Shown one piece after another: positions 1 through 64,000 of a stretch of 64,000 nt of DNA. Under the pieces are notes generated by a model. The model was not told the origin of the DNA and made no database searches. It saw only the letters and a program-made list of their open reading frames with translations. How positions within the stretch are numbered: position 1 is the stretch's first letter; the number at the start of each line of letters is the position of its first letter. The position numbers and the translations under genes were made by a program. This DNA comes from Perna viridis (taxonomy: Eukaryota), in the NCBI GenBank assembly GCA_037379345.1, contig CM074522.1, positions 5,890,001-5,954,000 on the forward strand, given 5' to 3'.

Positions 1-1627
1 TACCCTCCCTGGACAGCAAAGTGAACTGCCACATTACTAACATGTGTTCTGGGGTGCAGTGTTGTATTCAGAATGATATCATGCAGCGTACTCTGGAGTT
101 CTCCCTTGAACTGGATCCCTGTGAGAAGGCTCTCAGTATCAGTATAGAAAACACTCGCTACAACAGGACTTTGGATAGTACCTTTGTATATGGTAAGTTC
201 TTTGTTGTTTTTATACATTTCTGTTTCTCTTTTTTTTTTTGGTCAAGTTTAATTGTGAATTGTAATATGTGCTGTTTTTTTTTTTGGAAATTTTAAAACT
301 TTGTGCAATATATTTCAATATCCTCTTTGCTTATGGGAAGTAAAACTTATTTTTCAGGTGATGACCACTACTACAACTTACAGGGAATTGTTCGTATCAG
401 GTAAGGTATTTTGTAATTTTGTATTTTTGAAATTGATGATTTTCAAATATTTTTGCAAGTATTTTGAGCTCATGTTAAGCAGAAAGTTACCTTATTGTTA
501 GAACTATTAAAATGTGCATATTAGCAGGTACTTATTTTCATCAATAATAAGTGGGAAATTTGTGAAAATAAAAACACTGCGAAAACAATTTAATTGAAAT
601 TAGCCCTATCAATTGTTCCATTCAGTCACTGCATGTCACAATGTGACTGTATGGAACAATTAATAACTCTAATTTTATTTAGATTGACCGCAAAAAAAAT
701 TTATTACATCATGTACTTGTATTAAAGATGGAAGTTTCATCTGTTTTGATTTTACATAGTACTGTACACTGATTTTTTTTATGCTAAGTATAGTTATACT
801 TTTGTTCTTGTTTTGCAAACCCCAGTCTTCAGTGATATGTATTTATGTTTGCTCTTAGTTTCTGCTACCAGGAAACATGTATATCAGCGAAGTTGAAATT
901 AGAACAAACTCATGAAATAGAAATATACCATTACCTTTAAAATGATCATAGTACTTAAAATAATTGTTTTGGTTTTTTTTAGGTACAACATAGACAACCT
1001 GTATTATGACAGATTCTACCTTGTTAATGTTGTTGCCTTGTTCTGCTACGAGTCAACTGGAGTACAGTGTGCACCAGACAATACATTTACTATCCTGGAG
1101 AATGCCATGTTTCCCAAGAAAATCTGTGGATGGAATGAAGGCTACAGGATCACTAGTATGTTAAAATGAACAAGAATTTTTCTATAAGGGCAATGAGTAA
1201 TACCAGGCAGTAGCAGGTCCAGATGTGGGCAGGGGTTTAGGGCACAGGTTTAAAGAAGATTGACACACCCCTTTTTGTTGGAAAATTTTGGTAATTTTGT
1301 GCAAAATCAGGGCAAAAATTAGCAGGTAATGGCTAGGAACCCCATTCCAAGTCTTTGATCTAAACCTGCAAAATCATATTTTATGAGTCACTCATCCTTT
1401 TTTAAACCAAAAACATAAAAATAAGAACATTTTGATACAGATATGTCATTTTCATTTTTCAGATTTCTCAAGGTCAGCTTGGTATACAGACAATGGACTA
1501 CAACAAGGAGCTGTCCTGCCTGACTGGGCAGCTTCCTCCTTCCTCAATGACCTTCACCTTGCTGCTTACCTGCAGACCACACAATGTGGGCAGACATCAC
1601 TTATCTATAACAGTGGATGGAATATAG
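1..1627 (+). CDS. Exons 1-4: Cys-rich repeat 1 (5' truncated)
   Basis: VNCHITNMCSGVQCC...LDPCEK / 43-nt exon GDDHYYNLQGIVRIR / YNIDN...FCYES..QCAP...KICGWN / FSRSAW...TQCGQ..GWNI. Confidence 0.9.
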
Positions 1628-4600
1628 GTGAGAATTTATGAATTATGAAGAAATGAAAATAGATTTTTTCCTCAAAAAGAATTTTTCAAAGGATATATTT
1701 ATATATATGGAAACCTCATGGTGCAATCAGTATTCACAGAGAGTGGAAAAAAATACATTTTAACCATTTAAGGAAATTCAGATTTTGTTTAAGCTAAAAC
1801 AGGGTACTTTGTCATTCTTAATTCATCTAAGTCCATGACAATTTCTTTTTACCAGCATGCATTAAATCAGTTGATTTACCTGACATTCCATCACCAACCA
1901 AGTGCCATCTGACAGCAGGATGCACTGCAGTGGAATGTTGTACGGAGATTGACTTCCTGTCACGCTCATTCAAGACCTACTTCCATATTGACCCATGCAC
2001 AAATGTGTTGCATCTTGGGATAGAGCGTTACTATAGAAATATTTCTCTAATCAACTATGAAGAAGGTAAATAATGTTGGCAAGTGGAAACTTAGTAATTT
2101 GAATGTCATGTTTTTATGTTGTCTCTTCTCTTTTACAATTGAGGAAATATTGAAAATTCCTAGATTTAGTTGTTCATATCAGGCAGAAGTGCATTACAAG
2201 CTTAAAACTAAATTTACAGAGTGTAAAAATGTTTCGCCTTTCAGATACATACCTTTCTTATTTTTGTAAACATTTTTTTCTTCCAATTTCCAGAATTTCA
2301 TTCATTAATTTGACTCCTCTGGAAAGTCAGTTTAGAATTTTTTTTTATTTTCTCTTTTCAGGTACGAAACAAGAATTTATCTTGGTTGGAGCCATTGTCA
2401 TGGAGTAAGTAATACTGGTCTGGATCTAATTCCTCCTGCTTTGTCTAACAGTTATACACTTTTTTCTGGTTTTTCATACATTAAACTTGATTGCTGTCCA
2501 TATGCATTGGTTCTATTTTAGCAGGTGTAATGGGAATTTGAAACTTTAGTAGGATGGTTGTAACATGTTTGATTTTCATCTAATTGTAGCTGATAAAAGT
2601 TAAAACATTTTATGTATGGTAAATTATTTAAGGGAGAGCATGTCTGCCATATCACTGCTTTCATCCATCCTCTAAAACAAACCTGACTTTGCCTTAAAGT
2701 AGAATTTCACATTTTTACTGTTTTTTTTACCGTGTATTTATGTACCTCCAATTTTGCCAACTCCCTCCTTGTTTGTTAACCTGAAAAAATCAGGTTTGTG
2801 AAAACAGTTTATTAAAAGTTTTTCTACACTTTACCAGGTACATCATTGAAGACATGTCAGGAGAGAGCATGTACCTGGTCAGTCTGAATGTATCTTACTG
2901 CTTCGAAGATGGACAGCCTTGTTATGTGATCTCTAAGATATTTGAGAACACTAGACTACCCAAGGATCTGTGTGAATGGAAGACTAACTACCACATTTCA
3001 GGTTAGAGGACAAAAATATTATATAATTGGATGGATTTGTAATAATTCATCAAACAAGCAGCTTTCAAGATGTGAATTTCATAGAAACAAATACAAGTAT
3101 TTATTTATCTTCTTTATATTTCCATTGAGTAAGGTTACTAGTGTATTCCAGCTTAGCAAGTTGGTCTTGTGTATGTTCAATTTATAAAAATGCTGGAAAT
3201 ATTTACTGTTTCATCTTAAACTACACATACAATGAATTAAAGTAGCTTTTATAAATAAAACATTTTGCATTTTTATTCATTGGACTCAAAATATTTAAAG
3301 ACGCAATAACTTGTAGTGTGTGAAGTTAAAAAAGAATTTTTTACATGAATAAGATAAACATTTGTATTTCTGTAATGACAGGTTTCTCTCTTGAGACCTT
3401 CCAAGGAGATAATGGACAGACCATTGGTACACAGATGGAGCCATGGGCTAATTCTTTGTTGTATGAACAGACAGGTCTGTCTCCATACATATATAATGAG
3501 ACTATGCAGTGCAGTAGAAGAAGTGCCAAGTTCAATTCTACTATTTCTGGAGGAATTACAGTTGGTATGTATTTTGATGAACCGATTCAAAAATTGAATG
3601 GCATTCTGGGATTGCTACTGTTCATGACTTTCTTGAGTAGTCATTACATATTTTATGAGTTTTCTGCAATGGCGCTACATTTACAAGGATTGAAGTTGAA
3701 TTTCTGAATTGGTTTTTAATGTATCATTCTTATTTTTATTGTTAAGGTTCTTCTTTGAATTTGTTTCCTTTCATTATTAATTGTTTGTTTTCTGTCATTC
3801 TCTACAAGATTTCAAACTTTATATACTTTGTACTGCTAAATATCACTAAGTCTCATGACGGAAACAAAACAAAGATATGATTTTCTTGCGCTTTAAAGCG
3901 CACTTCCACTTCATTAAATCTGTATTTTTCTGTTATGATTATTTTTTAACTGTATATTTACTTCCAAATTTATCAATTTCCACATTTTTTATGACAACAG
4001 GTTCAACTTGTCATGTTTCAATCTCAGCACCACAACACAGACTTCATTATATACTTAAAATAAATTAATTTGCTAGCATTTATGGTATCACCTTTCTTAT
4101 ATTAAGAATAACGATTTTGAAATGAAGAAAAGTTTAGAATGTTTGCAGCAATGTACAATGTATTAAAATACTGTCTTGTTTGTCTTTTTTACAATGCCCT
4201 CATAACACAGCTTTACAAGATCTGGATTGCTTCCTGTCATCAGATTACACCACTATAGAATGCTGTATTGACTCAGTGAAACTCTTCCGCCCATTCCATG
4301 TCAAGTTGTCTGTAGACCCATGTGAATTTATTCTTAGTGTTAGCATTGAAAAGTTTGAGTACAAGCTTCCACTTGGTGATTACAATGGTAAGCTGACGTG
4401 TTAAGCTTTTATGTCATATCAAGTAATCTGTACTCTTGATTTCAACTTATAAAGGGACAACTGGTCTTTTCTGAAATCAGCTTTAATGTCATGACATTTG
4501 CACATCATCATATTAATTATAAGTTGTAACATTTAGAAATTTTGAACTCATTCTGATCAATTTATGACATCTGTGTTTATTTTTAGGTGAAGCAAGGAAG

Positions 4601-7600
4601 TTTTCTCTCGGTGGTATTGTCAATATAGAGTAGGTATACCTGAATGAAAAAAAGTTCTTGATGGCAATAAAACATATGATACATATTTCTTCAATTTTAC
4701 AAAAAAGTGTCTTATCATTTGAGCTTTTAATTTTAATCTGAACAACATTTAAAAATTTACATTGGTTATTTAGATATGCCGTATACATTTTTTCAAGGAG
4801 TAACCTCTCAACAGCAAGAAAATCATATAAACTGAAAGACCTTTGACTAAAAATATAACAAAAGCATGAAAAAGTACTCAAAACCTTAAAAGTTGAAATG
4901 AAAGCAAGATCCAGCTAAGTACATTACCCTCATGCATTTTACTTGCATGAGTTCTTAGTTTTAAGGTGTTTGGAATTTAGATACATGTATGTGAAATTTT
5001 CAAAATTTGAAAGTGTATCAATGGGTTTGTTAGGGTTTTGTTTTAAACCTTATCACCTTTTCACCTTATCATTAATCAGTTTGTCAAAGGGTGGTGGTTT
5101 AACAGGATTTTACTATATTTTTTTATTATCTGCTCAGGTTCATGCTAACTGATGTTGAATCGAAAAATTTCTACGTGGTTGACGTGAACATCACAGTGTG
5201 TACAGAGAGTGCTCAGCCTTGTGAACAGGACTACATCATTGCTGAGAATATTGTCCTTTACAAACAGCAGTGTGCATGGAATACTGAATTTGTCAACCAG
5301 AGTAGGTTTTATTAAAGTTATTTATCTCATTCCATCCTACAATGAGACAACAGATTTAGCTTTATTCTGTTTGTCTGATTATATTTTTCAATCCATCAGT
5401 CACATCATTTGGAGTGGCTTGAAGTAATATTATATTCTATTCATTTCAATACATGCATTGACTCCTATTTTAGTATACTACAGATTACATTCAAGCGTCC
5501 CTGCTGAATATAAAAAGCGATGATTTTTCACATTTTGTTCCTGTGTAATTATCTCTGTCCAAGTGCAGATGAAAACTTTATGGCAGTAATGTTAACACTT
5601 CAATGCATGTGAAAATGTTTTTGCAGTTTTACTGCCTCTGTAGAGAATTGATATAAAGATACACAAATGTCATGGTAATTTACTTTTATTCCATTTTTTG
5701 TAACAATATTTCCTTTATTTTTTAGACTTGTCACTGTCCCAATGGAGAACAGACAATAAGATACCAGCAGGTGTCCTTGCTGAGTATGACTCATCCAGGT
5801 TCTTAGATGAAGCCTTTATTTCATACTTCCTTCAGGAGACACCATGTGATCATACTGGTGTCACTTACTCTCCCTCTACCAATGGATGGGTATCAGGTTA
5901 GTATGACATTGAATAAGTATTGAAACTTAAGAAGATATAAGAATTAGGCTAGTTTAATGACACATTTCTTAACTGCTTTGTGTCTTGAATTGACCAACCA
6001 GAGTTATTTTTCCGATGCAGTCAGTATAGTTTCACTTTTTACCTTTTGACCTTAAAGACGCTCTTCCATGGAAACGCAAGTCACCTAAACAAAAATCTAT
6101 TTCTCGATTGGCCAAATACTAATAACTTATTGGCGTTAAAAAAAAACTATCAGAAATTGAAATTGCATGTCATGTGTTATTTCCTGATGAAAATAACTAG
6201 TTTTGCTGTGTCTGCTTTTTTTAAAGATGCTACTTGTTAACAAATTCTTGGCACTTCGTAGTGACTGATGAGGTAAAACCATTATCTTTGTAAGTCCATA
6301 GTTGATTGTTCACCTTTATATATCTATTTAACAAGTGTACTGTAACAGGAGTTTGAAATGGTATATGAGTTTGGTACAGATAGGGCTTCTGAAGTACTTT
6401 CTCATTTTGGTAGAATTTTAGATAATGATTGATTTTCACGAGTAAGTGAATAGTATATAAACAGGATAAAACCAGTCATCCACTGAAAACCAACAATTAA
6501 CCAGTTCAGTGAAGCAAGTTGAGTGTTTTATTAAATTTTATATATTTATGATATAGTGAAGAATTTTTTTTCTCAAAAAGTTCTTTCTTACACTTTATTA
6601 AAAAATGTAAATTTAGTGAACTCATCTCCATCAGTTACAGTATTTCCTTTGTCTTTCTACTTAAGCTTGTGAAAATGTCCCTGTCAGCACATTACCAACA
6701 CTCGCCAGCTCCATGAAATGTAACATTGACTTTGAATGTCAGAAAATCAGCTGTTGTGTACGTGAACCTGAGGTCAACCGTAGTATTGAGGCTAGTGTCA
6801 ACATTGACCCCTGTAAAGGAGAAATGACTGTGAAGGTGGAACGGCTAACAAGGACCATATCATTGACTGGATATCAATGGGGTAATATACTGTGTTTTTA
6901 TGTTCTTTGATTTCACTGCATTTACTTTCATAAAGGGAATAATTTTCTTATAATAATTTTTTACTTTTACAAAAATGTGACCTATTAATTGTCCTTACCG
7001 TGTCATTACTACCTGCTTATCACAACAAACTTGTGATTTACCCTTTTAAAAAAGAAGAAAAGAAATATTTTTCACGAAATTGTTTGATTAGGTTGAATCA
7101 ATAATTAATTTACAAAATGAAATCTTTTTTTTAATTTCAGGTAATGAAGAAGTTTACAAACTAAATGGAGTCTATGGCCTTAGGTAAGCATACATGTCAC
7201 CACGGAATGTCAAAAACCTTCATCCACAATGTACAGTGCTCAATATCTGACTTAATTAACTTTGTTTCATTTATCATTGAAACTTTCCTCCACAATGTAC
7301 AATGGTAAACAACATCTAATTTGTCAAACATTCTTTAAATTTCTAAGATTAAAGGAAGGTTTCACAAAAAATGGAATTATTTTCCAATATACATTTGTAC
7401 AATTAGCACTAATCAGCACTAGAAACTTAGGACATATACCTTACATGATGTGATAGGCAAGAAAGTAATAAACAAATTTCAGATTGTCTTCATTGGATGG
7501 CTCTATGTAATCTCAGTGTGCTAGAAAACAAGTCTTGCAAATCAATACAATCCTTATGTCTTCACCATAGAATGGGTACTGATGTGGTATGCAAAACAGT

Positions 7601-10600
7601 TTATAAACAAATTTATAAATCATCTTCACTAGATAGCTTAATGTAGACTCCCTGCATATTGTTCTATCTAACCTACTAATGTTATATTTTTGACAGATTC
7701 ACTATTCATAATCTTGAGACAAGAAGACAGTTCCTGCTGAATATGGATCTGATGGCATGTTATGAGGCTAATGGACCATGTGCTCTAGAGGAAACCATCT
7801 TCTCAGAGTTTTTACTGAAGAAACAGTCTTGTATTAGAAGTGCTGGATTTATCAACCAACAATGTAAGTGAAAAATTGTATAATTATATCTTTTCCTTTT
7901 AAACAGGCATATTATCTCATGATATACCCAACTCAATTGGAATCACCTTGTTTGTCCGTCCATTCATCAGTCTGTCTTAAGAATTATGAAGTTAAGAAGT
8001 TTTTCGAAGGTCTTATACTTCCGAAATATGTGATGTCACTCGAGGTATTTTGTTCATACTGCCAGTGCTTTAGTTTTTTGTGTGACGTTTTGTTTTCCCT
8101 ATCTTTTTTTTTATATGTGTAATCTATTTTATTCGGTTCGCTACATTATGTATGTCGATCATCTTTGTTTCCTGTTTTTCTGCCATGTTTTTGGATTTTT
8201 AAGTATTTGAATTATCCCACTGCTGAAGCTTAGGTATTTTTTTGCCAGTATTTTAAACAATATTAATACCAACCAATAGAATGCATCCTAGTTATTATAT
8301 TTCATTCATTATTTAGTTACAACATACAGTTTTACTTTTCAGCTATAGTCATTTAAATTCATTTTACTTCAATCCTTTCTAGTTAACTATAACACTTGGC
8401 TCAGTGCTGTTGGTGTAGCACCAAACACATCACCTCTGCCATACTGGGCCAAAATACAGCTGATTGATGAACTGCAAGTTAACAACTTCTTTGATTTGGA
8501 CACCAAATGTTACGATCAGATGACTCCATTTATGACTGCTACTGCTACTGATGGTTATAATAATGGTAAGTGTATGCATAAGGCTAAACGAGCAAAAAAT
8601 GTGAGTATATGGTTACCTGACTACTCTGTTTTTAGCTGCAACCCAAATTCATTTTATGGTGTTATTGGAAGTCGAAACTTTAAAGGGTCTTCATGGAATG
8701 TGATTTTTAATGAAAAAAATGCAAATAATTCAAACAGTTGAATGCATACTTCCTCCCATTCATTAGCATTACTAAGTGAATGGATTTATTTCAAATTTAG
8801 TATGTGACTTTATAGAGATGATGATTGAACTGTAAAGGATTTTGATGATTGCTATCAAATATCAACCACTGTAAGAATGAGGTATATATAGCACAATAAT
8901 GTATGCAACTTGATATTTTTTTTCATTTAGAATGTACCTCAAGCCTTTCTTTTGAGACCTTCACCTCTTCTGACACCATAGTCTGCAGTATACCCACTGA
9001 ATGTAATGGTGCTAGGTGTTGCATGGATATACCCCAGCTAGAAACATCTCTGGAATTCAAAATGATCATTGACACCTGTGGCAATAGACTTAGACTGAAA
9101 GTAGACAAGTTGGAGTTTGATATACCCCTTCATGATTTTGATTATGGTAGCAGTGATGCCTTGTCTATCTATGGTTTTGCAACCCTTCGGTAAGTTTAGC
9201 TTGTTTTCCATTTATTGGTGTGAACCAACAATCATTTATTCTACTTCTGGTTTTTCAGATTGTCATCTAAAACATACCACTTGAAATGGACTTGTTATGG
9301 AATATGATCAGCATTACCATTGGAACAAACTACATGGAAAGCACTCTCTATCTAGATAGTCATGGAAACCCCCCTTGTTTATCTAGACAGTCATGGAAAA
9401 CACCCCTTGTCTGTCTAGATAATCATGGGAATCACCCCTTGTCTATTTAGAAAATTTTATAACATATTGATACATGGATTGTGTTGAAAAGACTAGGACC
9501 CTATCAAAGAAAAAATACCAAAACACATTTTCCAAGCAGATTGAACTACAAAATTAATTTTTAAAGCAACGGATTATCTTAATTGTTTGAAAACCTTGAA
9601 AATTAGTACTGCAAACATAACCTTCAACTGAATCAATGAAAAATAAGTAAAAATATTTCTAGTTTGTATCATTTTTGCCTCAGACTTTTATATGTATATT
9701 TATTTATTCTAATTTTGATTTTAACAGTTACACCATTGTGAATAAACTGCTGTCAAACCAGTTTGAAGTATCAATGTCTGTAAGGTTCTGTTTGAACGCA
9801 GACACTGCCTTACCATGTGACCAAGAATACACCATCTTTAATAGCACAATCATGGACAAACCAACATGTGACTTCAACACTGACTTTAAACATACAGGTT
9901 TGTAGGAATTAGGATTATTGTTTTCATGTTAAACTTTTTGATCCACAGAACCAAGTCATGTTTTAGGACTTTGTCTTATACACATTATTATATTACTGGC
10001 CTGAAAGTGGAATTTTGTTTTATACACATTATTATATTAATGGCGTGAAAGTGGAATTTTTACAAGTCAACCATCATTTTTGCCGACTCCTGGCTTCGAA
10101 GTACAGGTTTATTGTGAAGATTTCAATCCTAAAATTCCTACCACAATGATAATAGAATATTTGAACTCATTATATTTGTCTGACTATAATTATACATAAT
10201 TGCCAATCCCAGTCTTCCTCGTAAACCTTTTGGCTCGCATGCCCAAACCTCATTTTGAAGTGTTTTTTTCATTGACCCACAAACATTTTTACCAGCCTCT
10301 GGCTTCACTCTACTCTATTTGTAAAGAAAAATGTAATAATGTACAGATACAAATGCAATATGGGTAAAAAAAAGAATCCCATGGCTGTATGGTTAGAAAT
10401 TATCAAGGGATGTTAATAATTATTAATATGGAAAGTAATTGTTACTTTCTATATAGACATGCATTATGAATTAAAAAAAAATAATATCCATTAATATACA
10501 AAGTATTTGTAACCATTTGTTTTCATGATTTTACTTCCTCACAAAAATTATGAACATAAATAATTTACAGATCTAAGACAAAAGTTTACAGAGCTAAGCA

Positions 10601-13600
10601 GGATTATCTCCCTTTCAGGTTTTTCTTTGTCAACTTATTTGGATGACAGGAACCTAACAACTAACTTGACAGATGCTGATGCCGATCAACTGATTCAGTA
10701 CCTAGAAATCAATGATTTCATGAGTGAAGTAAACCTGTGTAATTTCTCAGGTGCTACCTACGCGTCAGCTGTGGATGGGTGGAATAATGGTGAATTAGAT
10801 TTTATGCTGTTCATGTATTAATTTTCATAATAAGTTAACTTTTATCGTATAAAAGTTTACAAGTAGATCTGTCAGTTTAGACCTGTTATAGGTTCATTGT
10901 TTTGTTAAAATTTTAAAAATTGTTAAAAAGTTGCTAATTTTACTGATTTATCTCAAATGTTTTATTAAGACTCTCCCTGACTGAATTACATGTATCTCAA
11001 TGCAATATTTTATTTTCAGACTTTTGATAATGTGAAATATTACACTTAATCTTTTCAGGTGTGAGTGAGGTTTGGTAATGAATTTTATTTTGGTCTTTTT
11101 CAGAGTGTGGCAATGTAACAAATAGTGACCTTGATGCACTTACATCAGACGAGATTGCATGTCATATTGGGACATCCTGTCACAATGTTGAATGTTGTGT
11201 CAAGTCTGAGATTTTGAAGAGAGACTTTTTTGTAGCTGTTGCCATGGAAACATGCAGTTATACATTGTCTATTCAGCTGGAAAATCTCAAAATTGAAAAA
11301 GATCTGCTGAACTATGTGTGGGGTATGTTGAATACTGACTTTTGGTAAGGCTATTTCACATAAAATTTGCTTTTCCACAGAAAAACTTCTTTTTTATATT
11401 GGCTATGGTCGGGAATACTTTGACATCCATTGTGGTTGAACAAGAAATGTTCTGAATTCTTTTTATTTGTTTCAGTTCCAGTGGTGAAAGAAAACCAATT
11501 GATTTTTTAAATGTTTTTATTTTACAGGTACAGAAGAATTGATCAATCTTTATGGCGTCTTCAAATTAAGGTAACTACAAATGGCTTTTGCATCTTAAAA
11601 ATAATTCAGCAAAAGTATTTATACTCCCTGCAAATAAAGTTTAGAGGGCATAGTGTCTTGTGTACTGTTCTGACAAATAGTTACACATTTGCACTCTTCT
11701 TCTTATGCACATCAAGGAGAAATTAATTAGTCTGCTTGTCCATCATTAGAACAAAACATGGTTTCTTTCAACTCGGCGGGTGTTTCTAGAGAAGCAGAGG
11801 ACACTTACCCTACCAGTGCACCTGGTCGATGCTCCCAGTTTTAAGTGGAGTCCGAGTTGCTCATATACTTTATTACTTTGTATGTATGATTTTAGTTACT
11901 TTATGTTCTTTGTTGTGTATGTCTATTTTCCATGTCTGGTCTTTGTCCCTGGATTACATTCTTTTGATTACCCCTATAACCTTGGTTCCCTTGATTACTC
12001 TTCTGTGATAGAATGTAAAACCACAATCAAGCAACCAATCAGTTAATTGTCCATCAATCTTTTTTTAATAATCTACCCCTTAAAGATACTTTGTACATCA
12101 GACAATACTTTAAAATGCCTGACTTTTCCCCTTTTTTTCTGACTAACCTATCTCCCTTCAAGGTACCTGGTACACCATGTTGCCTCCAGTAAACATTTTA
12201 CAGTAGATATGGACGTTAAGCTCTGCTATGAGTCTTCAGGTGGTTCATGTCTCCAGGAATATACCATCTTTGCCAGTGATAAACTGTACTACCCAGAGTG
12301 TACAAATCCATCTCTGCCATTCTATGGTAAGTTTTAATTCATGTTTATACCACCTTACTTCTCCAAAGAGAGTACTTCATAAAATATCAGGCCTTGGTTT
12401 CATAAAAGGTCTTAAATTCGGAATTTTCTCAAATCTTCAATTTCAAGCAATTTGATTGGTTGAAATTTTGAATTAAGGAGAGGAACATCAAATGTGAGAT
12501 TAATTTTTGATAACTAGTAGAAAACTTTTAATTGAGGAAAGGAAAGATATGAGGAACATCTAAATTTGAAATTGGTAATTGATGGGTAGTAGAGAACAGA
12601 TAAACGTCATAACGGTTTTCTTTGTTTTTTGTTACGATTCCATGGATACAGCATCACTTTTATGCTCTTGCAACATCATGTCACAATGACCTTGGCAAGG
12701 ACAATAAAATTTATGTCATTCGTGTCATGTTTTCCAAATATAGTTCACTTATAAAAGTTAAAAAAAAATGTAGGAATTTTTTTTGTATGATCAACTATGA
12801 CTTTTGTACATGGATTATTGTAATACTTTGTAGGTATATCTTTTGACTTCTGGAGGCCAACACCTTGTACCCTGTACACTGGTAGCAACTATGCTAATGG
12901 TAAGTCTATAATGATTTAATTCAAATCTGTCTAAACCAAACCCTGTATGTTTTAAAACCTGACGTCCCTTTGTATCAGTTTTAAATTAATTTTCACCTGT
13001 GTAAACTGAACACCTGTCAAAAGCTAACAAGACTTTCAGCCTGTAAGGGGTTCAGTTAAGCAGGTAACACTTTGCTCACTATGTTATATGAGTAATATTC
13101 ATAAGTCATTTTAAAGATACGTCCATTCATGAGTTACAGGGGCATTTTGTCCCAATTTTTTTTTTCGCTTTTTAAAAGTATTTAATTTTAAGTTGGATGA
13201 ATTTTATTTCATTTTTTCATCATTCTTACAGGTTGTATTGGAGTGACATTTACAACCTATGCCCAGACTCGATGTCGAATGGCAGCTGATTGTCACAGTG
13301 TTGAATGTTGTTTAGATCTTGACTATATTCCTGGTACAAGAAATACTAGACTTACATTTTCGATTGACAATTGTAATGATAGGATGGACTATGAATTGGA
13401 GAGACACACTTGGACCAGAACTGGGTTGGCTAGCATTAATGGTAGGTATCATACTTAATGTGAAAAGTTTAGTTCTGAATTTTATACATCTACACAGCCA
13501 AATTTGCCACATATGATAATCGTATGGTTATCATGTGATGAGCATATGATAAGTAACATATGGTAGTCGCATGCTTTTCATATGATTCTCATATGTTATT

Positions 13601-25600: not shown

Positions 25601-28600
25601 TATAATTTCTGTTTCCTAGGTAATGACCCCCACAACCTTAAGGTCATGGATATGTTTACAAGTTTCAAGATTGGTAGATTGATTGCACCTCATTCAGCAC
25701 CTACATCAATAGAGGCTACACACGGTGACTGTGCCAAAAGGTGTGCTGATATGATCAAAACCAAGTGCATGAGCTTCAACTATGACTTCTTGAATGCAAC
25801 TTGTGAACTTTTAGAGGGCATTGAAGGTCACCATTACAAACTGGCTGAAGCTGGATTGTACCAGCATTATGAACGTCTTGGTATTGGCCATATAATCAGT
25901 TTTGATTATAATGATGTTAGTCTCATCCACAATAAGACACACTACTTTAACTTCCGTATTATCAACAGCTTGGGTTATGAGAGTATATTGTCATCTCAGG
26001 CCATAATGATGGACCTTACTCCTCCAACACCAGGTAAGTTGACCTTGAATCTTTGAACTCTGACTCCTGATTGATAATTTAACTTTGACATGATTCAGAG
26101 GACAAAAGCAGAAGAGTTACTGCTTGTAAAAAATGAAATGTATGACTTACTCAGGAAGAGTATAAACCAGATGTTTTCAGCACTTGGATCTACATAAAAA
26201 AATCCATACAACCAGTAGCATATATACTGAATATTACATGTCAAAAACTGTATCATATGATGTATCAAAACCAAACCCAAATTAAGGGCTAGCATCGTGA
26301 GATGTGATATTGGTTGAGGGTTGACATGATACAGATTTTGACTTGTAAAGTTCTTTATATCATATATTTCATGAGTGTTCTGATTAGGGGTAAAATAGGG
26401 CATGCTATATAGGCCTTTTGATATGCTGTAGGGTAAGCCATATAGGCCTTTTGATATGTTGTAGGGAAAGCCATATAGGCCTTTTGATATGTTATAGGGT
26501 AAGCTATATAGGCCCTTTGATATGCTGTAGAGTAAGCTATATAGGCCTTTTGATATGCTGTAGGGTAAGTCATATAGGCCTTTTGATATGCTGTACGGTA
26601 TGCCATATAGGCCTTTTGATATGCTGTAGGGTTAGCCATATAGGCCTTTTGATATGCTGTAGGGTAAGCTATATAGTCCTTTTGATATGCTGTAGGGTAT
26701 GCCATATAGGCCTTTTGATATGCTGTAGGGTAAGCCATATAGGCCTTTTGATATGCTGTAGGGTAAGCTATATAGGCCCTTTGATATGCTGTACGGTATG
26801 CCATATGGGCCCTTTGATATGCTGTAGGGTAAGCCATATAGGCCTTTTGATATGCTGTACGGTATGCCATATGGGCCCTTTGATATGCTGTAGGGTAAGC
26901 TATATAGGCCTTTTGATATGCTGTAGGGTAAGCTATATAGACCTTTTGATATGCTGTAGGGTAAGCTATATAGGCCTTTTGATATGCTGTAGGGTAAGCT
27001 ATATAGGCCTTTTGATATGCTGTACGGTATGCCATATAGGCCTTTTGATATGCTGTACGGTATGCCATATAGGCCTTTTGATATGCTGTAGGGTAAGCTA
27101 TATAGGCCTTTTGATATGCTGTAGGGTATGCCATATAGGCCTTTTGATATGCTGTACGGTATGCCGTATAGACCTTTTGATATGTTATAGGGTAAGCTAT
27201 ATAGGCCTTTTGATATGCTGTACGGTATGCCATATAGGCCTTTTGATATGTTATAGGGTAAGCCATATAGGCCTTTTGATATGCTGTAGGGTAAGCTATA
27301 TAGGCCTTTTGATATGCTGTACGGTATGCCATATAGGCCTTTTGATATGCTGTAGGGTAAGCTATATAGGCCTTTTGATATGCTGTAGGGTTAGCCATAT
27401 AGACCTTTTGATATGCTGTAGGGTAAGCTATATAGGCCTTTTGATATGCTGTACGGTATGCCATATAGGCCTTTTGATATGCTGTAGGGTAAGCTATATA
27501 GGCCTTTTGATATGCTGTACGGTATGCCATATAGACCTTTTGATATGCTGTAGGGTTAGCCATATAGACCTTTTGATATGCTGTACGGTATGCCATATAG
27601 ACCTTTTGATATGCTGTAGGGTTAGCCATATAGACCTTTTGATATGCTGTAGGGTAAGCTATATAGGCCCTTTGATATGCTGTAGGGTAAGCCATATAGA
27701 CCTTTTGATATGCTGTAGGGTAAGCCATATAGACCTTTTGATATGCTGTAGGGTATGCCATATAGGCCTTTTGATATGTTATAGGGTAAGCCATATAGAC
27801 CTTTTGATATGCTGTAGGGTAAGCCATATAGACCTTTTGATATGCTGTAGGGTATGCCATATAGGCCTTTTGATATGTTATAGGGTAAGCCATATAGGCC
27901 TATTGATATGCTGTAGGGTATGCCATATGGGCCCTTTGATATGCTGTAGGGTAAGCTATATAGGCCTTTTGATATGCTGTACGGTATGCCATATAGACCT
28001 TTTGATATGCTGTAGGATATGCCATATAGACCTTTTGATATGCTGTAGGGTATGCCATATAGGCCTTTTGATATGCTGTACGGTTTGCCATATAGACCTT
28101 TTCATATGCTGTAGGATATGCCATATAGACCTTTTGATATGCTGTAGGGTATGCCATATAGGCCTTTTGATATAGGGAGGTCAGTCAAAATATGAAGTAT
28201 ATAGAAAATGTACAAGTTTATATTAGTTTGAAAGAGCCCAAGAAATGTAACTTACTGGTGCAAAAATTTTTAAAATCGGTCAAGGGGTTCAAAAGTTATT
28301 ACAATTTAAAGTTCAAAATTTTGGTCATTTTTCTTGTGAAGGCAAAAATGTCACATTTTGGGCATTTCTGTGGCCCACATAAGTCAAACAGGTAAAGAAA
28401 TTCATACATTGTGTCTTAATCATTTAAATAAAGCCATTTCATACTTTGATTTATGCCATTCAGGAAACTTGTATCTTAGATACAAAGAAAATTACACTTT
28501 TTTAAAATTGGCAAAAAAACACTTTGGACTTAGTTTTTTTTTGCTATGTGTCAACAGCATCGTGAATTAAAGTGCCATTTTTGGATATTCATATTTGGAA

Positions 28601-31600
28601 ATTGGAAGGTAGTAGAAATCTGATACTTTGCTGTTCTTTCAAGAGTAATACATTAAACAGAAATAAATAAACAAATATTATGTCAAAACCTCTGATTTGT
28701 TTTTTATTGGAATCAGAAACACTGCGGCAGACCCCCTTTTTTTTAAATGCGTTTTTTCAACAAAATACCCTTTTGATATGCTGTAGGGTATGCTATATAG
28801 GCCCTTTGATATGCTGTAGGGTAAGCTATATAGGCCCTTTGATATGTTACAGGGTATGCCATATAGGCTTCAGGGTGTGATTAGGTATGTGATTTAGGCT
28901 TAGTGGTTTGTCATATAAAATAGAAAAGATATATGGTTTAAACAATCACTGATCATGCATATACAAAAAAGTATATTTTTTTCTAAATATGTGAAAAATA
29001 CATATACATGTTTTATGAAAGTCCGTTATTTTTTTTTTTTTTTTTTCATTATAGGACCTATTTATAATAACACTGTGGACTACTTGGAATTAGTGGATTG
29101 TGAAGAGCGCATAGTTCCTGCAGATAGACCCGATTTTAAAATCTGGTGTAGAGGAGAAAATCCTTCAGTTAAAAACCATAGGTAATATGTCATTTGGATT
29201 TATTCCTGACTTTCTGTTGCAATTTCCATGGATGCTACTTTTTTGTTGTAATATTTGTACTGATTATAAAATGCTGCACTTCCTGATACATGTTTTGACT
29301 AGGCACATTTTGGGAGTTTAATTTGTTTAATCTGGGATTGTCTGGGATCTCCCCTGGAGATTCAAAATGCCAGAACATAAAATTTCTATAAACACTCATG
29401 CCATTGTAACCAAAATGTATTTATGTACAAAAAATACTAGTTTTATATATTATAAAAATTTCGATATGCTGTACATGTGTTTCAAGGAGTAACCTCTCAT
29501 CAGGAAATAATAAATGTTTGAATGCATTGGTTTTCTATATGTTGTATTTCTTTTCTTTACAGAGTGATACATGATGGACCTGGTTCTCTGACCGTATTTA
29601 ATGGACCAGAGTTCATGACAGATATGATGTACACCAGGGCCAACAGATATGTCTCTAGTAAGAATAGCTCCTTATTTCAGGATTCTTTTTTTTTTCCACA
29701 TGCGATAGGGAAAGTACAAGGCTTGCTTTCCACGAACCAGTACAAACCAACTTTTGTCCAATTTTACTTCCATTGGTCTGGTTTGTCATCTGAGGAAAAT
29801 CACATGGTATGAACCAATAATGAAACACAAATCATTGGTTCAAATGGAATGAACCATATAATGGAAAACACCTGAGGTTAATGCTTAGGGCTATAGTTGT
29901 TGAGTTCTAATTCATAATAATTAATTTTCTTCTCTCCAAATGTAAAAATGAATTGCTTACAACGAAACTCCTTATAAAATATATAATTGTGATTCGATTT
30001 GGTTGTTCCTCATATGTTTTCAACATTGGATAAAGGTTTGATTTGACTAGGTGTTGCTGCTGTGAGTTATCAAGTTGAATATTTGATCTGTTGATATGGT
30101 TCAAAGCCATGTCAAACTTACTCATGTGGTCTAATATTCTAATCTTGAAACATGAGAGGTAACTGACAATAGTCATTGTATCCTAATTTATCAGTCAATC
30201 ATTAAAATTTTGATTATTGTAGGTAACTGGGATGGGTTTGCAGACAGGGAGAGTGGAATACTGGCCTACGCCATCATGATAGGAGAAGCTTACTGTGAAG
30301 ACAAGATTCATCCTCACTATGATCCACACAGCCATTTGTTTGATATGTCTCAATGGACTCATAGTGCTATGATAAGTCCTATACCTGTTGAAAATGAACA
30401 GTTGGAAGGTAAGTCGAAAAAGGAAGAAAAATGAGGTATCAGCAGCTAGAGGATGAAGTGAAAGGGGCCTACACTACCATGATCAGTTTGATAATTGTAC
30501 CAGAAGAACCAATTGATGGTAAATGTTGAAACACATTTGCCACCAAATTTGAGAATGTGCTAAGACTTTATCTTCTGAGATTGTTTTCCCTTTAGCATTT
30601 TAAAATAAACTTCAGTCGAACATAGGAAAGGGGTAGGTACTGATAGGGGTGTCCGTCCTTCTGTCCTTCCTTTCTTTCTTTACCCAGAGGGGGCCCATCC
30701 CTTATCCCTTACTCTTTCTACACCTCTGAATGGAATTCAATTAAACTTTAACAAATTTATCATTATTATTATTACTAAATATTCCCATTGTGCACAAAGT
30801 TTAACGAAACTTCCACAAAATCTTTATTAAATATTATAATTGTGTACATTCTATTTTAGATTTTGATCCAAATCAGTTCAAGGGTTTCACATAGCAAATC
30901 ATGGACTTTTCGTTTTGAATATGGAGATAGGGGGGATCCATTTCTTTTCTGTTACTCATCCCACTCTATCAAATAGAATTAAATGAATCGTTCACAAAAT
31001 TTTTACTGCATATTACCATTATGCACCTCTTGTTTAAGATTTTGATCCTAATCAACTTAGAGGTTAAAAGGTTGTACTGGGGTATTAATATTTTTTCTTC
31101 GTTTTTTTTTCTAGTTTATACCGTTTTTGGCCCTGATGTTTACAGAAAAATTTAGTTTACCCTTTAAAAAGACATTTGACTTATTTGTGTGAGAAAAAGA
31201 TGAAAAAAACACAGACACAAAGATTTACAACATTTATGGATCAAAATTATGTCACGAAGTATTGTTTCTGCTCAATATTCTATTATTTCTTATGAAACTG
31301 TTTGAAAAAATCATTTTCAGTGCTTTTAGTTAAGAAAACACGTATTTTTTTTCCTTTTCAGATGGAAAATACTTCATTACTGTCAGAGCTATCAACGAAG
31401 TGAAATATGGAGGTCCCTTATCTACCAGTGTGTGTCACACAACCCCTTATATCATTGACAATTCCCAGCCCTATATTTATGAATTGTACAATATCCAGTA
31501 TGACGAGTTCAAATACAATTTGACCTTCATTCACAACTCAACGTAAGGATAGGGTCAGGGCCTGGTTTCATAAGAATCTAAAATTGAGATTCTCCTCAGA

Positions 31601-34600
31601 TCTATGAATTTTTCCTCAAATCTTCATTTTCAAGCAACTTGATTGGTCAAAATTTGAGTTGAGGATGGATTTGAGGTAAATTTCAATTTGAGATTTTTTT
31701 TTATGAAAACCGGTCCAGATCAAGTTTTAGCAGATAGTCTATATATTTATTTTCATATCTATAGCCTTCCAACACTAAATTTTTATGTCAAATGATGTAT
31801 ATTGATTTTTTCATATCTCATAGCACTTCAAATGCATATAACTATATGAGAGTTTATTATTTTAAATTTTTGTTATTGAAAAGTTTTCATTTCATTTGGA
31901 GGATATGTGACAGAAATAGATTTATTTGATTTTTGGTTGGAGTATATGGAAAGTGATATAAATACAAGTACATGTTTTGTTTTAGGAAGGAAATTTTGAT
32001 GAATGATACATAACTGAAGTGTTTTGGATGGGTCATCATTTCTGAAATTGAGATTAATATATACTGCTCTATTATAGGGATCCTGATTCAGATGTTCAAT
32101 ACAATGATGTCTGTCTTGGTCTAACGACAAGAGATTGTTACGAGAAAGACTGGGAAAGATTTGACTACAATCCTAATGTTATGATGACAGCATCAATTAC
32201 CCCTGGTATACCTGTCTGGGTCAAACTCAAAGCTATCAATCATGGTAAGTTTGATGTCAGTCTGTCTGTCTGTCTACTGGGTTTGATAAGTTGTAATGTC
32301 TTCATGGCTGAATCAATCACCCCTGTTTTCTGGTCTGAAAAATAGAAAGAATGTAAAATTATTAACCAACTATTAAATGAAATTTATTTTCAGTTGACCT
32401 GAGGACTATTAAGCCAGCAGACAGACCTATCATTGTAGACCCTACCCCACCAGTGGCTGGACACGTTTATGATGGACAAAGCTTTGGAGTAGATTTGTCT
32501 TACACCAAAGACCCTGATCAGGTCAGTTTTGTTTATTTGATAATTGGGTTTAAATATGTTAAGTAGCACTCCAGCTAAGATTCATGCAAAATGTGATTCA
32601 TGGGTTAAAAGCCTACATATTTTTATTTTTAATATTTTGTTTGAATTGCCATAGTAAACAGGAATAAACATTCAATTTTTCATATAACCTGTGTTCTTAG
32701 GAGATAAAAATTATATAGAATGCACTGTAGATTTCAAAATTAAGGGAGATAACTCTGTAAATAACAATCAAATACAATATAATCTATTGGATTTTCAATG
32801 TTGATTATCTCCTAAGAGCAGACAGATTTGAATGAATAATTACACATTTCATAGTATTGACCCATAAAACAACTGAATTACAAAAATAAAAATATGTAGC
32901 CTTTTTTGGGGTGTATCACATTTTTCAGATTTTGCATGATTCTTAAAAAGACAGCTACTTAAGATTTTGAAGGAGGTTGGCTAGAATCTATGTGTTTATA
33001 TAGTCTTAGTTCTGTTTGTTATAAAAAAAAAAAATCAATGTAGAAAAATACTAAAATATATTAACTGTCAATATTATTTTGGGGGAAAAATAAAAATAGT
33101 TATAGAAAGAAGCTCTGTAAAAGGAAGTATGGGCCTCTTAGTAACGGAAGAGTGATAACTCCACTGAGAATGAAGAGTTTTGGATCAATGATTGAGGAAG
33201 GGCAAAACAGAAATTTAAAAAAAAAAACATTTACTGGATTATAAAAGAGTAACTTATGTCATATTCTTGATTTTCAGATCTGCTTGAACTGGAAGGATTT
33301 CTTTGACCCTGAGTCTGGCATCTCTTTCTACATGGTCAGTATTGGTTCTGAGCCACTCGAAAATGTAACAGATGTTGCTAACCTTACTCAGTACAACAGG
33401 AAGAGTCATGAGGCCTGCGTCCTTCTCCAACCAGAATCGTACTTAGAACACGGCAAGAAATACTATGCCACTGTATGGGCTTACAATGGTGCTGCAAGAC
33501 AGCTCAATATTTCTTCAATGTCTGATGGAGGTATGCTGCTTAATTCCCCCTATTATCAGCCAGTGGTGAAAACTCATCATTTATCTTGAGCAACTTATGG
33601 TGTAGATAAATTGAATTTGTATTTCTTATTTTCAATTTTTTTGCAGTTTCATAGTAACTGTGAAATTTTACAAAAATTAGCTTGTGGCAAAAATTACCAG
33701 GTATACATTTGTATGTTAAGATTTATTGATATTCCTTTCATTTACATGGAATAATTTGTTATTCTATCATTTGTAGTTCTTGTTGGCTTTGATTATGTTA
33801 TCTGATGAAAATAATTTCCCTCTTTCAGTGCTGGTTGATTTGACAGAACCAGTCGCTGGAGAAGTTGTTGATGGTCTATTGGACAGTTTTGAAGACTTAG
33901 AGTTTACATCCAGTCAGGCCAAAGTAGAAGCTCAATGGCGGGGTTATTATGATCCTGAATCTCTGATCAAACAGTATGATGTACAGGTCTCAAGTGCCAA
34001 GTAAGATTTTTAGTAGTAGAGGGATGTTTGTTTCCCAGTTCAGGCCTGGTTTTCAAAAGTCGTTATTTTCATGATTTTAGAGTTCCTCTAATCGTCAAAT
34101 TCAAGTTATCTGATTGGTTAAAATGTAAGGCTATTATATGAAATTGGCCAAGGCCTCCCTTGTTTAGGGCATGTAATTTTAAGAAGCTTGCTTTTTTGAC
34201 AAAAAAAAATTTTATTTTCTTGAACCTTGTCTGTTGCATAATTTTAAGTCTAGTGCTATCTTTTTTAACCAGATTGCATCTTTCTGTGACATAAGAAGTA
34301 TTTGCAATACCAGAAGTGAAATGAAGGAACATCTGTGGACAAAACAATGGTGGGAACACCAAAACAGATGGAATACATTTTGCACAGCACTAAAAATTAC
34401 ACAAAATAAGACGCAGCTGTTGAATAACAACTAGCACAACACTAAAAAATTAACAAATACACTCGAAAAGACACAACATAGTTGTACAACACTGAAAAAG
34501 ACACAAAAACTGCAGCACAAACATATCTAGTAAGTCCCTCTTAATTCTGAAGCTATTTATGTAAAGATAATCTTTTTGGAAGAAATGGTATTAGAATAAA

Positions 34601-37600
34601 ACCTTGTTGAAGTTTTGTGGATGGATCTATGGAATATAATTATTATATTTTATCACTGGTAATGAAATTTTGTCTGGATTTCAGGAATATGTCTAATGAG
34701 TTCTCTGTCATCAGACCATATGTGACATTCGGTAATGAATCCATTAGTGCCAGGTGGCTAAACTTTCATTTGGAACACAGAGACAGAATTAAGATACAGC
34801 TTAAGACCACAAACGGAGCTCTCAATTCTATTGTTAATGAGACAGACACTTACGTTGTTGACCTGACTCCTCCAGCACTACAGTACCTTGGTGATGGGCT
34901 GACACAGGAACAGGACATTGATTTCCAGGTAAGTCAGACAAAACTACAGGTGTCAATTTCACATAAAGTTTTAAATGTAAAGTAATGACATCACAACAGA
35001 AAATAGCATTATGACATCATGACTTATGATCAATTTTACACTTATGACTTTTTGTGAAAATGACTGTAGTGTCTGATGTATCATTGTGTCCAAATTTCAG
35101 GACGAATTTTTCTTATGTTGATAGGTTTCTTTATAAGACTACGGAGTCTTATTGCTATGATACAGTTTCTGGGAAAAGATATTTGGAAATCTTATGAAGT
35201 GAGGCTTTTTCCAAATTACAGATAAAATTTTTTGGAAGATTAAGATACAATAACTTAAATAGTTTGATATTTCAAGTGGAATTTTATCTTATAGTCATTA
35301 GTATCCCATTGAAAAATTCTTACAGGTAAATCCCCACAAATGTTTGTATGGTATGATTCTGTTATTTTGCTTTTGTAGTCTGATTCCACCTCACTGTCAA
35401 CAAACTTTAAGTTTGTTGATGAAGAATCTGGAGTTGATCACTTCAAGGTTCAGATCTACGAGAAATTTCAGGGAACCAGGAGACAGATTATTCCAGGTTA
35501 GTCTTCCATTATATTTTTTGTTATTTTATGGTGGATTGAAAGTTGGTAAAGCTTACTAGTAAAAGGTGTCTCTTACCTGTAAACACTATACAGTGGAACA
35601 GTGAAAATAAGCACCAGCAAAAATGTTTATTCTGTTGAATGTAGGGATATGTTACTATATATAGAAATAAAGGTTTTGGATACATGAAATTACTAAAATT
35701 ATTTTTTTATTTTTCCTTGCATTTTGAAAACAAACTTTTCAGTATTAACTTAGGAGTTATTAACACCACCCATATTTGGTATTGTTTCCATAGCAATCAA
35801 TGGAGAATGGCTGGATCTACTAAACAACCCTACTAGAACATCTTACACCCACACAGGCCTATCTCTAAACGTAGGCGCTAGATACAGTGTCAGGGTGGGT
35901 TCCATCAACAAAGCAGGATTTGTTGCAGCATTTGAAACTGATGGTATTATTGTAGACACAACAGAGCCAATGGTAAGTGGATCACATTAAAATTTGCATT
36001 AGGTTTTTTTCCCTGACTTTATGAAAAATAATGATTGTTTAGTTCTCTCCTCTTTGAAAGAACATGTCCATTGTAAGTGGATGATCTCAGAACCCTACCA
36101 TAAATGTGTAGCAGACATTGCCTATATAAACGGGGACTTCCTGAATTCTCATTTTTTGCTTGTAAGAAGCTACAGCTATAAGTATGTAGCTTTTTTAGTT
36201 TTATCAGTTCATAATTTGTACAAATTGTGGAAATAATACAGTTCTCCAAGAATGGCAGGTATATTTTACACATAACCTGTTATATAAACAAATGCACATC
36301 AAACTGGATGCAACCAACTGCTTTGAAGCCGAAAAAAATAAAGGAATGCATTGAAAGCAGTACATATTTTCAGTGAAAACAGTTAATGCTAATGTGTCCT
36401 GGTAATTTCAGGTGATGTGGATGAAGGTTGGAACTCTAGCTGATGGTGTTGAAGAGAAAGTTGAAGGCTATGTTTGGCAAGCAGACTCAAAGAATATAAA
36501 GGCTGCTTGGTTTGCTACTGATCCTGAATCTGGAATAATAGGGTACCAGGTAGCTGTTGGAACAACCCCAGGTGAGAAAGAAAAATGGACATGAAGTCAT
36601 ACGTTGTGCGTCGCACACAGTAAAGAATTATGAATGGAATGTTTTTTAACTTAAATGATCATTTCTGAGGTGAAATTTTCCAGTTTTATGAAAATAAAGA
36701 ATGTAAATGTATTAGTGCTGTAAAATGTTTTATCAAGTAAACAACTTCTTATATAGTATTTGTAGTGTTTGAAATGTATAATGTGTATTGAGAAATTATT
36801 GTGATGTTAATATTCTAAGCAAAAATTAAGGCAGTATAATTGGAATAAGAAAAGCCTGCCTTCTGGAATTGTTAGCATTAAAAGTGTGGATTGCAAATTA
36901 AAATTAAAATCAAATTTTAGTGTAAAATTATGAATTAATATTGATAAACTTGTGCATTAAGTGTTTAAAAGTCTTTTGATTTAATTTGAACCTGCAGATT
37001 ACTACCATATGTCTATCCAACATATTTGTGAAAATCTTAATAAGTTGCAAATACTTATTGAATATTTATAGGTGGAACTGATGTCCTGGCATGGCGAGAC
37101 AATGGTGCAGAAGCTGATGTTTTGATTACTGGTCTCAATCTAGAAATAACTAATCTGACAAGTAAAATACCTGTATATTATGTCAGTATGAAGGCAAGAA
37201 ATGGAGCCAACCTTCTCAGTAGTGAAGTTACTTCTACTCCAATAGTTGTAGTGGAGGAAGACAAAGCAGGTAGGTTTTGGCATTGTCTGTTGATCAATGG
37301 TTTCACATTTTGTGGTCTACTATTCAATGGTTTCACATTTTGTGGTCAGTGAATGAGTGGTTTCTTATTTTGTAGTCATTGAAAGATCTGGGTAACAATT
37401 CAAATAACATTTGGTATTTAGTGATTTATTTGGAATCACATTTTGTGGTATGTCAATGAGTTGTATCAAATTATGTTGTTTTTACATTTAGTTGTCTGGG
37501 AATGAATGGTTTCACATTTAGTTGTCTGTGATTGGTTTCACATTCAGTTGACTGTGAATGAATGGTTTCACATTTAATTGTCTGTGAATGGTTTCACATT

Positions 37601-40600
37601 TAAAATGTTCATGAATAAGTTGGTTACCATTGTAAATGTTTATAATAACAATTAAGGGCTTCATCATACTCACTTAAGATTTGCGAGGTTCACTCTGAAG
37701 AATCTTAAAAAAATATCAAATAGTAGCTTTTTTATTTAAAGGTAAAAGTATAGACAGTAATTCTTTGAATATCATTCACTTGTTGAAACAACATCTTAGT
37801 GCTCACATGTCTTGGCTACTGAAATGAAAGATGAGAGTGTTGTGTTACAATCTGAGAAATATAACCATTTTACATGTTCTAGGTCTAGTTGTGGACGGAG
37901 CTGATGGTACAGATATTCAAGATAACCCAGATATGGGTGTTGACATTGACTTCACCTCAGATACAACTACTGTCACTGTACAGTTTGAAGGGTTTGAAAG
38001 CCACTTGCATGGTGTAATGAGTTATGAATGGGCTGTAGGGACAACACCTGGTGGTGAAGATGTTCAACCATTCATGAGTGAGGGAATTATACACACAGAA
38101 GAAGACAATGTTGCTGGAGATGGTAATGTTTTATCTTTTTTTCAAAGGAAAGAACTATTGTTCTTTTTAGAATGTTGGTTCCTGTAAGTAGCTGTCCTTC
38201 TAAGAATCATGCAGGGAATAATGTATTGGTCAAAAGATTGCATATTTTTGTTTTGATGTTGGAATACTTCAAAATATGGCAATTCATCAAAGGTTTCATA
38301 CAATGTTCTGAAGAATTTTATAAATTGAAGAAAATTACAAAGTTCAAGATATGATAGATATGCATCACACTAAAAGCTATAGATTGTAAGAAATTTAAGT
38401 AAACAGATCTATTGTTATGTCATAACCTTCATACTTCAAGTTATAAGTAAACAGATCTATTGTTATGTCATAACCTTCATACTTCAAGTTATAAGTAAAC
38501 AGATCTATTGTTATGTCATAACCTTCATACTTCAAGTTATAAGTAAACAGATCTATTGTTATGTCATAACCTTCATACTTCAAGTTATAAGTAAACAGAT
38601 CTATTGTTATGTCATAACCTTCATACTTCAAGTTATATTTTGCTTTTGATTTCTGGATATAATTATTAAACATTATTCCAATAGGTGTCACCAGTTCAGG
38701 CCATGCCCATGCTACACTGCCACTGAAGGCAGAGACGATGTACTATGTAGCTGTCCGTGGTATTACTAATGGTGGTAATGTTGTACAATCATCATCAGAT
38801 GGATTCACAGTAGATGTCTCACCACCTGAAGTCACTATTGACAGGTATGGTTGATTTAGTAATAGAAAATTTACCTGCAGTCACTATTGACAGGTATGGT
38901 TGATTTAGTAATAGAAAGTTTACCTGAAGTCACCATTGACAGGTATGGTTGATTTAGTAATAGAAAGTTTACCTGAAGTCACCATTGACAGGTATGGTTG
39001 ATTTAGTAATAGAAAGTTTACCTGAAGTCACTATTGACAGGTATGGTTGATTTAGTAATAGAAAGTTTTGTTGGTAAATATACATTTGGACCACAATCCA
39101 ACAAAATAAAAATCAAACATTAAAAGAACGATAAATGGACTTTATTACAGTTACTTGATTATTTCTTTGTGATGTTTTGATTTGATACCTATTTCCCTTC
39201 ACCACAGATTGACAGATAAAACATCATCAGACCAGAAGATAACAAGTGGCCATTCTCTGTATCAGACAACGACTGACTCACTCACAGCTCAATGGACATA
39301 CAACGATACAGAGAGTGATATTGAACGTGGATGGTATGCTGTCGGAACTTACCCATTTGCAGAGGACATTGCCCCAATTACAGAAGTGGAAATATCTTCT
39401 ATGGATTTCAGTACTTTACCTCTGGCTACTGTCACTGCTATTGATACTGGTAAAACTTTGTTTTGTTCTTTCTTGAAAGCTTTTTGGTTGATGTTATTTT
39501 ATATTGAGTCACCATGTGATCTATCATAACCAATCAGAAAATAAGAAAATTGTCCGAGGGTAACAGTGATTATTTGGGCATATTGATTTTGATCTGTGTA
39601 TCTCAGTTGTCTGCTTGATCGATGGAAGCGTACTTGTTGTTGAGGATGGCTCTGATAAAAACCCTTAGTTTTGGCAAGATTGTATTCATGGAAAATGACT
39701 TATAGAATGATGATTGTCAAGTCTGTTGGGAAAATATTTTCTTGACATATTTTCTCTGCAAATATAAATCGCAGCCACTTGGTGTGCAACTTCAGGATTG
39801 AATCTTGTATTGAAAGGTACGATTTCAGGTCTGTTGCACTTCTACTTCCTGTTTACCGAGTTAATGTATTTTGCAGCAACCCAGCCCTTTCTGTCTTTGA
39901 CCTATTATTTTCTTAACGAATTACTGATTGTCAGAGTATGATATTTGTATGTTCTGATTTCTTTCACAGGCAAGCCCAACATTGTTAGTATCTGGGCAGA
40001 GAACAAAGCAGGACTGGTATCAGAAGTTGCAGCAGGATCAGTTATCATTGACAAATCACCACCAGAGGAAGGCTTTGTCACATGTCCTGATTATGTGGGG
40101 GTAATTTTTTTTTCTATAGGGAAAGGTTGAAAAAGTCATTAATCTATAAATTTTAGATATCATCCAGTAGAGGTTTCAATTGAGTTACCACAGAAACTAA
40201 GGTTTACTCTTTTAGCTTGATGTCATAATGAATGGGATAAAGTACAAGTTTTTCAAGTGTGTATTGAAGATTTGTGTGGGAATTCCTGGGGATGAAATGT
40301 TGGCAATCAGCACATGAAAGAGCAGTATGCACACAGGGATTGGTCCTGCATTTTTATAAACAGAAGCTACTGGACCAACTTAATGTTTGTATTTTTGCCT
40401 TAAAAATAGAAAAGTATTGTTGAACAGAAAGCTGTTTGTCCTGCATGTCAAACCTAAAATTACCTTAGTATACACATAACCACAGAAATGTTGGTTGATA
40501 TATCAACATATTTCTTTTGTTAGATGAATGCTCCAATTGAATGTAGCTGGACTGGTTTCCTTGACAAACAGAGTCCTATAAAGAAGTACCAAATCTTTAT

Positions 40601-43600
40601 GGGAGACCAACAGGGAGCTAACAACATATTCAATGGCACTGAGGTACCAGGCTACATGAACCAGTACTCTATTCAAGGTAAGACCACTAACTCCAGTAAG
40701 TTGTAACCCTCAATCATCCAGACTCTATCTTTTATCAGTTATAGCCAGGGTTCGTTCCATAGAGCTTTTTTTTATCAGTATATAGCCAGGGTTCATTCCA
40801 TAGAGCTTTTTTTATCAGTTTATAGCCAGGGTTCATTCCATAGAGCTTTTTTTATCAGTATATAGCCAGGGTTCATTCCATAGAGCTTTTTTTTATCAGT
40901 ATATAGCCAGGGTTCATTCCATAGAGCTTTTTTTATCAGTTTATAGCCAGGGTTCATTCCATAGAGCTTTTTTTTATCAGTATATAGCCAGGGTTCGTTC
41001 CATAGAGCTTTTTTTTATCAGTATATAGCCAGGGTTCGTTCCATAGAGCTTTTTTTATCAGTATATAGCCAGGGTTCGTTCCATAGAGCTTTTTTTATCA
41101 GTATATAGCCAGGGTTCATTTCATAGAGCTTTTTTTTATCAGTATATAGCCAGGGTTCGTTCCATAGAGCTTTTTTTATCAGTATATAGCCAGGGTTCAT
41201 TCCATAGAGCTTTTTTTTATCAGTATATAGCCAGGGTTCATTCCATAGAGCTTTTTTTATCAGTTTATAGCCAGGGTTCATTCTATAGAGCTTTTTTTAT
41301 CAGTATATAGCCAGGGTTCGTTCCATAGAGCTTTTTTATCAGTTTATAGCCAGGGTTCATTCCATAGAGCTTTTTTTTATCAGTTTATAGCCAGGGTTCG
41401 TTCCATAGAGCTTTTTTATCAGTATATAGCCAGGGTTCGTTCCATAGAGCTTTTTTATCAGTTTATAGCCAGGGTTCGTTCCATAGAAATTATTTGATTT
41501 TTGTGGGTCTTGGTCAGCTGGTCTTTAACTTAGACATACCATCAAATCAATTTCTTACAAGTTCCAGATATTTAAGTTCCTCAAATAAGATACTGTATTG
41601 TGGGTAATTTTTGCAGTGTCCTAATTTTGGCATATTGTAGCAGTCTGTCGAAAAACACCAAAATAAAGTCTGCAAAATGATTATTCTGAACTAAGGTACT
41701 TAGAGCACAACTTAGCATCAGACAAAATTATAATCACCAAAATTTGTGGCATACTTTTTTGCCTCACAATCCCAAATTTTACACCTGCCAAAATGTTAAA
41801 GGTATTGTGTTTCATGTTTGCTCAGCCATGAAGCTTCTTATTCTAAAACTTGTATGATTGTTGTTCCTAGGTCTTGGTGACAAGATGAAGCATGGAGACA
41901 AGTACTATGTCACAGTGACAGCCATCAACTTTGTTGATAAGGAAACCTATGCCTTCTCCACAGCCATTGGTATAGATTCCACAGCTCCTACATTTGGCAA
42001 GGTGATTGACCTTCATACAACCTACAGAGTTGATGTTACAAACAGTGATGTTACTTTACAGATGAATGCAAAGAAATGTGACACAGATGATGGTAGGGTT
42101 AAATTTGTGGTAGTTATTTTATATCAGTCTTAGTCTGGTTTCTTTATGTATTTTAAATTCAGTTTTTCCTCTAATCTCACTCAAACAGTGACCATTCAAA
42201 TTAGTTAAATGACAATTTTAAGGAATGTGAGTAATATATCAGTTAAAGAATGTGACAGAAATAGAATTAAATTAGGAAGAAATACACTACATAATCACCA
42301 ACCTAGTAAATTACTTTTTATAAGCTTTACCTCCCTTCAATGTCGTCTCTGTGGCCTTACCTCCCTTTAATGTCGTCTCAGTGGCCTTACCTCCCTTCAA
42401 TGTCATATCTGTGGCTTTACCTTCCTTTAATGTCATCAGTGTGGCCTTACATCCCTATAATATCATCTTTATGGCTTAATCTTTTTATTAATGTATGATG
42501 AATGAGCTTTCTCTTTTGTAGAATGTGATTTACTGGATGCTGTATGCTCTGAATCCATGACATCAGTGTCTGCCACCTGGCAACCATTTGTAGATCCTGA
42601 GTCTGGAGTGAGCAGGTAAGTTAGTTCTTTATATATTCGTTTAAATAATTCTTGTTTTTACTCTTTTGTTAAACATTGTTTGGTTTAGCCTGAAATTCAA
42701 TTTGCTTTGAGATTTAAACTTATATGATTGATGGATGTATTAAAAAAATGTCAACTCAAAATCTCTCAGACTTTTTGTCATGAACATTAAAATGCTTTCA
42801 GTGCAAAGTAATAATGAATTCGGAGTTTTGTTTCTGTAATAAGTAGAGGAAACATTAAAAAAAAATATCGCAGTGAAATATCTTACTCAAATTTTTTTCA
42901 CAGATACCAGATAGCTCTGGGTACGACCCTTGGTGGAGGTCAGATCAAACCATTCTTTGATATAGACTTGTCAGAGGGTGTTAGGTCATATACTATTGGT
43001 GGACTCAACCTTAAGGGCTACAGAGTGGTATGAACTTCTAAATAATATTGTACATAGTCAAAACTGTTAGTTATTTGGATTTTGTTGAGTAACCATGGGA
43101 ACCAAGATTCGAGCTGGATCAATGGAATATATTCCAAAGATAATGAATAGACAGGCAAAATAGACACACACAACAAAGAAAATGAAATAACCAAAATAAT
43201 ACATACAAAGTAGGATGACAAGATATTGGTGATACTACATGTATCAGAATAGTAACCAATATTTGGCTGTATTTAAGAACACTAAAAACAATCATGTTAC
43301 TGATAAATGAACTTATTCATTGTAATTGTTTGACAAAAATTGATCTCTTGAATTTCAGGTTTATGTGTCTATAAAAGGTATCAATGGAGCTGGACTGACC
43401 AGTGTAGCTACATCTAATGGACTGTACATGTCATATCTCAGTCAAGGCATGGATGCACTTAGTCATGTTGGAGTTTTTGATGTTCTAGAAAACTCCATTG
43501 GTGATGTGTAAGTGTAGATATTTTTTTACTGCTTGTATAGGGAAAAAGTATGGGAAAATTTTCCTGCCATTTTTTCCATAGTTCATTTGAACTAATTTTA

Positions 43601-46600
43601 CCTATCAGTATCTTAGAGTGACAAACTTTACAAACTTTTTGATGGTTATTTGTAAAGGTAATTAGGTATAAATACTTTGAAGAGTAATCAAAGGAACCAA
43701 GGTTATAGCGGTAATCAAAGAGTAATCAAGGGAACCAAGGTTATAGTGGTAATCAATGAGTAATCAAGGGAACCAAGGTTATAGCAGTAATCAAAGAGTA
43801 ATCAAAGGAACCAAGGTTATAACGGTAATCAAAAGAATGTAATCCAGGGACAAAGACCAGACATGGAAAACAGACACACACAACGAAGAACATAAAGTAA
43901 CTAAAATCATACATACAAAGTAACAAAAGTAAATGAGCAACTTGGACTCTCACTAAAAACTGGGAGCATGGACCAGGTGCACTGGTCCAATAAAATATCT
44001 GTGTTTTGCTTCTTTATGTGCTTCACTTTTTACAATTTATGCCTGATTCTTAGACAGGGAAGTATTTAAAGACATTGGCAATTCAAGTTAACATGGGAAC
44101 ATTAAAACTACAAAAAAAATTTTCAAAATCAAATTTTCCTTTCCTTTATTCTTTTTTCACATATTTTCGTCTATAGCCAATTCCAGTCTAGCGACGATAC
44201 ATACAGAGCATCATGGGATGTGTCAGGTGATCCCTGTCCTGCCACCAGCTATGAATGGAAGATCCAGAGGCTTGATGGTAAAGTGATCCAGGATTGGCTT
44301 CCCATGAATTGTAAGTAACTTATTGTCCATATCATCAGAGGTTCTTATTTGTTTTGGAAGGAACCTTCATTATTAGGATTGCCTTGGTCTCCATCTTTTA
44401 ATCGTCATGCAGATGATTTTGTTCCTTGGTAATTTTACTTATATTTACCACTTTGACCAAACGATGGTTGTACTGTTGCATTAATGGAAGCTAATATCAA
44501 CCACTGGTAATGCTGATGTAGCTTAACTGTATGTTAAGTCAGTTTGGACTGAGGAATAAACATGGAGTCATAAAGTTGTACTCATGTTATCATGGGCAGG
44601 ACCTTTATAACTAAACATAATCTAGAAAAATCTGTGTCAAGCATGACATGATGTCAGCAATTTTGAAGAAAACAATGTAATATGAACTTGAATATTGATA
44701 ACTAATAAATCAGATCTATTTATGTTTTTTTATAAAGGGTATATGGTGGCACAGTTGTTGCATTTCTTCATAACTGTTCCCTTTTTTTAATTTACTGTAT
44801 AGCAGGCAATTTTTGCTGGATGCTTATTTTGGCTTACTGAAGCAGTTTTTTCTAAAATAGCCAAATGTTTACTCTGGGCTAAAGTACCTAGTACACCACA
44901 TAATATCTCACAAAAATCTTTTGTATGCCTTTTTGCTTTGGTCATCTCAGGGTAGGGTACCAAGTCCTGGAGGTCATGGATTCAAACCTGTGCTGATTCA
45001 CACCAAAGACTTTAAAATTGGTAGTCACTCCTTCCTCAAACGCATGGTAATTAACTGAATGTAATGAAAACGGGTTGCTTTGAGTCAGAATAATGTTTCT
45101 GAATGAGGTGGCATGCTTACCTGCAGGCTCTTCCTTCTAGGAGCTAGTAACCAGCACAATAAAACTCTGGCTCAACATGTCTGACTAGTACAACACAGGT
45201 TGTGATTGATTGGTAAATCGTTCTTGTCCTGAACTGCCTGAAACATCTGCCATTAGTTGTTAAACCATAATCAATCAATCTAGAACCTATTTAATTGGAC
45301 TATCTATATGAATTGCTTTTTGTTTTCAGTGGAAACCAAGGGAATGACTGATGGTCTAGGCTTAGAGAATGGCAAGATGTACTACTCACTGGTTAAGGTG
45401 ACCAATGCCCTAAACTTCACATACATCTTACGATCAGATGGTGTCACAATAGAGAAGAACCCACTATTGCCTGGAAAGGTCTTTGACGGGGATATCAAAG
45501 GTTATGACTTGAACTTCTTGCCATCAAACAAGATTGTTTATGCTAACTGGGATGGATTTGGTCTGCCTGCTGATGCTATGAAACAAGTAGATGTTCAATC
45601 AGGTATTAGACTTATGTTAAATGCTTGTAAGGAGAGTTGATTTAATGTAGAAGGCCTGTGTGCAACAAGTTGAAGTTTTCTTTTAGTTCTTAGCAGTAAT
45701 TAGATATATATTTATCTTTGCATCATGGTGAAGGGTGATAATGTTGTTGACATGATGTGTTAATTATTTTTTATACGCCTGTTAAACTTGAGGTAGCCAT
45801 GATAGTGCCAAATCTTTTGTACATTTTTGGGGAGAGGGTGGTATTTGACAGGGCTCACAGTATTTCTAGTTGATCATATAAATTCATTACAAGCATAAGG
45901 ACAAGTTAAATGGTCAATCATGTGCTTAAAGATCTTTGTTACTGATAGTTGTTGCAGTTGACAACAATACAGGAAAAAAATTGCTTTTTTCATATAATGA
46001 TATTACTGAATTGACAATTCAGTGAATAATGTTCTAAAATCCACTTGTGAATCTCGATGATTTTAAGCACATATGAATGAATGAATTTGAATTATTCTTT
46101 TCAAAGTTGTCAAATTCAAAAGATATTTTCTGGTTTACCGTACATACTTTGTCATTATTTTTAAAAAGGTAACCCTGGTCTACAAGTTGATGAGACATTG
46201 CTTGCTGAACAGGATCCCAACCAGGAAGTTGTATTCTATGAAGTGGCTGTCGGAACTGACAGAAGATTCCCTAAAACCAGAGATGACGTCGTGCCATTTA
46301 CAAATGTCTGGTTGAACAAAACTGCAATATTTTATGACCTTGAGTTGACCCCTATTGCGGGTATCTACTATTTCACTGTGAAGGCATACAGTGCCTCATA
46401 TTCTGTTGCCACAGTAACATCCAATGGATTCAGAGTTGGATATGATGGTGGAGTCATAGGTTAGTTCCATTTTTTTGTGTTGGTGGCTTTTTTCATTTTA
46501 CTCCAACTGTTAAAATGTCAAACATACTTATAAAGTTAAAGTCATATTGAAATTTGAAGGTTGTGAGGTGTTTATTATTTCAAAGCACATATTGCCTTCA

Positions 46601-49600
46601 TTATAAAATAAAATTTGCCTCTGTATTCTAAACTATAGAAACTTGTCACTTTCATTTACAATTTGGGTACCTCACTAATATTTTTCTTGATTAATTTTGA
46701 AGTTGGTGACCTCGCATTAAAAAAGACTCATTGCTGTTACTTCATATAGTTTATAATTATGCCCTTGCTCAATAAGTTTGAGGCATATAGTGATGTTCAT
46801 GTCTGTCTGTTATGCTTTGGTTTCTGGATGTTCACTGTATGATTGCTCAAACTTTAACTCTATACATTCGACAATAAATTATGTCCACTATTAGTGATGC
46901 ATCTGTTGTATTTATTCTTCTGGAGTTACGATCTCTTTTTCAGTGCAAAAATAAAAACGACTGATTATCTGTGATGTCTATATCTTTTTTTCTTATATTT
47001 TACTTCAGCTGGATCTTTTGTCATGAATGACTTTGTGTCAACAGACAAATATCTGGATGTACAGTTTGAAGGCTTTGAATCACCATTAGACATACTTATG
47101 TATTATGTGGCTCTGTCAAACAATTCTGATGCCAACAGTACAACAAGCTGTAAACCATTTGTAAGTAGTTAACTCCTCTATCCAAGGGAGACAATATCTG
47201 TCTGCTTCCAAAGAAAAAAATGCACTGTATATTACATGAGAAGCCTACTAATGATTTTTAGAGAAGAGGGGAAGTAAAACAATGTTTTTATTTAATTTAT
47301 TCACTTTTATCAGTTCATTTTTACAAAAGGGAGGGAGGATTCCCTTTTGCATCATAATGTCATACTCCAGTTCCCATTGGGAAATTAGCTGCTAACCCAT
47401 ATTTTCAAAACGTAATGCCTTGTTATAAAGATTTGTTTGTAATAAAATAAACTAGATTACAGAAGAATGTTTCTAATAGCAGACTTACTTTGGGTGTTAT
47501 GGTACAGGTATTAGTCACTGTATGGATGTATTGTTTATGGATGCAAGTATTTAAGTATGCAGTAATAAATCAAACTTTAAAAAAAAAATCATATTTTTTT
47601 TTAGATTGATGGAGGTGATGCAACAGCAGAAGAAAAAAGTAGATTGTTCACAGAGTTTGCTGTAACTAATATTAACAAGTATACTGTGTACACACTGACA
47701 GGCCTCAATCTACAACAGGGGCAAACATATTATGTGTATGCTATGGGTAAGTTAATGATTGAACAGGTTTAAATGATATCAGGTATTTCAATTGTTCTGT
47801 TTTAAGTAGCAGACTTTATAAGTGATTCATGTATGTCAAAAACCAACTAAGTTCACCTATACTTCCTATTAAGATACAATAACAGACCACATAAACAGTC
47901 TTAATGTGTCTTAATTGGTTTTTGCATATAAAACTTGTATAGATTTTACATGAAATTTGCTTTTTACAATTGTTTTTGTTCTTGATTTGTTGCAAAGACT
48001 TACATAACGTAAAAAAATAGTATATCTAGATGAAAAAACTGTGTCTGTTAGCTTATTTATATTATCGTCAGTCGTTATAGTTGCATGGTATATATTTCTT
48101 TCTTCCAGGTACTGACAAGTCAGGTGCATGTGGTATGTCTGTGCACGAGTTCATTGTTGATGTCACACCTCCAGAAAGAGGCAGGGTTAAAACTGGACCA
48201 TACTTTGATATGGTACGATTTAGTATTTCTTAACATTAAACAAAACCTAATAATTATCAATATATACATTGCAACATAACCAAAAATTAGTGGGTATTAT
48301 ATTCTTGTATCTATTTCAGGAACTCAGAAATTCTTTTAAACCTTATTCAGATTTTAGGTGTCTGTAAAACTATGTTAAATTTTACCCTTATTGTTGGTCC
48401 TAAAATTACTAATAGTTTTCTTAATAAACTTTTAAGTTGGTGACTGGTATTAAAAAAAAAGACTAATCATAACCTTGTAAATATCCCACTGGCTGTCTGT
48501 TGAAAGGGGAGATAATCCATCTTTCACACATTTAGAACATAGTTATTTACATCTGTAGATCCTCTCACACTATTCCTCCATAATAAACATTTCATTGGAT
48601 TTTAATTAAAAGCTTTATATAAAGGATTGGTATCAGATATTTTTTTGAACTTGAGTTGTAAACAGTTGGTTTCCTCTAATTTGTTAGTAGTGTGGCCTAA
48701 AAATGTGTTACATTCCAATGTTAATCTTTCTATTCTATATTGTAGCCTGTGACATACACTGCAGATAATACATCAGTCTATGTGTATTGGGAGGGCTACA
48801 GAGATAATATATCTGACATTGAGAGTTACCAGGTATCACTATGGCGAAATTCATCATGTGCCATGAACGGAGATACCAAAATGGTGGTTGACTGGGTAAC
48901 ATTGTCCAGTAACTATACTGACTACAAGTTCATTGATTTATTTTTAAATGTAAGTACATGCATTGTTCATTGGCAGATCCAGGGGTTGCCACGGTATCTG
49001 GTTTGAAAATTTTGTGCATTTTGTTGACAAATAATAATCCTGATTCCCTGTTCATTTCTGGAACCCTTTTGCAAACTCTCTAAATACAGACATGTCAATA
49101 TACAATGGCTGTTGAATAAAGATTAATTTTGTTTGTATCAACTGTTTCAGATAGAACAGAAATATGAAGAAATGTTGTTTAGTTTAAACTCAATTCATAT
49201 GTGCTCTAAGGGAGCATTAATGGTTGTATTATCAGCCGGTTTCAGTATACATATAGCTATAAAAACTATCAATATCTGATTTGTGCAAGTAAAATAGGGA
49301 GCTAAAAAAATAACATTGTGACAGCATCATTCTCATATATACTTGGTAAATGCAATTGAGAACTACACCAGTCTTGGAAAACATTCACTAGTTTTGATAA
49401 TTATCAAATCTTAGCTTTTTCCAAGATAGGGATGGTCGAAACATGGCACCCAAATGTTTACAAAAGTGACGTGATCAGGTTATCAATACCCGACTATTTG
49501 ACCCAGACATTTTATACCATGACCCCCCTCAGACCCTTACCAAAGCGGGGCATTTTAACCCATACTTATTTCAGACCATGACATTACGAGAATACATAAG

Positions 49601-52600
49601 GACAGTTAAACTGTATATCTTAACAAATACTACTATTTTGGAAGTTTGGACCAGGGATGACAAAAAATATGAAAGAACCTAGGAGTTTAAATTCATATGT
49701 ATTGAGAGCATTTAAGGTTTTACCTTCCTCATGTTATTACCATAAAGTTTAGTAAGTACATGTATATTAGATTCAAAAACTGACCTGAGCACTGCAAAAC
49801 TAATTAACTTTTAGTCACTCAAGATCCATTGTAACTCAAATCAGAGTCATTAGATTTTATGACTTAATAACAGGGACAAATTCTTTTTAAGAGATTAGAC
49901 TAATTAAAAATAGATAATTTGCCTTCAATTATCTTTTCCTGGTGTCTTAAATGTGTTACACCGTTATGTAGGAGTCTGAGCCACTGACCGTTAAATTCAT
50001 CATCACCAACAAAGCAGGCCTATACATAACAGAAGAATCTGTTCCAGTACTAGTGGACCAAACACAGCCAAGTCCAGGAAAAGTCATTGATGGACATGAC
50101 TTTAAAACAGATAGAGTCTGGTTCAATTCACCAAGCCTTGTCAAAGGTAGGTACAAATTTATTTAACAAAATATATTCCTGAAATTTATAAAACTTGTAT
50201 TACAAAAATACAACATAGTAGTCATAATCTCACTATAGAGAGTGGTAGATTTAATGGTATATCCAGGGATAACAGAATTTGTACATTTTGTAATTTAAAT
50301 GATATAGAAGATGAGATGCATTTTATTCTCAAATGTCCAGTTTATCAAGGATTTAGAAACTTTTATTAAGCCTTACTATTGGAGAAGGCCATCTATGTTT
50401 AAATATATTCAGTTATTGAGTTCTAATAATGTAACAGAATTATGTAACATGAGAAAATTATATATTGTGAATAGTTTGTTGGTTGGTGTATTGTATTGGA
50501 GGGTACAAGTTTTTTTCTTTTCCCTGCTTTGGAGGAGGGGTATGATTGTTTTACCTACAGAATGACTTCTAACTTTCTCTGCAAACATTTGATATTTTGA
50601 CACAAAAATGCATTATAGAAAGATGGCTAAATATGTCCTTGAAAGAGTGCTAGACAGGAAATTAAATAGTCAGGGGATTAACATCCATAATGGAAAGAGT
50701 AATTAAGGGAACCAAGGTTATAGCGGTAATCAAAAGAATTTAATCCAGGGACAAAGACTAGACATGGCAAACAGACATGCGCAAAGAACATAGATTTGCA
50801 AAAGGAAATTGTGTATAGTAGTATGGTAGCTGTCGTTTTAAACAAAATGTGAAGTGAAATTCTTTTTTGTTTAGGTTCATTATTGCACCTTGCTACACCA
50901 TTTGGTCCGGCGTGTCCAAACCGTGCAATCTCACTTACCAATGACACAGGGTGGATGATACTTCAGCAGATAGGTTTCCGTGACCCAGCTGGGGCCAACT
51001 GGCCAATCAAAATGAGAACAGAGAATCTTGGTCAAGAAATTTACGATGATGAAATTTGGATCAAGATAGCTAAAGATACCAACTTAGATATGATATACTC
51101 GGGAGGTTATTATAGAAAAGCTGACTATGAGTTGGGAGGAGAGTGGCAGGTAATGGATTTTTTATGACTTATAGTACATGATTTTGTAGAGAACATTAGT
51201 AGTGGTTTTAGGGGTTAATTTGCATTTTTTCGATTAAATGCTCGTTAAGGGCTAAGTCAAATTTGATGAAATTCATTGGCATTCCTTATGTCAATGACTA
51301 AGACCATAGCCACAAAATTTGGAAATAGAAGTTAGAAAAGATACTTCCATATTTCTTTGGTCGCAAAAAGAGGTTTCATTCCAAGAATAAAGATTTCATT
51401 TATTGCACGTATACCTTTGTTATCATGTAGTTTCATGTAATTTACTGATCTTTCAATGTCACATTTCTTTTAGGCAACAATAAAAGCTGCAGCTGGTAAT
51501 GGATATGCTGCCACTTCGATGATGTTATGGGATGGACCACCAGATGGCATTATGCCATACAACTTTGTACCAGAGGCTGACTGGGCTTCAGATGTTTGTT
51601 ATTGCTGTTTTGAGAATCCTATCCCTGCTGTAAGTTTAGTTGTATTCAGCCCTAAGCGTTGAGAATCCTATCCCTATATTTACAGAGGGATTTCAATTTC
51701 CTCTGTCCTTCTCAATCACGAAATAATGTGAAAATTTGATTACTGCAAATATTTCTAGATATACAGAAGAGGATTCATTAAGCTGAAGGGGTATTTACAA
51801 AAATTAGATTAAAAAACAAAGGATTTCTCTTGAAAATCTGAAGTTTAAATTATTGCAATTCTGTTTAAATTTTTTCTACATTTATTATTGCAGTCATGTC
51901 CATGTAATTGTACAGACTATTTGGCTGGGAAGTTCGGTAATGGAACTATAGTAGTGCCATCTACACAAGCACCAGAAATCGTTGTCAATACAACATCATC
52001 ACCTTACAACATTGTAGAGAATCCAAAAGGTGGCGCTGTCACCTCTCCAATCGATCTGTCAAAACAACCAGCTAGGGCATCTTGTGGAATGGAAATTTTT
52101 GCTGGTTAGTTATGCATGGTCTATGTGTTGTTAAAAGAGTTTTCATGTCATGGAAGTTGGTTTACATGGATTATATTTATTATTCCTATAGCCTTGTTTA
52201 CAGTTAACATATCTGTCAAGAGTTTGTTTACTTACTGTGCCTACATAGCTGAAAAGAAGATACAAGTTTTTTGTTTAATTAATTCATTTTGGAAGTGTGA
52301 CATTGTTTTTGCCCTTGAAAATTTGAAATAAGTGCTCCATTTTTCATTGAATGTGGAGGTATAGAGACAAACTTTCAAAATTTATGATCATCCAAAGTTA
52401 TCTTTTACTGTATTTATTTTCTTTCAAAATTTCACACATATACTCTATCCAAAAACTATTCAGGCAAAACTTCATTGGAGTAAACCAGATATATTCCATT
52501 CCTTCTCTCCAGAATTGGAGAAAAGAATTGCATGAAATTTTGAGTTTTCATAATTCTGTCCACAAAAATTGTCTTGCTTGGCTTCCCTTAGCATTTAGCT

Positions 52601-55600
52601 ATATTTACAATCTCCCCCAGCCTGAAATCTTTATTCTGCTTCTGTTAATGAACTTGTGTATTTATAATTATAGGCCCTGACCCTCACATAGTAACTTGGT
52701 GTAGAGTGTTTAATGATACATTACCTCCACAAGCTGTTGAGGACATCCTAAACTTTGACCCGTCAGCTGATTACCACACCTACAAGATATCAGTAGGGCC
52801 AGAAGCAGATGATCCTGTCAATGTAAGTATTGCATTGATGATGATTTGTTGAAAGTGCAACAACCAAATGACAAACTAAGGGTGGCAATGTAGCCTGTAA
52901 TGTTTCTGAATTATCATGGGTTTTTAAACATGCATGAAGCACCTCCCGTCTGATTTTATATAGACTGCTACTTAAAATCTCAATATAAAGAACTCACATT
53001 ATGGAACTTTACTGATGTTGCTTTTTTTCAAAATTGCAAAAAAATTAAATGGACTATAATGATAAAATCAGATTAATCAACTCTTGCAATATTCTCTTAA
53101 TTGATAGTGCATAAGTGCAAGTATTTGTGGTTTATGTCAAACAATTAATTTTAAAGAATGAAATTAGTTGCTATTTCTGAATACAAAATACCAATCATAT
53201 ATAGAGCAAATTTTGATATGCTGTTCATGTGAAATGATGAGTTGAAGTCATTGTACAGGGAAACCTGTCTAAACCAAATCCTAAACAATCCAGGCACCTG
53301 TCTAAAACTAAATCCTAAACAATTCAGGCACCTGTCTAAACAAGACACTTTTTAAAGTCGCTTTTTATCAATTGTAATGTGTTTTGAACCTTGTTAAACC
53401 AAACACCTGTCTAAACCAACACATGTCTACCAGAGGTGTTTACTTGTACAGATTTTCCGTATTTTCTATTAATTTTGTCTGTACATTTGATAAAATTATA
53501 GAAAGTTCAGGATTTTATGGATCATTTCCATAGAAAACTGAAAAATATGGGTTGTCATCAATCAATATAAACAGATTTGGTCTACATCAAACACCTGTCT
53601 AACCAAACACCTGTCTAAACTGAACCTGACTAAACCAAACACCTGTCTACACCAAACCTGACTATACCAAACACCACTATAAACCGAACATGACTAAACC
53701 AAACACAACACCTGCCTAACCAAATACCTGTCTAAAACAAACACCTGTCTAAACCAAACACCTGTCTAAAACCAACACCTGTCTAAACTGAACCAACTTT
53801 TAAGTCCAAAAGAATTCAGTTTAAACAGGATTCACTGTATGTGAGTGAAGTTTTTAGGGGGCTAATTTCTTGTTTCTTTACTTTTTGCTAATAGGTATTG
53901 ATGCAGCTTCAATTATTTGTCATGAAGTATGAAAATAATTTTTTTTTTCCTTTTCAGCCCACATGGTGTTTCTATGTGTATGTAGATAATGTATTCTTCA
54001 GTAAAGTGTGTGGAATGAAACAACTGAGCACCGACACTAACCTTGTCTTCCATGTGTTCAATAAAAATAATATAATGCCACCAACGAACGACACATTCAA
54101 TCCATTCTCTACCAAAGCTTTCTTCAGGAATGTTATCCTCCCTCCAGCACCAGGAGCTTACTGTAGATATGGAGCCCCATTCCGAGGGGGAGAAAACCCT
54201 ATTGTAAAGTATGAGATTGGTATTGGTTCAACCTCTCTTGGAACTGAAGCGGTGCCATACCGAGAAATGATAACACCATGTTTGCCATGTTATAATTTCT
54301 GTTCGCGGTACAACTGTAATGCCACCTGTGATGCTGATTTACATGTCCTGTACCAGTTTGAGATGAAGGACTTCTATCTAAATGCAACCAGAAAGGAGGG
54401 CAATGAAACCCTTAGTGTTGATTATTATCTTACAGGTATTCTATATATATGTGTATATATAGAAAGGTCTGAAAAATTCCCAACGATGTAAGAACTGTCA
54501 AATTTGCTGGATTTTGTGCAGGCGGTGTTGCCATAGATGTCACAGTGGTACGAGTTTGAGTCCCGCAGAGGGAAGGACCAAAAGTTTGCATTGCAAATTT
54601 GACAGTTCTAACATCGTTGGGAATTTTTCAGACCTTTCTATACGTTTACATATCTTCCCTGTATCAATTTTTTTACTCCTCAGGTTTTATCCATTTCGTA
54701 GTGTAAATATTTTTTCCCCAGTGACCCACTCTTTTCTTTACATAATTTCATTAAACACCTTATAATGTTATTTGTGAAATTTTATGAAATCCTTTTAATT
54801 TTTTCAGGGTTTTTAAAACCTACTAAGACAAAACCTATGGAAAATCTAGATAATTTTTTTATATCTCAAAAACGAGCACATTGATCAATTTTTTTTTTTA
54901 TATTTACCTATAATTACCTATATGAAAGATCTCAATAGAATTTACAACCCTTTGAAATCCTTGTTATTCTGAAATAAAGTAGTGAACGTATTTAAATCAC
55001 GTTATTGTTGAATACAGTTAACAAAATACGTGTACATTAATTGTACCCATAATAAATCTGAGCCCTGTCTATACCAGACATTTTTCCTGTTATTTGTTTC
55101 AGTGTCATGTGAACCAATTTCAGACATTATTTTCTAACAGAATACGCTACTGTGAAAGTACTTGTATTCGTGGGTACCAATTTTTTTAGATTAAGAAACA
55201 ATTATCAGTTTGTAGATTGTTGAATTCGTGGATTTGACATCTCTATCATACAAATGAGAAATTTCCTCTTTGTTTGGAACCAAATTTCGAGGTTTACCAA
55301 ACCCACAAAAACCTCAAAAATTAGTTCCCCACGAATAATAATACTTTCACAGTATTTCAGATCTAGATTTTACAGTTATGTTTCTCTTTTTGCGGTTAAT
55401 TCATCAATTTCCACCATTGCTGTTTGAACTTGTCTTAACACAACAAAGCCTTGGGTCATAACTAGATTTGGTTGACAAGTTTTACTGTATCTACAATAAA
55501 ATTTTTACATCTCTTTATTTGTCCCATTTTAGTAAAAGCAGTATTAGGATCAGGAGCAACAGCTGTAGTATCATCTAATGGTTTTTATATTGATGAATCA

Positions 55601-58600
55601 CCACCTATCTATGATGGAGAAGCCATGACAGAAATTTACATTGATGTATCACAAGGGGCATTCACTCCTGTCAAATACCAAGCTTCCAACAGTACAATCA
55701 AAGCTTTCTGGAGGTGTTATGATGATGAAAGTGGTGTTGTGGTTAGTATTGGTTTGGATACAAATTGATTTAAGAGATGAATCCTTTTTTCATTTATAAG
55801 TATGTTCAAGTATTTATGATGTTTTTTTTTTAATTCAATGATCTGTCAATGATAAATTATGGTACACTACTGTCAAGTTGTTTCTCTATTCAATATTCCA
55901 TGTGTATCCGACTCAGACCTGGGAATTGCTCAAAAATCCTTTGAATAATTCTTATTACTGTCTTTGACACTGGGTTTTTTATGGGTATGAGGTCAGGATA
56001 CCTTATTGAAGTTCTGTGTCAGAGATTGTTCTACTTGAATAGCTCAAGATAAAGCAAGGAGACTATAATGAGGAATAGAATATTTATAATCTTGGAACAA
56101 AGACAGAACAAGTACACCATTAACTATAAAAAAAACATAGACAATAAAGATGAATGAGCAACTTGTACTTCGCTGAAAACTAGGAAAATTTGCCATGTGC
56201 ACTGGTAGGGTATTAAGAGTATGAATAGGTAGTAAAATATTCAAATCAGATTCTTCATTCAATGGCTCTTTGATATAATTTTACAGGAAAATTGGTGGGC
56301 TATAGGTCTGACAGTTGGAGGTACAGAACTTCAGGACTGGGAGTCAACTGGCACCAACCAAACAGCTATCAACAGTACATTAGAAGGGATCTTAGAACAT
56401 AATACAACATACTTTGTCTCGCTGCGGTGTGAAAATGGAGCAGGACGAATCTTAGAATACAATGATACTAAAGGTAAGTTATTTTAAAGATAATTAAGGT
56501 CAATTGAAAAAATAATTCTTTCCTGCACCTAAGTATACAATTTATGAGCAGTTTATAATGCAGCCAGATGTAAAATGAAGTATGGTAACAGAAAAAAAAC
56601 ATTTCATTTTTGGCCTTAAATTTATATATTAACATCTGGTAAGATAGATAAAAGATACTTACATGTACCTGAACCAATTCTTGCAGCTATAATTGCGATC
56701 AGTGACCAATGAGCGATAAATATATTTTACAGATTCCGTTTTTTTTAGTTTGTCAATTTTTATATGTATTAACTTACTGTAATAGATTTAAACATGAAAT
56801 AATTTCTCTTATTCAACATTTATTCTATTTTTAACAAAATACAATATGTGTATTTAATATTTTAAACTAAAGGTATACAGTCAAACCTCGATATGTCAAA
56901 CTCGGATTAGTCAAAATCTCGGATAACACGAACTAATTACAAAGTCCCAGCAAAACTCCCCTTACTCCAATACAATTTTACCTCGTATGACTCGAACTCT
57001 GATGAATTGAAACCTCAGATAACTCAAGGTAATCAATCAGTCCCCTCGATAGGACTTCAAGGTTAATTAACCCTGATGTCTCGAGGTCAAATAATTAGTC
57101 AGAAAACTGATTGATTTATTACAAAACATGATCGAAGTGTGTTTTAACAACAATCAGCGTGGCTTTTCAAATTGATTTGTTGACACTCATTATGGTTTGA
57201 TTTGTTTATTTAATTAATTTACAATTGCGCATGTTGTTTAAAGAAGCTAATTGTATTAATAACACCTAGGTATATACACTAACAATGATATCGGATATTT
57301 TGATAAAAAAAATACAGATGAATTGTAATGGTATCTAACTATTTAATGAAATATCAAAGAGACAATAGTAAGGGTATTTCAACGACTACATTTATTTCGC
57401 TAGTGAATTTGAAATTTTATCGTAATAATGTAGAGCACATGGTTTGACAATACTCCTGACTGTGAATCAAACAAAGCAGCATGTTATGAACTATGACGTT
57501 TTTGATGTAGAAAAAATAAAAAGGAAATTTCACTAAAACACTTGGTGCCCGTTCAGTATTTCAAACATGATATACAACATACAAAGAAAAAATATCTTCC
57601 GATATGAAACACAAGACATTACGAAGTACCGTGTAAAGTGAAGTACATGTACAAGCACAACAAATGATGTAAATACAGAAACAATCATTCACCAAACTAC
57701 TTGTATTTCGGGTTTATCCTCGACCTCGGATTACTTGAACCTTGGATAACTCGAATATTTTTGCATGGTCCCTTCGTCTTCAACTGTATTTAATATGGTA
57801 TTATTTTGGATTTGTTTTGATGGAAATTATCAAATTTACATGAACCGATCATATGTCAGTTTACATAACAAAACTGTTACCACATTTGTCACCGGTCAGT
57901 GGTTCTCCATCCATCAGGGATCAATCAGTCAGCATTCATCGATCCATCAAATAGTTGTGTGGATTGGCTCACAAACTGTATATATACCATGTAAACTTTA
58001 TAGGTTGTAATATTGAATCTGAACGGACATCTTAGTCTGTGATAGGATTCTGAATATTTTACTCTCTCATGAAGTTGAAGAAAATCTATACTAAATTTGT
58101 CAGCTTTGTCCTCAACATAAAACAAGCTTTTTAAACAGGAACCATAACTATGTATCAAATTGACAGGTGTCACTGTTCTACTGATTCCGCCTGTCGATGA
58201 TGTAAATGCCACTATTCCGGGAGCTGCTCCTTTATCTGCGGATGTGGAACCAAGTGATGCCCTTGCCAGTAATGATGGAAAAAAAATAGGAATCAGTTTT
58301 ACATTGAGTCATGATGAGTCCGTTAGACGATATGGTGAGAAAAATACTTATTAACTTTAAGATAAACAATTGTAATATTCTTGTGAGATCTGTCTGTTAC
58401 CAGAAATAAGGTAGCGCTTCAGATAGGTTACTGCTGAAAATAGATATTTCATTTTTTGGAAATGAACTACAGACTAGCAATTTCTTTTCTCTTGGTTTCC
58501 TTAACTCTACATCTTCTACTCGAGTGTAAATGGGTCATGATTCAAAACTTATTTTTTGTGAAGAGTAATTAAAGTTTGTTATTTTATAAGGAGTACATAA

Positions 58601-61600
58601 AAGTTGTTATTTTTACTAAAAAATGTTTTGTTCTGATGCATAAGACTTTAGCAATGAATAACCTAATATATTTTTTTTTCAAGAATTTAAAATATGGTTG
58701 AAAATTCAGGCCAAAAGTTGATATTATACCTGTTAACATTTGGAACTGTTAATATGGGAGATTCTCCCTCATTTACACTGTCTCATGTGGAAAATTTTTT
58801 AAGTAAAAGCAAATTTTTATGTAAAAGTTCTATTATTTAATATTTTACATAGAAAACATATAATTTAAACCCAAAGCCTCCCACAAATCTTACATATTTT
58901 TATGGGAGAGTCTGATTTTTTTAATTTATTTTGGGGGAGTTAGCAGGTATGGATACTATTATTACATACTATTTCTATCTCACATTTGACAAATCTATTA
59001 CAGACTTGTGTATAGGAACAGATGAATTCATGGATGATATTTTCCCTTGCACATGGGTTGCCTACAACAGATCAGGTGTCATTATGATAGAGAATGGTTG
59101 GATCACATTGGATGGAATCCAAATTCGACGTTTATCAGAATTCAATCCAAGTAATGCTGGCATGTCCATGGAGTATAGAAATAACAACTCTAACAATGTA
59201 TTCAGCATGGAGCCTGGACGAACATTGTTTATGTCAATGAGGTTATGTAACGAGGCTGAGCTATGTACAAACAAATCAATGGGCAGTGTCATAATAACAA
59301 GTAGTAATACTGACCTGGAAACATCATTGGATGGTCAGGCTATCACAATATCTGTCACTGGAGCAGGGAATGGAAGAAAGAAAAGAGCTGTTGGGACATG
59401 CAGTGGTCTGAATATTCTAACACCTAATAGTAAGTTTTATCTGTAGGTTATGATGGTTGAAATATTCACCTTTTTTCACATTTTTTACATTTTGTTTTTA
59501 TATTTTTTTTTAACAGTACCAAATAAGTTCATAGAAAACAACCTATGTTGTCCAACCAAAGGGCTTGTTACAAATAAAATTTAATTATTTCATGATAGCT
59601 GGAATAAAGTAGTCAGTGCATTAAAAAAAAAACAGAGATAGGCATAAGGGATGTTAAACCTATTCCCATCTAGCAGCACAATATATTTTATAGGTTTGTA
59701 ATTACTATACATCAACACAGCGGAATGGAATGCGGATAATTGGAAAAATAATTTAAATGCTTTGGTATACAAACCAGTTCAGTGTACAGCATTGTTTTGT
59801 TTTTGGAATTCTGATGGATGGATTTCGATCTTTATAGTAAAACTAATCAATGTGAAATGCCTTTGATATGTAGACAATTAATAAAATATTAAAGCACCAT
59901 TTTGAAAGATCAGTCTAAATTCATTTTGTTCTTCCAAATACCAATGTTTTGTTCAGAATATAAAAACAAAGGAGACAATTTACGACTGGTATGAAAATAA
60001 AGACATAATGGGTTTATAGCTGGAATTTAAGTGATACTTGGTGAATATCTGCATTTTCAAATCCTTATTTCACCTTCATGATTCTTCAACCACATATCCA
60101 AGTATTTCCTTTCAGACAAAATTTCTTTACTGCTTAAAAACTGAATTCCTCTTTTTAAGATAATGCCTGTACTTTTGATTTTGCCTATCTCCAATTGCCT
60201 GCCATTCCTCAAATATAGTCTGTGAGTTTAGAATTTATAAACAGTTTATACCCTAATTATCTGATTATTGTATCTCTCTCTTTAGATTTGACAATTGGAC
60301 AGAGTGTTACCTATACAGAACTGACACAGAATGAGATCACGGCAACGTATGCCTCAGCTGCGTCTCCAGATTTTGTTCCCTACATTGTTGATCCTGCTAC
60401 CACAACAGACTTAGTGGACAGAGTCTTACATAGAAGGTAATGGTCATGCTTACATCAGACTAGAATCGCTTCAACTTTTTTAGCATACATAGCCCAAAGG
60501 CTATTTAATTTTTATTCAGTAATATTTTAGGTAATGAATTTTCCTATTGTGAAGTAAGATTCATTATGGTTAATCAAAAAAAAAAAATCTCATAAAGTTA
60601 ACTATTTGTTAATGTACATTGTTTGCATATGAATGAATATTGAACACATGCATCCTTATGGGTTATTTTATATGTAGATTGTATGGAAGCAGTGACTGTG
60701 TCTTTTCTCTTGTGTCAGTGGGTCATATTATAATGCCTGGGCCAGTATTAATGACCTATCTTGACTCTGCTGGTCCAGGACCACATGAACAGGGCAATAG
60801 GACTCTTCTTACACACTGGAATCCAGGTAAATCATCTGAAATTTACATTGTTAGTAAATTTTTATGTTTTTTCATGGGTATCAATTTTTTATGTTTTTTC
60901 ATGGGTATCAATTTTTTATGTTTTTTCATGGGTATCAATTTTTTATGTTTTTTCATGGGTATCAATTTTTCGTCATTTTCATATTTCTCTGTTAAATTTA
61001 TTTTTTTAAATTCAAGGATTCATTAGAGCTTCACAGTTTTCAATGAAAAAGTTTCCATATTTTGGGGAATTGGAACTTTTGCTTACACTAAACTGTGAAA
61101 AAAGTTGTTCCTCAAGAAAAATTGTTATTTCCCAGCTGACTGTAATTAATCCCTGAATTTGTTAATTGTTAGCATGGTTTAAGCTGACTGCTTAAGTAAC
61201 AAGTAAGTTGATATTTTTTAGGAATTATGAATAATTGTGCTTATTTTACCTTTGGAAATATTACAGATACTTAAAACAATATTTGAAAATGGTAATTCTA
61301 TGAAATCCTATGACAAGCTGAAACAAAGCATCAAATAATTTTTACATTACAGTGCGACAAGTATGGGAGATGACAAGTATGTCATGTGAAAACGAGACCG
61401 ACACCGAGGTTTTCCATGCTGATGGTACTGTCACTGTTAAGGTAAGTTTTCTCCTTCCTAGTTTTAGGTCACATGACATCAGACTTGGATTTAATTGGTT
61501 AATCAGTGTAATTTTCATTACTAGAAGTCCGACAGAAATAGAAATCCTTCCTGGTAAATTCTTATTCTGAACTTGTGTTCAATGTAAGTTAATGCAACCT

Positions 61601-63838
61601 CATTAATAACAATTTATTAAACATTCTTCAAATATTAACCCTTTAAACACATCATGATTACCATATTAACTCTTTAACACATCATGATTACCATATTAAC
61701 TCTTTAACACATCATGATTACCATATTAACTCTTTAAACACATCATGATTACCATATTAACTCTTTAACACATCATGATTACCATATTAACCCTTTAAAC
61801 ACATCATGATTACCATATTAACTCTTTAACACATCATGATTACCATATTAACTCTTTAAACACATCGTGATTACCATATTAACTCTTTAAACACATCATG
61901 ATTACCATATTACTTCAGGTTTGCAATACATGGAAGGATATTACAGAGGGTGCTGTGAATGATTTGTACTTCCGACATGAGACAATGTTCTCTCTAGCAA
62001 ATGCCGCTGCTTCAGTTATTAACTCTGTACCAAGACTAGATGTTCCCAGTATGGTTTATATGGCAGAGGACTCTGGTGAGTTGCCACTCATTTTATTACT
62101 GTATAACAGGTTTACCTTTCTTTGTTTTTAAAGTTTTGTTTTTATACAATCAAACCTGCATATGAAGGTCACCTTTGGGACAAAGGAAATGCGACCTCTA
62201 AATTCCAGTAGTAAAAATTGATTTACAAAGGAATTGTTGCTATATTCCAACCTTTTGTTACTTTCCCTCAGTTCATAAGAGGAGGCCAAATATTCATCCA
62301 AAATTTCTGAGTAACACCTTTATGTTTAACTTCTTTTAAGTAGCAGTCTTTTGAAAAATCAGACAGAAGGTGATTTATGCATATCAAAAACCCACTGAAT
62401 TCAATTTTATTTCTTGTTCAGAAACAGTTACTGATCACATAACCAGTCTTAGTTTTTCATTTGGTTGTTGTGCTTTGAGATAAAAGTTATATAGATTGTA
62501 CATGAAATTCATACTTTGCAAGAGTTATTGTTCTTGATTTGGTTTCATTTGGTTGATTTTAGTGGGAAGAGAATGTATGATTTTCTAAAAAGTGCAAATC
62601 TGAATGCAGAAATGACTATTGTTATGTGAAAGTATAGCATATTTAGACTGAAAAAGCATTGTTTGTTTGGTGGGTTTTTCTTCACCATAAATCACTTTAC
62701 CATTGATAGTGTCTGAATTTTATGTGGACTGGTACTTAACAGAAAAAAAATAAGGATGGCTTAATCTTGATCCAGTGAAAACTGTCTTAACCAGTCAGAT
62801 TTTGTTACACATATGTGAGCATAGTACCTAAACTAAACAAACCCCTTACTGTAGTTGGAAAAAGGACCATGTTTATACCAGTTTTACTGTGTCTAATCTT
62901 TTTAAACAAAATTAAGTTAGGAAACCTATGAAAGTTATTTGATATATGATACCTTGATTAAGTCATATGAGGTTTCATTTCTAACTATGTATGTTATAGG
63001 TACCATCCAGTATCAGTTAGTGGCAGTAGATGATGAAGGAGACACTATAGAATTTTACCTTGACTCAAACTTCACAGATTATAACTTAGGAACTCCAATC
63101 CTGTCTAAAGATGGAATGTAAGTTGATGTGTTAATGAGATCATTCTTAGTTTCCCTAATCAATCAATTCAGTAATAGAAATCCATAAAATTATCAGGTTC
63201 TCCAAATGCTGACATAAGGTTTTCTGTTCAAAAAGGTATTATCTCATTTAAACATCAACACCTTAGAATGGACGTTGGTTTGTTTTATTAGCTTGGTAGC
63301 ATGTGACTTTGAACCCTGGGTCTTATTGATACATTTTGCATTTTAACAAACCTTTATGCTAAGAGTATTCAGTCTTAGAACACATGTAATAGCTTTTAAG
63401 TATTGTTACAATTGCTAAAGATGGAAGTGATTCAAGAGCTTGGGTCAGCAAAAAATGTAAGATAACATTAAAAAATCAATCATAAGTTTTTCATCAGATT
63501 GCAAATACATGTTTCAATTCAGGGTACCTAATGTTTTTTCATCAACTTTAAATCTTTCAACTAGAGTAATTAAATTTGAAGTTATAATGTACTTGGAATA
63601 ACATTTTTAATCACCTGATTTGTTTTCCAGTTTACTATACACACCTTGTGAAAACTGTGTTGGCATGGAAACCATTCCAATCATCTTAGTAGAGGTACAG
63701 ACAGATCCACTTATACCACCAAACAATGTCACAGTTTACATAACAGTTAATATTACTGACAATATAGATCCTCCAGTCATCTTCTTGTCTTTGTTGGGAG
63801 ACTCCATATTACCTCCAGATCCTACAGAACCAGTGGTG
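1..63838 (+). CDS. Giant multi-exon extracellular mosaic protein, partial at both ends (~4,730 aa in window): Cys-rich repeats / Cys-free beta module / FN3-like array with PAN and GH16-like inserts / ZU5-GPS-like / cadherin-like
   Basis: Hand-spliced join, all GT-AG, phases consistent, first codon at nt 3: 1-192,358-400,983-1155,1463-1627,1856-2065,2362-2404,2838-3001,3382-3564,4211-4387,4587-4629,5138-5301,5726-5896,6666-6881,7141-7183,7697-7863,8383-8565,8931-9189,9728-9897,10619-10789,11104-11322,11528-11570,12163-12326,12834-12899,13232-13441,14368-14581,15107-15209,15497-15647,16208-16425,17338-17497,18564-18789,19600-19834,24042-24230,24525-24837,25620-26033,29055-29181,29563-29657,30223-30408,31362-31542,32078-32244,32394-32521,33278-33530,33829-34000,34685-34928,35379-35496,35794-35972,36412-36571,37072-37269,37883-38122,38685-38844,39208-39449,39970-40100,40524-40677,41871-42092,42522-42615,42904-43027,43359-43507,44177-44310,45330-45602,46169-46459,47009-47160,47605-47746,48109-48212,48746-48949,49972-50146,50875-51149,51474-51629,51894-52104,52674-52822,53958-54435,55533-55741,56287-56473,58167-58334,59004-59429,60286-60436,60678-60826,61353-61441,61919-62075,63000-63117,63631-63838. 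Many N-x-S/T sequons and conserved Cys patterns indicate a secretory-pathway protein. Confidence 0.9.
1856..3564 (+). CDS. Exons 5-8: Cys-rich repeat 2
   Basis: Exons of 210/43/164/183 nt; CIKS...TKCHLTAGCTAVECC...IDPCTN; same intron phases (1,2,1,1) as the other repeats. Confidence 0.9.
4211..5896 (+). CDS. Exons 9-12: Cys-rich repeat 3 (first acceptor uncertain)
   Basis: LDCFLSSDYTTIECC...VDPCEF / 43 nt / 164 nt / 171 nt; the nearest in-frame AG is at 4209-4210. Confidence 0.8.
6666..8565 (+). CDS. Exons 13-16: Cys-rich repeat 4
   Basis: Exons of 216/43/167/183 nt; CENV...MKCNIDFECQKISCC...IDPCKG. Confidence 0.9.
8931..10789 (+). CDS. Exons 17-19: Cys-rich repeat 5 (A and B exons fused)
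   Basis: Exons of 259 (=216+43)/170/171 nt; CTSS...IVCSIPTECNGARCC...IDTCGN...YGSSDALSIYGFATLR. Confidence 0.9.
9330..9450. repeat. Degenerate ~31-bp tandem repeat x4
   Basis: catggaaa..cccttgt.tatctaga.agt units. Confidence 0.7.
11104..12899 (+). CDS. Exons 20-23: Cys-rich repeat 6 (short D exon)
   Basis: Exons of 219/43/164/66 nt; CGNV...IACHIGTSCHNVECC...METCSY. Confidence 0.88.
11774..12002 (+). mobile_element. Non-autonomous interspersed repeat family A, most complete copy
   Basis: cttaccctaccagtgcacctggtc...ataaccttggttcccttgattactct; near-identical reverse copies at 15956, 43681 and 50696, degenerate ones at ~43085 and ~56070. Confidence 0.85.
13232..14581 (+). CDS. Exons 24-25: Cys-rich repeat 7 ending in polybasic RRRRRR
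   Basis: CIGV...TRCRMAADCHSVECC...IDNCND / fused B+C exon ...QACYISPGTCEDY...KTCSGRRRRRRAVAT; RRRRRR at 14550-14567. Confidence 0.88.
13493..13878. mobile_element. MITE-like element with ~24-bp TIRs, rich in CATATG
   Basis: 5' cacagccaaatttgccacatatga; 3' tcatatgtggcactttctgccatg (reverse complement catggcagaaagtgccacatatga). Confidence 0.75.
14582..14770. repeat. 20-bp degenerate minisatellite x~9 starting at the exon 25 donor
   Basis: ttcagtttctatttatagtg units. Confidence 0.8.
15107..19834 (+). CDS. Exons 26-31: Cys-free helical + amphipathic beta-strand module ending in RKKR
   Basis: Helical-looking LGAKLLGDKLANMTIGDIESLL...QLMKDMRDLAKAL, then alternating hydrophobic strands MKFYVGAKV, VTVYGELGIG, GKLRLEGRI, LKLTPIKLTLYALVTLEVNI; RKKR at 19823-19834 ends the exon. 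Confidence 0.88.
15956..16160 (-). mobile_element. Interspersed repeat family A copy
   Basis: agagtaatcaagggaaccaaggttatagcgg...ccaggtgcactggtaggg, the reverse complement of 11774-12002. Confidence 0.85.
22930..23082. mobile_element. Small hairpin MITE
   Basis: ggggattacaggatttctccact / agtggagaattcctgtaatcccc inverted arms, with outer agattc...gaatct. Confidence 0.7.
24042..59429 (+). CDS. Exons 32-73: array of ~19 FN3-like modules with inserted domains, ending near RKKR (59375-59386)
   Basis: Recurring consensus D.(T/S)PP..G.V.DG...D....W.GF.D.ESGI..Y.V.(V/I)GT..GG.DV..W...L..G..YY.TV.A.N.AG.....S.G..VD. The FN3 fold call rests on the W and YY.TV.A.N..G signature. Confidence 0.8.
25655..25876 (+). 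other. PAN/apple-like domain (4-Cys type) inside exon 34
   Basis: GDCAKRCADMIKTKCMSFNYDFLNATCELL...LYQHYER matches the PAN signature CxxxC....C.SF.Y....C.L.....Y.R. Confidence 0.85.
26400..28174. repeat. 33-bp minisatellite, ~54 copies, in intron 34; 3 more copies at 28770-28869
   Basis: Unit cttttgatatgctgtagggtaagccatataggc with a small set of recurring variants. Confidence 0.97.
31559..31716. mobile_element. Palindromic MITE (GGCC-type termini); relatives at ~12390 and ~34042
   Basis: ggcctggtttcataa ... ttatgaaaaccggtcc, with internal ttcctcaaat/atttgagg inverted arms around tgattgg. Confidence 0.75.
32563..32958. mobile_element. TTAA-flanked non-autonomous DNA transposon (Kolobok-like)
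   Basis: ttaa|gtagc ... gctac|ttaa with long imperfect inverted arms (ctacatatttttatttt / aaaataaaaatatgtag); related ends at ~47803, ~52970 and ~62337. Confidence 0.7.
37290..37600. repeat. Degenerate ~26-bp tandem repeat
   Basis: aatggtttcacatttt/agttgtc units. Confidence 0.7.
38397..38636. repeat. 48-bp perfect tandem repeat x5
   Basis: aagtaaacagatctattgttatgtcataaccttcatacttcaagttat. Confidence 0.95.
38824..39068. repeat. 49-bp tandem repeat x5 spanning the exon 49 donor
   Basis: acctgaagtcactattgacag|gtatggttgatttagtaatagaaagttt. Confidence 0.95.
40729..41487. repeat. 39-41-bp minisatellite x~19
   Basis: (t)6-8 atcagt(a/t)tatagccagggttc(a/g)ttccatagagc. Confidence 0.95.
42327..42478. 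repeat. 30-bp tandem repeat x5
   Basis: ttacctcccttcaatgtcgtctctgtggcc, progressively degenerate. Confidence 0.85.
43681..43985 (-). mobile_element. Interspersed repeat family A copy with the 38-bp terminal unit present x4
   Basis: agagtaatcaa(a/g)ggaaccaaggttatagcggtaatcaa x4 (43681-43832), then the family body. Confidence 0.85.
44950..45280 (+). mobile_element. tRNA-derived SINE (V-domain-like core) with (CAAT)n tail
   Basis: B-box-like ggattcaaacc, core caccaaagactttaaaattggta, 3' gttaaaccataatcaatcaatc. Confidence 0.65.
50696..50792 (-). mobile_element. Interspersed repeat family A, partial copy
   Basis: agagtaattaagggaaccaaggttatagcggtaatcaaaagaatttaatccagggacaaagac. Confidence 0.8.
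50875..54150 (+). other. GH16 (glucanase/ConA-like) domain, non-catalytic, exons 65-69
   Basis: YSGGYY...GEWQATIKAAAGNGYAATSMMLWDGPPDG ... SCGMEIFAG ... FDPSADYHTYKI ... FYVYVDN ... NLVFHVFN: the ordered GH16 motifs. Confidence 0.7.
53256..53837. mobile_element. TA-flanked Tc1/mariner-type MITE(s) with internal aaacacctgtctaaacc repeats
   Basis: ta|cagggaaacctgtctaaac ... gtttaaacaggattcactg|ta; relative at ~12920-13070. Confidence 0.7.
54458..54642. mobile_element. Hairpin element with ~50-bp near-perfect inverted arms
   Basis: tatagaaaggtctgaaaaattcccaacgatgtaagaactgtcaaatttgc / gcaaatttgacagttctaacatcgttgggaatttttcagacctttctata. Confidence 0.85.
55148..55354. mobile_element. TA-flanked MITE
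   Basis: tactgtgaaagtacttgtattcgtggg ... cccacgaataataatactttcacagta. Confidence 0.85.
56878..57786. mobile_element. Non-autonomous Tc1/mariner-pogo-type element
   Basis: ta|cagtcaaacctcgata ... caactg|ta, with subterminal ctcggataactcgaa repeats at both ends and no transposase ORF. Confidence 0.75.
60286..62075 (+). CDS. Exons 74-77: ZU5/GPS-like segment
   Basis: FSLVSVG..MPGPVLMTY...LLTHWNPVRQVWE...SCEN...DGTVTVKVC...RHETMFSLA. Exons are secure; the domain call is tentative. Confidence 0.6.
60858..60970. repeat. 27-bp tandem repeat x4
   Basis: aattttttatgttttttcatgggtatc. Confidence 0.9.
61633..61911. repeat. 29-30-bp minisatellite x~9.5 abutting the exon 77 acceptor
   Basis: taa(a)cacatcatgattaccatattaactctt. 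Confidence 0.95.
62020..63838 (+). CDS. Exons 77-79: cadherin-like / bacterial Ig-like module
   Basis: NSVP....MAEDSG...AVDDEGDTIEF...DGILLYTPCENCVG.E...VYITVNITDNIDPPVI: E-D, DxDxD-like and D/N..PP Ca-binding-type motifs. Confidence 0.7.
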
Positions 63839-63874
63839 GTAAGTTATGTCCCTTTCTTGAATTATCTTCCTTGA

Positions 63875-63990
63875 CATTCATTATAGAACCCATGCCATCT
63901 CTTGTCTCTTTTGGGAGACTCAATATTACCTCCAGATCTAAAGGAACCAGTTGTGGTAAGTTGTACCCATTTGTTAAATTATCTCCCTTA
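63875..63990 (+). repeat. Tandem duplicate of the exon 79 3' end and donor
   Basis: ttgggagactcaatattacctccagatctaaaggaaccagttgtg|gtaagtt versus the original ttgggagactccatattacctccagatcctacagaaccagtggtg|gtaagtt. Confidence 0.9.
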
Positions 63991-64000
63991 ATGCTCGATA

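What the first reader, a model, noticed from the sequence alone, without database searches (positions are those of the whole stretch)
1..63838. Giant (>4,700 aa) convertase-segmented extracellular polyprotein: candidate glycan-sensing/effector system
Seen: 79 phase-consistent exons form one open frame, with three polybasic sites (RRRRRR 14550-14567, RKKR 19823-19834, RKKR 59375-59386) sitting exactly at domain boundaries. Established: R-X-K/R-R is the furin/proprotein convertase consensus. Cleavage would give pieces of >=1,279 aa (Cys repeats), 369 aa (Cys-free), 2,777 aa (FN3 rod with PAN and GH16-like inserts) and >=305 aa (ZU5/GPS-like plus cadherin-like). Inference: a single-gene, multi-subunit assembly that displays carbohydrate-binding domains on a long rod and sheds a membrane-active fragment. 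I do not recognise this architecture as a named gene.
Basis: partly seen in the sequence, partly recalled or inferred. Interest (0 to 1): 0.85.

Follow-up and report, generated by a model that had tools for sequence, protein, structure and literature searches.

The report
Giant furin-segmented lipoprotein-headed membrane protein gene
The window holds the last 40% of one roughly 168-kb bivalve gene for a membrane-anchored surface protein of about 12,000 residues, from an unstudied family shared by molluscs, worms, echinoderms and amphioxus, in which conserved furin-type cutting sites sit between the main building blocks.

Summary
An independent splice-aware model gives 79-82 phase-compatible + strand exons in the window. 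The pieces come out at 1,280, 369 (no cysteine), about 2,950 and at least 323 aa.

It starts about 100 kb upstream with a signal peptide and ends 4 kb downstream after two EGF domains, a membrane helix and a tail. That makes about 217 exons and about 12,000 aa.

The unseen N-terminus matches homologues that carry a vitellogenin/apolipophorin-type lipid-transfer domain, an M23-like domain and a SAP domain. About 34 Cys repeats follow it.

- **Sites:** all three are conserved as multibasic sites in bivalves and a gastropod. Sites 2 and 3 are also basic in amphioxus; site 1 varies there.
- **Supported domains:** PAN by Pfam; the GH16 fold (Z 20.5, no catalytic motif) and the cadherin-like domains (Z about 11) by models of homologues.
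- **Not supported:** ZU5/GPS membership, and a "membrane-active" shed fragment.
- **Status:** no characterised relative and no paper were found. The scan had already noted a paralogue elsewhere in this genome (s1-774370). No RNA evidence could be obtained.

The parts
1..14549 (+). The last 7 of about 34 tandem Cys repeats, each about 200 aa with 10 Cys. Each is a 4-exon cassette that includes a 43-nt exon. The last unit is truncated.
   Evidence: Exon model. 43-nt exons at 358, 2362, 4587, 7141 and 11528. The repeats continue upstream to window coordinate -63041. All 100 genome matches to one repeat exon lie in four paralogous loci. No Pfam hit.
14550..14567 (+). Site 1: RRRRRR, directly after the last Cys of the repeat array (KTCSG-RRRRRR-AVATE).
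   Evidence: A strict multibasic motif sits at the same aligned place in all 14 mollusc homologues aligned, and HRYKR in one Branchiostoma lanceolatum protein.
14568..19822 (+). Cys-free module: 6 exons, 369 aa including the RKKR, no cysteine. A helical-looking first half is followed by runs of alternating hydrophobic residues.
   Evidence: 59% identical to Haliotis over exon 18564-18789, and still 37% to amphioxus. No Pfam, PDB-sequence or Atlas relative.
19823..19834 (+). Site 2: RKKR, the last four codons of the exon.
   Evidence: A basic site (RXXR, or at least K/R-R) sits at this aligned place in 18 of 21 homologues, 5-10 residues before an invariant Cys.
19835..24041 (+). Phase-0 intron of 4,207 nt with a canonical donor (GTATGA) and acceptor (pyrimidine tract, then TAG).
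   Evidence: Homologue proteins are continuous across it: P0005 residues 424-516 then 518-580, and P0072 residues 3949-4011 then 4033-4093.
24042..24847 (+). Conserved 'C-x-V-x-Q-L-x-x-R-D-Y-T-E-P-A-F' domain that follows site 2.
   Evidence: The fold was not determined.
25598..26033 (+). PAN/apple domain exon.
   Evidence: Pfam PF00024, 27.3 bits against a cut-off of 21.4. Also found in the Anneissia homologue.
29055..50146 (+). Rod of FN3-like beta-sandwich repeats with recurring 'VD-x-T-P-P' and 'W-x-x-F-x-D-x-E-S-G-I' motifs.
   Evidence: Motif counts. Pfam fn3 hits on homologues. Foldseek matches to contactin FN1-FN3 and titin for the homologue model.
50875..54435 (+). GH16-fold (beta-jelly-roll) domain inserted in the rod, itself interrupted by a Cys-rich, Thr/Pro-rich loop. 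No ExDx(x)E catalytic motif.
   Evidence: AF2 model of the Ptychodera homologue P0053: residues 141-466 align to Bacillus lichenases at Z 20.5, rmsd 2.8 A, 200 of 213 residues. Mapped to these exons through P0005. Motif search.
55533..59374 (+). The last FN3-like repeats and the beta-sandwich domain that ends at site 3.
   Evidence: High-confidence beta domain in the Mytilus homologue model, residues 18-175.
59375..59386 (+). Site 3: RKKR.
   Evidence: A multibasic motif ending in K/R-R (RRKR, RKKR, KQKR, KYKR) in Mytilus, Solemya, Potamilus, Sinanodonta, Ruditapes, Mya and Haliotis, in one B. lanceolatum protein, and in the three paralogues of this genome. It lies in a loop of pLDDT below 50 between confident strands in the Mytilus model.
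59387..62075 (+). Juxta-cleavage domain with a GPS-like W..W..C...V-x-V-C-x-T ... E-T-x-F pattern. The window gene lacks the extra RxRR ('site 4') that many homologues have here.
   Evidence: No GPS, GAIN or ZU5 Pfam hit at E<=1 in seven homologues.
63000..63838 (+). The first cadherin-like domain, with the linker motif TDNIDPPV. The gene continues beyond the window.
   Evidence: Pfam Big_9, Cadherin_4 and Cadherin_5 on homologues. Model residues 358-615 align to tandem cadherin EC domains at Z 10-11. Downstream exons.

Best explanation
The window is the 3' 40% of one gene for a giant type-I membrane glycoprotein of about 12,000 aa, with about 217 exons over about 168 kb at G000:C12:5,790,064-5,958,143.

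Domain order:
- signal peptide;
- a lipoprotein-type lipid-transfer (LLTP, vitellogenin/apolipophorin) head with an internal RRKR site;
- a stretch that looks like amphipathic helices;
- an M23-like domain, then a SAP-like motif;
- about 34 Cys repeats, then site 1;
- the 369-aa Cys-free module, then site 2;
- a PAN domain;
- a long rod of FN3-like repeats (not counted exactly) carrying a non-catalytic GH16-fold domain, then site 3;
- a GPS-like domain, cadherin-like domains, two EGF domains, the membrane helix, and a Ser/Pro-rich tail of about 150-170 aa.

Shown here: the gene structure, the domain content, and the conservation and loop position of the multibasic motifs.

Inferred: furin-type proprotein convertases cut the precursor in the secretory pathway into about five chains. 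Insect apolipophorin-II/I is cut this way inside its lipid-transfer module. By analogy with known furin-processed surface proteins, the chains then stay together at least transiently. The result would be a very long surface filament that presents a lipid-binding head and lectin-like domains on a membrane-anchored stalk. What it binds, and whether the Cys-free piece is released, are unknown.
For: One gene:
- Haliotis cracherodii XP_071111769.1 (P0072, 7,526 aa) is colinear from residue 35 to 7342 with window coordinates -99,876 to +66,144.
- There is a start codon with a signal peptide at -99,936.
- The EGF and membrane-helix exon is at +65,912 to +66,221, and the tail exon runs to a stop at about +68,143.

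LLTP head:
- The first 1,445 aa of P0072 align end to end with amphioxus and Owenia homologues (E 6e-168 and 2e-124).
- Those homologues carry Pfam Vitellogenin_N above its cut-off (27.9 and 25.0 bits against 24) and Peptidase_M23 (E 2e-5).
- Haliotis rubra carries SAP (28.8 bits).

Cleavage sites:
- The window holds three sites where composition predicts 0.32. All three are conserved.
- The N-terminal site lies at about residue 621, against 624 in Haliotis and 622 in amphioxus.
- Furin cleavage at RX(R/K)R at about residue 725 of the lipid-transfer module is established for apolipophorin-II/I and apolipocrustacein (PMC1783640).
- Site 3 lies in a low-confidence loop between confident beta strands.

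Domains: PAN, GH16 fold, cadherin-like, EGF.

Family: four giant paralogues in this genome share the same order of parts.
Against: - There is no transcript evidence for this genome.
- My exon chain enforces phase, and about 2 kb of it is weakly supported.
- The LLTP, M23 and SAP assignments rest on homologues. This gene's own exons, scanned one by one, gave only a weak M23 hint (E 0.11), and the whole-genome Vitellogenin_N scan did not list this locus.
- Some public models of the family are split into shorter proteins.
- Cleavage is predicted, not observed.
- Site 2 is degenerate in some homologues.
- The structural evidence comes from models of Mytilus and Ptychodera homologues, not of this protein.
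- Whether the chains stay associated is analogy only. The complex test gave no verdict.
Confidence: 0.7

Rival explanations
1. One reading: a secreted polyprotein or effector system. Convertase cleavage would release the Cys-free 369-aa piece as a soluble lipid-binding or pore-forming effector, while the rod displays glycan sensors.
For: - The module is bracketed by two conserved basic sites. It has no cysteine, so it cannot be disulfide-tethered.
- It is the best-conserved part of this region.
- Its second half has alternating hydrophobic residues.
- A GH16 fold without a catalytic motif, as in invertebrate glucan-recognition proteins, and a PAN domain sit on the rod.
Against: - The protein is membrane-anchored, not free.
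- No similarity to any pore-former or lipid-binding family was found.
- Alternating hydrophobicity is common to any beta sandwich.
- Site 2 is weak or missing in some homologues, and site 1 is missing in Owenia and some amphioxus proteins.
- There is no expression or immune-challenge data.
Confidence: 0.12
2. Two or more neighbouring genes, for example a secreted LLTP/Cys-repeat gene and a separate membrane FN3-cadherin gene, that only look like one because gene predictors and my chain join them.
For: - Several database models are partial. Potamilus P0005 starts in the last Cys repeat, Haliotis rubra P0090 holds only the front part, and H. rufescens is split into several LOCs.
- There is no RNA evidence here.
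Against: - Models that carry both the LLTP head and the C-terminal domains exist in three phyla: Haliotis, Owenia and Branchiostoma.
- The module-to-next-domain junction is continuous in all 21 aligned proteins.
- No start codon with a signal peptide and no stop appears at the supposed break.
- All four paralogues keep the same order and spacing.
Confidence: 0.08
3. The basic motifs are not cleavage sites. They would be charged linkers, for example glycosaminoglycan- or membrane-binding patches, kept for another reason.
For: No cleavage has been observed. The exact sequence varies, and some homologues keep only two basic residues.
Against: - Their form is the convertase consensus, usually followed by Ser, Ala or Asp.
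- They sit in loops between domains.
- They recur at five or six homologous places across phyla.
- One of them sits at about the same distance from the N-terminus (about residue 621) as the proven furin site of apolipophorin-II/I (about residue 725), in the lipid-transfer module.
Confidence: 0.1

Closest known systems
Large lipid transfer proteins of the apoB/apolipophorin-II/I/apolipocrustacein type
   Same: N-terminal Vitellogenin_N-type module, shown on homologues. An RX(K/R)R convertase site about 620 residues from the N-terminus, just after the helical part of the module, compares with residue ~725 in apolipophorin-II/I and apolipocrustacein (PMC1783640).
   Different: Known members are soluble lipoproteins of 1,500-4,500 aa, with DUF1081 and/or VWD domains and no membrane anchor. 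This protein adds about 34 Cys repeats, PAN, an FN3-like rod, a GH16 fold, cadherin-like and EGF domains and a membrane helix. No DUF1081 or VWD was detected.
Furin-processed giant adhesion receptors (Notch S1, FAT cadherins, LRP1) and GAIN/GPS-cleaved adhesion GPCRs
   Same: Single-pass or membrane-anchored giants with cadherin and EGF domains. They are cut in the secretory pathway in a loop of a juxtamembrane beta domain, and the chains stay non-covalently joined (the last point is from my own knowledge).
   Different: No sequence or profile membership. The cut here would be by a convertase at several places, not by autoproteolysis. There is no 7TM domain and no NRR or LNR.
Invertebrate beta-1,3-glucan recognition proteins (GNBP/LGBP) with inactive GH16 domains
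   Same: A GH16 beta-jelly-roll fold lacking the ExDx(x)E catalytic motif.
   Different: Those are small secreted proteins. Here the domain is one insert in a 12,000-aa membrane protein and is split by a Cys-rich/Thr-Pro loop. Glycan binding is untested.
Uncharacterised predicted proteins of other invertebrates (such as Haliotis cracherodii XP_071111769.1, Potamilus KAK3612515.1, Branchiostoma XP_078620548.1 and Owenia 'Vitellogenin'), and the paralogue noted by this scan (s1-774370)
   Same: True homologues with the same order of parts, 40-54% identical over the window's exons.
   Different: None has a described function. The number of Cys repeats varies from one in amphioxus to dozens in bivalves.

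Membership tests
[quoted passage not shown] | N-terminal lipoprotein domain (Pfam Vitellogenin_N / LPD_N) | tested here: inconclusive
   Above the cut-off on amphioxus homologues (27.9 and 25.0 bits against 24), and recorded for Owenia. Those N-termini align end to end with Haliotis P0072, which is colinear with this gene's upstream exons. This gene's own exons, scanned singly, gave no hit. The joined protein was not scanned.
[quoted passage not shown] | Convertase site RX(K/R)R inside the lipid-transfer module (apoLp-II/I type) | tested here: met
   RRKR at window coordinate -82,681, about residue 621. Haliotis has RDKR at 624 and Branchiostoma RLKR at 622, each followed by a conserved 'SVDW..MIGS..GAAFGL' block. 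Equivalence to motifs N19/N20 of the literature was not tested.
[quoted passage not shown] | Binds and carries lipid | not testable with these tools
   Needs biochemistry.
Proprotein-convertase (furin) substrates | R-X-K/R-R motif in the lumenal part | tested here: met
   Motifs at 14550-14567, 19823-19834 and 59375-59386, where composition predicts 0.32.
Proprotein-convertase (furin) substrates | Motif conserved in orthologues and exposed | tested here: met
   Alignment of 21 homologues and of this genome's paralogues. Site 3 lies in a loop of pLDDT below 50 flanked by confident strands. Exposure of sites 1 and 2 was not modelled.
Proprotein-convertase (furin) substrates | Actual cleavage | not testable with these tools
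   Needs proteomics or expression with and without furin.
Glycoside hydrolase family 16 | Beta-jelly-roll fold of GH16 | tested here: met
   Z 20.5, rmsd 2.8 A, 200 of 213 residues of 3o5s/1gbg, on the model of homologue P0053.
Glycoside hydrolase family 16 | Catalytic ExDx(x)E motif | tested here: not met
   No such motif in window exons 50875-54435, nor in the Potamilus or Haliotis orthologues. One EVDGE occurs in the Ptychodera homologue only.
PAN/apple domain | Pfam PF00024 above its cut-off | tested here: met
   27.3 bits against 21.4 on window:25568-26053.
Cadherin-like domains | Cadherin fold and Asp/Asn-rich linker motif | tested here: met
   Z 10-11 to tandem EC domains, and 94-99 residues at rmsd 2.3-2.8 A for one domain. 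Big_9, Cadherin_4 and Cadherin_5 hits. The linker is 'NDPP' in homologues and TDNIDPPV in the window. It is not a classical cadherin (no Pfam PF00028 hit).
GAIN/GPS or ZU5 domain | Profile match and HL|T autoproteolysis motif | tested here: not met
   No GPS, GAIN or ZU5 hit at E<=1 in seven homologues covering the region, and no HLT. Only a W-x6-W-x5-C ... V-x-V-C-x-T ... E-T-x-F-A pattern resembles GPS. The fold of this sub-domain was not searched on its own.
Fibronectin type III | Pfam fn3 or FN3 fold | tested here: inconclusive
   fn3 passes its cut-off for only one or two repeats per homologue. Foldseek matches FN3 arrays. No window exon hit fn3 on its own.

The most novel reading that the evidence does not exclude
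The gene encodes a new kind of membrane-tethered lipoprotein machine kept by non-vertebrate bilaterians. A convertase-cut precursor would have a lipid-transfer head and Cys-repeat chain, a disulfide-free 369-aa connecting module, and a lectin-bearing rod, which separate on demand. That would release either a giant lipoprotein-like particle or the Cys-free module as a signalling or membrane-active factor.
Probability: 0.13. Interest if true: 0.85.

Novelty: new variant of a known kind. Interest (0 to 1): 0.6.

Why it matters
Lipid-transfer (vitellogenin/apoB-type) modules are known only from soluble lipoproteins. Here one sits on a 12,000-residue membrane-anchored stalk. The family is conserved from molluscs and annelids to echinoderms, hemichordates and amphioxus, yet it has no name, no paper and no known function.

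The conserved convertase sites give concrete, testable predictions: defined neo-N-termini and defined chains. They also give natural boundaries for expressing the unknown domains, namely the Cys repeat and the Cys-free module.

The gene also shows how one domain can expand from one copy to about 34 copies within a conserved framework. It would be one of the largest animal proteins if transcribed as modelled.

Tried and rejected
- **RNA evidence:** No runs were available.
- **Joined spliced protein:** Window and flank exons went in one by one by reference, so whole-domain Pfam, fold or Atlas searches of this gene's own multi-exon domains could not be done.
- **Pfam on 30 single exons**: only PAN and a weak M23 hint.
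- **PDB sequence searches** with P0005 and with a 6-sequence profile: EGF only.
- **Larger profiles for the Cys-free module** (A4, A5, A6): these exceeded the 6,000-column limit of the PDB search, so it was not run.
- **Atlas:** On one 74-aa exon it gave only unnamed clusters at 0.90, which is not informative.
- **Complex prediction** of the Cys-free module with the following domains (Potamilus residues 143-516 with 517-821): no verdict, score 0.00, and the partner's own fold was uncertain. This is no evidence either way.
- **Whole-genome Vitellogenin_N scan**: it listed ordinary vitellogenin/apolipophorin loci and two weak hits near the C9 paralogues, but not this locus.
- **Fused-exon search:** I looked in paralogues for a fused-exon copy of the module to fold. 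They have the same introns.
- **Three literature searches**: nothing on the family.
- **Interchain disulfide idea:** I considered a disulfide between the Cys just before site 1 and the Cys just after site 2. I dropped it, because the latter Cys has a conserved likely partner within its own domain (invariant C522 and nearly invariant C607 of P0005).
Full report
**1. What is in the window.**
The window is AT-rich (32-37% GC) and has no gaps. The + strand carries many short open stretches whose translations look like extracellular protein domains.

It uses GT-AG sites, an in-frame codon log-odds score, splice-site matrices retrained on homology-supported exons, and a bonus for tblastn matches to 11 homologous proteins. 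It gives 82 exons and 15.0 kb of coding sequence in the window. Three are doubtful: a 12-nt exon, a 52-nt exon, and a 69-nt duplicate of an exon end.

The chain enforces phase compatibility, so phase consistency is not proof on its own. The independent support is colinear homology. The Potamilus protein P0005 and the Haliotis protein P0072 each match about 50 window exons, in order and on the same strand.

**2. The three motifs.**
- RRRRRR is at 14550-14567.
- RKKR is at 19823-19834, the last four codons before a GTATGA donor. The next exon starts at 24042 behind a pyrimidine tract and TAG, phase 0/0.
- RKKR is at 59375-59386.

The pieces between them are 1,279.7 aa, 369.0 aa, 2,950-2,971 aa and 323 aa (to 63838) in my model. 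The 369-aa piece has no cysteine.

From the composition of the window model, 0.32 R-X-[KR]-R motifs are expected. In my ~12,000-aa model of the whole gene the motif occurs at only five lumenal places in well-supported exons.

**3. The gene is much larger than the window.**
The window is G000:C12:5,890,001-5,954,000. I fetched 140 kb upstream and 40 kb downstream.

- **Upstream:** the Cys repeats continue to window coordinate -63,041. Haliotis cracherodii XP_071111769.1 (7,526 aa) is colinear from its residue 35 to 7342 with window coordinates -99,876 to +66,144. An ATG followed by a typical signal peptide (MDHPWSLCGLFLVLQLFLV...) opens the first exon at -99,936.
- **Downstream:** an exon at +65,912 to +66,221 encodes two EGF-like domains, a 22-residue hydrophobic helix and RWKRRE. 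Further exons give a Ser/Pro-rich tail that ends at a stop near +68,143.

The model has about 217 exons and about 37.6 kb of coding sequence, of which 2.0 kb is weakly supported. That is roughly 12,000 aa over 168 kb. The joined protein was never sent to a search tool. All searches of this gene were made exon by exon by reference.

**4. Relatives.**
A phmmer scan with the site-3 exon found 70 proteins, and a second search with the Cys-free module found 19. All are predicted proteins that are either 'uncharacterised' or named automatically. They come from:
- bivalves: Mytilus, Pinctada, Potamilus, Sinanodonta, Solemya, Ruditapes, Mya;
- a gastropod: Haliotis;
- a nemertean: Lineus;
- an annelid: Owenia;
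- echinoderms: Anneissia, Acanthaster;
- hemichordates: Saccoglossus, Ptychodera, Glandiceps;
- amphioxus.

No vertebrate or arthropod protein appeared, but these lists are not exhaustive. The closest relatives are only 52-54% identical (Mytilus, Pinctada), so the species itself is not represented.

Three literature searches found nothing on the family. This genome has four giant paralogues with the same order of parts: this gene, C12:23.92-24.09 Mb, C12:28.90-29.06 Mb and C4:8.88-9.02 Mb. Two more distant copies lie on C9. All 100 genomic matches to a Cys-repeat exon fall in the four giant loci.

**5. The unseen N-terminus.**
The upstream exons read like a lipoprotein N-terminal module. Pfam finds Vitellogenin_N above its cut-off in two amphioxus homologues (27.9 and 25.0 bits against 24), and it is on record for Owenia. 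Peptidase_M23 appears in amphioxus (E 2e-5, below its cut-off), and SAP in Haliotis rubra (28.8 bits).

The first 1,445 residues of Haliotis P0072, which map onto this gene's upstream exons, align end to end with those amphioxus and Owenia N-termini (E 6e-168 and 2e-124). This gene's own exons, scanned singly, gave only a weak M23 hint (E 0.11). The LLTP assignment for this gene is therefore by transitive homology.

In amphioxus a single Cys repeat lies between the SAP-like motif and the Cys-free module. In this bivalve there are about 34.

**6. Are the basic sites real processing sites?**
- **Site 1:** a strict multibasic motif directly after the last Cys in all 14 mollusc proteins aligned, and HRYKR in one amphioxus protein. 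It is absent in Owenia and some other amphioxus proteins.
- **Site 2:** RXXR, or at least K/R-R, in 18 of 21 proteins. It always lies 5-10 residues before an invariant Cys that opens the 'RDYTEPAF' domain. It is degenerate in Solemya (one copy), Ruditapes and Potamilus copy 3.
- **Site 3:** multibasic in all aligned molluscs with this region, in one B. lanceolatum protein, and in all three paralogues of this genome. Other amphioxus proteins and Saccoglossus have only RSAR, KR or RR.

Two further conserved sites exist. One lies at about residue 621 in the lipid-transfer module: RRKR here, RDKR at 624 in Haliotis, and RLKR at 622 in amphioxus. The other, an RRRR-type site about 150 residues after site 3, is present in Haliotis, Solemya, amphioxus and Anneissia but missing in this gene.

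Furin cleavage at RX(R/K)R at about residue 725 of the lipid-transfer module is established for insect apolipophorin-II/I and crustacean apolipocrustacein (PMC1783640).

In an AlphaFold2 model of the Mytilus C-terminal homologue P0071 (mean pLDDT 70, above 85 over most of residues 10-720), site 3 lies in an eight-residue loop with pLDDT below 50, between confident strands.

Taken together, the motifs look like convertase sites that have been under selection. Cleavage itself was not observed.

**7.
- **PAN:** confirmed by Pfam on the window exon.
- **GH16-like:** a model of the Ptychodera homologue P0053 (mean pLDDT 74) aligns over residues 141-466 to Bacillus lichenases at Z 20.5, rmsd 2.8 A, 200 of 213 residues. 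Dozens of GH16 enzymes score above Z 17. This region maps to window 50,875-54,435. No ExDx(x)E motif is present in the window exons or in mollusc orthologues. It is therefore a GH16 fold that is probably not an enzyme.
- **Cadherin-like:** model residues 358-615 match tandem cadherin EC domains at Z 10-11. Big_9, Cadherin_4 and Cadherin_5 hit in homologues.
- **FN3 rod:** supported at the level of fold and weak Pfam hits.
- **ZU5/GPS-like:** no profile hit even at E<=1 in seven homologues. A Trp/Cys pattern followed by 'ETQFA' recalls the GPS motif. The extra furin site of other species sits where the autoproteolytic cut would be. This is a resemblance, not a membership.
- **Cys repeat and Cys-free module:** no relative in Pfam, PDB sequences or the Atlas.

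**8. How it most likely works.**

*Shown:* a single-pass membrane protein gene with a lipoprotein-type head, a very long array of Cys repeats, a conserved Cys-free module, a lectin-bearing FN3-like rod and a cadherin/EGF stalk, with conserved multibasic loops between the blocks.

*Inferred:* convertases cut the precursor in the late secretory pathway into about five chains:
- an N-terminal piece of about 620 aa;
- about 7,850 aa holding the rest of the head plus the Cys repeats;
- the 369-aa module;
- the rod of about 2,950 aa;
- a membrane stub of about 735 aa.

By analogy with apolipophorin-II/I and with furin-processed receptors, the chains probably stay together at first. Because the module has no cysteine, everything N-terminal of site 2 can be held only non-covalently after cleavage, so shedding is a real possibility.

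I put one gene at about 0.9 and cleavage at some of the sites at about 0.75. Retention versus release of the module is about even. Lipid binding by the head is about 0.5, and glycan binding by the GH16 fold about 0.4. A complex prediction for the module with its neighbour gave no verdict.

**9. Novelty and earlier notes.**
The family exists in databases only as unnamed predictions. A lipid-transfer module on a membrane-anchored stalk is not among described LLTP architectures, as far as my searches and knowledge go.

The scan had already noted a family member on another piece of this genome (s1-774370, seen, after I had reached the same reading). It had also noted the GH16-like insert, the Cys-free module and the Cys repeat of this window.

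What this report adds:
- the full extent of this gene;
- the conservation of the cleavage sites across phyla;
- the fold-level confirmation of the GH16 and cadherin-like domains;
- the finding that there are four giant paralogues and two more distant copies, not one gene.

Noticed in passing
window 38824-39068: Five tandem copies (49 bp, 97% alike) of the last 20 bases of an exon plus its GT donor and the first 27 intron bases. The same donor site is therefore present five times in a row. The period is not a multiple of three.
   Followed up: partly
window 63778-63989: A 117-bp tandem duplication copies the end of the cadherin-like exon (…LGDSILPPDPTEPVV, then the GT donor) into the intron. 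This creates a second in-frame pseudo-exon end at 63887-63955.
   Followed up: partly
window 26396-28173, 40730-41487 and 38396-38637: Large intronic minisatellites: 33 bp x 54 copies, which gives spurious ORFs of more than 500 aa on both strands; 40 bp x 19 copies; and a perfect 48 bp x 5 copies.
   Followed up: no
window 50151-50366 (+): An intronic open stretch reading …SGRFNGISRDNRICTFCNLNDIEDEMHFILKCPVYQ…, which looks like the tail of a retroelement protein.
   Followed up: no
upstream flank, window coordinates -80481 to -79741 (G000:C12:5,809,519-5,810,259): A tandem repeat that stays open in frame (SSWDPEREGLHYIPQHTIG…) and was pulled into my exon chain with a score near zero. It is probably intronic.
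   Followed up: no
G000:C9:34,607,810-34,621,760 (+) and C9:34,720,424-34,743,096 (-): Two more distant, head-to-head family members. A Vitellogenin_N-like exon lies only 14-22 kb from the Cys-free-module exon, so these copies appear to have few Cys repeats, as in amphioxus.
   Followed up: partly
upstream flank, window coordinates about -28385 to -27888, -19072 to -18695 and -6375 to -5998: In some Cys repeats two exons of the 4-exon cassette are fused into one open frame. This points to intron loss within the array.
   Followed up: no
P0053 (Ptychodera flava) residue 354: The hemichordate homologue has EVDGE at roughly the position of the GH16 catalytic strand, unlike the mollusc proteins. 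Residual enzyme activity there cannot be excluded.
   Followed up: no

Follow-up and report, generated by a model that had tools for sequence, protein, structure and literature searches.

The window, a stretch of 64,000 nucleotides from Perna viridis (contig CM074522.1), contains a gene that extends beyond the window edge and encodes a giant, transcribed, secreted/surface or matrix protein made of FN3-type modules. One of these modules is interrupted by an insert that is about 320 residues long if measured between its two bracketing Cys. The best explanation, which structural models of homologues make rather probable, is that this insert is a diverged and catalytically inactive GH16-fold domain, probably serving as a non-catalytic binding module. 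A preliminary description of the same DNA had pointed to a dead GH16-like domain at this place; its observation is confirmed, and its interpretation is partly supported by the analyses described below.

The strings quoted in that description all lie on the plus strand where it had put them, in six exons spanning 49972–54435 (Table 1). The motif YSGGYY...GGEWQ with ATIKAAAGNGYAATSMMLWDGPPDG straddles the exon border 51149|51474; A-C-P-N, with its Cys codon at 50913–50915, falls in e1, S-C-G-M-E (52080–52094) in e3, and a 12-residue string in e4 (52674–52822), while FYVYVDN, NLVFHVFN, Y-C-R-Y (Cys codon 54162–54164), and FRGGENPIVKYEIGIGS are all found in the exon at 53958–54435. Exon borders follow splice sites read from the sequence and confirmed by tblastn with two proteins, P0010 of Potamilus and P0024 of Mya. 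Spliced contigs of 1.5–15.8 kb, from four runs in four studies, have exactly these joints: the segments missing from them are precisely 50147–50874, 51150–51473, 51630–51893, 52105–52673, and 52823–53957, all of them GT..AG introns, and this read evidence covers e0 to e5. Of the sampled words, the runs contain a fraction of 0.26–0.27, just what the exons make up of the stretch. Because exons are joined at GT..AG borders in contigs of four runs, the gene must be transcribed. A pseudogene or an assembly artefact is ruled out: the frames are intact, the splice sites canonical, spliced transcripts exist, and the sequence is conserved across phyla.

Table 1. Window exons that encode the insert and the FN3-like module around it
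Feature	Positions	Strand	Content	Support
e0	49972–50146	+	Closing part of the previous FN3-like module, followed by the beginning of the host (D-Q-T-Q-P-S-P-G... from ~50056); phase 1 at end	Host-module HMM matches at 89–110 and 1–23; tblastn of P0010 and P0024; a spliced-contig piece starts here
e1	50875–51149	+	Host strand S-L-L-H-L-A, the last one ahead of the insert; first bracketing Cys, N-terminal jelly-roll strands to G-G-E-W-Q	As query, own-genome paralogues 47–49% identical and 24 database matches; present in spliced contigs
e2	51474–51629	+	Strand pair K-A-A-A-G ... M-L-W-D-G, corresponding to the K-x-P...AFW strands of GH16; N-F-V-P-E (51561–51575); long loop begins with C-x-C-C (51597–51608)	tblastn of P0010, E 4e-10; own-genome paralogues also match
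e3	51894–52104	+	C-x-C-N-C; Ser/Thr/Pro/Asn-rich linker with three N-x-T sequons; S-C-G-M-E-I-F-A (52080–52103)	
e4	52674–52822	+	Two jelly-roll strands (V-T-W-C-R-V-F; ...L-N-F-D-P) and the Y-H-T-Y-K-I-S strand	Paralogue and orthologue matches; type-B-only HMM at positions 262–278
e5, first part	53958–54164	+	C-terminal jelly-roll strands W-C-F-Y-V-Y-V-D-N, L-V-F-H-V-F-N-K-N-N, and A-F-F-R-N-V-I-L; second bracketing Cys	e5 against the single-exon paralogue L013, tblastn E 5e-13; against the type B HMM, E 4e-9
e5, second part	54165–54435	+	Host FN3-like module picks up again (F-R-G-G-E-N-P-I-V-K-Y-E-I-G-I-G)	Kept in all homologues
e6	55533–55741	+	V-K-A-V-L-G-S-G...F-Y-I-D, which closes the host module, and start of the next one	tblastn of P0010 and P0024; splice sites read from sequence

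Judged by sequence comparison, the insert belongs to an unannotated domain family. The Perna genome harbors four multi-exon copies ("type A"), that of the window among them, and two single-exon copies ("type B"). The three further multi-exon copies match most window exons at E 1e-8 to 1e-50, with exon 3 weaker (to ~0.1). A type-B-only HMM matches the window exons in co-linear order, and the two types align with each other in hhalign at 98.5% probability (E 2e-15, 326 columns). The family is found in bivalves, gastropods, and the hemichordate Ptychodera, with Potamilus, Mya, Solemya, Patella, Haliotis, and Ptychodera among the type A members compared; it is therefore old, being common to molluscs and a hemichordate. 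Carriers range from 2,670 to 6,827 residues, and their Pfam content comprises FN3 arrays, EGF modules, and cadherin-like domains. Annotated named homologues in the databases are all "hypothetical" or "uncharacterized," with a single UniRef title reading "EGF-like domain-containing protein," and our literature search found no description of this insert family. The two Ptychodera gene models are both broken mid-domain.

Insertion into an FN3-type module, with Cys on either side, had also been proposed, and it is borne out by the behavior of the host profile. Built from 17 uninterrupted modules, the host HMM covers those that Pfam calls fn3 and splits cleanly around the insert: on the single-exon paralogue L013, positions 1–29 match before it and 24–109 after it, and on the window, e0 matches at 1–23 and e5 at 35–57 (exon residues 74–96). 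The insertion site lies after the second strand of the host module and before a conserved F-x-D-x-E-S-G-I loop, and both bracketing Cys are invariant in the two family alignments. The remainder of the host module in e5 has itself received a second, small Cys-rich insertion with five Cys (P-C-L-P-C...C-N-A-T-C, ~54279–54332). Uninterrupted array modules match PF00041, with scores of 47.8 bits (P0010) and 32.4 bits (P0040), and have the features of FN3, namely a beta-sandwich of about 100 residues with a Trp in strand B and Y-x-V...N-x-A-G in strand F; the "giant rod" first suggested as the carrier corresponds to a very long array of such FN3-like modules. Nesting of this kind is made possible by the adjoining termini of the GH16 roll. 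Since the N- and C-terminal strands of that roll are neighbors, the two invariant Cys at the entry and exit of the insert would probably staple the base of the domain.

Sequence profiles do not recognize the insert as GH16. Pfam scans of window exons one by one, and of whole homologues, leave it covered by no profile. The GH16 profile PF00722 (cut-off 22 bits) finds no match at E values up to 10 in the window exons or the type B homologues L013, P0036, and P0037, nor at E cut-offs of 0.01 or 0.001 in the giant type A proteins P0010, P0024, P0023, P0040, and P0042, whereas six viral-contig GH16 proteins, as a positive control, score 60–93 bits. Searched against the whole genome in six frames, PF00722 likewise gives no match, a result that is uninformative where the gene is split into exons. 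A phmmer search of the modelled type B construct (L013:508–2100) against PDB sequences returned nothing. Compared locally with 25 GH16 sequences in hhalign, the family reaches a probability of only 13–23% (P ~1e-3), with the signal on the N-terminal GH16 strands, matching the e1 part of the family consensus; after linker removal, a low-confidence co-linear extension takes in F-H-x-Y and Y-V-D-G, which we did not use for the catalytic register, and global mode gives no sensible alignment. With no PF00722 match and hhalign probabilities of 13–23%, the family is too diverged for placement in a GH16 tree.

Evidence for the fold comes from two AlphaFold2 models of single-exon (type B) homologues and is transferred to the window domain by homology; length-windowed protein searches (2, 2, and 6 proteins found) turned up none of type A that was short enough for folding. 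Exon fragments were excluded from the alignments used for folding, as in separate MAFFT rows they badly misaligned the N-terminal half. The core of the L013:508–2100 model has a pLDDT of 70–88, and the matches listed for it by Foldseek are all GH16 (E 1e-7, TM(target) ~0.7). In the second model, the preceding module reaches a pLDDT of ~80 and Foldseek retrieves FN3 arrays. The split host itself is modelled at a pLDDT of only 50–84. On these homologue models, the jelly-roll is superposable on solved GH16 structures, and the models indicate that family members with a predictable structure adopt the beta-jelly-roll of GH16 (clan GH-B). The concanavalin A/GH16 roll that the preliminary description expected from structure prediction was thus obtained, for two homologues rather than for the window's own spliced sequence. 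Together with the conservation of the insert in paralogues, other molluscs, and a hemichordate, the superposition of both models on GH16 enzymes lifts the resemblance first noted above chance.

The silence of the sequence profiles would also fit a generic concanavalin A-like sandwich, perhaps resembling L-type lectins, without specific GH16 kinship, for which GH16 would come out on top because its structures abound. We regard this as improbable. A scan of representative structures (one chain per 40% cluster) places GH16 in all 30 of the best chains; the best of them span at least 90% of the enzymes' length and stand 5 Z units above the first family outside GH16. Also against a generic sandwich, the weak match in hhalign lands on the N-terminal GH16 strands where it belongs, its lower-confidence extension is co-linear, and both models reproduce the short helix that 1GBG has ahead of its active-site strand; in the models, this helix follows the strand equivalent to that of e2 before the chain becomes disordered.

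In GH16, the active-site strand bears the motif E-x-D-x-E or E-x-D-x-x-E (PMC6827312). The strand at this position is placed by strand order in the homologue models (E274–280 in the L013 model and E348–353 in the second), an assignment that leaves the exact register unfixed; in the window it is the S-C-G-M-E-I-F-A strand of e3. Its core reads C-G-M-E-I-F in the window copy, C-G-V-Q-I-F, C-G-V-Q-I-L, and C-G-I-Q-I-V in the own-genome type A paralogues, C-G-F-Q-I-Y in Potamilus, C-G-I-Q-I-Y in Mya, C-G-[IL]-Q-[IL] in Solemya, Patella, and Haliotis, and M-G-F-Q-I-Y in Ptychodera. Across type A, the consensus can be written [CM]-G-[IVLMF]-Q-[IL], or [CM]-G-[IVLF]-Q-[IL] for the 11 sequences besides the window copy, and type B has G-[FV]-H-I-P. 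Neither form of the catalytic motif occurs at this strand in any family member, and no register yields two acidic residues. The loss of E-x-D-x-E claimed for the window copy therefore extends to every member compared, but the "last Glu kept" is no conserved relic: Glu stands at that position in the window copy only, where the remaining 11 sequences of type A have Gln and the three type B lineages His. Going by the strand sequence, the window domain would have neither retaining GH16 hydrolase nor transglycosylase activity.

A semi-conserved [N/D]-x-x-x-E segment ahead of the long loop, N-F-V-P-E in the window, raises the question of a glycosidase or transglycosylase that is still active through non-canonical residues, whether these or the window-specific Glu. 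D-F-T-F-E in type B, D-Y-T-R-E in Patella, and D-Y-I-T-E in one own-genome paralogue do share the i/i+4 spacing of E-x-D-x-E. However, the window has Asn in first place, and the pattern is broken in Mya (D-H-R-P-V) and Haliotis (D-Y-T-P-R); neither model places the segment, both leaving it unstructured while another strand fills the active-site position. To our knowledge, there is no GH16 enzyme with an Asp or Asn nucleophile. Residual catalysis is accordingly very hard to credit.

The loop directly ahead of the active-site strand is expanded to ~80–130 residues and, in type A, is cysteine-rich with N-glycosylation sequons. In GH16, this place borders the −1 subsite (PMC6827312), and the expanded, glycosylatable loop may therefore occlude the cleft. 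Such occlusion is one argument for a domain of the same fold that has a protein-binding or purely architectural role, like the LamG, TSPN, and MAM domains of matrix proteins, and no carbohydrate ligand. Loss of the catalytic acids, the lack of any typical GH16 cleft aromatic shown to be kept, and a carrier resembling matrix or adhesion proteins in its FN3 arrays, EGF modules, and cadherin-like domains point the same way. This role is possible, though we think it unlikely. The active-site strand retains a conserved polar residue and an aromatic residue (Q and Y/F) on one face, and invertebrate non-catalytic GH16 relatives (betaGRP, GNBP, and LGBP) bind glucans, setting a precedent for the fold as a binding module. 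Within GH16_4, one or both of the catalytic residues are missing from ~9% of members (PMC6827312). Under the preferred reading of a non-catalytic binding module, the concave sheet, held off the FN3 rod, would serve as the binding surface. By analogy, its most likely ligand may be a polysaccharide or glycan, a suggestion to which we give slightly less than even weight.

A bolder synthesis, which we offer as speculative and on the whole doubtful, would see here an ancient bilaterian family that predates the protostome/deuterostome split: giant FN3 rods carrying a GH16-derived silent lectin with a Cys-knotted, glycosylated lid, acting as a polysaccharide sensor or anchor at mucosal, shell, or matrix surfaces (for example, for algal or microbial glucans), evolved apart from arthropod betaGRP/GNBP and invisible to current domain databases. 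The insert family offers a candidate domain through which giant surface proteins of invertebrates may recognize glycans, and it defines a domain model that can be added to databases.

Compared with GH16 enzymes (the Bacillus lichenases 1GBG, 1MAC, and 1BYH; Vitis EG16, 5DZE/5DZF; XTH, 1UMZ; and Crh5, 6IBU), which have the regular beta-strand motif E-x-D-x-E, the insert is without this motif, is unrecognized by PF00722, and has a loop 80–130 residues longer before the active-site strand; those are free enzymes, whereas the insert lies within an FN3 module, and the animal protein that carries it runs to several thousand residues. L-type lectins (ERGIC-53, VIP36, and Emp47) score ~5 Z units below GH16; their loops are built differently, and they serve the secretory pathway as cargo receptors. 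With betaGRP, GNBP, and LGBP, the insert shares being an animal, extracellular GH16-fold domain without catalytic acids. However, those proteins are recognizable GH16_4 members of ~50 kDa that often carry a glucan-binding domain at the N-terminus, whereas the insert sits unseen by the GH16 profile in a giant FN3 array, and Pfam scans of P0010, P0024, P0040, and P0042 gave neither a GH16 profile match nor a glucan-binding domain. Glucan receptors of arthropods and other invertebrates, which are small and profile-recognizable, already show a dead GH16 roll reused for binding; the insert family differs from them in its divergence past Pfam, PDB sequence search, and profile–profile comparison, insertion in an FN3 loop, a large lid ahead of the former active-site strand, and conservation across bivalves, gastropods, and a hemichordate. 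Unlike the circularly permuted Bacillus glucanase 1CPN, which is engineered, the insert offers a clean natural case of domain nesting.

The insert, a nested domain of ~320 residues from Cys to Cys, belongs to a long gene of many exons, encoded on the + strand within AT-rich eukaryotic DNA (window G+C ~33%; the contig bearing it is 38 Mb long, in a 723-Mb assembly). Six exons, e0-e5, were defined from splice sites. Reading phases agree across all of them, and exon-by-exon tblastn alignment of homologues from Potamilus streckersoni (P0010, 3,942 aa) and Mya arenaria (P0024, 2,670 aa) matches the exon borders. The strings quoted in the preliminary description are all present at the positions it gave, including S-C-G-M-E at 52080-52094. 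The frame listing also holds an upstream exon of the same gene with a PAN/apple-type look (25568-26053; C-A-K-R-C ... C-M-S-F-N-Y ... C-E-L-L).

Coordinates of exons, type B copies and dispersed element copies (window positions unless a contig is named)
Feature	Position	Strand	Basis
e0	49972-50146	+	splice sites
e1	50875-51149	+	splice sites
e2	51474-51629	+	splice sites
e3	51894-52104	+	splice sites
e4	52674-52822	+	splice sites
e5	53958-54435	+	splice sites
e6 (next exon)	55533-55741	+	
Type B copy L013	G000:C9:34638374-34641559		
Type B copy L014	G000:C9:34700745-34703930		
Dispersed element	50695-50784	-	
Dispersed element	11869-12002	+	
Dispersed element	15955-16088	-	
Dispersed element	43794-43927	-	
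Dispersed element	43118-43212	-	

Words sampled from 49900-54600 were screened against 14 runs guessed to be RNA, and a fraction of 0.26-0.27 was present in them, the same as the proportion of this stretch that is exon. In four runs, each from a different study, one long contig apiece (1.5, 5.4, 10.7 and 15.8 kb) joins e0-e5 with 0-1 mismatch per exon and omits the five introns, all GT..AG, precisely at their borders. The source of these intron-free contigs can only be spliced RNA or cDNA, though the library type is unrecorded; the nested domain is therefore transcribed and spliced into the mature transcript.

The introns carry several repeats. A dispersed element of ~90-134 nt recurs in several of them at 81-95% identity; in transcript contigs, summed depth is 50,000-100,000 for the bin with the 50.7-kb copy, so RNA assemblies contain the element in great abundance genome-wide, and it may be SINE-like. 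The e0-e1 intron holds an open frame (50151-50366, +) ending C-x-F-C ... H-F-x-x-x-C-P, which resembles a reverse transcriptase zinc-binding tail and is probably a non-LTR retrotransposon remnant. Two intronic minisatellites, at 26264-28200 (a 33-nt unit, >50 copies) and 40659-41534 (a 40-41-nt unit, ~20 copies), give rise to long but spurious reading frames on either strand. A stretch of the intron after e5 (54453-54600; summed depth 3,000-11,000 in transcript contigs) is presumably another repeat.

An HMM of the host module was built from 17 uninterrupted homologue modules (consensus D-t-t-P-P-x-x-G ... W-x-x-F-x-D-x-E-S-G-I ... Y-Y-v ... N-x-A-G); its matches include the modules recognised by Pfam fn3. 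The HMM splits around the insert, as expected from the nesting in an FN3-like module with bracketing Cys first proposed from sequence: positions 1-29 precede the insert and 24-109 follow it in the single-exon (type B) copy L013, while in the window e0 matches 1-23 and e5 matches 35-57. In P0010 the HMM tiles residues 773-2513 and resumes from 3021, the gap being the split host. Neither alignment shows any variation at the entry or exit Cys, and the window insert contains 12 Cys. In the second of two folding models (described below), a strand L-N-G-L-L-A-L (window S-L-L-H-L-A) lies just before the entry Cys; the insert therefore lies beyond the second strand, at the place occupied by W-x-x-F-x-D in uninterrupted modules. 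After the nested domain, a second small insertion in the host (54279-54332) holds a five-Cys cluster, P-C-x-P-C...C...C...C, invariant in all homologues, including those of Ptychodera and type B.

Searches with sequence profiles came up empty for the insert. Pfam assigned no family to it in the window exons or in contiguous homologues, and phmmer against all PDB sequences found no match. The GH16 comparison set and positive control came from viral-contig genes fetched by the degenerate pattern W-P-x-x-G-E-I-D-I-M-E, six of which were confirmed as PF00722 (60-93 bits). Against 25 GH16 sequences, hhalign gave the insert family a probability of only 13-23% (P ~1e-3), with the match on the expected N-terminal GH16 strands (N-V...L-x-I...S-G...Y-G-x-x-E-x-x-x-K) and a low-confidence extension co-linear with F-H-x-Y and Y-V-D-G. 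The GH16 motif matches noted by eye are thus real, but they fall far under the profile acceptance level.

Type B homologues were folded as stand-ins for the window's multi-exon (type A) domain. Model 1 (L013:508-2100; 10-row alignment including six type A proteins) has an all-beta core at pLDDT 70-88 and a disordered linker, and among the Foldseek matches listed, those from the PDB are all GH16 (E 1e-7). Model 2 (L065:3577-5394), whose target is ~36% identical to that of model 1, has lower confidence over the insert (pLDDT 55-75); the FN3 module preceding its host is well modelled (pLDDT ~80), and Foldseek found FN3 arrays. A 326-column alignment links the type A and type B profiles (probability 98.5%, E 2e-15); a type-B-only HMM matches the window exons in order (e1 at HMM 49-73, e2 at 88-99, e4 at 262-278 and e5 at 288-366, the last with E 4e-9), and L013 matches e5 by tblastn (E 5e-13). 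On these matches the fold is assigned to the window by homology: the insert is predicted to be a GH16 fold, transferred from models of type B homologues, not of the window's own protein. The structural reading in the preliminary description was right, and predicted homologue structures, related sequences and transcripts now support it.

The defining motif of GH16, E-x-D-x-E or E-x-D-x-x-E, lies on a single strand (PMC6827312). In 1GBG, a short-helix loop (residues 91-100) directly precedes this active-site strand; the two models agree with this order, having an A-F-W-equivalent strand, a short helix and the disordered linker, then a strand and seven more. The first post-linker strand is taken as the active-site equivalent because seven strands follow it in both models, and seven likewise follow the active-site strand in lichenase. 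It reads C-G-M-E-I-F in the window; C-G-V-Q-I-F, C-G-V-Q-I-L and C-G-I-Q-I-V in three own-genome paralogues; C-G-F-Q-I-Y in Potamilus; C-G-I-Q-I-Y in Mya; C-G-[IL]-Q-[IL] in Solemya, Patella and Haliotis; M-G-F-Q-I-Y in Ptychodera; and G-[FV]-H-I-P in type B. No register gives two acids on this strand, and Gly or Ser occupies the nucleophile position, which agrees with the loss of E-x-D-x-E proposed earlier. The suggestion that the last Glu was kept finds no support: the family conserves Gln here, and the Glu of the window departs from it rather than being a relic. Side-chain alternation fits two registers, the original one (E-I-D-I-E on S-C-G-M-E) and another displaced from it by two residues. 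A semi-conserved pre-linker segment, [N/D]-x-x-x-E (window N-F-V-P-E, 51561-51575; type B D-F-T-F-E), is unstructured in both models, and its first residue in the window is Asn; under either reading, therefore, the window copy is without a carboxylate nucleophile.

The three paralogues share the exon pattern (C12:24.08 Mb, C12:28.91 Mb and C4:9.01 Mb); their identity, taken exon by exon, is mostly 43-58%, and lower in exon 3. C9 carries two distant type B copies in opposite orientation (34.64 and 34.70 Mb), ~62 kb apart and 88-96% identical. Type A genes have many short exons, whereas each type B copy is one uninterrupted frame of ~1,100 codons that encodes several FN3-like modules and the whole host module with its insert. 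With e1 as query, an exhaustive HMMER scan covering 1.84 billion representative proteins gave only 24 matches, the named ones from Potamilus, Mya and the hemichordate Ptychodera flava; two long matches, a plant and a metagenome protein, were taken as spurious, since they comprise several short stretches only. Length-windowed searches extended the set by proteins of 3,625-6,827 residues from Solemya, Patella and Haliotis and by two type B proteins. All named homologues are titled 'hypothetical' or 'uncharacterized', except for one UniRef title, 'EGF-like domain-containing protein'. The Ptychodera models P0023 and P0035 both end within the insert and are probably split or truncated there: at the Ptychodera locus (L064:10001-19300, CM083794.1), the exons that these models lack follow immediately downstream, within the adjoining called gene. 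They encode a C-x-C-N-C cluster, the M-G-F-Q-I-Y strand, motifs F-D-P-S and W-N, the exit Cys and the part where the host module resumes. Molluscs and a deuterostome therefore have the nested architecture in common in its entirety.

The expanded loop sits where GH16 loops shape the -1 subsite (PMC6827312); in the window it contains six Cys and three N-x-T sequons, and it could form a lid or extension of the site. We infer that the insert is a non-catalytic binding module held out from the FN3 rod. A glycan, which might be the glucan originally proposed, is tentatively the most likely ligand of such a binding module; the main alternative, a protein ligand or a structural role, seems somewhat less likely. 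Independent recruitment relative to arthropod betaGRP/GNBP would be a conjecture only, as the residual sequence signal is too faint to build a tree on. Dead GH16 rolls re-used by invertebrates are a known theme, of which the insert is a new, very diverged, nested variant.
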